A stretch of DNA of 64,000 nucleotides, taken from sequence record KM657822. One strand, written 5' to 3'. This DNA is from Escherichia phage vB_EcoM-VpaE1. Positions 1-64,000 of the stretch are shown here, piece after piece (positions within the stretch are counted from its first letter, which is position 1; each line of letters starts with the position of its first letter). The notes under the pieces are model-generated. The model worked only from the letters and a program-made list of their open reading frames with translations, searched no databases and was not told the origin of the DNA. The position numbers were made by a program, and so were the translations under genes.

Positions 1-6361: not shown

Positions 6362-7963
6362 ATGGACTTAAATGCTGTTAAGCAGAAGCGAGTGGAAGAT
6401 GTTAGGAAAGTCCTAGCTGGAGAGTTGGGGCTTTCTGATGAAGTAAAAGAAATTATCAAATCATTCGGTAAAGACCCCTCTAAATTCCTTCCAACTCAAA
6501 TTCTGACTTTATTAAGATACACACCAGACCAAGTTCGCCTCATCTTTAAATTGATGACTGATAAGAACTATGTAGCCCCTCAACCGGGTTCTCAAGAGGT
6601 CTTTTTAAATACTAATGCTGACTTGGTTCTCTATGGTGGTGCTGCTGGTGCTGGTAAGACTGCCGCATTGTTAATGGACTCTTTAAGATTTATTGAAGAC
6701 CCTAACTATAATGCTGTATATTTCCGTCGAAATACAACACAATTACAAGGTGGTTTATGGCCTGCTGCAAAGAAACTATTTGGTAAGTTTGGTGGGATTC
6801 CTCACGAGCAGAAAATGACTATCACATTCCCTTCTGGGGCAACTATCAAGTTTACCTACCTAGAACTTGAAAAGCACGCTGAAGGTCATCAGGGTATTGA
6901 ATACTCAGCTATTTACTTTGACGAAGGTACACACTTCTCTGCTTCACAGATTTCATACCTACAAACCCGTCTACGTTCTGGTGCTGAAGGTGATTCATAC
7001 ATGAAGATTTCCATGAACCCAGACAGAGACCACTTTATTTACGATTGGGTAGAGCCATTCTTAGATGAAGAAGGCTATCCAGACCCTGAAAAATGTGGTC
7101 GTATTCGTTGGTATGTAATGAACGATGGTGTGATGGTTTCTGATTGGGAGAGAGACAAGATTCTTGAAATGTTCCCTCTTGAGATTCCTCAAACATACAC
7201 CTTTATCTCTGGTACGATTGATGATAACCCAATCCTTGACTTCTTAGAACCTAAGTACCGTGGTAAGTTGGAAAACAACACCCCTGTAAACGTTGCAAGA
7301 CTTCGTTTCGGTAACTGGAAGGCTCGTGCAGAAGGTTCAAACTACTGGCAAAGACAATGGTGTGAGATTGTTGATTCACTCCCAGAAGATGTATTTGATG
7401 TTAGAGCATGGGACTTAGCAGCAACTTTACCATCTGAGATTAACCCTAATCCAGACTGGACAGCAGGTGTTAAGATGGGTAAATCTAAAAAAGACGGTTG
7501 CTATTATATCATTGATGTAGTAAGATTTAGAGATAGACCCTCTGGAGTCGAAACACAAATTAATTTGACTGCTGAAAGTGACGGTAAGCGAACTGGTATT
7601 TTTATCCCTCAAGACCCAGGCGCTGCTGGTAAATCCTACGCAACATCCCTCATCAGGAAACTTGCCGAGAAAGGCTATCGTGCAAGAGCTAAACCAACAA
7701 ATAAAGATAAAGTTACCCGCTTTGCGGGATTTTCTGCTGCTTCTGAAGCTGGACTTGTAAAAGTCTTGAGAGGTAGTTGGAATGAAGCTTACTTTCAAGA
7801 GCTTGAAGGCTTTTGTGGCGATGGTAAAACTAAAGATGACCAAGTGGATGCTACCAGTGATGCTTTCAACAGTCTTAACGAAGTTAAATTATTCAAGCCA
7901 CCATCAATGGGTGCTCACACAGATTTAGTGAGGGGAAACCCATATGAGGGGCTTAGACGTTGA
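6362..7963 (+). CDS. terL: terminase large subunit
   Basis: Walker A VLYGGAAGAGKT, Walker B-like YFDEGTH; start taken at ATG 6362 behind GGAGG. Confidence 0.85.
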   Translation: MDLNAVKQKRVEDVRKVLAGELGLSDEVKEIIKSFGKDPSKFLPTQILTLLRYTPDQVRLIFKLMTDKNYVAPQPGSQEVFLNTNADLVLYGGAAGAGKTAALLMDSLRFIEDPNYNAVYFRRNTTQLQGGLWPAAKKLFGKFGGIPHEQKMTITFPSGATIKFTYLELEKHAEGHQGIEYSAIYFDEGTHFSASQISYLQTRLRSGAEGDSYMKISMNPDRDHFIYDWVEPFLDEEGYPDPEKCGRIRWYVMNDGVMVSDWERDKILEMFPLEIPQTYTFISGTIDDNPILDFLEPKYRGKLENNTPVNVARLRFGNWKARAEGSNYWQRQWCEIVDSLPEDVFDVRAWDLAATLPSEINPNPDWTAGVKMGKSKKDGCYYIIDVVRFRDRPSGVETQINLTAESDGKRTGIFIPQDPGAAGKSYATSLIRKLAEKGYRARAKPTNKDKVTRFAGFSAASEAGLVKVLRGSWNEAYFQELEGFCGDGKTKDDQVDATSDAFNSLNEVKLFKPPSMGAHTDLVRGNPYEGLRR

Positions 7964-7979
7964 TAGCTAGGTGAGAAGA

Positions 7980-9446
7980 ATGGCAGATATTACAGAAACA
8001 CAAGAAAGCTTACCACCATTTAGAATGGGTGAAGTAGGTTCTTTGGGTCTGAAGGTTAAGAATGGAAGAATCTATGAAGAACCTCGTCAGGCACTAAGGT
8101 TCCCTGAAAGTATTAAAACTTTCCAATTAATGATGCGTGACCCTGCTGTAGCAGCATCTGTAAATATTATTAAGATGTTTGTCAGAAAAGTCAACTGGAG
8201 ATTCGTACCTCCAAAGGGAAAAGAGCAAGACCCTAAAATGCTTGAAAGAGCAGACTTCTTTAATTCTTTAATGGATGACATGGAGCATGATTGGGCAGAT
8301 TTTATTAATTCTGTAATGTCATTCTGCACTTATGGGTTCTGTGTTAACGAGAAAGTTTATAAGAAGCGACAGGGTAAAAAAGGAAAGTACCAGTCAAAAT
8401 TTGATGATGGTCTAATTGGATGGGCTAAATTACCAATCAGAAACCAATCAACACTTGATAAGTGGTATTTTGACGAAGACTTTAGAAAAGTTACTGGTGT
8501 TAGACAGAATCTGAGAAATGTTTCACATATTGCTGGAGCAATTAATCTTGGAGAAAGAACACTAACAAGAAAACTTCCACGAGCTAAATTCATGCTGTTT
8601 AAGTATGATGATGAATATGGAAACCCAGAAGGTCGTTCACCATTACTTAATGCTTATGTACCGTGGAAGTATAAAGTACAGATTGAAGAGTACGAAGCTG
8701 TTGGCGTTTCAAGAGACTTGGTAGGTATGCCGAAGATTGGTTTACCACCAGATTATCTGGATGAAAATGCAGAACCTGAAAAGAAAGCTTTCGTACAATA
8801 CTGCAAAACTGTTGTTAATGATATGATTGCTAATGACAGAGCAGGTTTAATCTGGCCTAGATATATCGACCCAGATACTAAAGAGGATATTTTTGAGTTC
8901 TCATTAGTTTCTAGACAGGGTGCTAAAGCATACGATACAGGTTCTATTATTGACAGATATTCCAAGCAGATTATGATGGCATTCATGTCAGATGTTCTTG
9001 CTATGGGTCAGTCAAAATACGGTTCATTCTCTCTTGCAGATTCTAAGACAAGCTTACTAGCAATGTCGGTAGATATTCTGCTGAAGCAAATTAAGAACGT
9101 AATTAACCGTGATTTAGTTGCACAGACTTATGCTCTTAATATGTGGGATGATGAAGAACATGTACAAATCACATATGATGATATCGAAACTCCAGACCTT
9201 GAAGCAATTGGTTCTTATATTCAGAAGACTGTTGCAGTAGGTGCTTTGGAAGTTGACAAAGAGCTATCTAACAAGCTTAGAGAGCATATTGGTCTTCCTC
9301 CTGCTGATGAGTCTCAGCCAGTATCTGAAAAGCTTTCTCCAAATAGCCAAAGCCGCTCAGGAGATGGTTATAAGACCGCTGGAGAAGGTACTGCAAAGAC
9401 ACCTTCAGCGAAAGACCCAAGCACAGCAAATAAGGCAAATAAATAA
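7980..9446 (+). CDS. portal protein
   Basis: 489 aa ORF directly after terL and before prohead protease; charged C-terminus; start ATG 7980. Confidence 0.65.
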   Translation: MADITETQESLPPFRMGEVGSLGLKVKNGRIYEEPRQALRFPESIKTFQLMMRDPAVAASVNIIKMFVRKVNWRFVPPKGKEQDPKMLERADFFNSLMDDMEHDWADFINSVMSFCTYGFCVNEKVYKKRQGKKGKYQSKFDDGLIGWAKLPIRNQSTLDKWYFDEDFRKVTGVRQNLRNVSHIAGAINLGERTLTRKLPRAKFMLFKYDDEYGNPEGRSPLLNAYVPWKYKVQIEEYEAVGVSRDLVGMPKIGLPPDYLDENAEPEKKAFVQYCKTVVNDMIANDRAGLIWPRYIDPDTKEDIFEFSLVSRQGAKAYDTGSIIDRYSKQIMMAFMSDVLAMGQSKYGSFSLADSKTSLLAMSVDILLKQIKNVINRDLVAQTYALNMWDDEEHVQITYDDIETPDLEAIGSYIQKTVAVGALEVDKELSNKLREHIGLPPADESQPVSEKLSPNSQSRSGDGYKTAGEGTAKTPSAKDPSTANKANK

Positions 9447-9946
9447 TGGCTGAAGTTATCTCTATTTCAAATGCTACACGAGTGCATTCGTATAGAGGTG
9501 TTCTTATTATCACTGACAAATTATCTGTAGAGGCTGGCTCAAGGGTCAGCCTTTCAGGTTATGTAAGTGATGGTGGAACCTCTGACGTTTTCACTATTTG
9601 CAGGTTACTTGATGCTCCAATGAGTGGAAAACCGTTTATTTCAGGAAATTGTAGTGAAATTGTTAAAATTCCATTTGACAGTTCATGCCTTTTTGGTGTA
9701 AAGTTATATAACTGCGAGAATAAACGTATCAATGTTAATAGCATTGAAGCCGCTTTCATTACCCTCGACACTGCATTTCAATCTCCAATGACAGTTAATA
9801 AAGAAACAAACAGACTTGAGTACATTTTTTCACAAAATGATTACAAAGTACTTGTCAAAGGTAAAGTATATGATATGATTGTAAATGTGGTAGATGAATC
9901 TGGTAACCATTCAACAGTCCTTAAACAAAAAGTAAGGTTTAATTAA
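9446..9946 (+). CDS. hypothetical head-module protein
   Basis: 166 aa ORF coupled to portal stop. Confidence 0.4.
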   Translation: MAEVISISNATRVHSYRGVLIITDKLSVEAGSRVSLSGYVSDGGTSDVFTICRLLDAPMSGKPFISGNCSEIVKIPFDSSCLFGVKLYNCENKRINVNSIEAAFITLDTAFQSPMTVNKETNRLEYIFSQNDYKVLVKGKVYDMIVNVVDESGNHSTVLKQKVRFN

Positions 9947-10278
9947 TGGGAACATTAACTATTGATGGTAAGAATAAAATCCTCGCCACGCTAACCCCAA
10001 CGACTATTATTTTACACAATGTAGACCCAACGGCAGACCCTACAGCAAATAAGGTTACTCAGCCAGTGGCTATTTATTTTTCTGAACCGGATAATGGCTT
10101 AATTGCCTCAGAAGACACAGTTAATATTACTGTTCCATCTTCTGCAACGGTCTCACACTATAGCTTGTGGGATGCTAACGATAAATGCGTGGCAACTGGT
10201 GCTCTTAGCAAACCTCAATTCTTTGCTGAAGAAGGTATCTATGTTATCTCTTCAGTCTCTGTAGATTTAAACAAATAG
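9946..10278 (+). CDS. hypothetical head-module protein
   Basis: 110 aa ORF, ATGA-type overlap with upstream gene. Confidence 0.4.
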   Translation: MGTLTIDGKNKILATLTPTTIILHNVDPTADPTANKVTQPVAIYFSEPDNGLIASEDTVNITVPSSATVSHYSLWDANDKCVATGALSKPQFFAEEGIYVISSVSVDLNK

Positions 10279-10289
10279 GGTGAGTAAAA

Positions 10290-11636
10290 ATGAGTTCGAA
10301 TATCTTCAGACTTGCTGATAGATTATTCAACCAACCTTTACTAGCCACTGAATCATTAGCTCACTCAGCAGCAACTTATGTGAATAACAGATTGCTGGGT
10401 GATGTCCAAGCAGCAGTAAACTTTGATAAACCCAAAGGTGAAGCAAGAAGTCTTTTAAAAGTAAAAGATGACATTGCTATTATCCCTATTATGGGTGGTT
10501 TAACCCATCGTATGACATTCATTGATGCAATGTGTACAGGTGGACTAAGCTCTTATGAAGGTTTACGTAGAGGTTTTGACGAAGCTTTAGCAGATGAGTC
10601 AATTAAGACTATTGTTCTGCACATTGATTCTGGTGGTGGTGAAGCTTCAGGTTGCTTTGAATTAGCACGTCACATTATGGCTTCAAGAGGCCAAAAGAAA
10701 ATTATTGCTTATGTAGATGAGTTCGCTTGTTCCGCTGCATACGCTCTTGCATCTTCTGCTGAAGAAATTATTGCATCACCAGATGCAGATGTTGGTTCTA
10801 TCGGTGTAATCATGGTTCATCAGGAATTAACTAAGGCATTTGAAAAGAATGGCGTAACAATTAACGTCATCAAAGCTGGTGAGTTTAAAGGTATGGGTTC
10901 ACCATTCCAAGCACTCTCAGAAGAAAGCAAAGAAAGACTTCAAAAGAGAATTAATGATACCTACGCAACCTTTACAGGTTTTGTAGCCGAATCTCGTAAT
11001 CTCTCTGAAGAAGCTGTAAAGAATACTGAGGCGAATGTTTATTCTGCTCAGGAAGCTCTTGAACTTGGTTTAATTAACTCAATCATGTCTCAAGATGATT
11101 TCTTAAATTACTTACAAGGTTCTGAAGAGGCTCCTGTAAGTTTAAACGTTAACAATTCAGGTGAAGAAATGACTGAACAAGAAAAGCAAGAACTAGAAGC
11201 TTTGCGTCTTCAGGTTGCTCAAATGAAAGCTAAAGAACAGGAAGCTGCTTTGTCAGATTTGACTAATAAGATTTCTGCTTCTGCTGAAGCTTTTGGATTT
11301 GATGCAAAAGAAGTCGCAACGACTATTTTAGGTGCTGGTCTTGATAACCCTCTGAGTGTTCTGTTTATGAATGCTATGGAAGGTGCTAACCAGAAACTTA
11401 ATGAAACTATCGCGTCCCATGCTTCTGCAATGGAAGAAAAAGAATCAGAAATTACCAAGCTGAAAGAAACTGCTGGTGCTGTTCTTGAACATTCCAACGC
11501 TATGGAAGAAGTGGGTAATGACGGCGAAGCTGATTTGGTTGAAGAAGAAAAAGAACCAGCTAAAAATACTTCCGAAGACACTGCTGAACAACGCAAACTG
11601 GCTCTCCAGAATGCTCTAAAATCTCTTATCAAATAA
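10290..11636 (+). CDS. prohead protease (S49/SppA-like) fused to scaffold-like coiled coil
   Basis: S49-like core (DSGGGEASG ... CSAAYALASSAEEI ... GSIGVIMVH); C-terminal Glu/Lys/Ala-rich coiled coil. Confidence 0.7.
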   Translation: MSSNIFRLADRLFNQPLLATESLAHSAATYVNNRLLGDVQAAVNFDKPKGEARSLLKVKDDIAIIPIMGGLTHRMTFIDAMCTGGLSSYEGLRRGFDEALADESIKTIVLHIDSGGGEASGCFELARHIMASRGQKKIIAYVDEFACSAAYALASSAEEIIASPDADVGSIGVIMVHQELTKAFEKNGVTINVIKAGEFKGMGSPFQALSEESKERLQKRINDTYATFTGFVAESRNLSEEAVKNTEANVYSAQEALELGLINSIMSQDDFLNYLQGSEEAPVSLNVNNSGEEMTEQEKQELEALRLQVAQMKAKEQEAALSDLTNKISASAEAFGFDAKEVATTILGAGLDNPLSVLFMNAMEGANQKLNETIASHASAMEEKESEITKLKETAGAVLEHSNAMEEVGNDGEADLVEEEKEPAKNTSEDTAEQRKLALQNALKSLIK

Positions 11637-11647
11637 GGAACACAATA

Positions 11648-12025
11648 ATGGCATATCAAGGTTTTACTAAGTTAGGTAAAAGAGAACCTCTGAATGATAT
11701 CATTCTTTGGGAACAGATTACCCCAACAGGCCACTCTCGTAAAGAGTACACTCCAGTTGCTTCAACAGAATACCGTGTAGGTGAAGTTCTGAAAGCAGAT
11801 GGTACTAAGGTTACAGCAGGGCAAGAGGCTCAGGCTGATTCAGTATGTATCGTTAACTTTTATGCAGACTCACAACTGTCTTATCATGGTCAGTTGAAAG
11901 TTGTTGGTATTTACCGCGACGCAGAACTGAAAGACATGCTTACTCTTGAAGCAAGCGTTAATGCTGATGAAGTCAAGAAGGCTCTGGCTGCTAAAGGTAT
12001 TGATTTCGTACCAACTGGCCTGTAA
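11648..12025 (+). CDS. head decoration protein (lambda gpD-like, putative)
   Basis: 125 aa between protease and major capsid, the lambda C-D-E order. Confidence 0.4.
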   Translation: MAYQGFTKLGKREPLNDIILWEQITPTGHSRKEYTPVASTEYRVGEVLKADGTKVTAGQEAQADSVCIVNFYADSQLSYHGQLKVVGIYRDAELKDMLTLEASVNADEVKKALAAKGIDFVPTGL

Positions 12026-12058
12026 TAACAATAATAAGACATTCTGGAGAATTTTACA

Positions 12059-13165
12059 ATGTTGACTAATTCTGAAAAAAGCAGATTTTTCCTTGCTGAC
12101 CTGACTGGTGAAGTCCAGTCTATCCCAAATACTTATGGGTATATTTCCAACTTAGGTCTGTTCCGTTCAGCACCAATCACCCAAACTACTTTCCTTATGG
12201 ACTTGACTGATTGGGATGTTAGCTTGCTTGATGCGGTAGACCGTGATAGCCGTAAAGCAGAGACTAGCGCACCTGAGCGTGTTCGTCAAATTAGCTTCCC
12301 AATGATGTATTTCAAAGAAGTTGAAAGCATCACTCCTGATGAGATTCAGGGTGTACGTCAGCCAGGCACTGCAAACGAACTGACTACTGAAGCTGTAGTA
12401 CGTGCTAAGAAGCTGATGAAGATTCGTACCAAGTTCGATATTACTCGTGAGTTCCTGTTTATGCAAGCTCTGAAGGGTAAAGTTGTCGATGCTCGTGGTA
12501 CTCTGTACGCTGACCTGTACAAGCAGTTCGACGTTGAGAAGAAGACTGTTTACTTCGACCTTGACAATCCTAATGCTGACATCGATGCTTCTATCGAAGA
12601 ACTGCGTATGCACATGGAAGACGAAGCTAAGACTGGCACTGTAATCAACGGTGAAGAAATTCACGTAGTTGTTGACCGTGTATTCTTCAGCAAACTGGTT
12701 AAGCATCCTAAGATTCGTGACGCTTATCTTGCACAGCAGACTCCGCTGGCTTGGCAACAGATTACTGGTTCTCTGAGAACTGGTGGTACTGACGGCGTTC
12801 AGGCTCATATGAACACCTTCTACTACGGTGGTGTTAAGTTTGTCCAGTACAACGGTAAGTTCAAAGACAAGCGTGGTAAGGTTCACACTCTGGTGAGCAT
12901 TGATAGTGTAGCAGCAACTGTTGGTGTTGGTCATGCCTTCCCTAACGTATCTATGCTGGGTGAAGCTAACAACATCTTCGAAGTGGCATATGGCCCATGT
13001 CCTAAGATGGGTTATGCAAATACACTTGGTCAGGAACTGTACGTATTTGAATACGAAAAAGACCGTGACGAAGGTATTGACTTCGAAGCTCACTCTTACA
13101 TGCTGCCATACTGCACTCGTCCTCAGTTGCTGGTAGATGTTCGCGCTGACGCTAAAGGTGGCTAA
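12059..13165 (+). CDS. major capsid protein (lambda gpE-like)
   Basis: 368 aa after protease and decoration genes; strongly biased codon usage. Confidence 0.65.
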   Translation: MLTNSEKSRFFLADLTGEVQSIPNTYGYISNLGLFRSAPITQTTFLMDLTDWDVSLLDAVDRDSRKAETSAPERVRQISFPMMYFKEVESITPDEIQGVRQPGTANELTTEAVVRAKKLMKIRTKFDITREFLFMQALKGKVVDARGTLYADLYKQFDVEKKTVYFDLDNPNADIDASIEELRMHMEDEAKTGTVINGEEIHVVVDRVFFSKLVKHPKIRDAYLAQQTPLAWQQITGSLRTGGTDGVQAHMNTFYYGGVKFVQYNGKFKDKRGKVHTLVSIDSVAATVGVGHAFPNVSMLGEANNIFEVAYGPCPKMGYANTLGQELYVFEYEKDRDEGIDFEAHSYMLPYCTRPQLLVDVRADAKGG

Positions 13166-13185
13166 TAAACTTAGGAGGGTTATGA

Positions 13186-13635
13186 ATGTGTTATACAGGC
13201 GACCCAGCCAATAACCCTCTTGATAGAGTAAGAATCCTCTGCACAGACACTAATAATGATGAAATTCTTATTGAACAGTCTGTGCTAGAGTGGTTCTATC
13301 TAGAATCTGGAAAGGATGAAAAGAAAGCAGCCATCAAAGCTCTTAAATATTTACTCTTTCAAGTAGCCAAGATGGGAGATGAGAAGGTTGGTGGTGTTTA
13401 TTTACGTAACTCTTCCAGATTCAAATCTCTGAAAGCTGTTTATGACGACCTTGTTAAAAGCTCTGTTTCAGGACTACCCTATGCAGGTGGTATTAATCAG
13501 TGTGATATTGACATGCGTCGTCAGAATCCTTGCTCTGTCAAGAAATACACAGAATATGGTGATGCTGCCAGATACGAAGGCAGAGATTACTGCAACCGTG
13601 TTAATGGCGTATTTATTATCGAGCGAGATGAATAA
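13186..13635 (+). CDS. hypothetical head-tail joining protein
   Basis: 149 aa ORF in head-to-tail transition. Confidence 0.35.
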   Translation: MCYTGDPANNPLDRVRILCTDTNNDEILIEQSVLEWFYLESGKDEKKAAIKALKYLLFQVAKMGDEKVGGVYLRNSSRFKSLKAVYDDLVKSSVSGLPYAGGINQCDIDMRRQNPCSVKKYTEYGDAARYEGRDYCNRVNGVFIIERDE

Positions 13636-14117
13636 TGGTTAAAAGGGTTATTCACCCCGCTAGAGCAAAATTAGTCGGGGCTATGAAGAACTTGCAAACG
13701 GCTAATGCTCAAGTTGGGTATTTTCAAGAACAAGGTCAACATAGCTCTGGTTTTTCTTATCCTGCTTTAATGTATTTACAAGAGGTTATTGGGGTTCCTT
13801 CAGCTTCTGGTAAAGTATATCGTAGGTTGTTTGAAATCACTATGATGCTAAACAAACAGACCTTGTTAGAGCAGACTAAGAAGAATCTATATAAGCAACT
13901 TAGCAGTCTCAACACAGACCCTTCAAATACCTTAGAAGCATTTGCAAAGAATGCTCAAAAGGCAATTAAAAGGGGTTTTGGTAATTCTGCTATCCTCCCT
14001 CCTAACGCACCTTCCACAGTCAAGAAAAAAGGCTTTAACGCACCTCTTGTTGAGACAGGTGACTTAAGGGATAACCTTGCTTATAAAATTTCTACTAAGA
14101 AGGGTATTAAAAAATGA
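13635..14117 (+). CDS. hypothetical head-tail joining protein
   Basis: 160 aa ORF, overlapping start/stop. Confidence 0.35.
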   Translation: MVKRVIHPARAKLVGAMKNLQTANAQVGYFQEQGQHSSGFSYPALMYLQEVIGVPSASGKVYRRLFEITMMLNKQTLLEQTKKNLYKQLSSLNTDPSNTLEAFAKNAQKAIKRGFGNSAILPPNAPSTVKKKGFNAPLVETGDLRDNLAYKISTKKGIKK

Positions 14118-14515
14118 GACTCTTAAACAGACACAGCTTTGTAGTAAAGCGTAAAGTCTCTGAAGACGGTCATTATAATGATGATGGTGATTGGGTAGCT
14201 TCACAAGATATTGTAGAGGTTAACTGTAAAGGTAATATCCAGCCATATATCAAAGGCTCTGTAAAGAATGGTACACAGATTGCTTTACCGGAAGGTATTA
14301 GACTCACCGATACAAGAATCCTATATACCACATATAAACTTAGAACTTCAGATGATGTAGAGTGGAATGAGTCTGATATTGTTATGATTGATGGTCATGA
14401 GTATGAAGTATTTATGACTATGGATTGGTCACAGCAATTAGCCCATACGTCCCATTATGAATATATCATTATTAGAAGGGATAAAATGAATGCAGTTAGA
14501 AACAGCAGAACTTGA
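14114..14515 (+). CDS. hypothetical neck/tail completion protein
   Basis: 133 aa ORF. Confidence 0.35.
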   Translation: MRLLNRHSFVVKRKVSEDGHYNDDGDWVASQDIVEVNCKGNIQPYIKGSVKNGTQIALPEGIRLTDTRILYTTYKLRTSDDVEWNESDIVMIDGHEYEVFMTMDWSQQLAHTSHYEYIIIRRDKMNAVRNSRT

Positions 14516-15089
14516 AAAAGGTCTAGTTAGAACCTTAGTGGATGTTATTGGTCACAGACTAGCTCGTGATAAAAATAATAGACCAAATGTAATTAGAGCT
14601 TACCCTTCTGATAACTCGAATGACAAAGGTTTAAAACCTGACCAGCCATTTATCACCGTATATTGTCAAGATGCTGCAACACCTTATGGTTGGGTTCTTG
14701 ATAAGTTTGTTGAGGATGATGTAGTTTGCTACAGAATTGCTTTTCAAATTCCTGTATTGATTACGGTAAATGGTAAAGGTGCTCACAGTATTATGCTTGA
14801 GCTTAAACAACGATTAGAGATGAGTTCAGTCAGAGATTTAATCCTTGAAGAGACAGGAGCTACAGTCTTAGACACTGGAGCTATCCCGAATGACTATACC
14901 TATCTCAATACAGATTTCGAAAATTCTGCGCCTCTTGTTGTAACTCTTGTAAAAAACTCAGTCCTGAAAGATGAACGTGGAAGTATTATTGAGCGTGTCA
15001 TTGTTGATGGTGAGTTTGTTTATGAAGAAGGACAAGAGCCACCAGAATATACTATCCATCTAGATGTAGACTCCAAAGGGGTAAAATAA
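14490..15089 (+). CDS. hypothetical neck/tail completion protein
   Basis: 199 aa ORF. Confidence 0.35.
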   Translation: MQLETAELEKGLVRTLVDVIGHRLARDKNNRPNVIRAYPSDNSNDKGLKPDQPFITVYCQDAATPYGWVLDKFVEDDVVCYRIAFQIPVLITVNGKGAHSIMLELKQRLEMSSVRDLILEETGATVLDTGAIPNDYTYLNTDFENSAPLVVTLVKNSVLKDERGSIIERVIVDGEFVYEEGQEPPEYTIHLDVDSKGVK

Positions 15090-16442
15090 ATGTGGAATCC
15101 AATTGTTAATGTAGATATTACATTGAACACCGCAGGAACTACAAGAGAAGGTTTTGGTTTGCCACTATTCTTAGCTTCAACAGATAACTTTGAAGAAAGA
15201 GTGCGTGGCTACACTTCCTTAACTGAAGTTGCTGAAGATTTCGATGAGAGGTCTGCTGCATATAAGGCTGCTAAACAACTTTGGAGTCAGACTCCTAAAG
15301 TAACTCAGCTTTATATTGGTAGACGTGCTATGCAGTACACTGTATCAATTCCTAATGCTGTTACTGAAAGTACTGACTATTCAATTACTGTAGCTGTTGG
15401 TGGTGGAATTTCTCAACCATACCAGTACACAGCACAAGACTCAGACACTGCTGAGAACGTGTTGCAACAGTTTAAAACACAGATTGAAGCTGACCCAACA
15501 ATCAAAGATAAGGTTTCTGTGAACGTAACTGGTAGCAATGGTTCTGCCACAATGGTTATTACCAAAGCTGGTGATAATGACTTTGTGAAAGTAACAACTA
15601 CAGCACAGACTGTATATATTGCAAGTACAACTGCTGATACAGCATCAACTGCTCTGGCAGCTATTGAAGCTTATTCTACTGACTGGTATTTCATTGCAGC
15701 AGAAGATAGAACTCAACAGTTTGTCTTAGCAATGGCTTCTGAGATTCAGGCTCGCAAGAAAATCTTCTTTACAGCTAACTCCGATGTAACAGCACTGCAA
15801 GGTACAGAGTTAGCCAGTGCAAATGATGTTCCAGCACAGCTTGCTAAGAGTATGTATACTCGCACAGTTTGCTTGTGGCATCACACAGCGGCAGAAGATT
15901 ATCCAGAGATGGCATACATTGCTTATGGTGCTCCATATGATGCAGGTTCAATTGCTTGGGGTAATGCTCAGCTAACTGGTGTAGCTGCTTCTCTACAGCC
16001 AGCTAATAAGAGACCTCTGACAAGTATTCAGAAGTCAGCTTTAGATGCACGTCACTGTAACTTTATTGACCTTGATGGTGGTGTTCCAGTGGTTCGTAGA
16101 GGGATTACTTCTGGTGGGGAATGGATTGATATCGTCCGTGGTGTTGACTGGTTAGAATCAGACCTGAAAACTTCTCTGAGAGACTTGCTAATTAACCAGA
16201 AGGGTGGTAAGATTACTTATGATGATACTGGTATTACCCGTATTCGTCAAGTCATTGAAACCTCTCTACAAAGAGCAGTCAACAGAAACTTCCTGTCATC
16301 TTACACAGTTAATGTTCCTAAAGCCTCTCAAGTTGCTTTGGCAGACAAGAAAGCTCGTATCCTGAAAGACGTTACCTTCTCAGGTATCTTAGCAGGGGCT
16401 ATCTTGGATGTTGACTTGAAAGGTACAGTGGCTTACGAATAA
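15090..16442 (+). CDS. putative tail sheath or major tail structural protein
   Basis: 450 aa ORF immediately upstream of tube-like gene, chaperone pair and tape measure. Confidence 0.35.
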   Translation: MWNPIVNVDITLNTAGTTREGFGLPLFLASTDNFEERVRGYTSLTEVAEDFDERSAAYKAAKQLWSQTPKVTQLYIGRRAMQYTVSIPNAVTESTDYSITVAVGGGISQPYQYTAQDSDTAENVLQQFKTQIEADPTIKDKVSVNVTGSNGSATMVITKAGDNDFVKVTTTAQTVYIASTTADTASTALAAIEAYSTDWYFIAAEDRTQQFVLAMASEIQARKKIFFTANSDVTALQGTELASANDVPAQLAKSMYTRTVCLWHHTAAEDYPEMAYIAYGAPYDAGSIAWGNAQLTGVAASLQPANKRPLTSIQKSALDARHCNFIDLDGGVPVVRRGITSGGEWIDIVRGVDWLESDLKTSLRDLLINQKGGKITYDDTGITRIRQVIETSLQRAVNRNFLSSYTVNVPKASQVALADKKARILKDVTFSGILAGAILDVDLKGTVAYE

Positions 16443-16457
16443 TAGAGGTAAATTGGA

Positions 16458-16904
16458 ATGGCTATGTATCAGCAATATTCCCCTAAAGACGTTGTATGTA
16501 GCTGGAATGGTATTGCCATTGAAGGCTTTGCCCCAGACTCATTCTTACGTCTACAGAGAACATCACCACTTGTGACACCAGTCGTTGGTGCAGGTGGTCA
16601 GGTTGCTCTGACAAGAAATGCAGACAAGACAGGTACTATTGAGATTGAGCTAATGCAGACTTCTCTCTCTAACCAGATGCTTTCTGCAATTCAAGCTAAA
16701 CAAGACAATATGGAACTTGAAGAAGATATCTCTTCTAACTTCGTAATCTACGACCCATCAGGCTCTGTTCTGGCAACTGGTATTAATGCTTGGTTGCAGG
16801 AGTTACCACAGATTGAACTTGGTCGTGACCAGAACTCTAAAACTTGGATTTTTGGTTGTGAGAAGCTAGACTACACTTCTACAATTCCAGCGTCAAGTGT
16901 TTAA
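16458..16904 (+). CDS. putative tail tube protein
   Basis: 148 aa ORF followed by a strong terminator, as for an abundant structural gene. Confidence 0.4.
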   Translation: MAMYQQYSPKDVVCSWNGIAIEGFAPDSFLRLQRTSPLVTPVVGAGGQVALTRNADKTGTIEIELMQTSLSNQMLSAIQAKQDNMELEEDISSNFVIYDPSGSVLATGINAWLQELPQIELGRDQNSKTWIFGCEKLDYTSTIPASSV

Positions 16905-16916
16905 TAAATCCTATAA

Positions 16917-16949
16917 GGGGGAGACTTTAAAAGGTCTTCCCCTTTTTTG
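16917..16949 (+). terminator. rho-independent terminator
   Basis: GGGGGAGAC-tttaaaa-GGTCTTCCCC followed by TTTTTTG. Confidence 0.55.
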
Positions 16950-16977
16950 TTTCTTTTAAAAGTATTAAGGAATCACA

Positions 16978-17376
16978 ATGAAAACAGAATCTAGAGTAAT
17001 TAATGGCAAGAAAGTAAATATCGTTCTGCTTGGGGCAAGAGATGGTATTAAGATGTCTATGAAGTTGGGTAAAATTGTTGTCCCAACTTTTGCACAGATG
17101 CTATCAAGTCTGACTGACAAGGGTAAGAAAGAAGCTCCAATGGTTCCATTTAAAGAACTTGTTGAAGCTTGTTTTGACAGAATTGAAGAAATTAACCTTG
17201 AAGAGATGGCTACCTTATTATTTCAAGGGGCAACTGTTGACGACTTCCCACTTAATATTGATACGTACTTCCAAGCAAACTACGGTGAGTTTATTGATTA
17301 CTTAGCATTTGCGCTGGAGGCAAACTTCGGAAGTTTTTTCGAAGCAAGCATTTTCAAAAGCCTAACTTCTCAGTAA
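16978..17376 (+). CDS. tail assembly chaperone
   Basis: 132 aa ORF directly upstream of tape measure; slippery heptamer T_TTT_TTC at 17334-17340. Confidence 0.5.
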   Translation: MKTESRVINGKKVNIVLLGARDGIKMSMKLGKIVVPTFAQMLSSLTDKGKKEAPMVPFKELVEACFDRIEEINLEEMATLLFQGATVDDFPLNIDTYFQANYGEFIDYLAFALEANFGSFFEASIFKSLTSQ

Positions 17377-17378
17377 AC

Positions 17379-17617
17379 ATGGGTAACACTCTACAGACAC
17401 CACTAACTGATGCTGCTGTAGAGGCAACCTATGAAGAAGCAGACGAGATGAAATTTGTGCTTGCTATTTATGGTATGGAAGGGTGTAAAGAAACACTTGA
17501 CCAACTCTTTGCTATGACATTCTCTGATTTATTATCATTGAGACAATTTCTTGAAATTCAGAGGTCGTATAAAGAGGAAATTGCTTACAACGAACTTAGA
17601 AGAGCAGGAAAAATGTA

Positions 17618-17618
<1 letters not shown>
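17379..17618 (+). CDS. tail assembly chaperone extension (likely -1 frameshift product)
   Basis: -1 frame is open from the slippery site into this ORF. Confidence 0.4.
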
Positions 17619-25637
<8,019 letters not shown>

Positions 25638-25639
25638 TA

Positions 25640-26812
25640 ATGGCAGTAGGTGAAATTCAAATTAGTGCCTTGCCTCAAGCAGCCTTACCAATTGACCTTA
25701 GTGATATCTTCCATCTTAAGCAGGGTATTGAGGATAAGAGATGTACTCTTGAGCAATTACTTGCTCCACACTCAAGCCTAAGAAATAACCCTCATGGTGT
25801 TACTAAAACACAAATTGGTTTAGATAATGTTATTAACGCCCTTCAGTTAGTTGCTGCAAATAACTTATCAGATATTGTTAATGTAGCTGAGGCAAGAGCA
25901 AATCTACAGATTATGTCTTCAGAAGAGGTTAATAACCTTGTTCAACAGCATATTCAGGACAAGAGCAACCCACACAATACAACTAAGGCACAGGTTGGTT
26001 TAAGTAATGTTCAGAACTGGACAACATCTAACCTTTATAATGAGGATGCAGATAAGTACGCTACAGCAAGAGCAGTAAATAACTTGTACAAGGCTGTTCA
26101 GGCTTCCTATCCAGTAGGTACTATCCATCTTTCCATGAACTCTGCAAACCCCTCTACATATTTAATTTGTGGAGGTACTTGGGAGTTAGTTTCAAAGGGT
26201 AGAGCATTGGTTGGTTATGACTCTGACACAAGACCAGCAGGTTCTGTATTTGGTGCTTCAACTGTCACTTTGTCAGTTAATAACATGCCTCAACACTCTC
26301 ACTCTGTGTCTCTTAGTGGTGGTGGTCATACTCATAATGCAACGGTGTCAATTTCAGCTTTTGACTATGGGGCTAAGACTACCAACTCTTTTGACTATGG
26401 AACAAAGGATACCAATACAACTGGTAACCATACACACAACGTATCAGGGAACACAAGTACAAATGGCACTCACAACCATGATGTATACCCTAGAGAAAAT
26501 GATGGTACTGGTAATGCTGTAGCTGACTCTGATGGTGGTGGTGCATGGAGAACATCAAGAACATCTAGTGACGGTGCACACTCACATAGTTTTAGCGTTA
26601 CATCTGGTACATCTGGTAACCACAGCCACTCTGTAGGTATTGGTGCTCACAGCCACACAGTCGGTATTGGTTCACATACACACAGTGGTGCTGTGACAGT
26701 TTCTTCTTCTGAGCATACACATAGTGGCAATACGAATAGTGTTGGTGGAGGTCAGGCAGTTAATATTGAACAGCCATCCTTCGTACTGTATGTATGGCAG
26801 AGAACAGCTTAA
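25640..26812 (+). CDS. tail fiber protein with C-terminal His-x-His repeats
   Basis: C-terminal [16 protein letters not shown] ... [25 protein letters not shown] repeats; N-terminus Asn/Gln-rich. Confidence 0.6.
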
Positions 26813-26821
26813 TTTCTTTAC

Positions 26822-26843
26822 AGGGGCTTTCAAGCCCCTTTTA
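26822..26843 (+). terminator. terminator-like hairpin between the two fiber genes
   Basis: AGGGGCTT-tcaa-GCCCCT followed by TTTT. Confidence 0.4.
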
Positions 26844-26858
26844 AGAGGAAAATTTATA

Positions 26859-29213
26859 ATGGCAGATTACAATTTGAGTGAATTAAACTCAATCGATACA
26901 ATCCGTTCAGATGACCTTCTTCATGTCAGAGTTAAAAAGAGACCTGAAATGCTTGGCGATGAAGACCGTCGAATGACTTATCAAGATTTATTAGCGTCTT
27001 TTAAACTTGAAAGATTTGTTCAGATTGCTGGTAGTAATATGACAGGTGACTTAGGGATTGTTAAGTTACTTTATGGTGGTAAGGCAGTATTTGACCCAAC
27101 AGGCTCTTCTGAGATTAATATTGGGGATGTTTTAAAGACTTTTAAAATTAACGCAAATGGTCTTAGGCTAACTATTACAGATGCTTCAAGGTCAGCAACT
27201 GTTTATCATACTCTGAATAAACCAAGTCCTAATGAACTTGGGATGAGAACTAATGAAGAGAATGATGCAAGATATGCAAGGTTGGCTGTAACAAATAACT
27301 TCAACATTAGGCAAGCAATTGTCGTTGATGGTGAGCAGTTAACTCTTAAGAAAGCAACTAATGCAGGAGCTTCATATATTCAGGGTAGAAATGCTAATAA
27401 CCAGCAAACGTGGTATGTTGGACAGGGAAATGCAAACAACACTAATGTTTATCTGTACAATCATGCCACTGGCTCAATGTTAACCCTTGACGCAACAGCG
27501 TCATTTAACAAGACACTAAGAGTCATGGGTCAAGTTCAGCCTTCTGACTTCTCTAACTTAGATGCTAGATACTTCACTCAGACAGTTGCTAATCAGAGGT
27601 TTGCACAGTTAACTGCGAATAATACTTTTAGAGGCGTGAATACATTTAATCAAATCCTATCAATTGAGACGAATAGTGCAGCCTTAAGGTTAAAAAATAC
27701 TGTAGCTAATGGTGCACTGTACATTAAAGGTGAAAGTAATGATGGCTCTAGTAAGTGGTATGTAGGTAATGGTGATAATACACCTGCCGTATTAATTCAC
27801 AACTATACATATGGGTCTAATCTTAGACTCGACAATGGTTATGTTGAGGTTAATAAGCAACTTAAAGTCGTTGGTCAAGTTCAACCTTCTGATTGGACTA
27901 ACATTGACTCTAGATATATTCCGGCAGGAACTTTGAGTAATCTTGCTAAACTTAATGTATCTAATACTTTCACAAATGTGCAAACTATTGTGTCTGACAA
28001 CGAGGGTTTGGTATTAAGGAGCTTAACACAGGGACAGCCACAATATATCCGTGGTGTTGATACTGCGAATGTATCTAGGTGGTGGCTGGGCGCAGGAAGT
28101 GCTAATTCTAACGTGGTAACCTTGAGCAACAGCTTTTCAGGCACTCAAATTTCCCTAGAGCCAACATTGGTTAGTATGAATAAGAACCTGTATATTAATG
28201 GGCAGGTTCAACCACAAGATTGGTCTAACTTAGATGCTAGATACTTTGTTAAAACTAAGTTATTAGACCAATCCTTAATGACTGTAACTGTAAATAACCT
28301 CGAAGACCACCCAGCATTTAATCTTGGGTACTCAGGCTTTGTCAGAAACAATGGTGTTACTGACGGCTTGAGGGATTTGGCAATTCATGTTGCACACTCT
28401 AGCAAGACTGCTGCATATGCAAGAGGTATCTCTTTTTCGTATGGCTCAATGGGTTTAGGGGTATTCACCTATGCCTATGATGACGAGGGTGAATACGCTG
28501 GAGAAGCACAGCTTTATACAACTGATTTTAAACCAACACCTTCAGATATTGGTGCATATACTAAAGCTGAAACTGACCAGAAGATTGCACAGGCAGTAAG
28601 TGACTCTACAGACCTTAATAAAATCTATCCAGTAGGTATTGTAACGTGGTTTAATAGTAACGTTGACCCTAATACAGCACTTCCTGGTCTAACTTGGACG
28701 TACCTGAATAATGGTGTTGGTAGAACTATCAGAATCGCAGCAGCAAATGGTTCAGATGTTGCTACAACAGGTGGTTCAGATTCTGTGACGCTATCTGTTG
28801 GTAACTTGCCATCACACACCCATAGTTTCTCTGCTACCACTTCATCTTTTGATTATGGTACGAAGGGAACTAACACTACAGGTGGACACACTCACTCTGG
28901 TAGTGGTTCTACTAGCACAAATGGTGAGCACAGCCACTACATCGAGGCATGGAATGGTACTGGTAGAGGTGGTGATAAGATGTCATCATATGCCGTATCA
29001 TACAGGACGGGTGGGAGTAACACTAATGCAGCAGGGAACCATAGTCATACTTTCTCTTTTGGTACTAGCGGTGCTGGCGACCATTCCCACTCTGTAGGTA
29101 TTGGTGCTCACAGTCACACAGTCAGTGGTAATACTGGTGGTACAGGTTCTGGTTCAGCATTTAGTGTTACCAACCAGTTCTACAAGTTAATGGCTTGGGT
29201 AAGAACTGCTTAA
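26859..29213 (+). CDS. large tail fiber protein with internal repeats and His-x-His C-terminus
   Basis: Start ATG 26859 behind AGAGGA; three ~115 aa repeats each ending GQVQPSDW(S/T)N(L/I)D(A/S)RY; C-terminus shares the FDYGTK-TNTTG-HTH module with the upstream fiber. Confidence 0.65.
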
Positions 29214-29292
29214 TCCTTTGTTGACTGATTGTTAAGATGGTGTTAATATTCTTTATGGGTATTCTCACCATCTTGGCTGATGAGGTGATTAA

Positions 29293-29487
29293 ATGCCTAC
29301 AATCCTAGCAATTCTTCTAAAAAATCTAGGTAGCTTCTTCTGGAAACTCATTTTATCCCTTCTAAGTGAATACATGATTGAGAAAGTGTTCTTTAAGCTT
29401 GCAAGATACCTTGCGAGTAAAACAGACACGCCTATCGATGATGAGTTCGTAGATAACTTAGAAAAAGCTTTTAAGGGGGAGAAATAA
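29293..29487 (+). CDS. small membrane protein (holin-like candidate)
   Basis: 64 aa, hydrophobic N-terminal half, charged C-terminus. Confidence 0.3.
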   Translation: MPTILAILLKNLGSFFWKLILSLLSEYMIEKVFFKLARYLASKTDTPIDDEFVDNLEKAFKGEK

Positions 29488-29859
29488 ATGAAGTGGCTAG
29501 AGGAAGCTTTTAAAAACAATATTGGTGCAATTGTTGTTGGTATTTTTAGTGTTATTGGGATGTATACCACCATGCAAGTTTCAAGTGGTAAGCAAGAAGT
29601 GTCTATCACAACAAAGTTACAGCAGCTAGATAATTATTCCAAAAGTAATTATTCAGCTATTCGTGATTTACAGTCTGACATGAGACTGCTTCAGTTAGGG
29701 ATGGAGAACCAGAAAGTCCAGTTAGAGAATGTTAAGGGAGAGAACGCAAAACTTACTAAGACTCTTGATAAATTCTCTGATAGCGTGAACAATCTGGCTC
29801 AGTCAGTATCAGCCCTCCAAGCTATTACTGAAAAGAACACAAAGAATACTGAAAAGTAA
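29488..29859 (+). CDS. N-terminal TM plus coiled-coil protein (spanin- or holin-like candidate)
   Basis: 123 aa; TM helix IGAIVVGIFSVIGMY then heptad-rich region. Confidence 0.35.
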   Translation: MKWLEEAFKNNIGAIVVGIFSVIGMYTTMQVSSGKQEVSITTKLQQLDNYSKSNYSAIRDLQSDMRLLQLGMENQKVQLENVKGENAKLTKTLDKFSDSVNNLAQSVSALQAITEKNTKNTEK

Positions 29860-29865
29860 AGTTTA

Positions 29866-29893
29866 AGGCTCCTTTTTACGGGAGCCTTTTTTG
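29866..29893 (+). terminator. rho-independent terminator between convergent genes
   Basis: AGGCTCC-tttttacg-GGAGCCT followed by TTTTTTG; - strand thyA ends 4 nt away. Confidence 0.55.
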
Positions 29894-29896
29894 TTT

Positions 29897-30796
29897 CTAC
29901 TTACCTACTGACAAAGGTGCTTCAATCTTTCCTGCATGTTGGTAGTTACTAATTCCACCGATAAAGTCACTTGCAGTAAGATGTTTTAAGTCACTTAAAG
30001 TGTTAAGCTGTACACCAATCTCAAAAGTAGGTGCATGAAACTCTTCATTGTTCATCAGTTCATAGACCTGCTTCATATGGTTATGATAAATCTGAGTATC
30101 TCCAAAGACACCTATCAAGTATCGTGGAGTGTATCCAGTCATCTTACAAAGAACTTCTAAGATGAAGCCATAAGACGCAATATTAAACGGAAGTCCTAAA
30201 AAGGTGTCTACAGAACGCTGATACCATTGTAAGTCAACTTCACCTTCATTAGTAATATAAATCTGAAACAGAACATGGCAAGGTGCTAAAGCCATCGAGT
30301 TAGCTGAAATATCTGCTGCATTCCAAGCATTAACAAGCATGTAGCGGTCTGTAATATCACCCTTCATCTTCGTTACTAAGGTCTCTAACTGGTCTACAAC
30401 ACAACCATTATGACCCTCAAAGTTTCTCCACTGAACCCCGTAGATTCTACCACCTGCATCCTCTAACCAGTCTTGTTCAGAAGAGTAGTTAGAGCTTAAC
30501 CAACGTTTAAAATCATCTGACCAGATAGTCCAGCGTTCCCCATCATTTTCACCCCAAGTACGGTAACGGAGTTCACCAAGTTTATTCTCACCATTCAGGA
30601 ACCATAAAGCTTCCCCAATAACTTGCCGTGTAAACACCTGTTTAGATGTTAAGAGTGGAAAACCAGTCCTCATATCAAAACGAAATTGTGGTGGAGCAAA
30701 TGCAGAGATAACATCTCCAGTTCGTGTAGTACGCAGTTCACCAACGGATAAAACATGGTTCAGGATATTTTTGTAACTTGAATCTGCTTGTGACAT
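29897..30796 (-). CDS. thyA: thymidylate synthase
   Basis: ThyA signatures: RTGTG-like RTTRTGD, FPLLTSK, IYGVQWR, active-site Cys in ALAPCH, WYQRSVDTFLGLPFNIASY. Confidence 0.9.
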   Translation of the reverse strand: MSQADSSYKNILNHVLSVGELRTTRTGDVISAFAPPQFRFDMRTGFPLLTSKQVFTRQVIGEALWFLNGENKLGELRYRTWGENDGERWTIWSDDFKRWLSSNYSSEQDWLEDAGGRIYGVQWRNFEGHNGCVVDQLETLVTKMKGDITDRYMLVNAWNAADISANSMALAPCHVLFQIYITNEGEVDLQWYQRSVDTFLGLPFNIASYGFILEVLCKMTGYTPRYLIGVFGDTQIYHNHMKQVYELMNNEEFHAPTFEIGVQLNTLSDLKHLTASDFIGGISNYQHAGKIEAPLSVGK

Positions 30797-30797
30797 A

Positions 30798-31343
30798 TCA
30801 AAAGTGTCCTTTTACTTGTGGAACATAGATTTCAAAGGTTGCTTTACCATCATCTGAGGGTCTTGACTGCACCTTTGCAAATACACGGCTATCATACAGT
30901 TTCTCGAAGAAGTTTTCAAAAGGTAAATACACAGTGGCCTCTTCAGTAACTTTATGGAAAACTGTATGGAAAACTACACCAGCATATGGTAAAGCATTGA
31001 CAAGGACACCTGCACCACCAATTACAAAGACATCTTCATCAATAGAGCTATCAAGATACTTCAAAAATGCTCCAAAGGATTCTTTACTGGCCTTAGCATA
31101 CATTACATCATCTTTGTCAAAGTCTATACCCAAATATGGAACAGAGTTCGTTAAGACGAGGTTTGTACGTTCTGGTAATGGTTTACTACCCAGAGTCTTG
31201 AAAGTCTCATTACCCATCACTACTAAGTTGTTTTTAGTGAGTCTCTTAAACTCTTGCATATCCTGTTTATGTCGAGGCCACGGCATACCAGTTGGAGTAC
31301 CAAACTCCCCATTTTCACCACTTGCAAAGATTAATTTAATCAT
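30798..31343 (-). CDS. folA: dihydrofolate reductase
   Basis: MIKLIFA...GMPW...LVVMGNETFKTLG..PLPERTNLVLT and VFVIGGAGV motifs. Confidence 0.8.
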   Translation of the reverse strand: MIKLIFASGENGEFGTPTGMPWPRHKQDMQEFKRLTKNNLVVMGNETFKTLGSKPLPERTNLVLTNSVPYLGIDFDKDDVMYAKASKESFGAFLKYLDSSIDEDVFVIGGAGVLVNALPYAGVVFHTVFHKVTEEATVYLPFENFFEKLYDSRVFAKVQSRPSDDGKATFEIYVPQVKGHF

Positions 31344-31600
31344 TTTGTAAATCCTTTCTTAATGAACCAGTTGATAGCATTCTTCACAGCTTTATTGCTA
31401 TGGTAGATTAAGTGTGGTGCAGGTTGGTATGAACCATAAGCCCAGAAAGCAATGATTTCATTACATCCTGTACACCTTGTACTCTCTTCAGCAATATGAC
31501 CGTTGACTATTTCACTTACCTCGCCTTGTAAGTCTGTACACCCACAATGTGGACATCGGATAGGTGTTCCATCAGACTCATAGCAGTGTTCAATTTTCAT
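31340..31600 (-). CDS. Zn-ribbon protein, hypothetical
   Basis: 86 aa with CPHCGC ... CTGC cysteine pairs. Confidence 0.4.
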   Translation of the reverse strand: MKIEHCYESDGTPIRCPHCGCTDLQGEVSEIVNGHIAEESTRCTGCNEIIAFWAYGSYQPAPHLIYHSNKAVKNAINWFIKKGFTK

Positions 31601-32116
31601 TTACTTAACCTCAAAAACTGGCTCAAGAACCAATATAAAGTCTACACAGTCATCTTCTTCATCCAGAATACCATCAAAGTTCTTAGGAACGAAGTCGAAG
31701 AGGCTCATAACAAAACAGTCAGAAGTGACCTTAATAGTTCCTCCCATGTTCTCTACAGTTAACACTGTACGACTTTCTTTTACCTCCCTCAGAAGATTAC
31801 CCACAAAGTCATCTAAGAAGTACTTCATCAGTGACTTAAAACCTTTAGGATAATCTGTACCAGAGTATGTTTCAATCTGAGGCACAAGCTTAACATTTAT
31901 ACTAGTCTTTGTTAAGAACGTGTTAGAGAACATACTATCAGGTAACTTACAAACACTCTTTCCAGTACCTTCATGTTCAATCTCAACAAAACCAGCTTCG
32001 TCGCCACATGTAACTATTTTAAAAGATGCTTCATTCTCATACTGTGAAGCCATAAACTTTTTAAGCATCTCTTTAAGGAAATCTGCATGAGCATCTTGTA
32101 AGTAGATATCAATCAT
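31601..32116 (-). CDS. hypothetical protein
   Basis: 171 aa ORF in co-directional - strand operon. Confidence 0.4.
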   Translation of the reverse strand: MIDIYLQDAHADFLKEMLKKFMASQYENEASFKIVTCGDEAGFVEIEHEGTGKSVCKLPDSMFSNTFLTKTSINVKLVPQIETYSGTDYPKGFKSLMKYFLDDFVGNLLREVKESRTVLTVENMGGTIKVTSDCFVMSLFDFVPKNFDGILDEEDDCVDFILVLEPVFEVK

Positions 32117-32129
32117 AGTTAATCACCTA

Positions 32130-32489
32130 TTATGGGAACAAACACTTAATGTCATCGTTTTTGAAAACGAAACTTGTGTAGTTATGACCATCAACATCCA
32201 ACCAAACAGCCTGAACATCTACACCATCAAGATTCTGGTAAAGCTCTTTGATGAAGTGGTCTTTCACAATCTGGCTACTAGTGGTTTCCAGCTTGATGTT
32301 TGAGATTGCTGAACCTACAGCCATATAACCCATAACACGTTTCTTCTCAGTATGCTTAATCTTACCATCTTTGTAAGCCATAATGAGATTGGAGAGAATC
32401 TTCACACCATAATACTTTTCAAGGTGAGTAGGTACACCATAAAAGCCTAATGCGAAATTTTCAGAGTGGATAATGTTTTCACGTTTCAT
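32130..32489 (-). CDS. hypothetical protein
   Basis: 119 aa ORF. Confidence 0.4.
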   Translation of the reverse strand: MKRENIIHSENFALGFYGVPTHLEKYYGVKILSNLIMAYKDGKIKHTEKKRVMGYMAVGSAISNIKLETTSSQIVKDHFIKELYQNLDGVDVQAVWLDVDGHNYTSFVFKNDDIKCLFP

Positions 32490-32490
32490 A

Positions 32491-32820
32491 TTAATCTGCC
32501 AACCTTAAATTGAAATTAACACCAAATTTTTCACATACTCCCAACATATACTCAAGGGAGACGTTACCAGTGAGATGGATTATGTTGGATACACGAGCCT
32601 GAGAGATACCACAAATTTTAGCAACTTGCTCTTGAGAAAGACCTCTGGATTTAATCTCTCTCTTAAAACGATGTGCAACGAAGTCTCTCATTTCGTCTAC
32701 ATCCATTGGACAAATATAACTCTCCATTTCAGCCTCTCTATCAGCCTCCCAATCATCTTGTGGGGCATAAGGGTCAAAAACCTCATTCATCTTTCTTCTT
32801 CCGTTTGCGTGAAGTGTCAA
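32491..32820 (-). CDS. helix-turn-helix DNA-binding protein (XRE-like)
   Basis: LSQEQVAKICGISQARVSNI helix-turn-helix segment; true start may be the internal Met. Confidence 0.45.
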   Translation of the reverse strand: MTLHANGRRKMNEVFDPYAPQDDWEADREAEMESYICPMDVDEMRDFVAHRFKREIKSRGLSQEQVAKICGISQARVSNIIHLTGNVSLEYMLGVCEKFGVNFNLRLAD

Positions 32821-32995
32821 TCAATGAATCTATGTTTGTAGCCCTAACCTTTTCACGTTCATCATTAAGATAATCATCAAGAGCCTTTTCAATCTGTGAA
32901 TCATCTTGACAGATAACTGTAAAGACTGTAAAGCCGTCTGTATCATCAATTATCTTACCATAACCGCTTCTGGGATGTAACTTTTTAAGAGCCAT
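32783..32995 (-). CDS. hypothetical small protein
   Basis: 70 aa ORF, basic C-terminus. Confidence 0.3.
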   Translation of the reverse strand: MALKKLHPRSGYGKIIDDTDGFTVFTVICQDDSQIEKALDDYLNDEREKVRATNIDSLIDTSRKRKKKDE

Positions 32996-32996
32996 A

Positions 32997-33380
32997 TCAA
33001 ATACCTGTGCAGCTTCTGTTTTCTAAGAAATACTCAACACCATACATAGCTTTTTGCATCAAATCTTCTTTAAACTGGATACGGTGGTTGAGCATAGCCT
33101 GTACATCAATATCATCACGGTGTTTCTCTTTAATATTTGCAGATTGCAGGAAATACTCTGCAAGAACGCGATACTGATAGTCAGTTACCTTATCAGTCAT
33201 CTCTGTCAAAGACTCTTCAGAGATTGGTTTAAGTAGCTCACCATTAGCCAAAGCAACACCTTTAACAATCTGGCAAGTATCTTCTGGAACACCTGATAAG
33301 TCCACATTTGGAAGTTCTGTTGCATTGACTGGTGAATTCATTGCCATAACCATTGCAGCAGCTAATAAAATCTTTTTCAT
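32997..33380 (-). CDS. secreted/periplasmic protein with signal peptide
   Basis: N-terminal MKKILLAAAMVMAMNSPVNA resembles a Sec signal peptide with AxA site. Confidence 0.45.
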   Translation of the reverse strand: MKKILLAAAMVMAMNSPVNATELPNVDLSGVPEDTCQIVKGVALANGELLKPISEESLTEMTDKVTDYQYRVLAEYFLQSANIKEKHRDDIDVQAMLNHRIQFKEDLMQKAMYGVEYFLENRSCTGI

Positions 33381-33424
33381 AATGACCTCAAAGTTATATT
33401 AAATTTTGTATTACATTGAGTATA

Positions 33425-33453
33425 AAAATAAGCTATAACACCTGACTTGTCAA
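33425..33453 (-). promoter_or_regulatory. sigma70-like promoter on - strand (TTGACA-N17-TATTTT)
   Basis: Reverse complement of 33448-33453 is TTGACA; -10 TATTTT from 33425-33430; about 45 nt upstream of the 33380 start. Confidence 0.4.
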
Positions 33454-33496
33454 CAGATTTTATAGCTTATTTGGCAGATTTTTTATAAGGCTACTG

Positions 33497-33575
33497 CCAT
33501 CCTTCCATACATTACCTTACCTTACCTCACCTGACCTGACCTGACCCTACCTAACATTACCGTGCCACACCTCAC
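33497..33575. repeat. pentanucleotide-phased ACC array 1
   Basis: ACCTT ACCTT ACCTC ACCTG ACCTG ACCTG ACCCT ACCTA ...: ACC recurs every 5 nt for ~15 units. Confidence 0.7.
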
Positions 33576-33636
33576 TTAAAAACCCTCTTAAAAGACTCTT
33601 AAGTGATGTAATCGAATTTTTATGTAGCTCCGATTA
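33573..33636. repeat. conserved hairpin pair A+B
   Basis: Hairpin A CACTTAA...TTAAGTG then hairpin B AATCG-aatttttatgtagctc-CGATT; repeated at 35111-35178 and partly at 35024-35054 and 35261-35299. Confidence 0.6.
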
Positions 33637-33638
33637 AC

Positions 33639-33710
33639 TACCCATACCAAGCCTAACCTGACCGCACCAAACCTTACAACACCACACCATACCTGACCAT
33701 ACCAAACCTC
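33639..33710. repeat. pentanucleotide-phased ACC array 2
   Basis: CCCAT ACCAA GCCTA ACCTG ACCGC ACCAA ACCTT ... Confidence 0.7.
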
Positions 33711-33732
33711 ATTAAAAGACCCTCTTAAAGAC

Positions 33733-33760
33733 CTTTTAAAAAGGAGCCTCCGAAGAGGCT
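33733..33760 (-). terminator. rho-independent terminator on - strand
   Basis: Hairpin AGCCTC-cgaa-GAGGCT; on the - strand followed by CTTTTTAAAA. Confidence 0.45.
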
Positions 33761-33771
33761 ACCTAGTCAAC

Positions 33772-34212
33772 TTAGAAAGGTTTTCTACGTTGCTTGTTAA
33801 TGTTAGCTTTCATAGCAGCTAAATGGTTTTGCTGTTCAATCAGTCGTGAGCGTTCTTGATGGCTAAGTGCCATAGTGTTCACATTCTCAATCGCTTGAGT
33901 GGCTTGCTTTAAAGCGCGACCAATCTTACCAGACATTTTACGTTTTGCAATAGTTGCTTGATGCTTAGGTTCAACCACACGATAACCAACACCCATTGAA
34001 GCAACCAGATAAATCTTCTCTTCTTTAAGAAGCTTCTCAATAAACTTCTCAAGTCGGTTTAGACGTGTAAGCGCATAAGCCTTCATTTCATCTTCGTACT
34101 TAACAATGTCACCTTGATAAGTTGGCTTCACAATACCTAAGAAGGTGTCCATCTCAGAGTGTGATACAGTGTCACCGTAACTAAACTTTGCTGCTAATGC
34201 TTTTGTATTCAT
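33772..34212 (-). CDS. hypothetical protein (repeat-flanked cassette gene 2)
   Basis: 146 aa ORF, start 3 nt after upstream stop; C-terminus basic. Confidence 0.45.
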   Translation of the reverse strand: MNTKALAAKFSYGDTVSHSEMDTFLGIVKPTYQGDIVKYEDEMKAYALTRLNRLEKFIEKLLKEEKIYLVASMGVGYRVVEPKHQATIAKRKMSGKIGRALKQATQAIENVNTMALSHQERSRLIEQQNHLAAMKANINKQRRKPF

Positions 34213-34214
34213 AA

Positions 34215-34820
<606 letters not shown>

Positions 34821-34898
34821 TTAGTTGATTGTTAAGTTGTTTGTAAAGAACCCTCAACAGAAGACTCTTTAGAAACTTGGTAGATTTTTAACGTGGCT

Positions 34899-34990
34899 AC
34901 TACCATCCACCCATACCATACCGAACCTTACCTTACCAAACCAGACCGCGCCTTACCAAACCAGACCAAACATTACTTTACCCTACCTCA
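34899..34990. repeat. pentanucleotide-phased ACC array 3
   Basis: ATACC ATACC GAACC TTACC TTACC AAACC AGACC ... Confidence 0.7.
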
Positions 34991-35054
34991 TTAAAAGACC
35001 CTCTTAAAGACCTTTTAAAAAGGTAAGTCTCATTTTAATGTAGCTGAGACTAAC

Positions 35055-35108
35055 TACCCATACCTCACCCTACCAGACCAGACCTTACCCTGCCAGACCC
35101 TACCGAAC
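35055..35108. repeat. pentanucleotide-phased ACC array 4
   Basis: CTACC CATAC CTCAC CCTAC CAGAC CAGAC CTTAC CCTGC CAGAC CCTAC. Confidence 0.65.
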
Positions 35109-35174
35109 ATCACTTAAAAATCCTCTTAGAAGACTCTTAAGTGATGTAATCGAATTTTAATGTAGCTCCGATTA

Positions 35175-35262
35175 ACTACCCATACCCTGCTTTACCTTAC
35201 CGTACCGTACTTTACCCTACCGTACCGAACAATACTTAACCCGACCTTACCCTACCGGACAT
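35175..35262. repeat. pentanucleotide-phased ACC array 5
   Basis: Same ACC-every-5-nt pattern, flanked by hairpin A/B copies. Confidence 0.65.
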
Positions 35263-35512
35263 CACTTAAAAACCCTCTTAGAAGACTCTTAAGTGATGCT
35301 GGTGAGTACCCGTTGGTTTATGATGCTCAGTATACTCACCAAATTTTCTATGTCAACAACTTTTATAAAAAAGTTCTGATAGCTATATGCGTCACGAAAC
35401 AAAAGATTGTAAACAAGACACCCATTGCAAAAGATGTGTCCAAAAGCTTACTTGCAACATATGACAATACAAAGACAACCAGTATAAACAAAATGACTGT
35501 ACTGAACATAGT

Positions 35513-36616
35513 TTACTCATAATCCCTAATAACTAGCCCGACAGGGAACTGTAAAGAACCCTTACGAGTCATCTTCTGGAACTGAACCGTTAAAGGCTTC
35601 CCGATAAACTCTTCAGGATGCTCAGCAAGATACTGTTTCTTCTCATGAGTAGTCTTCCATGAGACATCTACAAAGACGTTAGGAAGAGTCTCTACAACGA
35701 ACTTGCCATGACCACGCTTATCAGTCTTTACACCAGTCACTTTAAACTCTTCAGTGTGCATCTTCTTGTGTTTAATCAAGAAGTATGAACGGTGACAACA
35801 CTCATAGAAGGAGTCTTCAGAGATTGAACGGTACATTGCACCTTCAAACTTAGCTTCAACCCACTTATCGTGAGCTTCATCAAACTCTTCCCAAGAATTT
35901 ACACGACGAGACTTAACAGGAACAACTTTACAGCCGTCTCTAAAGTCATTCAATGGTGAAGTCTCAATAATATCTCTACGTTCAGGCCATGTCTTAGTGC
36001 TATCACAGATGTCATACCAGTAGAACTTAAGAAGATGCCTGTCAGGGTTCTCTTCATTTTTAATCATGGAGACAATATCTTCCAAGTCCCATCCATGAGC
36101 ATAAATCTCACCATCGAAGTGTTTAACTTTTGGGTGAAGTAGCATCATCTTGTTAATATCACCGATTAGCTCACGGGGTATATGATACTCTGTGTTCTCT
36201 CTTGAGTATGCTATGAAGCCTTGAAAAGCTATAGTATCTCGTGTAATCCTACAACGTACACCATCCAGTTTCGGTTGAGCATCAGCAGGGAACTTCAAAT
36301 ACTTTGCATGGCTAACCTTTGCAGCATCATGAGCAAGCTGTACACCTACCTTCTCAGTATTCTGTGCAGATTCTTTTGTGTAAGCATAACCTTTACGGTC
36401 AACTTGCTTTTTATACTTAGCAGCAACTTCAAAGAGAGCTTGCTGTTCAGCGTTACGCTCATTCTTTTTACCGATGTTTTTAGGTTCTGCTGTATACTCT
36501 TCAAACATCATCTTGCCATTTTCTTTACCATAGGTTGTAATAACTTTGTCACCTACAGCAACGCATGACCAGACGTTGAAGGAACCATCTTTATTTTGTT
36601 TGTACAGAATTGTCAT
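35513..36616 (-). CDS. ATP-dependent DNA ligase
   Basis: Motif I KLDGVR, motif III FDGEIYAHG, motif IV EGAMYRS, motif V FLIKHKK. Confidence 0.8.
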   Translation of the reverse strand: MTILYKQNKDGSFNVWSCVAVGDKVITTYGKENGKMMFEEYTAEPKNIGKKNERNAEQQALFEVAAKYKKQVDRKGYAYTKESAQNTEKVGVQLAHDAAKVSHAKYLKFPADAQPKLDGVRCRITRDTIAFQGFIAYSRENTEYHIPRELIGDINKMMLLHPKVKHFDGEIYAHGWDLEDIVSMIKNEENPDRHLLKFYWYDICDSTKTWPERRDIIETSPLNDFRDGCKVVPVKSRRVNSWEEFDEAHDKWVEAKFEGAMYRSISEDSFYECCHRSYFLIKHKKMHTEEFKVTGVKTDKRGHGKFVVETLPNVFVDVSWKTTHEKKQYLAEHPEEFIGKPLTVQFQKMTRKGSLQFPVGLVIRDYE

Positions 36617-36819
36617 TTTCTCTTACCACCAATTTCTACGTCAATAACTTGAACATCACCAGCAACATCAAACTTATGAATGATACTTTCTACAGTGTAA
36701 GTCCAATCCTCAATGCGAACCAACTCACCTTCTCGTGGGACGATTGGGTTACGTTGAGCTACCGTTGTAGTGGAGTGAACAACATCATAACGATAGATAT
36801 AGTTTACTAAAACTTGCAT
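36613..36819 (-). CDS. hypothetical protein
   Basis: 68 aa ORF overlapping ligase start by 4 nt. Confidence 0.35.
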   Translation of the reverse strand: MQVLVNYIYRYDVVHSTTTVAQRNPIVPREGELVRIEDWTYTVESIIHKFDVAGDVQVIDVEIGGKRK

Positions 36820-36828
36820 AGTTTTCCC

Positions 36829-37047
36829 TTAAAAGGATAAGTCAATATCAATACGTTCACCCTTAAGGACTCCAGTACGGTCTTTTGCAATCTTCCCTTC
36901 AACAATAAGAATGTGTGCAGACCTTAAAGTGTCACTGTTAAAGGCTTTTACGAACTTGCTAGGCATCACTACAATACACATCTCCTGAATCAAATCTGGA
37001 GTGTAGCAGTTGTCGTGAAGTTGCTGAATAACGTCTGAAAGTGTCAT
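36829..37047 (-). CDS. hypothetical protein
   Basis: 72 aa ORF. Confidence 0.35.
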   Translation of the reverse strand: MTLSDVIQQLHDNCYTPDLIQEMCIVVMPSKFVKAFNSDTLRSAHILIVEGKIAKDRTGVLKGERIDIDLSF

Positions 37048-37108
37048 ATGGCCTCCTATATAAGATATTGTATAAGGTACTCTTCCATGAGCACCTTGTC
37101 AATACTAA

Positions 37109-37665
37109 TTAGTGTACTTCAAGCCAATTCTTACCAACTTTACCAGTACCAGTTACAAGCGTTTCCTCCTTAAGCCCTAAGTTTCTTGATGCCTGACCAT
37201 ACATCCAGTCAATCACTGCTTTAACATCCTGTGTCATCTCTTCTGGGCACTCCCAACTATTCTCATCGTGGTATGCCAAAAGCAATCTAGCACCAATAGC
37301 TGGTTTTCGACCATTCAGCTTTGTAAGACCCTCTTCACAAGTTCTTCTACAAGCGAGGTTGATGGCTTCATTCTGAACCTGACTTTCCGAACCCATGAGC
37401 AGATAATTCAATAGCTTGTGTGGAGATTTACACCACAACCATGCACCAGCAACCTTTACAAAACCACCTTTAGAGATTGCAGCAGTCTTACCAAATACCT
37501 CTTCAAGAGCCTTCTTAGTGGCTTTGAAGTCTGCTTCTAAATTATCTATCAACTTCTTAATTTTAGGGAGGCGTACAAAGTATGTTTGCTTAGTTAAAGC
37601 ACCCTCCTCAGTTGTAGATGCTTTAATCGTCTTAGCAAATTTCTCATCGCCAGCCCCGAACAATA
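37109..37665 (-). CDS. DNA polymerase (family A) exon 2
   Basis: Begins with second half of motif B (LFGAGDEKFAK) and carries motif C (LLAYHDE); no ATG start. Confidence 0.7.
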
Positions 37666-37876
37666 CATCTGGTCAATACACTCGCAAGGTGTACCAGTTC
37701 TCTTATGAACTTCTCCGCATTTCTACGGAGTGTCGGACTATATCACGTAGCAGTGGTGCTACCGTTGCACTTGGGGATGGTCATTAGCTTACCACCCTAC
37801 TCTACTCAGTTCATACGTTAAGTATGCTTTTCGATAGTCTCTGAACGTTTCTCTGTTAGGAATCTCTATAGTTATG

Positions 37877-38113
37877 TTATTTGCTTAGGTAGTCAATTGC
37901 TCTTTGCATATTATCAACGCTATCTGCAAGCAACCCCAAAGCTCTGTTGCAATTGTGGCATAACATACCTCTTACCTTTCCGGTTTTGTGGTCATGGTCA
38001 ACAACAAGCTTAGCCTTGTGTCGTGAACCATTCATGATAAAACCTTCACCGCCACAAATTTGACATTTGTAATCACAGTTGCGGAGTAGAGTTTCGACCT
38101 CTTCTCTTTCCAA
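37877..38113 (-). CDS. intron-encoded HNH endonuclease domain
   Basis: CDYKCQICGG ... DHDHKTGKVRGMLCHNCNRALG HNH motif. Confidence 0.7.
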   Translation of the reverse strand: MEREEVETLLRNCDYKCQICGGEGFIMNGSRHKAKLVVDHDHKTGKVRGMLCHNCNRALGLLADSVDNMQRAIDYLSK

Positions 38114-38337
38114 GCCATATTATGTCCTTTCTCACCGCAATGTGATGAACAATAAACTTGCCTTGCTGTTCTCGGCATGAACACCTCCTCACAGCTAGGA
38201 CATTTCTTAGTAAGAACCCTGTGTTCTGCCCTTCTGTCAAATTTTAACACACAACTTCTGCACCGTTTTTGATTGTATTGGTACGGTTTAAACTCCGTGC
38301 CACACTCAGTGCATAATCTCTCTTCGTAACCTGCCAT
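38032..38337 (-). CDS. intron ORF N-terminal Zn-finger segment (possibly same gene as HNH via frameshift)
   Basis: ATG 38337 preceded by AAGGAGAGAG; Cys-rich (CTECG, CRSC, CPSC, CSSHC); overlaps HNH ORF in another frame. Confidence 0.4.
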   Translation of the reverse strand: MAGYEERLCTECGTEFKPYQYNQKRCRSCVLKFDRRAEHRVLTKKCPSCEEVFMPRTARQVYCSSHCGEKGHNMAWKEKRSKLYSATVITNVKFVAVKVLS

Positions 38338-38445
38338 TATCTCTCTCCTTTGTTTTAGGAGTCCTAACAGAGACTTCGCTGCTGATTACCATATCTTTAC
38401 AGACTTAGGCTTCCAGCAATTCACAACGTTTTACATGCGCCACTG

Positions 38446-40588
38446 ACGCATAAATGCCATTTTTGGCTTTCTTACGACCTTTGCTAATTTCTTGAAGAAG
38501 ATTTGTATCCTGAGTGGCTCGACAGGTCAAGATGTCTTCCTCTTTATTAAGGCTGAAGTAGATGCTATTTAAAGTATGCGCATCAGTTCCTGAGTACACT
38601 ACGTACAAGTCATTTTCCGAATCATAATGCAAATACTTGTCAATCTCTGGGTTTAGATACTGGTCAAAATGTTTGCAATAGTACCTGCCATCCTCTTGTT
38701 TGACGAACTCAACCTCTTCTTTACCCTCTGTTACTGCTTTAGTGAACTCTTTATCACCCATAAAGTTACACAGCAGTACAAGTTGCGCGCTATTCATATC
38801 TGCTGAAACAATATTAGTTCCTTCCTCACAAGTCCAAACCTCCCTCATAGGTGCTCCATAGACAGCAGCACCAGACGGTACGTTTACAATACCATATTGT
38901 GTCATACGTCCAGTTGAAGTACCAAACACCATTGCACCAGCACTAAGGCGACCATCAGGACGAATCTGGTTCAACCAACCTTTTTCATCATCCTTTGAGT
39001 TCTCAATAGTTCTGCGTCGGTGCATCAAAGTATAGTATTTCGCAATCTTCTGTCCAAGCTCACCTTCAATCGTATCATAGGATGATTCGGTAAGTTTTGG
39101 TGAAGTACGGATTAAGCAAGGTTCAAGCAAATCTGTGTACTTCTTAACAGACCAGTTATGCTCAATGTACTGTACACCTTCGTGCTCAACATAACTCAAA
39201 CCACACCGCTCGACCATTTCCTGCCACTTAGGATGCTTTGTAATCATCTTTTTATTGTCTTTGAAACGACAAACTTTGACAGGGCGACCGTCTGAGTCTT
39301 TCTTGTAGTTCCAGTCATCTGGAATCCAACCAACTGATTTCAAGTAGTCTTTAACAACTGCTACCTGAGTCATACGAGAAACTTCAAACTCAATTGGTGT
39401 ATATGGTGCATCAATCAAACCTGTGTAGCGACTTGACTCAAGTCCAAAGTGGTTAACAACGTGGCTGTTATAGTACTTCACAGTTTTGACTGTTTTTACT
39501 GGCTTCCAGTCTTTGCATTTCTTACCAATCTTTGCGTTCAACTCATTGCAAATTGCACGAGCATCCTTCATTGCTACAAAGCCTTCCTTGTACTCTTCAC
39601 CAGTTACAGAGTTGGTTGGTGTATAGCAATTTCTCTTTTCAATGTTAAAAATCTTTGTAGTTGGCTTACCAAATGGCTTGATTTCATATGTCTGCATCTC
39701 ACCGTTACGTACCTGCTGACGATACTTTGTCTTAGGATACTTGGTAATTCTTTTCAGTCCATCTGCATGACCAAATGTTTCAACATACTCATTCCAAGCT
39801 TTTGCAAACTCTTCTCCAGTGACTTTACCTTTGGTCTTAATAGTTGGAGGTAGATGTGGTTCAACCTCTGAAGCAAGCTCATTAGTCAACTTGTCAAGTT
39901 CCTTTACATGGAACTCCATAAGCTCTTTATCAGCTTTCCAACCATTGATAGCTTGTTGGCTCATCCAGAAAGATGTCTCTTTAGCTCGCATGTAAGTTTC
40001 ATAAGTGTCTATACCACACTTCTTAAGCTTGAGATATTCATTATCAAGTGCCCGTTTAGTTTTGGCGTTGATACGGATATCTTCTACAACACGAGTGAAG
40101 ATTTCTGCATTCCACACACCCCAATGTTCAATCTCTGGTTTACGAACACCAACACGAGCACCCCATGCAGCCAAACCATGAGCACCTTTATAGCCCTTTG
40201 GAGTTGGTCTATCCATCCACTGAACACGAGACTGGATAAGAGAATCCTGAAAGAAATTACTCCACGGTTTACACTTTGGATTATCAAAGTTCCATAAATC
40301 AGGTGCAATGTGATTGAAAACCCACCAGTCATAACCGAGACCATTATGGATGCAAAGACGTTTTGCCTTTAACGCAAACTCAATGCCTTCACGTAAGCCA
40401 CCCTTAATGTACTTGGTATACTTGTGACCGAGGATAGGCTCATCTGTAAAGACCCATACAGGCGGCTCTTCATCGTCAGATTTATAGTCTGCGAAAGCCA
40501 TTACGTGCACTTTAGTGAACTCAAGGAGTAAACCATCAGTTTCTGTATCACCAACTAAATGTAAGTTTTTAAAATCTACGTTTTCCAT
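38446..40588 (-). CDS. DNA polymerase (family A) exon 1: 3'-5' exonuclease and polymerase motif A
   Basis: Exo I VGDTETDGL; motif A VSADMNSAQLVLLCNFMG; first half of motif B GRKKAKNGIY; start ATG 40588 behind GAGGGAG. Confidence 0.8.
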
Positions 40589-40845
40589 TTTTACTCCCTC
40601 TAAAATCATTAACCTCATACATTACTGCAAAAAATTATAAAAAGCAAGTTGACAATGCACTTGACAAGGTGTTAATCTTTGCGAAGTGGGTTTTTACTTA
40701 AAAGGTTACTTAACAGTTTAACTATACAGATACTTTAAAACTCTTAAAAGATTATTTAATAGCTTTTAAAAAGCTTTAAAGTATAACGTATAGAATACGT
40801 TAAGATAAAAGATTAAAACTTAATAGTTACTTAAAAGAGGCTTAC

Positions 40846-41268
40846 ATGCAGAAAATGTTTGTTCACCCAGACATAGCTGACTTTGTTAGAGCTTTGCACA
40901 AGTTGGAAGAACTTGACATTGCTGCTCAACGGGAATATGCTCACCATCACAGGAGAATGGTTGATATACAACATGAAATAGAGTTGTCTGAAAACTATGA
41001 AGATGACTTAAAATGCTCTGTATTTGAGCATATGAAAGATGTTGCTACAGCGAGACGTAAAGCTAAAGACACAGTTGCTTTACTAGATTCTCTTAAAAAG
41101 AGGTTGCAAAGTGGTACAGACCTGTGTAATCTAGCGTCACTGATTAACGATGTTGAAACTTCTTGGGATAGGCACTACTATCCACGTTCTGAAAAGACAC
41201 TTGACTTTTCTTCATCCGAAAACTTAAAATGTTCTAGAAAGAAACTTAACCAACTGAGAGAGAAATAA
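40846..41268 (+). CDS. hypothetical early protein
   Basis: 140 aa ORF after AT-rich divergent intergenic region. Confidence 0.4.
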   Translation: MQKMFVHPDIADFVRALHKLEELDIAAQREYAHHHRRMVDIQHEIELSENYEDDLKCSVFEHMKDVATARRKAKDTVALLDSLKKRLQSGTDLCNLASLINDVETSWDRHYYPRSEKTLDFSSSENLKCSRKKLNQLREK

Positions 41269-41269
41269 T

Positions 41270-42061
41270 ATGAATATCGATGTAGAAAAGATGCTTGAAG
41301 AGAAAGGTATTGATGAAGCATTTTTAATCAATTCCGTAGAAAGCATGGCTATGATTCTTCGTGGAAACAACTATACAGAACAGTTTATGCCTGCAATATA
41401 TAACCTGCCTAAAGACAAGTCTGATAACGGTGCTTTTGCAGAACAGGTCAATATGATGCTGACAGACACTACACTTGCTTTGGCATCTATAGTCGTAGGT
41501 GTTGATGCTCTTGCAGAGTTCATTTTTAAGGAGATGCAGAAAAATGACTATATCTCCCTTAACTCTGAAGAGAAGGACTTGTTACTGTCATTAGGTAATA
41601 ATGAGTTAATTTCCATGATAATTTCATCAACAAGTGCTGTTATGGCTGCTCTTGAGAAGCGAATGGAAGAGAAGTTGTCACGATATGAAAAACTTGATTG
41701 GGGTGTAGAAGAACTAAACCAACGAATCCAAGAAATTATCCAGCAAACCAAAGATTCTTTGGAAGAAGCTGTTGAAAATGACTCTGTAGCTGATATAGAA
41801 CCTCTTCAGGTGAAAGTTGCACTGATGATTCCAGCTATCTCTACGATGATGAATATTGTTGCACTAATCCAACTTTCACAGATGATGGGTGTAAGTATTG
41901 AGTTCATTGAAGAGGTGACTGGTGGCGTTAGTATGCAAGCAATCAATGATGTTTTGGTGAACATTGGTGCTTCCATCATTGAAGAGAAACTACGCATTAA
42001 CTTCGGTGATGATTTTGTGAAGCAACTCTCAGCTATGGCTGAAAAAGAGTCTGCTGAGTAA
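41270..42061 (+). CDS. hypothetical protein
   Basis: 263 aa ORF coupled to upstream gene. Confidence 0.4.
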   Translation: MNIDVEKMLEEKGIDEAFLINSVESMAMILRGNNYTEQFMPAIYNLPKDKSDNGAFAEQVNMMLTDTTLALASIVVGVDALAEFIFKEMQKNDYISLNSEEKDLLLSLGNNELISMIISSTSAVMAALEKRMEEKLSRYEKLDWGVEELNQRIQEIIQQTKDSLEEAVENDSVADIEPLQVKVALMIPAISTMMNIVALIQLSQMMGVSIEFIEEVTGGVSMQAINDVLVNIGASIIEEKLRINFGDDFVKQLSAMAEKESAE

Positions 42062-42087
42062 CTGCACTAAGTCTTTATAAATCTTAC

Positions 42088-42112
42088 AAGCCTCCTTAGT
42101 TGGGGGCTTTTT
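42088..42112 (+). terminator. terminator-like hairpin
   Basis: AAGCCTCC-ttagtt-GGGGGCTT followed by TTTT. Confidence 0.4.
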
Positions 42113-42131
42113 AGTAATTAATGGAGATAAA

Positions 42132-42875
42132 ATGAGTAATATTATAGCATTTACTGGAAAGGCGCGTTCTGGAAAAGACACCTCATGTTCTATTGTTAAA
42201 AATATTCTAGAAGATGAGTATGGCTACAATGTTGCAGTAATGGCCTATGCAGACAACCTTAAGCTATCTGCATCAAAGATATTTGACTTGACGTGGAATG
42301 ACCTGTACGGTGAAACTAAAGAGACTCCACAGGTTTTTGATTTATCATACTCTGAACTTATGTTTAAAGTTACAGAAGCTATGGAGTTTACCTTCAGGGG
42401 CGAACGTTATCATACGGACTTCAAACTTATGTCAGAGTTAACCGGACGATTAATTATGGAGCTTAAGAAGGTTGCTAAACCGACTCTATTGACACGTCTG
42501 GGATTTAGTAAAAAGTATAAATTCTCATCAAGGCAAATTCAACAGATTTGGGGTACTGAAGTTATCCGTAAAGTTATGGGTGACAAATTCTGGGCTAAAG
42601 ACCTCGAAAAACGAATGGCAAATTTCTTTGACGTTTGCTCACTTAGAAATCAAGAGGGTGTTGTTTTAATCAGCGACTTAAGGTTTGACTCCGAAGCTGA
42701 GTGGCTGAGTAGATTTGCACACCAAACTATCGAAGTAAAAAGAGACAATGTGGACAAGGTTTCATCACATGTTTCAGAAAATGGGATTTCTACTAAATAT
42801 GCGCGTGACATTATCCATAATAATGGTACTCTTGAAGACCTTGAAAGCAAGCTAAGAGCTATCCTGAAAATTTAA
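42132..42875 (+). CDS. deoxynucleoside monophosphate kinase (T4 gp1-like)
   Basis: N-terminal P-loop AFTGKARSGKDT matching the recalled T4 Dnk signature GxxRSGKDT. Confidence 0.55.
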   Translation: MSNIIAFTGKARSGKDTSCSIVKNILEDEYGYNVAVMAYADNLKLSASKIFDLTWNDLYGETKETPQVFDLSYSELMFKVTEAMEFTFRGERYHTDFKLMSELTGRLIMELKKVAKPTLLTRLGFSKKYKFSSRQIQQIWGTEVIRKVMGDKFWAKDLEKRMANFFDVCSLRNQEGVVLISDLRFDSEAEWLSRFAHQTIEVKRDNVDKVSSHVSENGISTKYARDIIHNNGTLEDLESKLRAILKI

Positions 42876-42883
42876 AAGAGAGA

Positions 42884-43084
42884 ATGAAGATGAGAGTAAA
42901 AGATAATTTTAAAGTTATTGACCATCGTTTAGTGGAACTCTCATCTCTTTCCAATGAGGTAATGATTGAACGTCTTAAGAGAGTTGAATCACGAAGGAAA
43001 GAGATTGCAGATGAAATTCATGAACTGGACAAGATTGAAAATGGATTGAAGGCAGAACTACAACGAAGAGGTGCTAATGTCTAA
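42884..43084 (+). CDS. hypothetical small protein
   Basis: 66 aa ORF. Confidence 0.3.
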   Translation: MKMRVKDNFKVIDHRLVELSSLSNEVMIERLKRVESRRKEIADEIHELDKIENGLKAELQRRGANV

Positions 43085-45062
43085 AGGTCGTAAATTGAAA
43101 GAGGCTGGTCAGTTTATTGGTCATTGTGCATGTCCACGTTGTGGTTCATCAGATGCTGGTTCAATCTACCACCATGACGATGATTCTTATTCGATGACTT
43201 GCTTTAGCTGTAACAAAGGTTTCCCAGAGTGGGATTTTGATAAAGGACAAATCGTGAGCACTTATTCTACTGGTTCAGATAATAAAAACCGTACTTTCCG
43301 TGGAATGGATTTAGACGATGTAAAAGAAAACCTTGAAGCAATGGACTTAAAGGACAGGAAGATTCCTGCAAAAGTTCTTGAGCGTTTGGGTATCAAGGTT
43401 GACATTGACAGTGACGGTGAAATTGACGCACATTTCTACCCAACTTACAAACGCAATGAAGATGGCAAGCTAGAGCATGTTGGCTACCGTGTTCGTCACC
43501 GTTACCCAGAAGACCATCCAAAAGAGCACCTACGTGGTAAGTTAAAAGACTTTTCTGGTGGTGTTGGAGACATTAAAGGTGAGCTGGCAATGTTCGGTTC
43601 ATGGATTGCTCCAGAAGGTGGTAACCGTCTATTCATCTGGGAAGGTGAGATGGAATGTGCGACAGCAATCTATATGACTTCTCTTGCGATTAAAGACAAG
43701 TCTCGTCGTAAGAATTACTGTCACGTATCTGTTCCATCAGGTGCAAACATCAAGTCTATCAAAGATAACTATCAGTACATTACATCCTTTGATGAAATTT
43801 ACTTGTGCTTTGATAACGATGAAGCAGGTGCTAAAGCCACTAAAGAGGCTGCTGGTATCCTCCCTATTGAGAAGGTTCGTTTATTCCAGTACCCAGAGGG
43901 TGTAAAAGACCTTAACGAGTGGTGGACAAAGTTCTATAAAGAGAAAGATACAGTTCTGGAAGGATTTAAGCAGCGTATCTACAATGCACCTCGTTACTGT
44001 CCTGCTGGTATCAAGAACTTCGCAGATGGTTTTGAGGCAATGAAGAATCGTGGTCAGATTCCATTGATTCCTTTCCCAGAATCTTTCGGGGATTTGAACA
44101 GACTGACTTATGGTGGTTACGGTTTAGGCGAGATTACGACTATTGCAGCACCATCTTCAGTAGGTAAGTCAGCTTACACTCGTGAGATGATTTATTCAGC
44201 TTGGAAAGAAACTGATTATAATATCGGTGTAATCCCTGTAGAAGATACCTATGAAGAGTTGATGGAAATGCTCTGTGCAATCCACCTGAGCAAACAGATT
44301 TCTGAGATTCCTTATGATGAACGAGATTGGGATGAATTAAAGGGAGCACACGCAGAGCTTTCAAAAGGTCGTCGCATCCATATCGTTGACCATCAAGGGG
44401 CAATTGACCAAGATAACCTGCTGGAGTTTGTTGACTATCTTGTTAACAGTTTAGACTGTAAGATTATTATTCTTGACCCTATTACGTTGGCTCTGTCACG
44501 TTCTGATACGGATGAAGAGGAAGTCTTGTCTGAACTATTGCGTCGTTGCAAACGCTACCAGTATGCACAGGTAAACGTCTGTCACGTTCGTAAAAGTGCA
44601 GGTGGTCAGAAGGCTAACTCTGAAGGTGGAGATATCTCTGAAGAGGATATTAAAGGCTCTGGTGCGTATTTCCAGATTTCTATGAACAACATTCTGTTAA
44701 TGCGTAACAAGGTTGACCCAGACCCTGTTAAGAAAAACTTGACAAAAATCAAGTTAACTAAGTGTCGTCGTCACGGTAAGTCAACGGGTATTGCTGGTCA
44801 TACTTGGTACAATCCAGATACAGGACGTCTCATCAAAGCATCTGGTTGTGGGGTTGACATTGATGGTGCAGCAGAAAACATTCGCCAGCAGTTTGGTATT
44901 GGTGAAGCTGAAGACCATTATGATGATTCTTTACCGCATTATGAGGATGAAGTGTTTGACCGTGAGACTGGTGAAGTCTATGCTGAAGAGCAGCGTCAAA
45001 GCTCAACGATTCCACCTGTATTAAGTGAGGATGCAGATGACTGCCCGTTCGAAACTGAGTGA
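43077..45062 (+). CDS. DNA primase-helicase (T7 gp4-like)
   Basis: Zn ribbon CACPRCGSS ... CFSCNKG; TOPRIM-like IWEGEMECA ... CFDNDEAG; Walker A APSSVGKSAYT; Walker B IIILDPIT. Confidence 0.8.
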   Translation: MSKGRKLKEAGQFIGHCACPRCGSSDAGSIYHHDDDSYSMTCFSCNKGFPEWDFDKGQIVSTYSTGSDNKNRTFRGMDLDDVKENLEAMDLKDRKIPAKVLERLGIKVDIDSDGEIDAHFYPTYKRNEDGKLEHVGYRVRHRYPEDHPKEHLRGKLKDFSGGVGDIKGELAMFGSWIAPEGGNRLFIWEGEMECATAIYMTSLAIKDKSRRKNYCHVSVPSGANIKSIKDNYQYITSFDEIYLCFDNDEAGAKATKEAAGILPIEKVRLFQYPEGVKDLNEWWTKFYKEKDTVLEGFKQRIYNAPRYCPAGIKNFADGFEAMKNRGQIPLIPFPESFGDLNRLTYGGYGLGEITTIAAPSSVGKSAYTREMIYSAWKETDYNIGVIPVEDTYEELMEMLCAIHLSKQISEIPYDERDWDELKGAHAELSKGRRIHIVDHQGAIDQDNLLEFVDYLVNSLDCKIIILDPITLALSRSDTDEEEVLSELLRRCKRYQYAQVNVCHVRKSAGGQKANSEGGDISEEDIKGSGAYFQISMNNILLMRNKVDPDPVKKNLTKIKLTKCRRHGKSTGIAGHTWYNPDTGRLIKASGCGVDIDGAAENIRQQFGIGEAEDHYDDSLPHYEDEVFDRETGEVYAEEQRQSSTIPPVLSEDADDCPFETE

Positions 45063-45315
45063 TAGTTATAAAAGAGAGGGATTCACACCCTTCTTTGAAG
45101 AAAAAAGTTTAAATAAATTTCAGGAAGAGTGTTTGACAAAGATTGATAGGTTCTATAGAATGCTCTACATGAAATGTGATGGAGGTGTTGAGGTAGAAGA
45201 AAAGTTCCATCACAGTATTATCACAGTCTCTATTACTATACCTGAACATAATATTGGTTGGCTGTTTATAATGAAAGAAAATGTGTTTGAATATCAAGTA
45301 TATCGGAGAATATCA

Positions 45316-45465
45316 TGAAACACTCTAAAGCATTTGAAAAAGTTTTTGGGGATTCCTTAAAAGCCACTGCTGGAAAACCAGCAAAATACTATGAAGAAAA
45401 ACGTGTAAGAACTGGAAAAACTGCACGTAAAGCAGCTTCTAAAGATAAGCACAACTTCCAGTAAT
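45316..45465 (+). CDS. possible small basic protein
   Basis: 49 aa ORF MKHSKAFEKVF...KHNFQ below the ORF-track cutoff. Confidence 0.2.
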
Positions 45466-45471
45466 TAGTAT

Positions 45472-45500
45472 TTGACAATAGAGTATCAACAAATTAGAAT
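45472..45500 (+). promoter_or_regulatory. sigma70-like promoter TTGACA-N17-TAGAAT
   Basis: Exact TTGACA at 45472-45477, 17 nt spacer, TAGAAT at 45495-45500. Confidence 0.5.
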
Positions 45501-45536
45501 TGGTACTCTTCATAAATTGAGATAGAGGTTTAAATA

Positions 45537-46394
45537 ATGTCTAAAGTTGTTAAAATGAAAGCTCCGGTAGAGAAGTACAATGGTACTGAACGTCAAACTC
45601 TGCGTTACCTTCTGAAAGATGTTTGGTTTTATTACCTGAACACTTCACCACGTCCGGGAAAAGGTAAATCCATTGATAAGAAATTCCCAGGCAAAGACTG
45701 CAACTACAGTGTTTCAATTCTGGCAGAAGATGGTAACAAGCTGTTTAAAGAGTTTACTAAGTCTAAGAAAAACCCAGAAGGTTGGGATAAAGTTACTACT
45801 GAAGCAGTTGATGCAGATGACTTCGAAGAGAAGTTTGGTTGTAAACCACCTTTTGAAGCAGACACTTACTACATCTTGAAAGTAAGTCGTGCAGCAGCTT
45901 ATAAAGATGGTGCTGTGTGGACAGCTAAACAGTCATTCCCTGTAATGCTGATTGAAGAAGTAAATGGTAAGCGTGTAGCTGTTAAACAGCCGATGAAGAA
46001 AATCAAAGCTCAAGCATCTGACAAACATGAAGATGACAAGAACTATGATGTAATTCATCCAGATATTGCAGTTGGTAACGGTTCTTTTGGTAGTGTGATT
46101 CTTTCTACTCACTTCTACACTTTTGAGAACAATGTTCTGACAAAACCTATTCAGGAACAGTTTATCATCGATATTCTTGTACCTTACACTGGTGGTAATG
46201 GTGCTAATGGTGAACCTGAACTGGATGAAGATGAACTGGCTATGCTTGGTCTTGATGGTGTCGAAGATAACGGTGAAATCACTGAAGAAGACGCAACAGA
46301 CCATAAATCTTCGAATGATTCTGATGATGGCGATGACGAAGATTTGCCAGACCCAGATGACGAAGAAGATGAAGACTTCGATACAGAAGACTAA
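45537..46394 (+). CDS. single-stranded DNA-binding protein (gp2.5-like, acidic tail)
   Basis: 285 aa with acidic C-terminus (...DGDDEDLPDPDDEEDEDFDTED). Confidence 0.5.
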   Translation: MSKVVKMKAPVEKYNGTERQTLRYLLKDVWFYYLNTSPRPGKGKSIDKKFPGKDCNYSVSILAEDGNKLFKEFTKSKKNPEGWDKVTTEAVDADDFEEKFGCKPPFEADTYYILKVSRAAAYKDGAVWTAKQSFPVMLIEEVNGKRVAVKQPMKKIKAQASDKHEDDKNYDVIHPDIAVGNGSFGSVILSTHFYTFENNVLTKPIQEQFIIDILVPYTGGNGANGEPELDEDELAMLGLDGVEDNGEITEEDATDHKSSNDSDDGDDEDLPDPDDEEDEDFDTED

Positions 46395-46413
46395 TCTCTA
46401 AAAGTTACTTTAA

Positions 46414-46441
46414 AGCCCTGTACTTAGTATGGGGCTTTTTC
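46414..46441 (+). terminator. rho-independent terminator
   Basis: AGCCC-tgtacttagtatg-GGGCT followed by TTTTT. Confidence 0.4.
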
Positions 46442-46456
46442 ATATGGAGAGCCATA

Positions 46457-47503
46457 ATGGAGAAGTACACATTAACAAAGCTTCCCGATTCAGTTACACA
46501 TGTCTTTATTGACTCTGACAGTATTGCCTATAAAGGTGCTTGTGTAGTTGAGAAAGCAAAATATAAATACGTCAATAAACTCACAGCAGAAGAATCTGAA
46601 CCATTTGATAATGCAAAAGATGCTGCAAGATGGTTAGCAGACCAGAGAATCCTTGTGGAAGAACTTGGCCTGACATTTGATGAAGATGAATGGGAAAGAC
46701 AGACTTGGAAAGAAGCTAAGAGTGAAAAAGAAGCTATCATGGCTACTCAACAGGTTCTTCAGGAATGGCTTAAGGTGGTTGGTAAAGAGAGAACTTGGGT
46801 AGGTTATTTAACAGAGAAAGGTGTACATAAGCATAAAGACATTAAAGGTCTTGAGCACCAATATCAAGGTAACCGCAAAGATGCTGTCACACCAACACAC
46901 TTAGTTGCTTGTCGCGAGTATCTTCTGTCAAGACCAGAGTTCAAATTGATTCTTGATGGATTTGAAGCTGACTCTATCGTTATTGCTAAAGCTGAAAAAA
47001 TGGGAAAAAAGGCTGCCTTAATGAGTATTGATAAAGACCTTCGCCAAGCTGAAGGGACTTACTGCATTGATATGACCTATGAAAAGTCACCTTTGATTTT
47101 CATTGCTGACAACAACGTAGGTGAAATTTGGGATTGCCCAATAAAATCGACACCAAAAGCTAAGAAGACAGTTGGGGTAGGTTTTAAATTTCTTTGCTAT
47201 CAAGCCGTGGCTGGTGATAATGCGGATAATTATTTTGGCTTAAAGGGTGTTGGCAAGGTTACTATAATGAAAGCCCTTGAGGGTAAAACTACTTACAAAG
47301 AGTGTCTTGATGCAATTTATGAGCTTTATGCTAAGAAAGAGTCATACACTTATGTCTCGTGGGATGGTCAAACAATTACCAGAACACCTTTAGAGTTAAT
47401 GCAGCAACACTTTTTCTTAGCTTATCAGGAAAGAAACAAGAAAGACGATTTCACTTTTGATAAGTATGGGTGGACACCAAATGTTAACTCAACAAACTCT
47501 TAA
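46457..47503 (+). CDS. 5'-3' exonuclease / flap endonuclease (T4 RNase H-like)
   Basis: N-terminal acidic cluster VFIDSDSIAY, central SIDKDLRQ, helix-hairpin-helix-like AGDNADNYFGLKGVG. Confidence 0.6.
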   Translation: MEKYTLTKLPDSVTHVFIDSDSIAYKGACVVEKAKYKYVNKLTAEESEPFDNAKDAARWLADQRILVEELGLTFDEDEWERQTWKEAKSEKEAIMATQQVLQEWLKVVGKERTWVGYLTEKGVHKHKDIKGLEHQYQGNRKDAVTPTHLVACREYLLSRPEFKLILDGFEADSIVIAKAEKMGKKAALMSIDKDLRQAEGTYCIDMTYEKSPLIFIADNNVGEIWDCPIKSTPKAKKTVGVGFKFLCYQAVAGDNADNYFGLKGVGKVTIMKALEGKTTYKECLDAIYELYAKKESYTYVSWDGQTITRTPLELMQQHFFLAYQERNKKDDFTFDKYGWTPNVNSTNS

Positions 47504-47972
47504 AGAATACCTGCACTATGACCCCGAAACAGGGGTCTTTACTTGGATTAAGAAGTCTGCTAGACACACAAAAATTGGCTCTGTTGCAGGTACAAACTTA
47601 AGAGGGTACACCAGAATTTATTTGTTTGGTAAGGGCTATTATGCACATACCCTAGCTGTTCTGTATATGGATGGATACCTACCTGAGTGTGTTGACCATA
47701 AAAATCATGTAACACTAGACAATCGCTGGGTAAATCTTAGGGCATGTACGTTATCAGAGAACCAATGTAATAGGTTGCTCAATAAGAACAATAAATCAGG
47801 TGTTAAGGGTGTGTACTACAAAAAACAGTATGGTAAGTGGTCTACACAGATAACTTTTAAGAAGAGGGTTTACTTCTTCGGCTACTATGACACTATTGAT
47901 GAAGCAGCAGAGGTTGTAAATAGGGAACGCCAACGTTTACACAAAGAGTTTGCTAATAAAGGTGATGAATGA
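47457..47972 (+). CDS. HNH homing endonuclease with AP2-like domain
   Basis: HNH core CVDHKNHVTLDNRWVNLR...ENQCN then AP2-like SGVKGVYYKKQYGKWSTQITF. Confidence 0.7.
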   Translation: MISMGGHQMLTQQTLKEYLHYDPETGVFTWIKKSARHTKIGSVAGTNLRGYTRIYLFGKGYYAHTLAVLYMDGYLPECVDHKNHVTLDNRWVNLRACTLSENQCNRLLNKNNKSGVKGVYYKKQYGKWSTQITFKKRVYFFGYYDTIDEAAEVVNRERQRLHKEFANKGDE

Positions 47973-48469
47973 GAAAAATAAAAGGTTTTGGCAATTGCCC
48001 TGAATATGGACATTGGGTTTCACTATGTGGTGAAGTTGACCCAGCAAAGCACTTTGGTTTTGTCTACCTAGTGTACTGCAAAAAGACTGGACAGTACTAT
48101 TTGGGTAAGAAACAGCTTAATAGTGTGACCAAAAGAAAAGTTGCTGGCAAGACTCGGAAGAAGGTAGTCACTAAGGAAAGTGATTGGATGACTTATGAGA
48201 CTTCTTCTGAGTATATTAAAAAAGATATTGAGAGCTTTGGAAAAGAATTTTTTGACTTTTACATTATTCAGACCTACTACACAAAAGGTGGCCTAGTTTA
48301 TGGTGAAGCAAACCTTCAACATAAGTTCGATGTAATGACAAAAAGGATTGACTCGAAGCTCAGACTCTTCTACAATGCCAATATTGCAGCAATTAAGTTT
48401 ATTACTAAAGAAACTTATGAAGATGCTGAAAAAAGAATCCATAAGGTAATGAAAGCAAATTGTGCTTGA
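47969..48469 (+). CDS. hypothetical protein, possible GIY-YIG-like nuclease
   Basis: GFVYLVYCKKTGQYYLGKK loosely fits the GIY...YIG spacing; weak. Confidence 0.3.
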   Translation: MRKIKGFGNCPEYGHWVSLCGEVDPAKHFGFVYLVYCKKTGQYYLGKKQLNSVTKRKVAGKTRKKVVTKESDWMTYETSSEYIKKDIESFGKEFFDFYIIQTYYTKGGLVYGEANLQHKFDVMTKRIDSKLRLFYNANIAAIKFITKETYEDAEKRIHKVMKANCA

Positions 48470-48475
48470 TAACTA

Positions 48476-48739
48476 TTGAGAGAGAGTAAAATGTTTAACA
48501 AAAGCAAAGCTGTGAGTCATGTAGCAAAAGTTGACAGCAAGATTGAAGAACTTGAGCGCATTCTTGCAAATGCTAAAGAGTCAATAATTAAAGAAGTTGA
48601 AGCTGTTGAATCTCAAATGCAGCACCTCATGCTTAAACGCCAAGAGCTACGTGAGCATCTAGAATATATTGAAACACGAGAGCTAAAAGTTAACAGATAT
48701 TTTAAGGAGTCCGAATGTTTAACTCAAGAGAATCAGTAA
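48476..48739 (+). CDS. hypothetical coiled-coil protein
   Basis: 87 aa, helical heptad-rich. Confidence 0.35.
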   Translation: MRESKMFNKSKAVSHVAKVDSKIEELERILANAKESIIKEVEAVESQMQHLMLKRQELREHLEYIETRELKVNRYFKESECLTQENQ

Positions 48740-49470
48740 AAAACTGGAACCTTCGTTGTGGAAACACTCAAAAGCAACCTTACAGTAATGAGTATTGGGA
48801 ATCTTTAAAATCTCAATCTCTGTGTATGCTTGAAGAAGCAAAAGAGCTTGTAAAAGCAATTGAAGAGAAAGACCCCATTGAGACACTGGATGCTCAGGCA
48901 GATTTGCAATATGTTCTTGACGGTTTGATTTACCTGTCACAACATGACCACAATGGTGCTATGAAAGCTGTTTGCCATAATAATGACCTGAAGTACACAG
49001 ATGACTATGAAGAAGCTTTAAAACGTCTTGCAGACATTGAAAATCGTACTGGTCAAGAGTGTGTTATCAGAATGTCAGTAGTTGATGGTAAAGAGTGGTA
49101 TGCGATTGTCCGTGCAGCCGATGGGAAGATTATGAAGCAATCAAATCTCCCTAAAGTACAGCTTGGTGAATACATTGTAGAACTTGAAAGCCAAGAACTT
49201 TTTGTGGTAGTATCTGAGACATGCGTTATCTGCAAAGGTATTGTAGGTAGCTTAAAGGATTTGGGTGTAGATGGTTTTGTAGAAGTTAATCCAATTACCT
49301 CTAAAGCAGATAAAGACTTCTGTAAAGAGAATGGACTATGGATTGCAGATATTATCTACTATGATGGTGAGCAGTTCCATGTAACCTCATACCCGAAACT
49401 GAATTATGATGCTAATAACCTGAAGTGCTGGTTAAAAGGGGTTGGTTATAATGGATTCACAGAACATTAA
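48715..49470 (+). CDS. MazG-like nucleotide pyrophosphohydrolase domain protein
   Basis: EEAKELVKAI ... ETLDAQADLQYVL resembles MazG EExxE...ExxD; extra ~140 aa C-terminal domain. Confidence 0.45.
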   Translation: MFNSRESVKNWNLRCGNTQKQPYSNEYWESLKSQSLCMLEEAKELVKAIEEKDPIETLDAQADLQYVLDGLIYLSQHDHNGAMKAVCHNNDLKYTDDYEEALKRLADIENRTGQECVIRMSVVDGKEWYAIVRAADGKIMKQSNLPKVQLGEYIVELESQELFVVVSETCVICKGIVGSLKDLGVDGFVEVNPITSKADKDFCKENGLWIADIIYYDGEQFHVTSYPKLNYDANNLKCWLKGVGYNGFTEH

Positions 49471-49774
49471 TAAAGAGGGTGTGGCTCAGAAGAGCCACTT
49501 CTCAAACTACAATATTTCTATGACGGTGTTTATGAATGACCCGTTACTTGAAAAGTATGGTGAGACTCCAGATACACTTCTGGATAATGAACAAGTTTTA
49601 AAAGCAGTCCTGTACAAATATGGGATTGATATTGAGAAAGAGTATTCTTTTGAAATCTGTCAACACAGGAATACTTTCGGTAAAGTTGTAATGGCTCCAC
49701 TCTTCATGGGTGTAGAAAGAACTGACTATGGTTGGTTATATCTAAAAAGAAACTTGGAGAAATACCGTGTCTAA
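49442..49774 (+). CDS. hypothetical protein
   Basis: 110 aa ORF. Confidence 0.3.
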   Translation: MVIMDSQNINKEGVAQKSHFSNYNISMTVFMNDPLLEKYGETPDTLLDNEQVLKAVLYKYGIDIEKEYSFEICQHRNTFGKVVMAPLFMGVERTDYGWLYLKRNLEKYRV

Positions 49775-50099
49775 AGCAAAAAAGCTATCTTATGATGACA
49801 TTATCTCAGGTGCTAAATTAGGTGTTGATAGTATCGGACAAGATGTTAAGCACGGGGACACAGTTATGTACTGTGATGACCGAAGAGGCAGAAGTGCAAT
49901 CTTGTTTGGGAGAATTGTTTGCAAGATGCGAGGTAATTACGTTGTTGAAGACATGAATGTGGATGTCACAAAACAGCTTGAAATAATTATGAACAATAAT
50001 ATATCATGGTTCGTCAATTGTATGCACACTTCATCAGTCACAAAGGTAAGTGATAAGTTTTACGATATGTGGCAGAACGAGCAAATTTTCAAGATTTAA
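49767..50099 (+). CDS. hypothetical protein
   Basis: 110 aa ORF followed by terminator. Confidence 0.35.
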   Translation: MSKAKKLSYDDIISGAKLGVDSIGQDVKHGDTVMYCDDRRGRSAILFGRIVCKMRGNYVVEDMNVDVTKQLEIIMNNNISWFVNCMHTSSVTKVSDKFYDMWQNEQIFKI

Positions 50100-50104
50100 A
50101 CTAG

Positions 50105-50128
50105 GGAGCCTCTTTGGAGGCTCTTTTC
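50105..50128 (+). terminator. rho-independent terminator
   Basis: GGAGCCTC-tttg-GAGGCTC followed by TTTTC. Confidence 0.5.
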
Positions 50129-50145
50129 ATCTGTAGGATTCGAAA

Positions 50146-52380
50146 ATGATTAAGACAATTAAAAAATCAAATGGTACAGTAGTAAGCTTTGACCCAGAAA
50201 GACTGAATAAGTGGGCATCATGGGCAGATAAGCGTGGAATCATCTGGTCAGAAGTCACTATGGAAGCCATGAAACGTGTCTATGAAGGTTGCACTACAAA
50301 AGAGATGCACCAAGCTATGATTGATGTTTGTGTTGATAAACAAACTCAAGAGTACTCAGACATGGCTGGGCGGCTACTTCTGGGGATTATCTACAAAGAA
50401 GCCTTTGGAGGCTTTACTAAGGTTCCTACGCTGGTTACCTTCGTTAAAAATATGGAGAGAGCAGGACTTTGGGAGAAGATGGACTATTCTCAGGAAGAGC
50501 TTGAATATCTGCAAGGGTACATTGTGCACTCAAAAGATATCTCTTACGGTTATGCAGTCCTGAAACAGTTCAGAGACAAGTATGGTATCCGTGATATTAA
50601 AACGGGAAGACTTTTTGAGTCACCACAATTTATGTTTATGGGTATGGCTATGAAAGCCTTCGAGAAGCAACCAAAGCACCGTAGACTGCAAGATGTTATC
50701 AAGCTGTACACTTACTTATCTGACCTGAAGATTAACGCTCCTACGCCTTATCTGAATGGCTTAAGAGCTACTAAATCAGGTTATGCGTCATGCTGTTTGA
50801 TTAAGGCGAATGATACTGCTGAATCTCTAGGTATTGCTGCAAAGGTTGCCTATGACATGACCACAAAGCAAGCTGGTATTGGTATGCTGATGGAGACTCG
50901 CACTATTGGTGATGGTATCCGTCAAAACACTATTGAGCACATGGGTAAACTGCCTTATTACAAGCTTGTACGCTCATCTGTAGAGGCAAACAAACAGAAG
51001 AGTCGTGGTGGTTCAGCTAACAACTTCTACACTGCTCTAGACCCGCAGATTGAAGATTTACTACGTTTGAAGCACCCTACAACGGTTCCTTCTAAACGTA
51101 TTAACGAGATGGACTACTCATTTGGTACAAATGATTATTTCTGGCAGTGTGTCCAGTATGATACAGATTGGTTGCTATTCTCTTACAAAGATGCACCAAA
51201 ACTCTATGACATGTTCTACACAGCATCTGCTGATGAGTTTGCTATGGCAGTTGGTCACGCAGTACATTCAGGAGTTAAGCACAGACGAGTCAAGGCTCGT
51301 GAAATTGCTAAGCTGTTTATTCAACAGCGTTATGCTACAGGTCGTGTGTATCCATTCTTCACTAACAACGCAAACACACATACACCATTTAAAGAACCAT
51401 TGAAGATGTCAAATCTTTGTATGGAAATTGTGTTGCCAGTGTATGGTTTTGAGAAAGAGACAGACCTTTACAGAGACGATGCTGTGAAAGAGGATGGTGA
51501 GGTGGCTCTTTGCTTCCTAGCTAGTTTGGTTGCAGGGAGAATTTCAGAAGATGAATACGCTGACGTTGCTTATTATGCTCTTGCAATGGTTGACTCCGTT
51601 ATTGACCTTATGGATTATCCGTATCCGTCGATGCGTAACCATGTTCAGAAGCGTCGTTCTGTTGGGATTGGCCTTACAAATGTGGCTCATTACCTTGCGA
51701 AGAACTACGTGAACTACTCTTCACGAGCAGGTAAAACGAAACTTCATGAACTTGCAGAGATGCACTCTTACTATCTGCATGAAGCCTCGCTGAGACTTGC
51801 TAAAGAGCGTGGCGTTCCAGAGTACATGAAGTTCACTAAGTATCCTGAAGGCTGGGTTCCTCCAAAGACAGCTAACAAGAAGATTGATGAGAAGCATGAT
51901 GCAAAACTAAGATATGATTGGGATGACTTAGCACAACGTATCAAAGAAAACGGTGGCATCCGAAACTCTGTACTTGAGGCTTATATGCCTAATGAGAGTT
52001 CTTCACTGGCAACTAATACGACAAATGGCTTGTACCCAATTCGTGACTTTATTTTAACTAAAAAGTCTGCAACTGGTAACGTGCTGTTTATTGTTCCAGA
52101 TTATGAAGAGTTGAAGTATGTATATGAAATTGCTTGGGGTATTGACACCTTTGACCTGATTGATTGTTATGCAATTGTTCAAAAGTTCACTGGTCAAGCT
52201 ATCTCTTCAGATTTCTATGTTGACTACGCAAAAGCTAAGAAGGTATCATTGGCTCAAGCTTTGAAGTACATGATTTATGCCAACTCGGTAGGTATGAAAA
52301 CCATGTACTACCTTAACAGTCGCATTGGTGTAGGTAAATCTGCACTGCAAGATGCTTATTGCGAGGGTTGTGGTGTTTAG
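50146..52380 (+). CDS. nrdA: ribonucleoside-diphosphate reductase alpha subunit (class I)
   Basis: N-terminal ATP-cone-like segment, active-site NLCMEI, C-terminal CEGCGV. Confidence 0.85.
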   Translation: MIKTIKKSNGTVVSFDPERLNKWASWADKRGIIWSEVTMEAMKRVYEGCTTKEMHQAMIDVCVDKQTQEYSDMAGRLLLGIIYKEAFGGFTKVPTLVTFVKNMERAGLWEKMDYSQEELEYLQGYIVHSKDISYGYAVLKQFRDKYGIRDIKTGRLFESPQFMFMGMAMKAFEKQPKHRRLQDVIKLYTYLSDLKINAPTPYLNGLRATKSGYASCCLIKANDTAESLGIAAKVAYDMTTKQAGIGMLMETRTIGDGIRQNTIEHMGKLPYYKLVRSSVEANKQKSRGGSANNFYTALDPQIEDLLRLKHPTTVPSKRINEMDYSFGTNDYFWQCVQYDTDWLLFSYKDAPKLYDMFYTASADEFAMAVGHAVHSGVKHRRVKAREIAKLFIQQRYATGRVYPFFTNNANTHTPFKEPLKMSNLCMEIVLPVYGFEKETDLYRDDAVKEDGEVALCFLASLVAGRISEDEYADVAYYALAMVDSVIDLMDYPYPSMRNHVQKRRSVGIGLTNVAHYLAKNYVNYSSRAGKTKLHELAEMHSYYLHEASLRLAKERGVPEYMKFTKYPEGWVPPKTANKKIDEKHDAKLRYDWDDLAQRIKENGGIRNSVLEAYMPNESSSLATNTTNGLYPIRDFILTKKSATGNVLFIVPDYEELKYVYEIAWGIDTFDLIDCYAIVQKFTGQAISSDFYVDYAKAKKVSLAQALKYMIYANSVGMKTMYYLNSRIGVGKSALQDAYCEGCGV

Positions 52381-52435
52381 TTTTAACAACTATGAGGGTC
52401 GTAAAAGACCCTCTAAAAATAACTTTGGAGAGACC

Positions 52436-52693
52436 ATGAAAGATTTAATAGAAAAACATGAACGACCTATATACTTGCTCCACAAGCCTCGGAAAACGAT
52501 GTACTATGTGAGTAGCACAGATATGATGATAAAACAAAAGGATGACTCATGGGTTGCTGGTATCTCTTACATCTCTACAGCAGATGGTAAAATCTACGCA
52601 AGACCTTATGAGATGTTTAACAAAGAGAATTGGGAAGTTTTAGACAGAAAACAAGCCTTAGAAATGATAAAGAAAGGAGAAATCACGCTATGA
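52436..52693 (+). CDS. hypothetical protein between nrdA and nrdB
   Basis: 85 aa from ATG 52436 behind GGAGAG; 4 nt overlap with nrdB start. Confidence 0.35.
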   Translation: MKDLIEKHERPIYLLHKPRKTMYYVSSTDMMIKQKDDSWVAGISYISTADGKIYARPYEMFNKENWEVLDRKQALEMIKKGEITL

Positions 52694-53763
52694 TTAACCA
52701 GCACCCAATCTTTTTAGGTGGTGAGAGAAAAACTTTTGACTCACTTAATAAACACTACCCAAAAATCTTTGAACTTTATAAACAACAAAAAGCACAAGAC
52801 TGGTCAGAAGATGAGTTCCCTTTTGAACAATCACGTCTTGATTTTGAGAGTGTCCCAGCATCAATGTCAGGCGTAATGCTTGAGATTCTTAAGTGGCAAT
52901 GGGAAGCAGATACTCAAGTTGCTAAGAGTTTGGCATTTGCCTTTGCACCCTTTATCTCTGATGACATCTATGCAACTGCAATTATGAAGCAGTCTGAGAT
53001 TGAAAATCTACATGCTCTTACTTACTCAGAGATTGTAAGACAATGTATTAAAAACCCTGAAACAATCTTAGACGAAATTAACCAGAATGTTGCTGTGCAA
53101 GACCGATTAAAAACTGTGAATCGTGTTCTTGAAGAATTACTGGATGAAGGTATAAACTATCGTCTGAGTTATGTGCGTGACTCACTTCTGGACAAAGACC
53201 CTTTACACTTCCATAAAGTGATTCTGAAAGGTCTATTTGCAGTGACTGCACTGGAAGGTATATCTTTTATGGCATCCTTTGCATGTACTTTTGCACTTGA
53301 TGCTCAAGATAAATTTCAGGGTATTGCTCAAGCTGTGCAGAAGATTATGCTTGATGAAATCCTTCACACTAAAATTGATATTGAAGTTTTAAAAGAAACT
53401 TTAAGAGATGATGAGTGGCAGAAAGCTTTTCAACAAATTCTTCCAGAGATTAAAGTAATCTTAGATGAAGTAGTTGAAAGTGAAGAGAAATGGTCGTATT
53501 ATATCTTCTCCGAAGGACGTGCTGTAGTTGGCTTAAATACAAAACTTCTTCATGAGTGGGTTTACTATAATGCCGCCCCACTGTATGATATGTTTGGCAT
53601 TCCCAGAGATTTTGTAGCTCCTAAAGAACCACCTTTGAAGTATATGATTAAGAAGATGGAAATTGATAAAGAGCAGAATGCTAATCAGGAGCAACAGAAC
53701 GGTGCGTACCTGTTGAATACTGTTGTAGATGATTTGAATAGTGGATTTTTAGAGGTTCCTTAA
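52690..53763 (+). CDS. nrdB: ribonucleoside-diphosphate reductase beta subunit (class I)
   Basis: 357 aa after nrdA; start MINQHPIFLGGE; His/Glu-containing helices consistent with a di-iron fold. Confidence 0.7.
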   Translation: MINQHPIFLGGERKTFDSLNKHYPKIFELYKQQKAQDWSEDEFPFEQSRLDFESVPASMSGVMLEILKWQWEADTQVAKSLAFAFAPFISDDIYATAIMKQSEIENLHALTYSEIVRQCIKNPETILDEINQNVAVQDRLKTVNRVLEELLDEGINYRLSYVRDSLLDKDPLHFHKVILKGLFAVTALEGISFMASFACTFALDAQDKFQGIAQAVQKIMLDEILHTKIDIEVLKETLRDDEWQKAFQQILPEIKVILDEVVESEEKWSYYIFSEGRAVVGLNTKLLHEWVYYNAAPLYDMFGIPRDFVAPKEPPLKYMIKKMEIDKEQNANQEQQNGAYLLNTVVDDLNSGFLEVP

Positions 53764-54005
53764 TGACTTATGTGATTTACTCCAAAACTGGATGCCCTCA
53801 GTGTGAGACTGCAAAGAATTTTGCAAAAGCTCGTGGTATTGACCATGTTGTGAGAATGTTAGGGCAGGATTATGAACTGTCAGACCTGATGGATATTGCA
53901 CAGATGCCAGTTCGTCAGATGCCATTCATCATGAAAACTGATGGACAAAACCTAAAACCTGTTGGAACGCTACAGAATTTTATGGCAGAGGTGAATAATG
54001 CTTAA
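53763..54005 (+). CDS. nrdH: glutaredoxin-like protein (NrdH/NrdC-like)
   Basis: 80 aa with N-terminal CPQC redox motif. Confidence 0.6.
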   Translation: MTYVIYSKTGCPQCETAKNFAKARGIDHVVRMLGQDYELSDLMDIAQMPVRQMPFIMKTDGQNLKPVGTLQNFMAEVNNA

Positions 54006-54204
54006 ACGCCTTTGGGAAGGTCTGGTTGTTGATGCACCAGCCATTGTGATTGGTATGCTTGTTGTTAACCTATTTACTGATTTTGAACAAGGTTCATTGT
54101 TTGGAGCCATGTTACTATGGGTTATCTTTGAAATATTAGAGATACAGTTAGGCATCACTGAAAAACTGAGAAAACTCGTTTCTAAGTTTTCTAAAAAGAT
54201 TTAA
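53998..54204 (+). CDS. small membrane protein
   Basis: 68 aa, two hydrophobic segments. Confidence 0.3.
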   Translation: MLKRLWEGLVVDAPAIVIGMLVVNLFTDFEQGSLFGAMLLWVIFEILEIQLGITEKLRKLVSKFSKKI

Positions 54205-54211
54205 AATGAAA

Positions 54212-54234
54212 GGGTCTCTTCGGAGACCTTTTTA
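54212..54234 (+). terminator. rho-independent terminator
   Basis: GGGTCTC-ttcg-GAGACC followed by TTTTT. Confidence 0.5.
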
Positions 54235-54252
54235 GCATGTAAAGGGGCAATA

Positions 54253-56397
54253 ATGAACAAAGTACAGATTATTAAAAAGAACGGCTCACTTGAAGAACCT
54301 GATATCAAAAAAGTTTTAGCAGCAGTAGCTAAGTCAGCTAACAGGGTTGGATATAAAGAACTTCCACCAGATGTTACCCAAGCTCTTGAGTCAGCATTCA
54401 TGAGGATTTTGGTAAAGTCCACTAAGCAGAATAATTTGCTTATCTCGGTAAATGATATTCACAGTATTGTTGAAGGTGCTTTGGCAGAAGTTAATCACGA
54501 GATTTATGAGTCTTACTCAACATACAGAAATTACCGTAAAGAGGTTGCTCAAAATTGGGATGAACTCTACCAGAAGACTAAAGATACACTCTTCTTAGGT
54601 GACCGTGAAAATGCTAACTTTGACAGCAGTTTAATTTCTACGAAAGGTTCAATTATCCGTGGTTACCTGACTAAAGAAATCTTTAAACAGTATCATCTAA
54701 CACCAGAGGAACTTGAAGCCATTGAGAAAGGCTTTATCTATATCCACGATTTGAGAGACCTGATTTTTGGTGGTATTAACTGTTGCCTGTTTGACATTGG
54801 TAAAGTACTAAAAGGTGGCTTTGAAATGTCCGGCATTGAGTACTGTGAACCTAAATCTGTACTGTCAGCGTTGCAGGTTATTGGTGACGTAGTACTCTCA
54901 GCAACTGCACAGCAATTTGGTGGTTTTACTTTAGCAGAGATTGATAAGGTACTTGTACCGTATGCTAAGAAGTCTCTACGCTATCATGCTGAGAAAGCAT
55001 CATCTTATGGTATTCCTAAAGAGCATTACCACAATTATGTAATGGAGCAGTTACAAATTGAACTGACGCAAGGTTTTCAGTCACTTGAGATGAAACTAAA
55101 TACCGTACCTTGTAGCCGTGGTGATTTTGCATTCACAACTTTAACATTTGGTTTACTTGACTCAGATATGTCTAATGAGGATAATCGACTACAATACATG
55201 ATTGCAAGTACTCTCCTAGATGTTCGTATGAATGGACAAGGTAAGAGCAAAAAGCCTGTTGTATTCCCTAAACTGGTTTATATTTATGACCAGAAGAGAC
55301 ATGATGAGAATATCTGTCAAGGTCACCTGTACAGTAAAGCTATTGAGTGTTGCTCTAAAGCAATGTACCCAGATTTCTTAAGTGTGTCTGGTCATGGTGC
55401 TGTAGCAGAGGCTTTTGAGCGTTCTGGTAAGGTAATTTCACCGATGGGTTGCAGAGCTTTCTTATCCCCATATCTTAACGAGAATGGAGAAGAGTTCTAC
55501 GTTGGTCGTGCTAATATTGGTGCTGTATCTTTGAACTTACCAATGATTTACCAGTATTCTAAAGAGAATGGTTTAGATTTCTGGAAAGAGCTTGATAAGT
55601 ACCTAGAAATGATTCGCAGCTTCCATAAGAAACGTTACGAAATGATTGCCAATATGCCAGCAAGTTCTAACCCTCTTGCATTCACACAAGGTGGTCTGTA
55701 TAAAGGGACTAAGAAGCCTACTAACAAGGTTGGTTGGGATATTGTGAAGTCCTTCACAGCTTCTTTTGGGGTTACTGCTCTTGATGAGTTATCTGTTCTT
55801 GCTGAAGGTAAACGACTTCATGAAGTTGGAAGTTCTAGTTTTGCATACGATGTTCTGGCATACATTAACATGAAAACTGAAGAGTTTAAGAATGAAGATG
55901 GCTTCCTGTATGCAGTATATGGCACTCCAGCAGAGTCATTGTGTGGAACTCAGCTAAAACAGTTCAGAGATATGTTTGGTGTTATTAAAGGCGTTTCTGA
56001 CAAGGAATACTTTACAAACAGTTTCCATATGAATGTTGCAGCAAACATCTCACCATTTGAGAAGCAGGACTTAGAAGAGCCATTCTTCCATATCTGTAGA
56101 GGTGGCAGAATCCAGTATGTAAGGGTAGCTAACCCAGAAAACTTACCAGCACTTAAAAGTTGTATTACAAGAGGGATGTTGAAAGGTTTCTATCAGGGGC
56201 TTAACTTTGACTTAGCAATCTGTGAACATTGTGGTAACAGACCAAAGGCTGATGTTGAAGAATGTGAGGTTTGCCATTCACATGATATCTCTGTGATTAA
56301 CAGGGTGTGCGGGTACTTGTCATTCACAAAAATTAAAGGTCAGTCTCGAATGAATGACGCTAAGATGGCAGAAATTAAGGATAGGGTTTCTATGTAG
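54253..56397 (+). CDS. nrdD: anaerobic ribonucleoside-triphosphate reductase
   Basis: C-terminal Zn cluster CEHCGN...CEVC and glycyl-radical RVCGY near C-terminus. Confidence 0.85.
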   Translation: MNKVQIIKKNGSLEEPDIKKVLAAVAKSANRVGYKELPPDVTQALESAFMRILVKSTKQNNLLISVNDIHSIVEGALAEVNHEIYESYSTYRNYRKEVAQNWDELYQKTKDTLFLGDRENANFDSSLISTKGSIIRGYLTKEIFKQYHLTPEELEAIEKGFIYIHDLRDLIFGGINCCLFDIGKVLKGGFEMSGIEYCEPKSVLSALQVIGDVVLSATAQQFGGFTLAEIDKVLVPYAKKSLRYHAEKASSYGIPKEHYHNYVMEQLQIELTQGFQSLEMKLNTVPCSRGDFAFTTLTFGLLDSDMSNEDNRLQYMIASTLLDVRMNGQGKSKKPVVFPKLVYIYDQKRHDENICQGHLYSKAIECCSKAMYPDFLSVSGHGAVAEAFERSGKVISPMGCRAFLSPYLNENGEEFYVGRANIGAVSLNLPMIYQYSKENGLDFWKELDKYLEMIRSFHKKRYEMIANMPASSNPLAFTQGGLYKGTKKPTNKVGWDIVKSFTASFGVTALDELSVLAEGKRLHEVGSSSFAYDVLAYINMKTEEFKNEDGFLYAVYGTPAESLCGTQLKQFRDMFGVIKGVSDKEYFTNSFHMNVAANISPFEKQDLEEPFFHICRGGRIQYVRVANPENLPALKSCITRGMLKGFYQGLNFDLAICEHCGNRPKADVEECEVCHSHDISVINRVCGYLSFTKIKGQSRMNDAKMAEIKDRVSM

Positions 56398-56426
56398 AAT
56401 ACAAATGAATTACGAACTAATATATA

Positions 56427-56963
56427 ATGCAATTATTAAGAAGGCACATTCTGAAAGGGGGTGTGCCTCTTACATACTACAAATGTCAAGGTAAGGGTTA
56501 TGAAAGACACCATATCATACCAGTGTGTCTAGGTGGCGATAAAATTAGTGGAGATAATATTGCTCTACTTACACCTAGAGAACATTATATAGCTCATAAA
56601 TTACTGGTTAAGATGTATCCAAACAACCACAAGTTATGGTTTGCATGGAACAGGCTAGCTCATGATGGCCTAGATAGGAAAATATCATCCAGAGACTATG
56701 AAAAGGTAAGGGCTTTGAACTCGAAAGCTTTATCTATTGTGAATAAAGGTAGGGTTTTCACTGAAGAACATCGAAGACGATTAGGAGAATCTCAAATAGG
56801 TAATACAAAATCAAAAGGTTGTAAAAGGTCTATAGAAACAAGGAAGAGGATGTCAGAAGCCGGAAAAAAGCCAAAGAAAAAGAAAACTTGCCCTCATTGT
56901 GGTATGACTGGTGGTGCTGGTAACATGACTCGATATCATTTTGACAATTGTAAGAAAAAATAA
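56427..56963 (+). CDS. HNH homing endonuclease with NUMOD3-like repeats
   Basis: ERHHIIPVCLGGDKISGDN HNH core; FTEEHRRRLGESQIG and SIETRKRMSEAG repeats; C-terminal CPHCG. Confidence 0.65.
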   Translation: MQLLRRHILKGGVPLTYYKCQGKGYERHHIIPVCLGGDKISGDNIALLTPREHYIAHKLLVKMYPNNHKLWFAWNRLAHDGLDRKISSRDYEKVRALNSKALSIVNKGRVFTEEHRRRLGESQIGNTKSKGCKRSIETRKRMSEAGKKPKKKKTCPHCGMTGGAGNMTRYHFDNCKKK

Positions 56964-56982
56964 CCTTATGTAAAACTTGACA

Positions 56983-57022
56983 AGGTGATGTGGGTCTTGA
57001 TAGGCTTACATCACCTTTTTTA
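56983..57022 (+). terminator. rho-independent terminator
   Basis: 9 bp stem AGGTGATGT/ACATCACCT followed by TTTTTT. Confidence 0.5.
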
Positions 57023-57127
57023 TTGGATGTTAGATATGGCAGAAAGTATTATTGGATTGCTCATATGTTCTGTCTTACTAGGGTTCTTTTTAGGACTCTC
57101 TTATTGTGAATTGAGAGATAAGTTAAA

Positions 57128-57328
57128 ATGTTTAAGATATCAAAAACGATGATATACATACTCCACATTCTAATCTTCTTCTTTGGGGTTAGTGTTATGG
57201 TATGGGGTTTTTCAGACCCACAATGGAGTTTCTCATATCATGGTCAGATGGATTTATGGTCATGCTTCAAACCATTTTTAGGGTTAGTCATAGCATTCAG
57301 TGCATTACCAACTAAGGTGAAATTATGA
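57128..57328 (+). CDS. small membrane protein
   Basis: 66 aa, two hydrophobic helices. Confidence 0.3.
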   Translation: MFKISKTMIYILHILIFFFGVSVMVWGFSDPQWSFSYHGQMDLWSCFKPFLGLVIAFSALPTKVKL

Positions 57329-57720
57329 TTAAGTTGAGTCAAAAACAGTTAGAGTGGATTAAAGATTATGCCTCAGAGTGTGGCTCTTGTGAAAAGAATC
57401 ACGTAAGATACTCAACATTCCACACGGTCTTCACATTGTATATCGGTGAAAATGTTCTAAGTGATTCTGTAGAAGACGGTGTAGCATTGCCTAATGAATT
57501 ACTTGATAAACTAGCTGTAGTCTCTGGAACTTGGTCTGAGGAAGATGGTCACGAGCTATCTGATGATGTTGTCTTCTACACCCTTGAAAACATCATGAAT
57601 CCAGAGTACATTATGCTAATGACTTGTGCACAAGACTGTGTTCCATTACAAAACTTCATTAAAGAGCACTGTGAAGAGTTTATTACTAAACAGGTTCCTT
57701 GTCAGGTGGTATTTGAATGA
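57325..57720 (+). CDS. hypothetical protein
   Basis: 131 aa ORF. Confidence 0.35.
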   Translation: MIKLSQKQLEWIKDYASECGSCEKNHVRYSTFHTVFTLYIGENVLSDSVEDGVALPNELLDKLAVVSGTWSEEDGHELSDDVVFYTLENIMNPEYIMLMTCAQDCVPLQNFIKEHCEEFITKQVPCQVVFE

Positions 57721-58016
57721 GTAAAACAATTCGAAGAAAAGGTTTAAAGAACGTTCATGGACTTTATGAGTGGAGAAATGAGGTACGTAACAGAGAAAAT
57801 GCTTCAGAGGTCTACTACCACTCTGATATGATGTCTAGAAAAGGTGGCTCTTACGACTTCACAAGCCAGCCTTGTAGAGAGATTAAGAAGGCTACTAAAC
57901 GTCTTACAAGAACACAAATAAGGCAGCTTTCTAAGACATCCTTCTTAGATGAAGACTTTGACATTGATAGTAAGTCCCCAAAGAAAGCTGCTAAGAATAC
58001 TTATATGTATTGGTGA
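57717..58016 (+). CDS. hypothetical protein
   Basis: 99 aa ORF. Confidence 0.35.
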   Translation: MSKTIRRKGLKNVHGLYEWRNEVRNRENASEVYYHSDMMSRKGGSYDFTSQPCREIKKATKRLTRTQIRQLSKTSFLDEDFDIDSKSPKKAAKNTYMYW

Positions 58017-58025
58017 GGTAACTAG

Positions 58026-58511
58026 ATGAATTACATGGAGATTAGACCATTTGATACAGCTAATGGTGAAGGGGTTCGTGTAAGCCTCTTCGTAGCTGGT
58101 TGTAAGCATCACTGCGAAGGCTGCTTTAACAGAGAGTCTTGGAAGTTTAATGCTGGTAAAGAGTTTACTTATGCAAACTTCTACGGAATCATCCAGCTAA
58201 TGGGCGATAATGCCGTCAGTGGGTTGTCGATACTTGGTGGAGAACCTCTGGATGATAGAAATATTCAAGAGGTCACCAATATATGTAAACGTATTAAAAC
58301 TGTTTACCCAGAGAAATCTATCTGGCTCTGGACAGGTTTTCAGTTACACGAAAAAATTCACCTTGATGTGATGAAATATGTTGACGTGGTGATTGATGGT
58401 AAGTATGATTCATCTAAACCAACAGTTAAACCGTATCGTGGTTCTGATAACCAAAACCTCTGGAGAAAAGAGTATGGGTGGCAAGGTGATTGTCAGTGGA
58501 GAGCCGAGTAA
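58026..58511 (+). CDS. nrdG: anaerobic ribonucleotide reductase activating protein (radical SAM)
   Basis: CKHHCEGC cysteine motif near N-terminus; follows nrdD after endonuclease/small-gene insertions. Confidence 0.8.
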   Translation: MNYMEIRPFDTANGEGVRVSLFVAGCKHHCEGCFNRESWKFNAGKEFTYANFYGIIQLMGDNAVSGLSILGGEPLDDRNIQEVTNICKRIKTVYPEKSIWLWTGFQLHEKIHLDVMKYVDVVIDGKYDSSKPTVKPYRGSDNQNLWRKEYGWQGDCQWRAE

Positions 58512-58548
58512 GTCTCGTCGTAAAGTAGGTTATGGAAAAGGTGAAATA

Positions 58549-58851
58549 ATGGTTCTTTCTTTTAACAGTGCTTTATTAGGTACTTACAAAGTTAAGACCG
58601 AACTCCTTGATGAATGGAGAAAATATACAAACTCACTTTTCGGTAATGTTGGAATGGAAGCCTTAGCAGAGATTGAGAAGGCTGGAACATTTGAAGTTGT
58701 CGGTAAAGGTCACTACACAATGTTCTACAAAACAAATTTAAACGTCGGAGACAGTATTGTTGGTGTCACTGAAGAAGAACTTAAAACATTTTGTGAAAAG
58801 ATTGAGAGAGATACGAAATGGGAATCTGGAATAGTTTTAAATCAAAAGTAA
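58549..58851 (+). CDS. hypothetical protein
   Basis: Start at internal ATG behind AAAGGTGAAATA; upstream track ORF overlaps nrdG. Confidence 0.35.
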   Translation: MVLSFNSALLGTYKVKTELLDEWRKYTNSLFGNVGMEALAEIEKAGTFEVVGKGHYTMFYKTNLNVGDSIVGVTEEELKTFCEKIERDTKWESGIVLNQK

Positions 58852-59075
58852 AAGCAGCACTAGCTTCATTAGGTATGCTCACTGGAGTTGATGTGACTCA
58901 TCTTATGCAGAACTTCAAGATGGATGAGAAGCTGACTAATGAGATTATGAAAAGTATCTATGTAGGCCGTGGCAAAGGTGGTAAGAAACAAGCCCATCGT
59001 CCGTCTGGTGCAGCAGCTATTAAACGAGCAGCTAAGAAAGCTCGTAACCGTAAACGTAATAAGAAGGCTAAATAA
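58818..59075 (+). CDS. hypothetical basic protein
   Basis: 85 aa, Lys/Arg-rich C-terminus. Confidence 0.3.
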   Translation: MGIWNSFKSKVKAALASLGMLTGVDVTHLMQNFKMDEKLTNEIMKSIYVGRGKGGKKQAHRPSGAAAIKRAAKKARNRKRNKKAK

Positions 59076-59077
59076 TC

Positions 59078-59398
59078 ATGAGCAAAATCTATAACACTCG
59101 CAAATTACAGATTTTCGTACTGTGTCAGTTTATGGCTAAAGAATACAACTTCTACTATTGTGGTACAGGTTTTATTAGCGATGATGATGGCTCATACCTA
59201 CCATTTAAAGAAGCTGTGAAGCTCTTTAATGAAGAGAAAAACTCTAAGAAAGATATCGAAAAGGTCAAGCTAACCTATAGCAAGAAAGATAAGAAGATTA
59301 TCTGCCTAGATAACTTTGTAAAAGTTACTGGAGAAGCAAAAGAGTTTATGGATGAGAGTGAGATTTCATTCACAAGCATCTTGAAAGTAGCTCAGTAA
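59078..59398 (+). CDS. hypothetical protein
   Basis: 106 aa ORF followed by terminator. Confidence 0.4.
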   Translation: MSKIYNTRKLQIFVLCQFMAKEYNFYYCGTGFISDDDGSYLPFKEAVKLFNEEKNSKKDIEKVKLTYSKKDKKIICLDNFVKVTGEAKEFMDESEISFTSILKVAQ

Positions 59399-59410
59399 AC
59401 AGATACTATA

Positions 59411-59440
59411 AGGGAACTGTAAAGGTTCCCTTTTTATTTT
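59411..59440 (+). terminator. rho-independent terminator
   Basis: AGGGAAC-tgtaaa-GGTTCCC followed by TTTTTATTTT. Confidence 0.55.
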
Positions 59441-59449
59441 GGAGATGAT

Positions 59450-59965
59450 ATGTATCTGTCAAACCTGAAACGTTCGGCTGCAATGTCAGTTCTAAGACTC
59501 AGCTTTGAGGAACGTCAAGAGTTCATTGACTCCCACCAATACGACCCTTCTAACTCGAATCACATGGTTCTTTGGAATCGTGATAACTTCCGTGAAAGAG
59601 CACTTGTCCGTTATTACCCACACTACACAATAGATAACCTGTATGAATGGTGTGTTGTGAAGAACACTATTGCAACACTGAACAATCTTTGCAGGTATAC
59701 AGGTAAGCAAACATTTACATTAGGCCACCACAAACCCGTTACAAAGGGTGGTGAGCATCACTGTGCAAACTGGTTTATCCAGACTAAACTTGATAACCAG
59801 AAGCAAGGAGATAACCTTCTAAGCACCCCTAAGATGACCTATGAAGAGCAAGAGATATATATCAAAAATAATATGCCAGATGTGCTTGACAACCACTATA
59901 CAGATTTGGCAATATCTCTCCTGTTGAAGTTCGAGACAGTTTATAGGGCAACTTACAATGGCTAA
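59450..59965 (+). CDS. hypothetical protein, possible HNH-like nuclease
   Basis: LGHHKPVTKGGEHHCANW resembles an HNH-type His/Cys cluster; weak. Confidence 0.3.
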   Translation: MYLSNLKRSAAMSVLRLSFEERQEFIDSHQYDPSNSNHMVLWNRDNFRERALVRYYPHYTIDNLYEWCVVKNTIATLNNLCRYTGKQTFTLGHHKPVTKGGEHHCANWFIQTKLDNQKQGDNLLSTPKMTYEEQEIYIKNNMPDVLDNHYTDLAISLLLKFETVYRATYNG

Positions 59966-60236
59966 AGAGAAGTGGGAAATCCTACCATTAGTGAGTGAAG
60001 GTGGTAACGGTTGTGAGATGTACATGATACGTGGTCATGTCCCAGAACCAATTGCACTTGAGATGGTAAACAATTTTACAGATGGTTCTTACAAAGACTT
60101 GGGAGAGCCAACTATAAAGCATCAATGGGTAAAGCCTGTACCAGACAGCACAGGTAACTGTAGTGTACTTTACCACGTTGTAGACCCTGTAAAATGCAAA
60201 TCTGCAATGGCAGTAACAAACGTAACTTTTGATTGA
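59958..60236 (+). CDS. hypothetical protein
   Basis: 92 aa ORF. Confidence 0.3.
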   Translation: MAKEKWEILPLVSEGGNGCEMYMIRGHVPEPIALEMVNNFTDGSYKDLGEPTIKHQWVKPVPDSTGNCSVLYHVVDPVKCKSAMAVTNVTFD

Positions 60237-60247
60237 GAGAGAAAACT

Positions 60248-61129
60248 ATGAAAACATCTATCCGTGTTACAGTTCATTCACCAACTAAAGGGACTCATGA
60301 AGAAGAGTTTAACATCGTCCAATTTCCTTCTGGTGAGATTGGTGGACATTTTTCACCAGAGTTTGTTGATTTTACTGCTTATGCTGCATCATCCATCAAC
60401 AACGTGATTATGATTGTAAAGGGTTATGACAAAGACACATTATTTGCTGTGGCACTTGCTAAAGAGGCAATTGATGATTTAGTACCTCATAAGTTTGCTA
60501 TGAAGACTGCTATCTTTTACTATTTGCCAAATGCACGTTACGACCGTCACATGTTTAAAGGTGATGCAGCAGCTTTGAAAGTGTTTGCACAACAGGTTAA
60601 TGCAATGGGTTTTGATGCAGTCTGTGCAGTTGACCCTCATAGTTACGTTCCAGATAACCTTTTCAACTGCTTCCAGAGTATTCCTCAAAAGGAAATTGCA
60701 GTCCACTATGCAAATGACCCACTGATTGATTACTTAGTAGCCCCAGATGCAGGTGCTGCTAAGAAGATTGCAGAGACTGCTAAAGAGGTGGATAAACCAT
60801 ACATCACAATGTCTAAAGTGCGTAACCTTAAGACTGGTGAAATTACTAGTATGCGAATCCTTGATGATGTTGATTTGACAGATAAAACCGTCATGATTCT
60901 TGATGATATCTGTGATGGTGGTCGAACTTTCGTAGAGGCAGCTAAACACCTACGTGAAGCAGGTGCAAAACGTGTTGAGCTTTATGTAACACATGGTATC
61001 TTCTCTAAAGGTGTTGAAAACCTTCTTGACAACGGTATCGACCATATTTACACTACAAATTCTTTAGGCGAAGCTAAAGACCGTGGCTTAACACATTATG
61101 GTCAAGTTACTGTAGCAAACATTGATTAG
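60248..61129 (+). CDS. prs: ribose-phosphate pyrophosphokinase (PRPP synthetase)
   Basis: PRPP-binding loop ILDDICDGGRT, VAPDAGAAKK and THGIFS motifs; start ATG 60248. Confidence 0.7.
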   Translation: MKTSIRVTVHSPTKGTHEEEFNIVQFPSGEIGGHFSPEFVDFTAYAASSINNVIMIVKGYDKDTLFAVALAKEAIDDLVPHKFAMKTAIFYYLPNARYDRHMFKGDAAALKVFAQQVNAMGFDAVCAVDPHSYVPDNLFNCFQSIPQKEIAVHYANDPLIDYLVAPDAGAAKKIAETAKEVDKPYITMSKVRNLKTGEITSMRILDDVDLTDKTVMILDDICDGGRTFVEAAKHLREAGAKRVELYVTHGIFSKGVENLLDNGIDHIYTTNSLGEAKDRGLTHYGQVTVANID

Positions 61130-61137
61130 GTAACAGT

Positions 61138-61629
61138 ATGAATAAGGGTTATTTTGAAAGATACCTAATATATGAACCAGATACAGGTTTATTAATTTGG
61201 AGAGTAACCCTTTGCAGTACCGCTATTGCTGGTAATGTGGCTGGCACAAGGTCTAAGAAGGGTTATATCCAAGTCCAGATAAATAAGAAGAGGTACTATG
61301 CACATAATATTGCATGGATTATGTCTGGAGGTGAGATACCAAGTGGATATGAGATAGACCACATAGACCTTGATAAATCTAATAATAAGTTGGAGAATTT
61401 AAGACTTAGCACAAAGTCACAAAATCAGAGGAATAGGGGTATATACAAGAATAATAAAACTGGTGTGAAGGGTGTAAGTTTTTGTAAACAAACAGGTCTT
61501 TACAAAGCAAGAGTCATGCTTTACCATAAAGAATACTTTTGTGGAAGATTTAAAACGGTAGAAGAAGCAAAAGAAGCTGTAATTAAAAAGCGAATAGAAC
61601 TTCATGGTGAGTTTGCAAGACATAACTAA
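61138..61629 (+). CDS. HNH homing endonuclease with AP2-like domain
   Basis: YEIDHIDLDKSNNKLENLR...SQNQRN HNH core then AP2-like TGVKGVSFCKQTGLYKARV; paralog of the 47457 gene. Confidence 0.7.
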   Translation: MNKGYFERYLIYEPDTGLLIWRVTLCSTAIAGNVAGTRSKKGYIQVQINKKRYYAHNIAWIMSGGEIPSGYEIDHIDLDKSNNKLENLRLSTKSQNQRNRGIYKNNKTGVKGVSFCKQTGLYKARVMLYHKEYFCGRFKTVEEAKEAVIKKRIELHGEFARHN

Positions 61630-61643
61630 GAGAGAGATAAAAT

Positions 61644-63425
61644 ATGAGTAAGTCACTTTACGCAGTACCAGCAGGTCTTAATGCAGATGCTTACAAGGCA
61701 TCACATATATATCAGTATCCAGATGCTACGCAATATCTTATGTTCAACCTGACACCACGTAGCGACAAATGGTTTAACAGCCCTTTGGCAATTGACGGTG
61801 TAGTGGCTTTTGGTATTCAACGTTTCGTTAAAGATTACTTGATAGACCATTGGAATGCCACCTTCTTTGAACGTGATAAAAAAGAAGCAATTGACGAAAT
61901 CTTAGAAGTCATGAATGGTGTTTTGGGTAAAGATGCTATCGGTCGAGAGCATTGGGAAGCACTTCACGACTTAGGTTATCTACCAGTTGAAGTATACGCT
62001 GTAGAAGAAGGCACAGTTGTTCCGATGCGTGTCCCGATGATTGTCTTTCAGAACACTGTTTCAGGTTTCCATTGGGTAGCAGGTTATCTGGAAGATGCTT
62101 TCTCTGCTGAGATTTGGAAGGCTTGCACCATTGCGACTATTGCATTGCATTACAAACGCATCTGTAAGAAGTGGGCTGACCTTACTTGTGACAACGACTT
62201 ACATCTACCTTATCAGTGCCATGACTTTGCTATGCGTGGTATGTCCGGCTTTACCGATGACGCATTTAACGCTGTAGGTCACTTAATCAGCTTTAAAGGA
62301 ACTGATAGCTTCCCTGCTGTGTATACGGCTAAACGAATCTATGGACAGTCTTACCCAATCTCTGATATTGGTAGCTCTGTACCAGCCACTGAACACTCTG
62401 TAATGTGTGCAAACATTGCTTGGGAAGGCGGTAACGAATTGATTGAAGAAGAAAGACGTTTTAAAGGTGAGTTGCAAACCTTCCGTCGTTTCTTAACAGA
62501 AACTTACCCAACTGGTATTGCAAGCATTGTTTCAGATACTTATAACTTCTGGAGAACTGTGTCAGAAATCTTACCAGCACTCCGTAAAGAAATTATGGAA
62601 CGTGATGGTAAACTGGTAATTCGCCCTGACTCTGGAGACCCTGTACATATTGTCACAGGTTATAAAGCAATCCACTTAGAGTGTGCTAAGAAGGCTTATT
62701 ACGAACACCTAAGCAAGCTGGAGGCAAGTGATACAATGCTGAACTCTGTCCTGAACATGAAGCTTGAAAACATTAACTATGGTATTGCTGGATGGCTACT
62801 GTCAGAAGGCTACGAAATGGTTGTTGACAGAGAAGACTTTGAAGTTGCTGATACAGTACTGCTGAAGAATGCTTATATGGTTGGTTCTGCAAACGTTGTA
62901 ACACGTCCTGTAGCGGAGATTGATGGAGCTATTAAGACGCTGTACAACATCTTTGGGGGAACTGTTAACTCTAAAGGGTTTAAGGTACTGGATGAGCACA
63001 TCGGCCTTATCTATGGTGACTCTATCACACTGGAACGTGCAAACGAAATCCTGAAGCGTCTGTATGAAATGGGTTTTGCAAGCTCTAACGTAGTGTTTGG
63101 CGTAGGTTCTTACACTTACCAGTACATGACTCGTGACACCTTTGCATTTGCTGTCAAAGCAACTCTTGCAAGCATTGGTGGTAAAGAGATTATGCTTGCA
63201 AAAGACCCTAAAACAGATAGTGGTGTTAAGAAATCTGCCTTTGGTGGTGTAGCACCTATGTGGGATGGGGATAAGCTGAAAGCTGTAGATGGCTATGGAT
63301 TCCAGAGTTTTGCAGATGCACTTGACCACCCAGCTTGTGCTTTACGTTTAGTCTTTAGCGACTCTGAGCAGTTCGGTTACACAACTCTTGGTGATATTCG
63401 AAATAATATTGACAAGCAGCTTTAA
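61644..63425 (+). CDS. nadV: nicotinamide phosphoribosyltransferase (NAMPT/NadV-like)
   Basis: HLISFKGTDSFPAVY and SSVPATEHSV match recalled NAMPT-family signatures (NFKGTDT, VPAAEHS). Confidence 0.75.
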   Translation: MSKSLYAVPAGLNADAYKASHIYQYPDATQYLMFNLTPRSDKWFNSPLAIDGVVAFGIQRFVKDYLIDHWNATFFERDKKEAIDEILEVMNGVLGKDAIGREHWEALHDLGYLPVEVYAVEEGTVVPMRVPMIVFQNTVSGFHWVAGYLEDAFSAEIWKACTIATIALHYKRICKKWADLTCDNDLHLPYQCHDFAMRGMSGFTDDAFNAVGHLISFKGTDSFPAVYTAKRIYGQSYPISDIGSSVPATEHSVMCANIAWEGGNELIEEERRFKGELQTFRRFLTETYPTGIASIVSDTYNFWRTVSEILPALRKEIMERDGKLVIRPDSGDPVHIVTGYKAIHLECAKKAYYEHLSKLEASDTMLNSVLNMKLENINYGIAGWLLSEGYEMVVDREDFEVADTVLLKNAYMVGSANVVTRPVAEIDGAIKTLYNIFGGTVNSKGFKVLDEHIGLIYGDSITLERANEILKRLYEMGFASSNVVFGVGSYTYQYMTRDTFAFAVKATLASIGGKEIMLAKDPKTDSGVKKSAFGGVAPMWDGDKLKAVDGYGFQSFADALDHPACALRLVFSDSEQFGYTTLGDIRNNIDKQL

Positions 63426-63439
63426 AAGTATATGATAAG

Positions 63440-63462
63440 AGGCTCCTACGGGAGCCTTTTTA
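63440..63462 (+). terminator. rho-independent terminator
   Basis: GAGGCTCC-tacg-GGAGCCT followed by TTTTT; same stem as the 29866 terminator. Confidence 0.55.
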
Positions 63463-63478
63463 ATTTCTGGAGAAAGAT

Positions 63479-63814
63479 ATGAAAATCAAAGAGATGAACA
63501 TTAACGTTGTCCTAGAAGAACGTTGGGAAAACATTAAGAAACCTGAAGATGGTAAAAAGTTCCTTAACAAAATTTTAGTAGCAGCTAAAGAAGAACTGAC
63601 TGGCAAGATTGCAGCAGCAATCACAATAAAAGTCTGTGTAAAAGGTCTTCCACAACATCACCAATTTGCACTTGACGAGTTTAAAGAAAGCTTCTACAAT
63701 CCAAACAAACAGATACTTGAAAGTAACTTTGCAGTGTCTACAAGTATCGTCCATGACAGAAGCTTTATCCTTTACAAAAACATGAGAGGTGAGTCATGCA
63801 AGCATATTGGATAG
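63479..63814 (+). CDS. hypothetical protein
   Basis: 111 aa ORF. Confidence 0.4.
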   Translation: MKIKEMNINVVLEERWENIKKPEDGKKFLNKILVAAKEELTGKIAAAITIKVCVKGLPQHHQFALDEFKESFYNPNKQILESNFAVSTSIVHDRSFILYKNMRGESCKHIG

Positions 63815-63972
63815 AAATTTTACTGTCACTTGGTAGTGTAGCAGTATTTGTTTACCTTCTTTGCAAGTACTATGCAGAGCACAAGAAGTGTGACTACTGT
63901 AACGGAGAAGGGTACACAAGAGCAGGCTGTTGCCCTATGTGTGGTGGTTCTGGTAAAATGTTTAATAAGTAA
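63796..63972 (+). CDS. small membrane-anchored zinc-finger protein (putative)
   Basis: 58 aa: hydrophobic helix then CDYCNGEGY and CPMCGGSG CxxCxGxG motifs; below ORF-track cutoff. Confidence 0.3.
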   Translation: MQAYWIEILLSLGSVAVFVYLLCKYYAEHKKCDYCNGEGYTRAGCCPMCGGSGKMFNK

Positions 63973-64000
63973 TTTAACAGTAAACTAAGAGGAAAGTATT

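What the first reader, a model, noticed from the sequence alone, without database searches (positions are those of the whole stretch)
47457..61629. Multiple free-standing homing endonuclease genes among nucleotide-metabolism genes
HNH genes sit after the exonuclease gene (47457), between nrdD and nrdG (56427) and between prs and nadV (61138), with weaker candidates at 47969 (GIY-YIG-like) and 59450. Two carry AP2-like domains and one NUMOD3-like repeats. These positions are where homing endonucleases typically invade in phages with this gene set.
Basis: partly seen in the sequence, partly recalled or inferred. Interest (0 to 1): 0.5.

Follow-up and report, generated by a model that had tools for sequence, protein, structure and literature searches.

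The report
Homing endonuclease genes in Felix O1-like phage
This stretch of a Felix O1-like phage carries three small selfish nuclease genes that come and go between related phages, plus two nuclease-like genes that are fixed core genes; this is a well-known feature of the phage group and is not a new kind of element.

Summary
The window is a Felixounavirus (Felix O1-like myovirus), 90-96% identical to about 260 public genomes.

All five ORFs exist where stated, and profile and structure searches confirm the main domain calls:
- 47481-47972 and 61138-61629 are I-HmuI-like HNH nucleases fused to an AP2 DNA-binding domain.
- 56405-56963 is a MobE/colicin-type HNH gene with a NUMOD3 module.
- 47969-48469 is a SegE-type GIY-YIG domain.
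- 59450-59965 has only a suggestive HNH-like motif.

The three HNH genes behave as free-standing homing endonuclease genes:
- They are precise insertions present in a minority of relatives.
- The 100-500 bp of flanking coding sequence next to each insertion is sharply diverged between carriers and non-carriers.
- One is about 90.5% identical in genomes whose flanks are only about 75% identical.

The GIY-YIG gene and ORF 59450 are fixed, syntenic and under purifying selection, so they are not currently mobile.

Corrections: two start codons move. In this genome the nrdD-adjacent gene carries a +1 frameshift in a G-run.

Outside the stated coordinates, the DNA polymerase gene contains a group I intron with a decayed EndoVII-type endonuclease ORF.

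Homing endonucleases in Felix O1-like phages are already published and annotated. The finding is correct but ordinary.

The parts
47481..47972 (+). HEG1: free-standing HNH_3 + AP2 homing endonuclease gene. It overlaps the last 23 nt of the exonuclease gene and the ATG of the GIY-YIG gene. The mechanical ORF starts at TTG 47457.
   Evidence: Pfam HNH_3 1.2e-11. PHROG 99 at 9e-70. Paralogue of HEG5. Family profile and structure results. This allele is in 19 phage records, a 63-67% identical alternative allele is in 43, and the site is empty in 122.
47969..48469 (+). Stand-alone GIY-YIG (SegE-type) catalytic-domain gene. It is fixed in the subfamily and is not a currently mobile element.
   Evidence: Pfam SegE_GIY-YIG 8.9e-27. 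Present in 226 records and in all 33 loci. dN/dS 0.04. Syntenic after exo in Erwinia Kolesnikvirus. Invariant GFxY/YxG/E113/N136 and no C-terminal extension.
56405..56963 (+). HEG3: MobE/colicin-type HNH + NUMOD3 homing endonuclease gene inserted between the nrdD stop codon and the nrdD terminator. In this genome an extra G in the run at 56457-56461 puts the first 19 codons out of frame; the remaining ORF is 56427-56963.
   Evidence: domains. (G5 here, against G4 and an intact 185-aa ORF in four relatives). (47 records carry it). (absent from Felix O1, pinkbiff, RPN213 and REP11).
56391..56399 (+). 5' copy of the imperfect 9-bp direct repeat TATGTAGAA (the end of nrdD) that bounds the HEG3 insertion. 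The 3' copy, TATGTAAAA, lies at 56967-56975.
   Evidence: Junction comparison with empty sites, which hold a single copy.
56982..57017 (+). Terminator-like hairpin (16-bp stem followed by a T-run). It directly follows nrdD in HEG-less genomes and follows HEG3 here.
59450..59965 (+). Fixed core ORF (PHROG 3500) with an invariant HNH-like motif (H93, N107, N116). It may be an HNH-fold nuclease and is not mobile.
61138..61629 (+). HEG5: free-standing HNH_3 + AP2 homing endonuclease gene between prs and nadV. It replaces a 32-33 bp spacer with a terminator-like hairpin that is present at empty sites.
46951..47467 (+). 3' part of the exonuclease gene: a carrier-specific haplotype, and so a candidate target or co-conversion tract for HEG1.
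   Evidence: 93-96% identity in carriers against 78-85% in empty-site genomes, with equal identity further out.
56301..56399 (+). Last ~100 bp of nrdD: a carrier-specific haplotype, and so a candidate target or co-conversion tract for HEG3.
   Evidence: 99.2% identity in carriers against 79.9% in non-carriers. About 20 mostly synonymous differences.
61630..61750 (+). Start of nadV: a carrier-specific haplotype. It is shared even with the distant carriers L018/L019 for about 100 bp, which marks a co-conversion tract and the candidate HEG5 target region.
   Evidence: 97% against 83% identity. Codon-level alignment.
37666..38445 (-). Outside the finding's coordinates: a group I intron in the DNA polymerase gene. 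It carries an EndoVII-family endonuclease ORF (38337 down to 37877) that a 22-bp deletion has broken into two ORFs.
   Evidence: The intron core is 95-98.6% identical to the RPN213 intron that passes Rfam's threshold. The spliced polymerase is 909 aa and 92% identical to Felix O1's. Pfam Endonuclease_7 1.4e-19. Deletion relative to phage HK3.

Best explanation
Three of the five ORFs (47481-47972, 56405-56963 and 61138-61629) are free-standing homing endonuclease genes of a Felix O1-like phage.

Inferred mechanism: when a carrier phage and a non-carrier phage infect the same cell, the nuclease cuts or nicks the non-carrier genome. The cut falls in the conserved coding sequence next to the insertion point: the 3' end of exo or the 5' end of the GIY gene for HEG1, the last 100 bp of nrdD for HEG3, and the first 100 bp of nadV for HEG5. 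Recombinational repair then copies the endonuclease gene together with a variable length of flanking sequence from the carrier. Carrier genomes are protected because their flanks carry many, mostly synonymous, substitutions.

HEG1 and HEG5 pair an I-HmuI-like HNH nuclease with an AP2 DNA-binding domain. HEG3 pairs a colicin/MobE-type HNH with NUMOD3 and a C-terminal Cys/His motif.

Shown here: domain architecture, the insertion polymorphisms, horizontal transfer, and flank haplotypes that segregate with carriage. Inferred: cleavage specificity, the nick-or-cut chemistry, and the homing event itself.

The GIY-YIG gene (47969) and ORF 59450 are nuclease-like but fixed, constrained core genes. 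At most they are long-domesticated relatives of such elements. In this genome HEG3 may be inactivated or N-terminally altered by a frameshift.
For: Domains.

Precise indels against empty sites:
- 47468-47964 against 15 bp.
- A 576-bp insertion bounded by a 9-bp repeat after nrdD.
- 61128-61629 against 32-33 bp.

Frequencies among about 259 relatives:
- HEG1: 19 records with this allele, 43 with the alternative allele, 122 empty.
- HEG3: 47 records.
- HEG5: 60 records, against 121 empty.

The elements assort independently among 33 loci with 95-97% identical nrdA.

Horizontal transfer: HEG5 is about 90.5% identical in L018/L019, whose prs and nadV are 75-77% identical. Its dS of 0.41 compares with 1.0-1.25 for the flanks. 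HEG5 is 100% identical to VSe11 while the flanks are 93-97%.

Flank divergence is localised and segregates with carriage. The nadV start is shared with the distant carriers for about 100 bp.

dN/dS of 0.05-0.20 shows the three genes are maintained as proteins.

No group I intron surrounds them.

Fixed status of the other two genes.
Against: No cleavage or homing assay exists for any of these proteins, so target sites are inferred only from flank polymorphism.

A few non-carriers (L003, L005, L033, L078) have carrier-type flanks. The flank haplotypes are therefore not perfectly diagnostic, and they could reflect linkage or loss of the element and not immunity.

HEG3 is frameshifted in this genome.

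The promoter scan gave no signal above chance.
Confidence: 0.82

Rival explanations
1. The sporadic HNH genes are ordinary accessory genes gained and lost by illegitimate recombination or deletion, with no endonuclease-driven homing. On this view the flank haplotypes simply reflect shared ancestry of linked DNA.
For: The HEG3 insertion is bounded by a 9-bp direct repeat that could mediate insertion or precise deletion. Some non-carriers have carrier-type flanks.
Against: All three encode site-specific-type nucleases with DNA-binding modules. HEG5 plus about 100 bp of nadV is far more similar between distant genomes than the rest of the flanks. Divergence is confined to 100-500 bp next to each insertion and returns to equal beyond that, which matches the known co-conversion signature.
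Confidence: 0.08
2. The elements in this genome are decaying remnants and no longer active homing endonucleases. They are at the degeneration stage of the homing cycle.
For: HEG3 has a +1 frameshift unique to this genome among five loci. The polymerase-intron endonuclease has a 22-bp deletion.
Against: HEG1 and HEG5 are intact, with all HNH motif residues invariant in the family alignment and dN/dS of 0.05-0.20. HEG5 is 100% identical to copies in many other phages. The HEG3 frameshift lies in a homopolymer run. It may be a sequencing error, and it leaves a 178-aa ORF with the whole HNH motif.
Confidence: 0.07
3. The HNH proteins serve the phage itself and are not selfish elements. Possible roles would be packaging cofactors of terminase or nucleases that degrade host DNA.
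For: HNH proteins with such roles exist in other phages (general knowledge). The genes are under purifying selection.
Against: They are absent from most close relatives, which are viable phages. They are not next to the terminase gene. They carry sequence-specific DNA-binding modules typical of homing enzymes.
Confidence: 0.03

Closest known systems
Felix O1 ORF106 and ORF128 'HNH endonuclease' (NP_944978, NP_945017) and their annotated homologues in Felixounavirus genomes
   Same: Same positions (after exo, and between prs and nadV), same HNH+AP2 family. HEG5 is 89.8% identical in nucleotides to Felix O1 ORF128 and 100% identical to copies in VSe11, Mushroom and others. Published as six HNH copies in Felix O1 (PMC3185647) and as the main indel differences among Felix O1-like phages (PMC3728262).
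   Different: At the exo site the window carries the other allele (pinkbiff type), which is only 63-67% identical in nucleotides to Felix O1 ORF106. Felix O1 lacks the nrdD-adjacent gene. It has four further HNH genes that the window lacks.
I-HmuI (Bacillus phage SPO1; PDB 1u3e) and the HNH-AP2 endonuclease class
   Different: I-HmuI is intron-encoded and uses different DNA-binding modules, whereas HEG1 and HEG5 are free-standing. I-HmuI nicks one strand (my own knowledge); whether these enzymes nick or cut both strands is untested.
T4 MobE-type free-standing HNH endonucleases in ribonucleotide reductase gene clusters
   Same: HEG3 sits next to an nrd gene. It has the YE-HHIIP...GG...N...H motif and a NUMOD3 module, and one relative is annotated 'MobE-like HNH homing endonuclease'.
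   Different: It is inserted after nrdD, not between nrdA and nrdB. Homology to MobE itself was not tested directly here. This copy is frameshifted.
T4 SegE / I-TevI-type GIY-YIG homing endonucleases
   Same: The 47969 ORF matches Pfam SegE_GIY-YIG (8.9e-27) and keeps the GIY, YIG, Glu and Asn positions.
   Different: It has no C-terminal DNA-binding domain. It is fixed, syntenic and strongly constrained across Ounavirinae, and its homologues form a conserved small gene in cyanomyoviruses (T4-like gene cluster 213, mislabelled 'NAD synthetase').
Intron-encoded endonucleases of phage DNA polymerase genes (for example in SPO1-like phages and Staphylococcus phage K)
   Same: The window's polymerase gene is interrupted by a group I intron carrying an endonuclease ORF.
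   Different: The ORF belongs to the Endonuclease VII family, and a 22-bp deletion disrupts it here.

Membership tests
HNH_3 / I-HmuI-like homing endonuclease with AP2 domain (HEG1, HEG5) | HNH (beta-beta-alpha-metal) nuclease domain with conserved His/Asn residues | tested here: met
HNH_3 / I-HmuI-like homing endonuclease with AP2 domain (HEG1, HEG5) | AP2-type DNA-binding domain C-terminal to the nuclease | tested here: met
Free-standing homing endonuclease gene (HEG1, HEG3, HEG5) | Sporadic presence at a fixed site between conserved genes, with precise empty sites in close relatives, and not inside an intron or intein | tested here: met
   No Rfam intron in the region.
Free-standing homing endonuclease gene (HEG1, HEG3, HEG5) | Evidence of horizontal spread with co-conversion of flanking markers | tested here: met
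   HEG5 is about 90.5% identical where the flanks are 75-77%, and shares the first ~100 bp of nadV with the distant carriers. Flank divergence is localised.
Free-standing homing endonuclease gene (HEG1, HEG3, HEG5) | Site-specific cleavage of the HEG-less allele and super-Mendelian inheritance in mixed infection | not testable with these tools
   Requires enzyme assays and phage crosses.
MobE/colicin-type HNH + NUMOD3 endonuclease (HEG3) | HH...N...H motif and NUMOD3 module | tested here: met
   The alignment to the pyocin AP41 and colicin E9 HNH motif keeps all key residues. NUMOD3 scores 21.8 bits against a cut-off of 20.4. PHROG 655 at 1.6e-51.
MobE/colicin-type HNH + NUMOD3 endonuclease (HEG3) | Intact full-length reading frame | tested here: not met
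   An extra G at 56457-56461 separates the first 19 codons from the rest. Four relatives have G4 and an intact 185-aa ORF.
Seg-type GIY-YIG homing endonuclease (ORF 47969) | GIY-YIG catalytic domain | tested here: met
   Pfam SegE_GIY-YIG 8.9e-27. Invariant motif residues.
Seg-type GIY-YIG homing endonuclease (ORF 47969) | C-terminal DNA-binding domain | tested here: not met
   The Pfam domain spans residues 22-139 of 166. The long relatives P0150 and K571 have an extension that this protein lacks.
Seg-type GIY-YIG homing endonuclease (ORF 47969) | Sporadic distribution among close relatives | tested here: not met
   Present in 226 records and all 33 loci. Identity tracks the backbone. dN/dS is 0.04. 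Syntenic in Erwinia Kolesnikvirus.
HNH endonuclease (ORF 59450) | HNH beta-beta-alpha-metal motif recognisable by profile or fold | tested here: inconclusive
Homing endonuclease gene (ORF 59450) | Sporadic distribution | tested here: not met
   Present in 202 records and all 33 loci. dN/dS 0.10-0.17, like prs and nadV.
Group I intron with endonuclease ORF (DNA polymerase, 37666-38445, minus strand) | Group I intron RNA and splice boundaries that restore the host ORF | tested here: met
   The Rfam hit in the window is partial (24 bits against a threshold of 50). The core is 95-98.6% identical to the RPN213 intron that scores 62 bits. The 5' exon ends in U and the intron ends in G. The spliced ORF is 909 aa and 92% identical to the uninterrupted Felix O1 polymerase.

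The most novel reading that the evidence does not exclude
The two fixed nuclease-like genes are domesticated former homing endonucleases that now perform a core phage function, such as exclusion of co-infecting relatives or processing of host or phage DNA. This applies above all to the stand-alone GIY-YIG domain gene. That gene is conserved after the exonuclease gene across Ounavirinae, has homologues in hundreds of cyanomyoviruses under the misleading label 'NAD synthetase', and evolves as slowly as nrdA.

A second, smaller possibility concerns the exo|GIY site. The two diverged HNH-AP2 alleles there may compete by each cutting the other's flank haplotype.
Probability: 0.3. Interest if true: 0.4.

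Novelty: already known. Interest (0 to 1): 0.15.

Why it matters
It matters mainly for correct annotation and for understanding mosaicism in a phage genus widely used for Salmonella and E. coli typing and biocontrol. These selfish genes, and the co-converted flanks they drag along, account for much of the local sequence divergence in exo, nrdD, prs and nadV between otherwise near-identical phages.

The flank analysis narrows where each enzyme probably cuts, which makes target-site mapping directly testable.

It also corrects several annotations:
- the 'NAD synthetase' label on a GIY-YIG gene;
- two start codons;
- a frameshift in the nrdD-adjacent gene;
- the 'two-gene' DNA polymerase, which is one gene with a group I intron.

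None of this changes what is known about how homing endonucleases work.

Tried and rejected
- Sequence search of single proteins against PDB chains gave nothing useful for the GIY-YIG gene or HEG5. Only the family profile worked.
- NCBIfam has no model for any of the five proteins.
- The ORF 59450 profile against the PDB gave only a repeat-inflated, individually non-significant resemblance of residues 12-56 to the Staphylococcus protein A helix motif.
- The sigma-70 promoter scan was no better than shuffled sequence (53 sites against 47.5 +/- 7.7), so I make no claim about HEG promoters.
- A role for the HNH genes as terminase cofactors was rejected on position and on their sporadic distribution.
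- The idea that the three genes lie in introns or inteins was rejected. There is no Rfam intron in the region, and the flanking genes are complete.
- The word-indexed homologue search for the GIY-YIG protein reached only close relatives. tblastn against phage genomes was needed to see the cyanophage members.


Full report
**Identity of the window.** Window 46400-64000 matches 259 phage records by megablast, and 200 of them cover at least 80% of it at 90-96% identity. All are Felix O1-like myoviruses (Felixounavirus, Ounavirinae) of Salmonella, Escherichia, Shigella and Citrobacter.

**The observation.** All five ORFs are present.
- Pfam finds HNH_3 in the 47457 ORF (1.2e-11) and the 61138 ORF (1.7e-19). 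It finds SegE_GIY-YIG in the 47969 ORF (8.9e-27). In the 56427 ORF it finds NUMOD3 just above its cut-off, plus a weak colicin-DNase HNH match. It finds nothing in the 59450 ORF.
- PHROGs agrees: HNH endonuclease family 99 at about 1e-69 for the two HNH_3 proteins, and homing endonuclease family 655 at 1.6e-51 for the third. The GIY-YIG ORF matches family 447 (labelled 'NAD synthetase') plus a homing endonuclease family. ORF 59450 matches an unknown-function family, with only a weak HNH hit at 7e-6.
- The AP2 calls were below Pfam's threshold for the single sequences, so I tested them further. A 44-sequence alignment of homologues, many of which carry precomputed HNH_3+AP2, matches solved plant AP2/ERF domains over positions 109-162: WRI1 at 6.3e-10, TEM1 at 4e-6, ERF096 at 1e-3 and AtERF1 at 8e-3. 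Over positions 32-104 it matches the HNH homing endonuclease I-HmuI at 7e-8.
- The nuclease motif of the nrdD-adjacent protein aligns residue for residue with the HNH motif of pyocin AP41 and colicin E9.

**Corrections to coordinates.**
- The first gene most likely starts at ATG 47481 (MLTQQ...). That start is preceded by GGTGG at a suitable distance, matches the N-terminus of its paralogue, and is the start annotated in VSe11. It overlaps the last 23 nt of exo.
- The nrdD-adjacent gene starts in relatives at the ATG equivalent to window 56405 and encodes 185 aa (MNYELIYNAIIKK...). The window has GGGGG at 56457-56461 where four relatives have GGGG. The first 19 codons are therefore out of frame with the rest. 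This could be a real early inactivating mutation or a homopolymer sequencing error. The 178-aa remainder retains the whole HNH motif.

**Which ORFs are mobile?** Precise indels separate the window from relatives:
- Window 47468-47964 is replaced by 15 bp in RPN213 and REP11.
- A 576-bp segment after the nrdD stop, bounded by the imperfect 9-bp repeat TATGTAGAA/TATGTAAAA, is absent from Felix O1, pinkbiff, RPN213 and REP11.
- Window 61128-61629 is replaced by a 32-33 bp spacer with a terminator-like hairpin.

Counts in the phage collection:

| Site | This allele | Other states |
|---|---|---|
| exo site (HEG1) | 19 records | 43 records with an alternative allele of the Felix O1 type, about 60% aa and 63-67% nt identical; 122 empty |
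| after nrdD (HEG3) | 47 records | not counted |
| prs\|nadV (HEG5) | 60 records | 121 empty |

In 33 Felixounavirus-type loci the three elements and the nrdD intron assort in nearly all combinations, although nrdA is 95-97% identical throughout.

By contrast, the GIY-YIG gene (226 records) and ORF 59450 (202 records) are in all 33 loci. Their identity tracks the backbone, about 80% in the distant clade.

**Evidence for homing and against simple indels.**
- HEG5 is 100% identical to VSe11 while its flanks are 93-97%. It is about 90.5% identical in L018 and L019, whose prs and nadV are only 75-77% identical. Its dS against L018 is 0.41, against 1.0-1.25 for the flanks.
- Those distant carriers share the window's first ~100 bp of nadV and then diverge, which marks a co-conversion tract.
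- Across 25 close loci, carriers and non-carriers differ sharply only next to the insertions. Elsewhere the two groups are equal.

| Flank | Carriers | Non-carriers |
|---|---|---|
| last ~500 bp of exo | 93-96% | 78-85% |
| first 130 bp of the GIY gene | 91% | 78% |
| last 100 bp of nrdD | 99.2% | 79.9% |
| first 120 bp of nadV | 97% | 83% |

- The differences are mostly synonymous, and the tract lengths vary between genomes. This is the classic signature of free-standing homing endonucleases, which cut the neighbouring conserved gene of naive genomes. The established model comes from T4 seg and mob genes (my own knowledge).
- A few non-carriers have carrier-type flanks (L003, L005, L033, L078). 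The haplotypes are therefore not perfectly diagnostic.
- HEG3 sits between the nrdD stop codon and a strong terminator-like hairpin (56982-57017). In HEG-less genomes that hairpin follows nrdD directly. This suggests HEG3 is co-transcribed with nrdD.
- HEG3 and HEG5 have 3-6 points lower G+C than their neighbours.

**The two fixed genes.**
- The GIY-YIG gene has dN/dS of about 0.04, like exo and nrdA. It is syntenic after exo even in Erwinia Kolesnikvirus. It keeps the GIY, YIG, Glu113 and Asn136 positions down to 27% identity. It lacks the C-terminal extension present in the long homologues P0150 and Vibrio phage K571.
- tblastn finds the GIY-YIG family in 811 phage records, including 337 Synechococcus phages. 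There it is 'T4-like gene cluster 213' and carries the same doubtful 'NAD synthetase' label. I therefore do not file it as a homing endonuclease gene. It is a conserved stand-alone GIY-YIG nuclease-like gene of unknown role.
- ORF 59450 has dN/dS of 0.10-0.17, like prs and nadV. It has an invariant pattern H93-x2-P-x3-GG-x5-N107-x8-N116-x-K that fits an HNH (HNN) motif, and the model places a beta-beta-alpha unit exactly there.

**Beyond the stated coordinates.**
- The window lacks Felix O1's three tRNA-region HNH genes and the polymerase-adjacent one.
- Its nrdD is intron-less like Felix O1's. Many relatives carry a group I intron at window position 55450, with or without an endonuclease ORF.
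- The window's DNA polymerase gene is interrupted at 38445 to 37666 (minus strand) by a 780-nt group I intron. The core is 95-98.6% identical to the RPN213 intron that scores 62 bits in Rfam. The 5' exon ends in U and the intron ends in G. Splicing restores a 909-aa polymerase 92% identical to Felix O1's uninterrupted enzyme.
- The intron carries an Endonuclease VII-family ORF (Pfam 1.4e-19) that is 160 aa and intact in phage HK3. In the window a 22-bp deletion splits it.
- Together with the HEG3 frameshift, the genome shows elements at different stages of the invasion and decay cycle.

**Comparison with what is known.**
- The Felix O1 genome paper reported six HNH homing endonuclease copies and no introns (PMC3185647).
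- The Mushroom announcement described the split polymerase and nrdD genes (PMC4392139).
- GenBank records already annotate these very genes as HNH or homing endonucleases.
- No paper in the searchable library combines 'Felixounavirus' with 'group I intron'. The intron assignment for the split genes may therefore be under-reported, but it is a routine Rfam result.

**Verdict.** The two weaker candidates are fixed nuclease-like core genes. The finding belongs to an already known, already annotated class. Interest is low, apart from the testable target-region predictions and the annotation corrections.

Noticed in passing
window 37666-38445 (minus strand): The DNA polymerase gene is split by a 780-nt group I intron carrying an Endonuclease VII-family ORF. 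A 22-bp deletion, relative to phage HK3, breaks that ORF into 101-aa and 78-aa pieces. Splicing at U38446 | 37665 restores a 909-aa polymerase. Public records annotate such polymerases as two genes.
   Followed up: yes
window 55450 (within nrdD); L002 9060-9891, L003 23921-24224, L005 23871-24245: The window's nrdD is intron-less like Felix O1's. Many relatives have a group I intron at exactly this position: Rfam scores 55-60 bits in the ORF-less forms, and about 765 bp with an endonuclease ORF in pinkbiff and VSe11. The literature describes this as a gene disrupted by a free-standing endonuclease.
   Followed up: partly
window 56457-56461: This G5 run is G4 in four relatives carrying the same gene. 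It frameshifts the N-terminus of the nrdD-adjacent HNH gene. The cause could be a real mutation or a homopolymer sequencing error.
   Followed up: yes
window 57717-58016: This 99-aa ORF has only a weak DUF5499 match (E=6e-4, below the cut-off) and is also variably present. It is absent from Felix O1, RPN213, VSe11 and REP11, and present at 95-98% identity in pinkbiff and about 11 other loci. It has no nuclease features. The whole nrdD-nrdG interval is a hot spot for small-gene indels.
   Followed up: partly
window 33608-35512 (minus strand ORFs 33772-34212 and 34215-34817): This 1.9-kb block with two ORFs (146 and 200 aa, no Pfam match) between ORF87-like genes and DNA ligase is absent from Felix O1 but present in REP11.
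   Followed up: no
window 2340-3651 (tRNA cluster): The window lacks the three HNH endonuclease genes (ORF44, 45, 47) that Felix O1 carries among its tRNA genes, and also the HNH gene next to the polymerase (ORF95).
   Followed up: partly
window 59483-59617 (residues 12-56 of ORF 59450): The segment LSFEERQEFIDSHQYDPSNSNHMVL resembles the [24 protein letters not shown] helix-loop-helix of Staphylococcus protein A domains. Each single match is non-significant (i-Evalue 1-7), and the low overall E-value comes from the repeats in the target.
   Followed up: no
window 59078-59398 and 59450-59965: The upstream 106-aa ORF (Pfam DUF7390, 6.6e-17) is annotated 'putative HNH homing endonuclease' in pinkbiff, with no domain support here. 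A 259-aa database protein (P0002) combines DUF7390 with the ORF 59450 sequence. A 261-aa version in phage VpaE1_ev78 is also longer than the 171-aa ORF, although its N-terminal part was not examined.
   Followed up: no
window 60233-60600 (5' part of prs): This segment is only 71-75% identical to Felix O1 but 99-100% identical to VSe11, while neighbouring segments are 93-95% identical to Felix O1. This marks a local mosaic block in prs that is not adjacent to the endonuclease gene.
   Followed up: no
window 47969-48469 and homologues in L087, L088: The 'NAD synthetase' product name attached to this gene family (PHROG 447, T4-like gene cluster 213) in hundreds of phage records has no support from domain searches. 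The protein is a GIY-YIG nuclease-domain protein.
   Followed up: partly

Follow-up and report, generated by a model that had tools for sequence, protein, structure and literature searches.

Gene organization of the locus

The sequence analysed here (the window) is a 64,000-nucleotide stretch of Escherichia phage vB_EcoM-VpaE1 (KM657822). It is Felixounavirus DNA, with ~97% nucleotide identity to Salmonella phage Si3. Three genes follow one another on its plus strand: a Prs-like gene, an HNH gene, and a NAMPT-like gene (Table 1). The two enzyme genes are called adps and namat here, after the assignment to NAD+ reconstitution pathway 1 (NARP1) that is argued below. All three open reading frames are intact and lie where they were originally predicted. 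The ATG given for adps is the start annotated in relatives; an in-frame TTG at 60233 is an alternative. A Shine-Dalgarno-like run, GAGAGAGA, is found 5' of both enzyme genes.

Profile searches against the NAPRTase/NAMPT and Prs families match both enzymes. The Prs-like protein matches Pfam Pribosyltran (9.9e-12) and Pribosyl_synth (1.5e-9), as well as TIGR01251 (3.2e-36) and phrog_619 (3.9e-98); PF14572 and PF00156 are both matched. The NAMPT-like protein matches NAPRTase (1.1e-34), NAMPT_N (8.9e-6), NF006629 (1.7e-141), and phrog_448 (1.2e-202). The protein encoded between them matches Pfam HNH_3 (1.7e-19, 69.6 bits), AP2 (4.5e-4), and phrog_99 (2.9e-68). As judged by these scores, the family matches of all three proteins are far beyond chance, and the original prediction of adjacent prs-like and NAMPT-like genes separated by an HNH insertion is borne out at the family level.

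Two conserved open reading frames upstream of adps are possibly co-transcribed with it. Neither these (starting at 59450 and 59958) nor the downstream open reading frame at 63479 has any Pfam match, and none carries a Macro or RyR domain. The terminator-like hairpin directly 3' of namat is probably the 3' end of the transcription unit, and another terminator-like hairpin lies at 59410–59432, just 5' of the upstream open reading frames. In a promoter and terminator scan of the region, the number of sites was no higher than in shuffled controls, and the operon boundaries are therefore only suggestive.

Table 1. Features of the adps-namat locus (positions in the window)
Feature	Position	Strand	Description
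Two upstream open reading frames	59450..60236	+	171 aa (phrog_3500) and 92 aa (phrog_4726); conserved; possibly co-transcribed
adps (Prs-like gene)	60248..61129	+	293 aa; ATG at 60248; predicted ADP-ribose pyrophosphate synthetase, NARP1 enzyme 1
HNH gene	61138..61629	+	163 aa; predicted free-standing HNH_3 + AP2-like homing endonuclease
namat (NAMPT-like gene)	61644..63425	+	593 aa; predicted nicotinamide ADP-ribose transferase, NARP1 enzyme 2
Selectivity-clamp loop (SCL)	61752..61799	+	Namat aa 37–52, TPRSDKWFNSPLAIDG
Lineage-specific Namat subdomain	62694..62924	+	aa ~351–427, ~75 aa
Selectivity-clamp helix (SCH)	63105..63137	+	Namat aa 488–498, GSYTYQYMTRD, adenine-clamp motif
Terminator-like hairpin and T-run	63437..63460	+	AAGAGGCTCCTACGGGAGCCTTTT then TAATTT; 10 pairs, 5 of them G-C; consensus match only

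The HNH insertion

The end of adps and the start of namat are 514 nt apart, and the HNH open reading frame is the sole occupant of this interval. At the insertion junctions, GTAACAGT and the HNH open reading frame stand where a 29-nt hairpin spacer, AAGTTTATAGGGGCTTGAAAGCCCCATTTT, would be. The HNH gene is present in 60 phage records, against approximately 257 with the adps-namat region; Bas63 and phage mio both lack it, and mio has the same adps allele as the window. The HNH DNA is 100% identical to the Si3 copy, and the neighbouring namat is 94–98% identical. A 39% identical HNH paralogue lies elsewhere in the window (47457–47972). These comparisons indicate that the HNH protein is a mobile, polymorphic, free-standing homing endonuclease outside the pathway; as a selfish element, it would have landed in the adps-namat intergenic spacer by chance.

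An insertion at this place could uncouple or attenuate namat expression and leave a decaying, impaired pathway in this phage, since the native 29-nt spacer is lost and the insertion puts 506 nt between the two enzyme genes. We consider this very unlikely. Both enzyme open reading frames are intact, namat retains the ribosome-binding site GAGAGAGA, and the interval between adps and namat has no terminator-like site whose stem is convincing. Moreover, the persistence of the arrangement in those 60 sequenced phages, with namat conserved to the extent given above, argues for continued selection.

Adps, the first enzyme

The first enzyme scores 124.8 bits to TIGR01251, barely over the cut-off of 113. 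All of the Prs equivalog models have cut-offs far above its scores (93.5 vs 297 in one case). Its amino acid identity to Bas63_0079 is 81%, and by tblastn it scores 119 bits to Adps of Vibrio phage ICP1 vs 66 bits to E. coli Prs. On sequence grounds, the protein sits in the phage Adps clade and not with cellular Prs.

The catalytic residues are kept in this enzyme, as they are in its partner (see below): R97, H131, D167, K190, D219, D220, and D223 align with R87, H121, D161, K185, D212, D213, and D216 of ICP1 Adps, respectively. The aligned residues comprise the catalytic beta-hairpin lysine (K190, ICP1 K185) and acceptor residues. The PP-loop reads DDICDGGRTF in the window, DDICDGAASF in ICP1 Adps, and DDMIDTGGTL in E. 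coli Prs. The Adps-type PP-loop is taken as ICP1 C215–S220, which is kept across Adps homologues; C222 and F228 are common to the window and ICP1 proteins, and positions 225–226 differ. The ICP1 adenine contacts F18, which comes from the neighbouring protomer, and F92 align with H17 and M102 of the window protein in an N-terminal alignment that is unreliable. Near these sites, F103 adjoins M102, and a Prs-like QFPSGE (F26) is close by.

Adps has 293 aa and E. coli Prs has 315, a difference of 22 aa, and the C-terminal region of the sequence alignment is mostly gapped. This is consistent with an enzyme without the PRPS C-terminal alpha11-alpha12 regulatory/filament module and agrees with the published loss of that module.

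The N-terminal domain of Adps diverges from that of Bas63, the first 270 nt being only 58–68% identical. The same Adps allele occurs in the nearest relatives, phages Si3 and Mushroom, whose N-terminal stretches, as printed, are identical to the window protein and whose entries in the Osterman supplementary table are marked 'Yes' for association with Namat. Conversely, Namat of both phages is marked 'Adps-associated' in these tables, and both phages also carry the HNH gene. The sharply divergent N-terminal allele classes might stem from an arms race with some host factor directed against Adps.

Namat, the second enzyme

Namat is 98% identical in amino acid sequence to Bas63_0080. Its top matches among solved structures are the SpbetaL1 Namat crystals 9w5w and 9w5x (436 bits by sequence; by fold, Foldseek E 1e-52 and a TMt of 0.95 to 9w5x); NadV and NAMPT rank behind them. 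The AlphaFold2 model of the protein has a pLDDT of 92.8 and a pTM of 0.91. The conserved NAM/NMN catalytic core consists of D15, Y17, F195, R198, D221, A248, H251 (in PATEHS), R327, and D329; the reference core in SpbetaL1 is D13', Y15', F189, R192, D215, the catalytic His of PATEHS, R306, and D308.

The adenine-clamp motif separates Namat from true Nampts. At the SCH site, H. ducreyi NadV has GAQTYQRNTRD and Xanthomonas (Xcc) Nampt has GGALLQKVDRD; both served as negative controls, and both are without the aromatic clamp residues. The Namat-type motif, with F/Y at position 3 and Y/F/M at position 7, is found in all 120 of the 120 best database homologues. In the SCL (TPRSDKWF), K42 aligns with SpbetaL1 R40 and W43 is next; the stretch is identical in Bas63. 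According to the published SCL rule, when Lys is at the third position, the next residue stacks the adenine, as in Bas63. An Adps-clade gene also lies no more than 10 genes away. By analogy with its characterized homologues, Namat of the window is predicted to prefer ADPR-PP over PRPP and to form NAD+ directly.

An inserted subdomain in Namat

Namat of the window carries a lineage-specific subdomain that is missing from SpbetaL1 Namat, HdNadV, Xanthomonas Nampt, and Namat-like proteins of 495–500 aa, many of them from enterobacterial genomes. A tblastn search with aa 345–430, which spans the subdomain, finds only 252 records, nearly all of them named as enterobacterial phages and ~85–90 kb long (Ounavirinae-type). 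The subdomain is a confidently folded alpha/beta unit (pLDDT 92–97 in the full model and 85.6 when modelled alone); it has no detectable structural relatives, and the paper on the Namat structure (PMC12774641) does not mention it in its main text. A second Ounavirinae-type insertion, ~15–35 aa, follows the MCAN motif and lies at aa 258–272.

The subdomain could add to NARP1 a function absent in the SpbetaL1 enzyme. It could, for example, serve in regulation, channel substrate from Adps, or help to evade an inhibitor made by the host. The joint reading, in which the Namat subdomain gives NARP1 an extra function and the Adps allele classes reflect an arms race, is put forward as a speculation with rather low probability.

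Search for an NMN adenylyltransferase and accessory genes

An NMN adenylyltransferase (NMNAT) had been suggested to lie just beyond the window; none is seen there in Si3, mio, or Bas63. In relatives, the region downstream of namat holds small open reading frames and then rIIA: there are two or three such frames in Si3, mio, and Bas63, and rIIB comes next in Si3 and Bas63. The window, the full genome of Bas63, and a 43-kb part of Si3 were searched by tblastn: E. coli NadR gives zero matches at E up to 10, and E. coli NadD gives only chance-level matches (E >= 0.4). The annotations of the Si3 segment and of the entire Bas63 genome list no NMNAT. Other phages do have NadR-like genes, and 773 phage records give a NadR-like hit. 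The 25 records in a spread sample of these are mostly from enterobacterial phages of 111–117 kb and Vibrio phages, with a few other large phages, and none is in the ~85–90 kb range of complete Felixounavirus genomes. The enterobacterial group fits NARP3, a pair of PnuC and a NadR-like protein that was described from phage Bas30.

Neither a Macro-domain Adpp nor RyDEP (a RyR-domain glycosidase) is encoded by the open reading frames neighbouring adps and namat. Si3 gp061, annotated as 'NAD synthetase', was considered and rejected as a misannotation unrelated to NAD; its homologue in the window (47969–48469) is a SegE-type GIY-YIG endonuclease.

Proposed function: NAD+ reconstitution by NARP1

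We conclude that the locus is almost certainly NARP1 of a Felixounavirus, consisting of Adps and Namat. The sequences searched directly show orthology to the Bas63 pair and the signature residues, and they contain no NMNAT; the chemistry and the anti-defence phenotype are established in the literature for orthologues and homologues and would hold here by analogy. Host NADase defences, among them SIR2-HerA, DSR1/2, type I Thoeris, and SEFIR, split NAD+ into ADP-ribose (ADPR) and nicotinamide. In the proposed mechanism, the phage enzymes rebuild it. Adps would then transfer the beta-gamma pyrophosphate of ATP to the free ribose of ADP-ribose, yielding ADPR-PP, and Namat would let nicotinamide displace the pyrophosphate of ADPR-PP, giving NAD+ in a single step. 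Such a route would need neither an NMN intermediate nor an NMN adenylyltransferase.

NARP1 was discovered in the operon of Bas63 genes 79-80, and removal of these two genes alone sensitised the phage (Osterman et al. 2024, bioRxiv 10.1101/2024.02.11.579819). The deletion mutant (delta-79-80) loses ~20-fold in plating on SIR2-HerA, without dependence on host pncC/nadR, and ADPR-PP is seen only when wild-type Bas63, with genes 79-80 present, meets the defence system (bioRxiv 10.1101/2024.02.11.579819). These orthologue data bear out the proposal that the pair counters NAD-depleting defences. Bas63 Adps purified poorly, and the in vitro chemistry therefore comes from the SpbetaL1 and ICP1 homologues. 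In vitro, ADPR, ATP, and nicotinamide yield NAD+; purified SpbetaL1 Adps forms a product from ADPR and ATP and none in a Prs test; SpbetaL1 Namat prefers ADPR-PP to PRPP and makes NAD+ directly, and Namat keeps a lower NMN-forming activity with PRPP (bioRxiv 10.1101/2024.02.11.579819). We infer, by analogy, that the allele pair of the window behaves identically.

The original prediction had the pair run from ribose-5-phosphate through PRPP to NMN. In this canonical salvage scheme, which follows NARP2-like logic, Prs makes PRPP, Nampt makes NMN, and a phage or host NMNAT finishes NAD+. Pfam, NCBIfam, and GenBank annotations do name both genes accordingly. The chemistry does not support it, however: the Bas63 operon makes ADPR-PP and a Namat homologue gives NAD+ directly, SpbetaL1 Adps turns ADPR into ADPR-PP yet gives no product in the Prs test, and NAD+ alone is formed when both donors are supplied. 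In addition, the clamp motif is of the Namat and not the Nampt type, Adps falls below the Prs equivalog thresholds, and the window, Bas63, and Si3 searches yielded no NMNAT homologue. The canonical scheme is largely refuted for the Bas63 orthologue and is highly improbable for the window.

It could also be argued from gene position that the Prs-like gene provides PRPP for general purine and pyrimidine supply and that the NAMPT-like gene is an unrelated auxiliary metabolic gene, as the pair lies just downstream of nrdA/B, nrdD, and nrdG, in a nucleotide-metabolism block that also holds a dNMP kinase. Yet a Namat homologue is near 97% of Adps-clade genes and almost never near bacterial prs in a published survey, deletion of the Bas63 pair causes a plating and growth defect that is specific to defence, and ADPR-PP arises only under an active NADase system. 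A role in nucleotide supply is thus extremely improbable.

Comparison with known systems

NARP1 is an important anti-defence strategy, since two enzymes and ATP undo the NAD+ depletion brought about by many unrelated immune systems. Its annotation calls for caution: public records speak of PRPP synthetase and NAMPT, suggesting an NMN route, whereas the established chemistry needs no third enzyme.

The nearest known system is the Bas63 (JohannRWettstein, MZ501086) gene pair 79-80, which shares with the window the genus, the flanking genes, and the protein lengths (293/593 aa). Its Namat is identical to that of the window in the clamp loop, the clamp helix, and both insertions. Bas63 differs in having a 45-nt hairpin-containing spacer in place of the HNH homing endonuclease and an Adps N-terminal domain of another allele class.

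The established chemistry and structures come from SpbetaL1 Namat and ICP1 Adps (PMC12774641; PMC13586617). SpbetaL1 Namat (9w5w, 9w5x; PMC12774641), ~47% identical, has the fold, the catalytic residues, and the adenine clamp motif of the window protein; it is only 491 aa long, is without both insertions, and stacks with R40 where the window has K42-W43. ICP1 Adps (PMC13586617) likewise shares the fold, the catalytic residues, and the PP-loop. Window Adps is only 34–40% identical to it, and F18, F92, and F223 of ICP1 find no position-for-position match in an alignment whose N-terminal part is unreliable.

NARP2 (Nampt and a bifunctional Nmnat of Vibrio phage KVP40) and NadV have the homologous Nampt fold and use nicotinamide, as Namat does, and NARP2 shares its anti-NADase purpose with the window locus. 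NARP2, in contrast, runs from PRPP via NMN and requires Nmnat, which is not found here. Unlike window Namat, H. ducreyi NadV (PDB 9ke8) is without the aromatic clamp residues; no paper on 9ke8 was found, and its identity is taken from the Foldseek description.

NARP1-AP (Adps, the Macro-domain phosphatase Adpp, and Namat) and RyDEP operons resemble the window in having an extra gene beside the core pair. There it encodes a Macro or RyR-domain enzyme; here, an HNH endonuclease. With neither a Macro/RyR enzyme nor an Adpp phosphatase, the window phage is predicted to be sensitive to aRES-type NAD+ phosphorolysis. When phage-therapy genomes are curated, the locus can be read as predicting resistance to NADases of the SIR2, DSR, and Thoeris types, but it gives no such prediction for aRES-type phosphorolysis. 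As NARP1, the locus is already known: it belongs to the same phage genus in which the pathway was discovered, and close relatives of its allele are catalogued.

Identity of the gene pair

[quoted passage not shown] NARP1 was first found in the operon of genes 79-80 of Escherichia phage Bas63 (JohannRWettstein, MZ501086), a Felixounavirus (bioRxiv 10.1101/2024.02.11.579819). Window Adps and Namat are 81% and 98% identical to Bas63_0079 and Bas63_0080, respectively, with equal lengths and a common gene neighbourhood. The supplementary tables of the same study (bioRxiv 10.1101/2024.02.11.579819) list Namat of Si3 and Mushroom, two HNH-plus phages to which the window is most closely related, as 'Adps-associated' and their Adps as Namat-associated; the Adps N-terminal stretches printed there for these phages are identical to window Adps.

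The original prediction placed the genes at exactly the right coordinates, which hold three intact ORFs. In profile searches, the Prs-like protein matches Pribosyltran, Pribosyl_synth, TIGR01251 (3.2e-36), and phrog_619 (3.9e-98), the NAMPT-like protein matches NAPRTase, NAMPT_N, NF006629 (1.7e-141), and phrog_448 (1.2e-202), and the predicted HNH insertion between them matches HNH_3 (1.7e-19) and phrog_99, with a weak AP2-like DNA-binding domain. The statistics are very strong, and all three family assignments are confirmed. An alternative in-frame TTG for adps at 60233 overlaps the stop of the upstream ORF, and a ribosome-binding run, GAGAGAGA, lies upstream of both adps and namat.

By megablast the locus is matched in 257 phage records, nearly all of them Felixounavirus or other Ounavirinae phages of Escherichia, Salmonella, Shigella, and Citrobacter; the best matches (~97% identical) include the Salmonella phages Si3, PMBT20, and Mushroom. 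The neighbourhood of nrdA/B, nrdD, nrdG, and several homing endonucleases, with rIIA/rIIB downstream in relatives, matches that of Felixounavirus.

Features of the window
Feature	Position	Strand	Description
HNH paralogue	47457-47972		39% identical to the HNH gene
Homologue of Si3 'NAD synthetase'	47969-48469		SegE-type GIY-YIG homing endonuclease
nrdD	54253-56397		714 aa, single uninterrupted ORF
Endonuclease gene	56427-56963		178 aa, directly 3' of nrdD; NUMOD3 motif, weak colicin/pyocin DNase domain match
Conserved ORF	59450-59965		171 aa, phrog_3500, two genes upstream of adps
adps (Prs-like)	60248-61129	+	293 aa from ATG
HNH gene	61138-61629	+	163 aa
namat (NAMPT-like)	61644-63425	+	593 aa

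Chemistry of the pair

The genes had been predicted to make NMN by way of PRPP, and this chemistry is not borne out by work on orthologues and homologues. Once purified, the gene 79 homologue from SpbetaL1 converts ADPR and ATP to ADPR-PP, and it gave no product when tested for Prs activity; the gene 80 homologue makes NAD+ directly from ADPR-PP and nicotinamide, and yields only NAD+ when given PRPP and ADPR-PP together (bioRxiv 10.1101/2024.02.11.579819). On SIR2-HerA cells, Bas63 delta-79-80 plates ~20-fold worse and does not sustain NAD+, and untargeted metabolomics detected ADPR-pyrophosphate only in the combined presence of the defence system and genes 79-80 (bioRxiv 10.1101/2024.02.11.579819). 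The predicted anti-defence role stands, and the original prediction as a whole is partly supported. The mechanism was established on orthologues and homologues. SpbetaL1 Namat has been solved structurally (PMC12774641), as has the Adps of Vibrio phage ICP1 (PMC13586617).

The window proteins carry the corresponding signatures. In the HMMER alignment to SpbetaL1 Namat (9w5x), all NAM/NMN contacts are kept (D15, Y17, F195, R198, D221, A248, H251 in PATEHS, R327, D329, G458, D459, G488, S489, and R497) but for two conservative changes, S190 to A196 and A362 to S460. The adenine 'selectivity clamp' that discriminates Namat from Nampt is present, with GSYTYQYMTRD in the clamp helix and TPRSDKWF in the clamp loop, whose K42-W43 is shared with Bas63. 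In contrast, true Nampts from that search have GAQTYQRNTRD (H. ducreyi NadV, 9ke8) or GGALLQKVDRD (Xanthomonas) at the helix. All 120 of the 120 best database homologues, chromosomal enterobacterial ~496-aa proteins included, have a Namat-type motif at this site. The AlphaFold2 model of window Namat (pLDDT 92.8, pTM 0.91) has a predicted fold closest to the Namat crystal structures (E 1e-52, TMt 0.95), followed by NadV and mammalian NAMPT.

Window Adps, aligned to ICP1 Adps, keeps the catalytic lysine (K190, ICP1 K185) and the acceptor residues R97, H131, D167, D219, D220, and D223. Its PP-loop, DDICDG, is Adps-type; that of E. coli Prs is DDMIDTGGT. By tblastn it scores 119 bits to ICP1 Adps versus 66 bits to E. 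coli Prs, and it falls far under all of the NCBIfam cut-offs for Prs equivalogs. The protein is also shorter than Prs, with a C-terminal region that is mostly gapped in the alignment, in keeping with the loss of alpha11-alpha12 that has been reported. The adenine-stacking F18 and F92 of ICP1 are not conserved position for position in an N-terminal alignment that is unreliable.

The first 270 nt of adps (60248-60520; 12747-13020 in L008, the compared Bas63 stretch) are only 58-68% identical to Bas63, amid upstream genes, an adps 3' half, and namat that are 90-97% identical. In Felixounaviruses the Adps N-terminal domain therefore comes in two strongly divergent allele classes, a recombination mosaic. 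This is a side observation that leaves the NARP1 interpretation unchanged.

Search for an NMNAT partner

The NMNAT gene suggested to lie just beyond the window was not found. In relatives, two or three small ORFs separate namat from rIIA, with rIIB next in Si3 and Bas63, and the complete Bas63 annotation holds no NMNAT. In tblastn searches of the window, the complete Bas63 genome, and 43 kb of Si3, E. coli NadR gave no match and NadD only chance-level ones.

The 'NAD synthetase' of the Si3 RefSeq record is in fact a homing endonuclease, as the Pfam match of its window homologue shows (PF19835, 94 bits); this misannotation could mislead NAD-pathway surveys.

The HNH gene and other mobile elements

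The HNH gene occurs in 60 records, versus 257 with the locus. It is missing from Bas63 and from phage mio, whose adps allele is that of the window (98.3% aa identity). Junction comparison shows a cassette of GTAACAGT plus the 492-nt ORF in place of a 29-nt spacer, AAGTTTATAGGGGCTTGAAAGCCCCATTTT, which consists of a GC hairpin and a T-run. The ribosome-binding site of namat stays intact. The HNH DNA is 100% identical to the Si3 copy, and the adjoining namat 94-98%. The occurrence, the junctions, the identity to Si3, and the paralogue elsewhere in the window fit a mobile free-standing homing endonuclease.

In HNH-minus relatives, the GC-rich hairpin and T-run (GGGGCTTGAAAGCCCCATTTT) lie between adps and namat (13629-13660 in L008; 3883-3911 in L014, the stretch of one such relative) and form an internal terminator- or attenuator-like element of the NARP1 operon. 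The cassette takes this site at 61130-61629, and the element is lost in HNH-plus phages such as that of the window.

At least four homing-endonuclease-like genes lie in the window (starting at 47457, 47969, 56427, and 61138). Unlike that of the window, nrdD of Si3 and Bas63 is split by an element with a homing endonuclease gene. The conserved 171-aa ORF has no Pfam match, a weak HNH-endonuclease-like PHROG match (7e-6), and an HH...N motif, and could be an HNH protein that has degenerated or diverged.

Relation to other NARP systems

Some NARP1 operons carry accessory enzymes, Macro-domain Adpp or RyDEP, and the HNH gene is not of that kind. NadR-like genes occur in 773 phage records; sampled rows are mostly ~111-117 kb enterobacterial phages, which fit NARP3 (described from phage Bas30), and Vibrio phages. 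Many of the ~496-aa homologues (our P0065-P0120), annotated 'nicotinate phosphoribosyltransferase', carry the clamp motif GS[FY]TYQYNTRD, and many come from genomes or contigs named Klebsiella, Cronobacter, Kluyvera, Phytobacter, and Kosakonia. Because they carry this motif, the clamp-bearing proteins are probably Namat enzymes of bacterial NARP1 rather than NaPRTases, in agreement with the bacterial NARP1 already described (PMC12774641).
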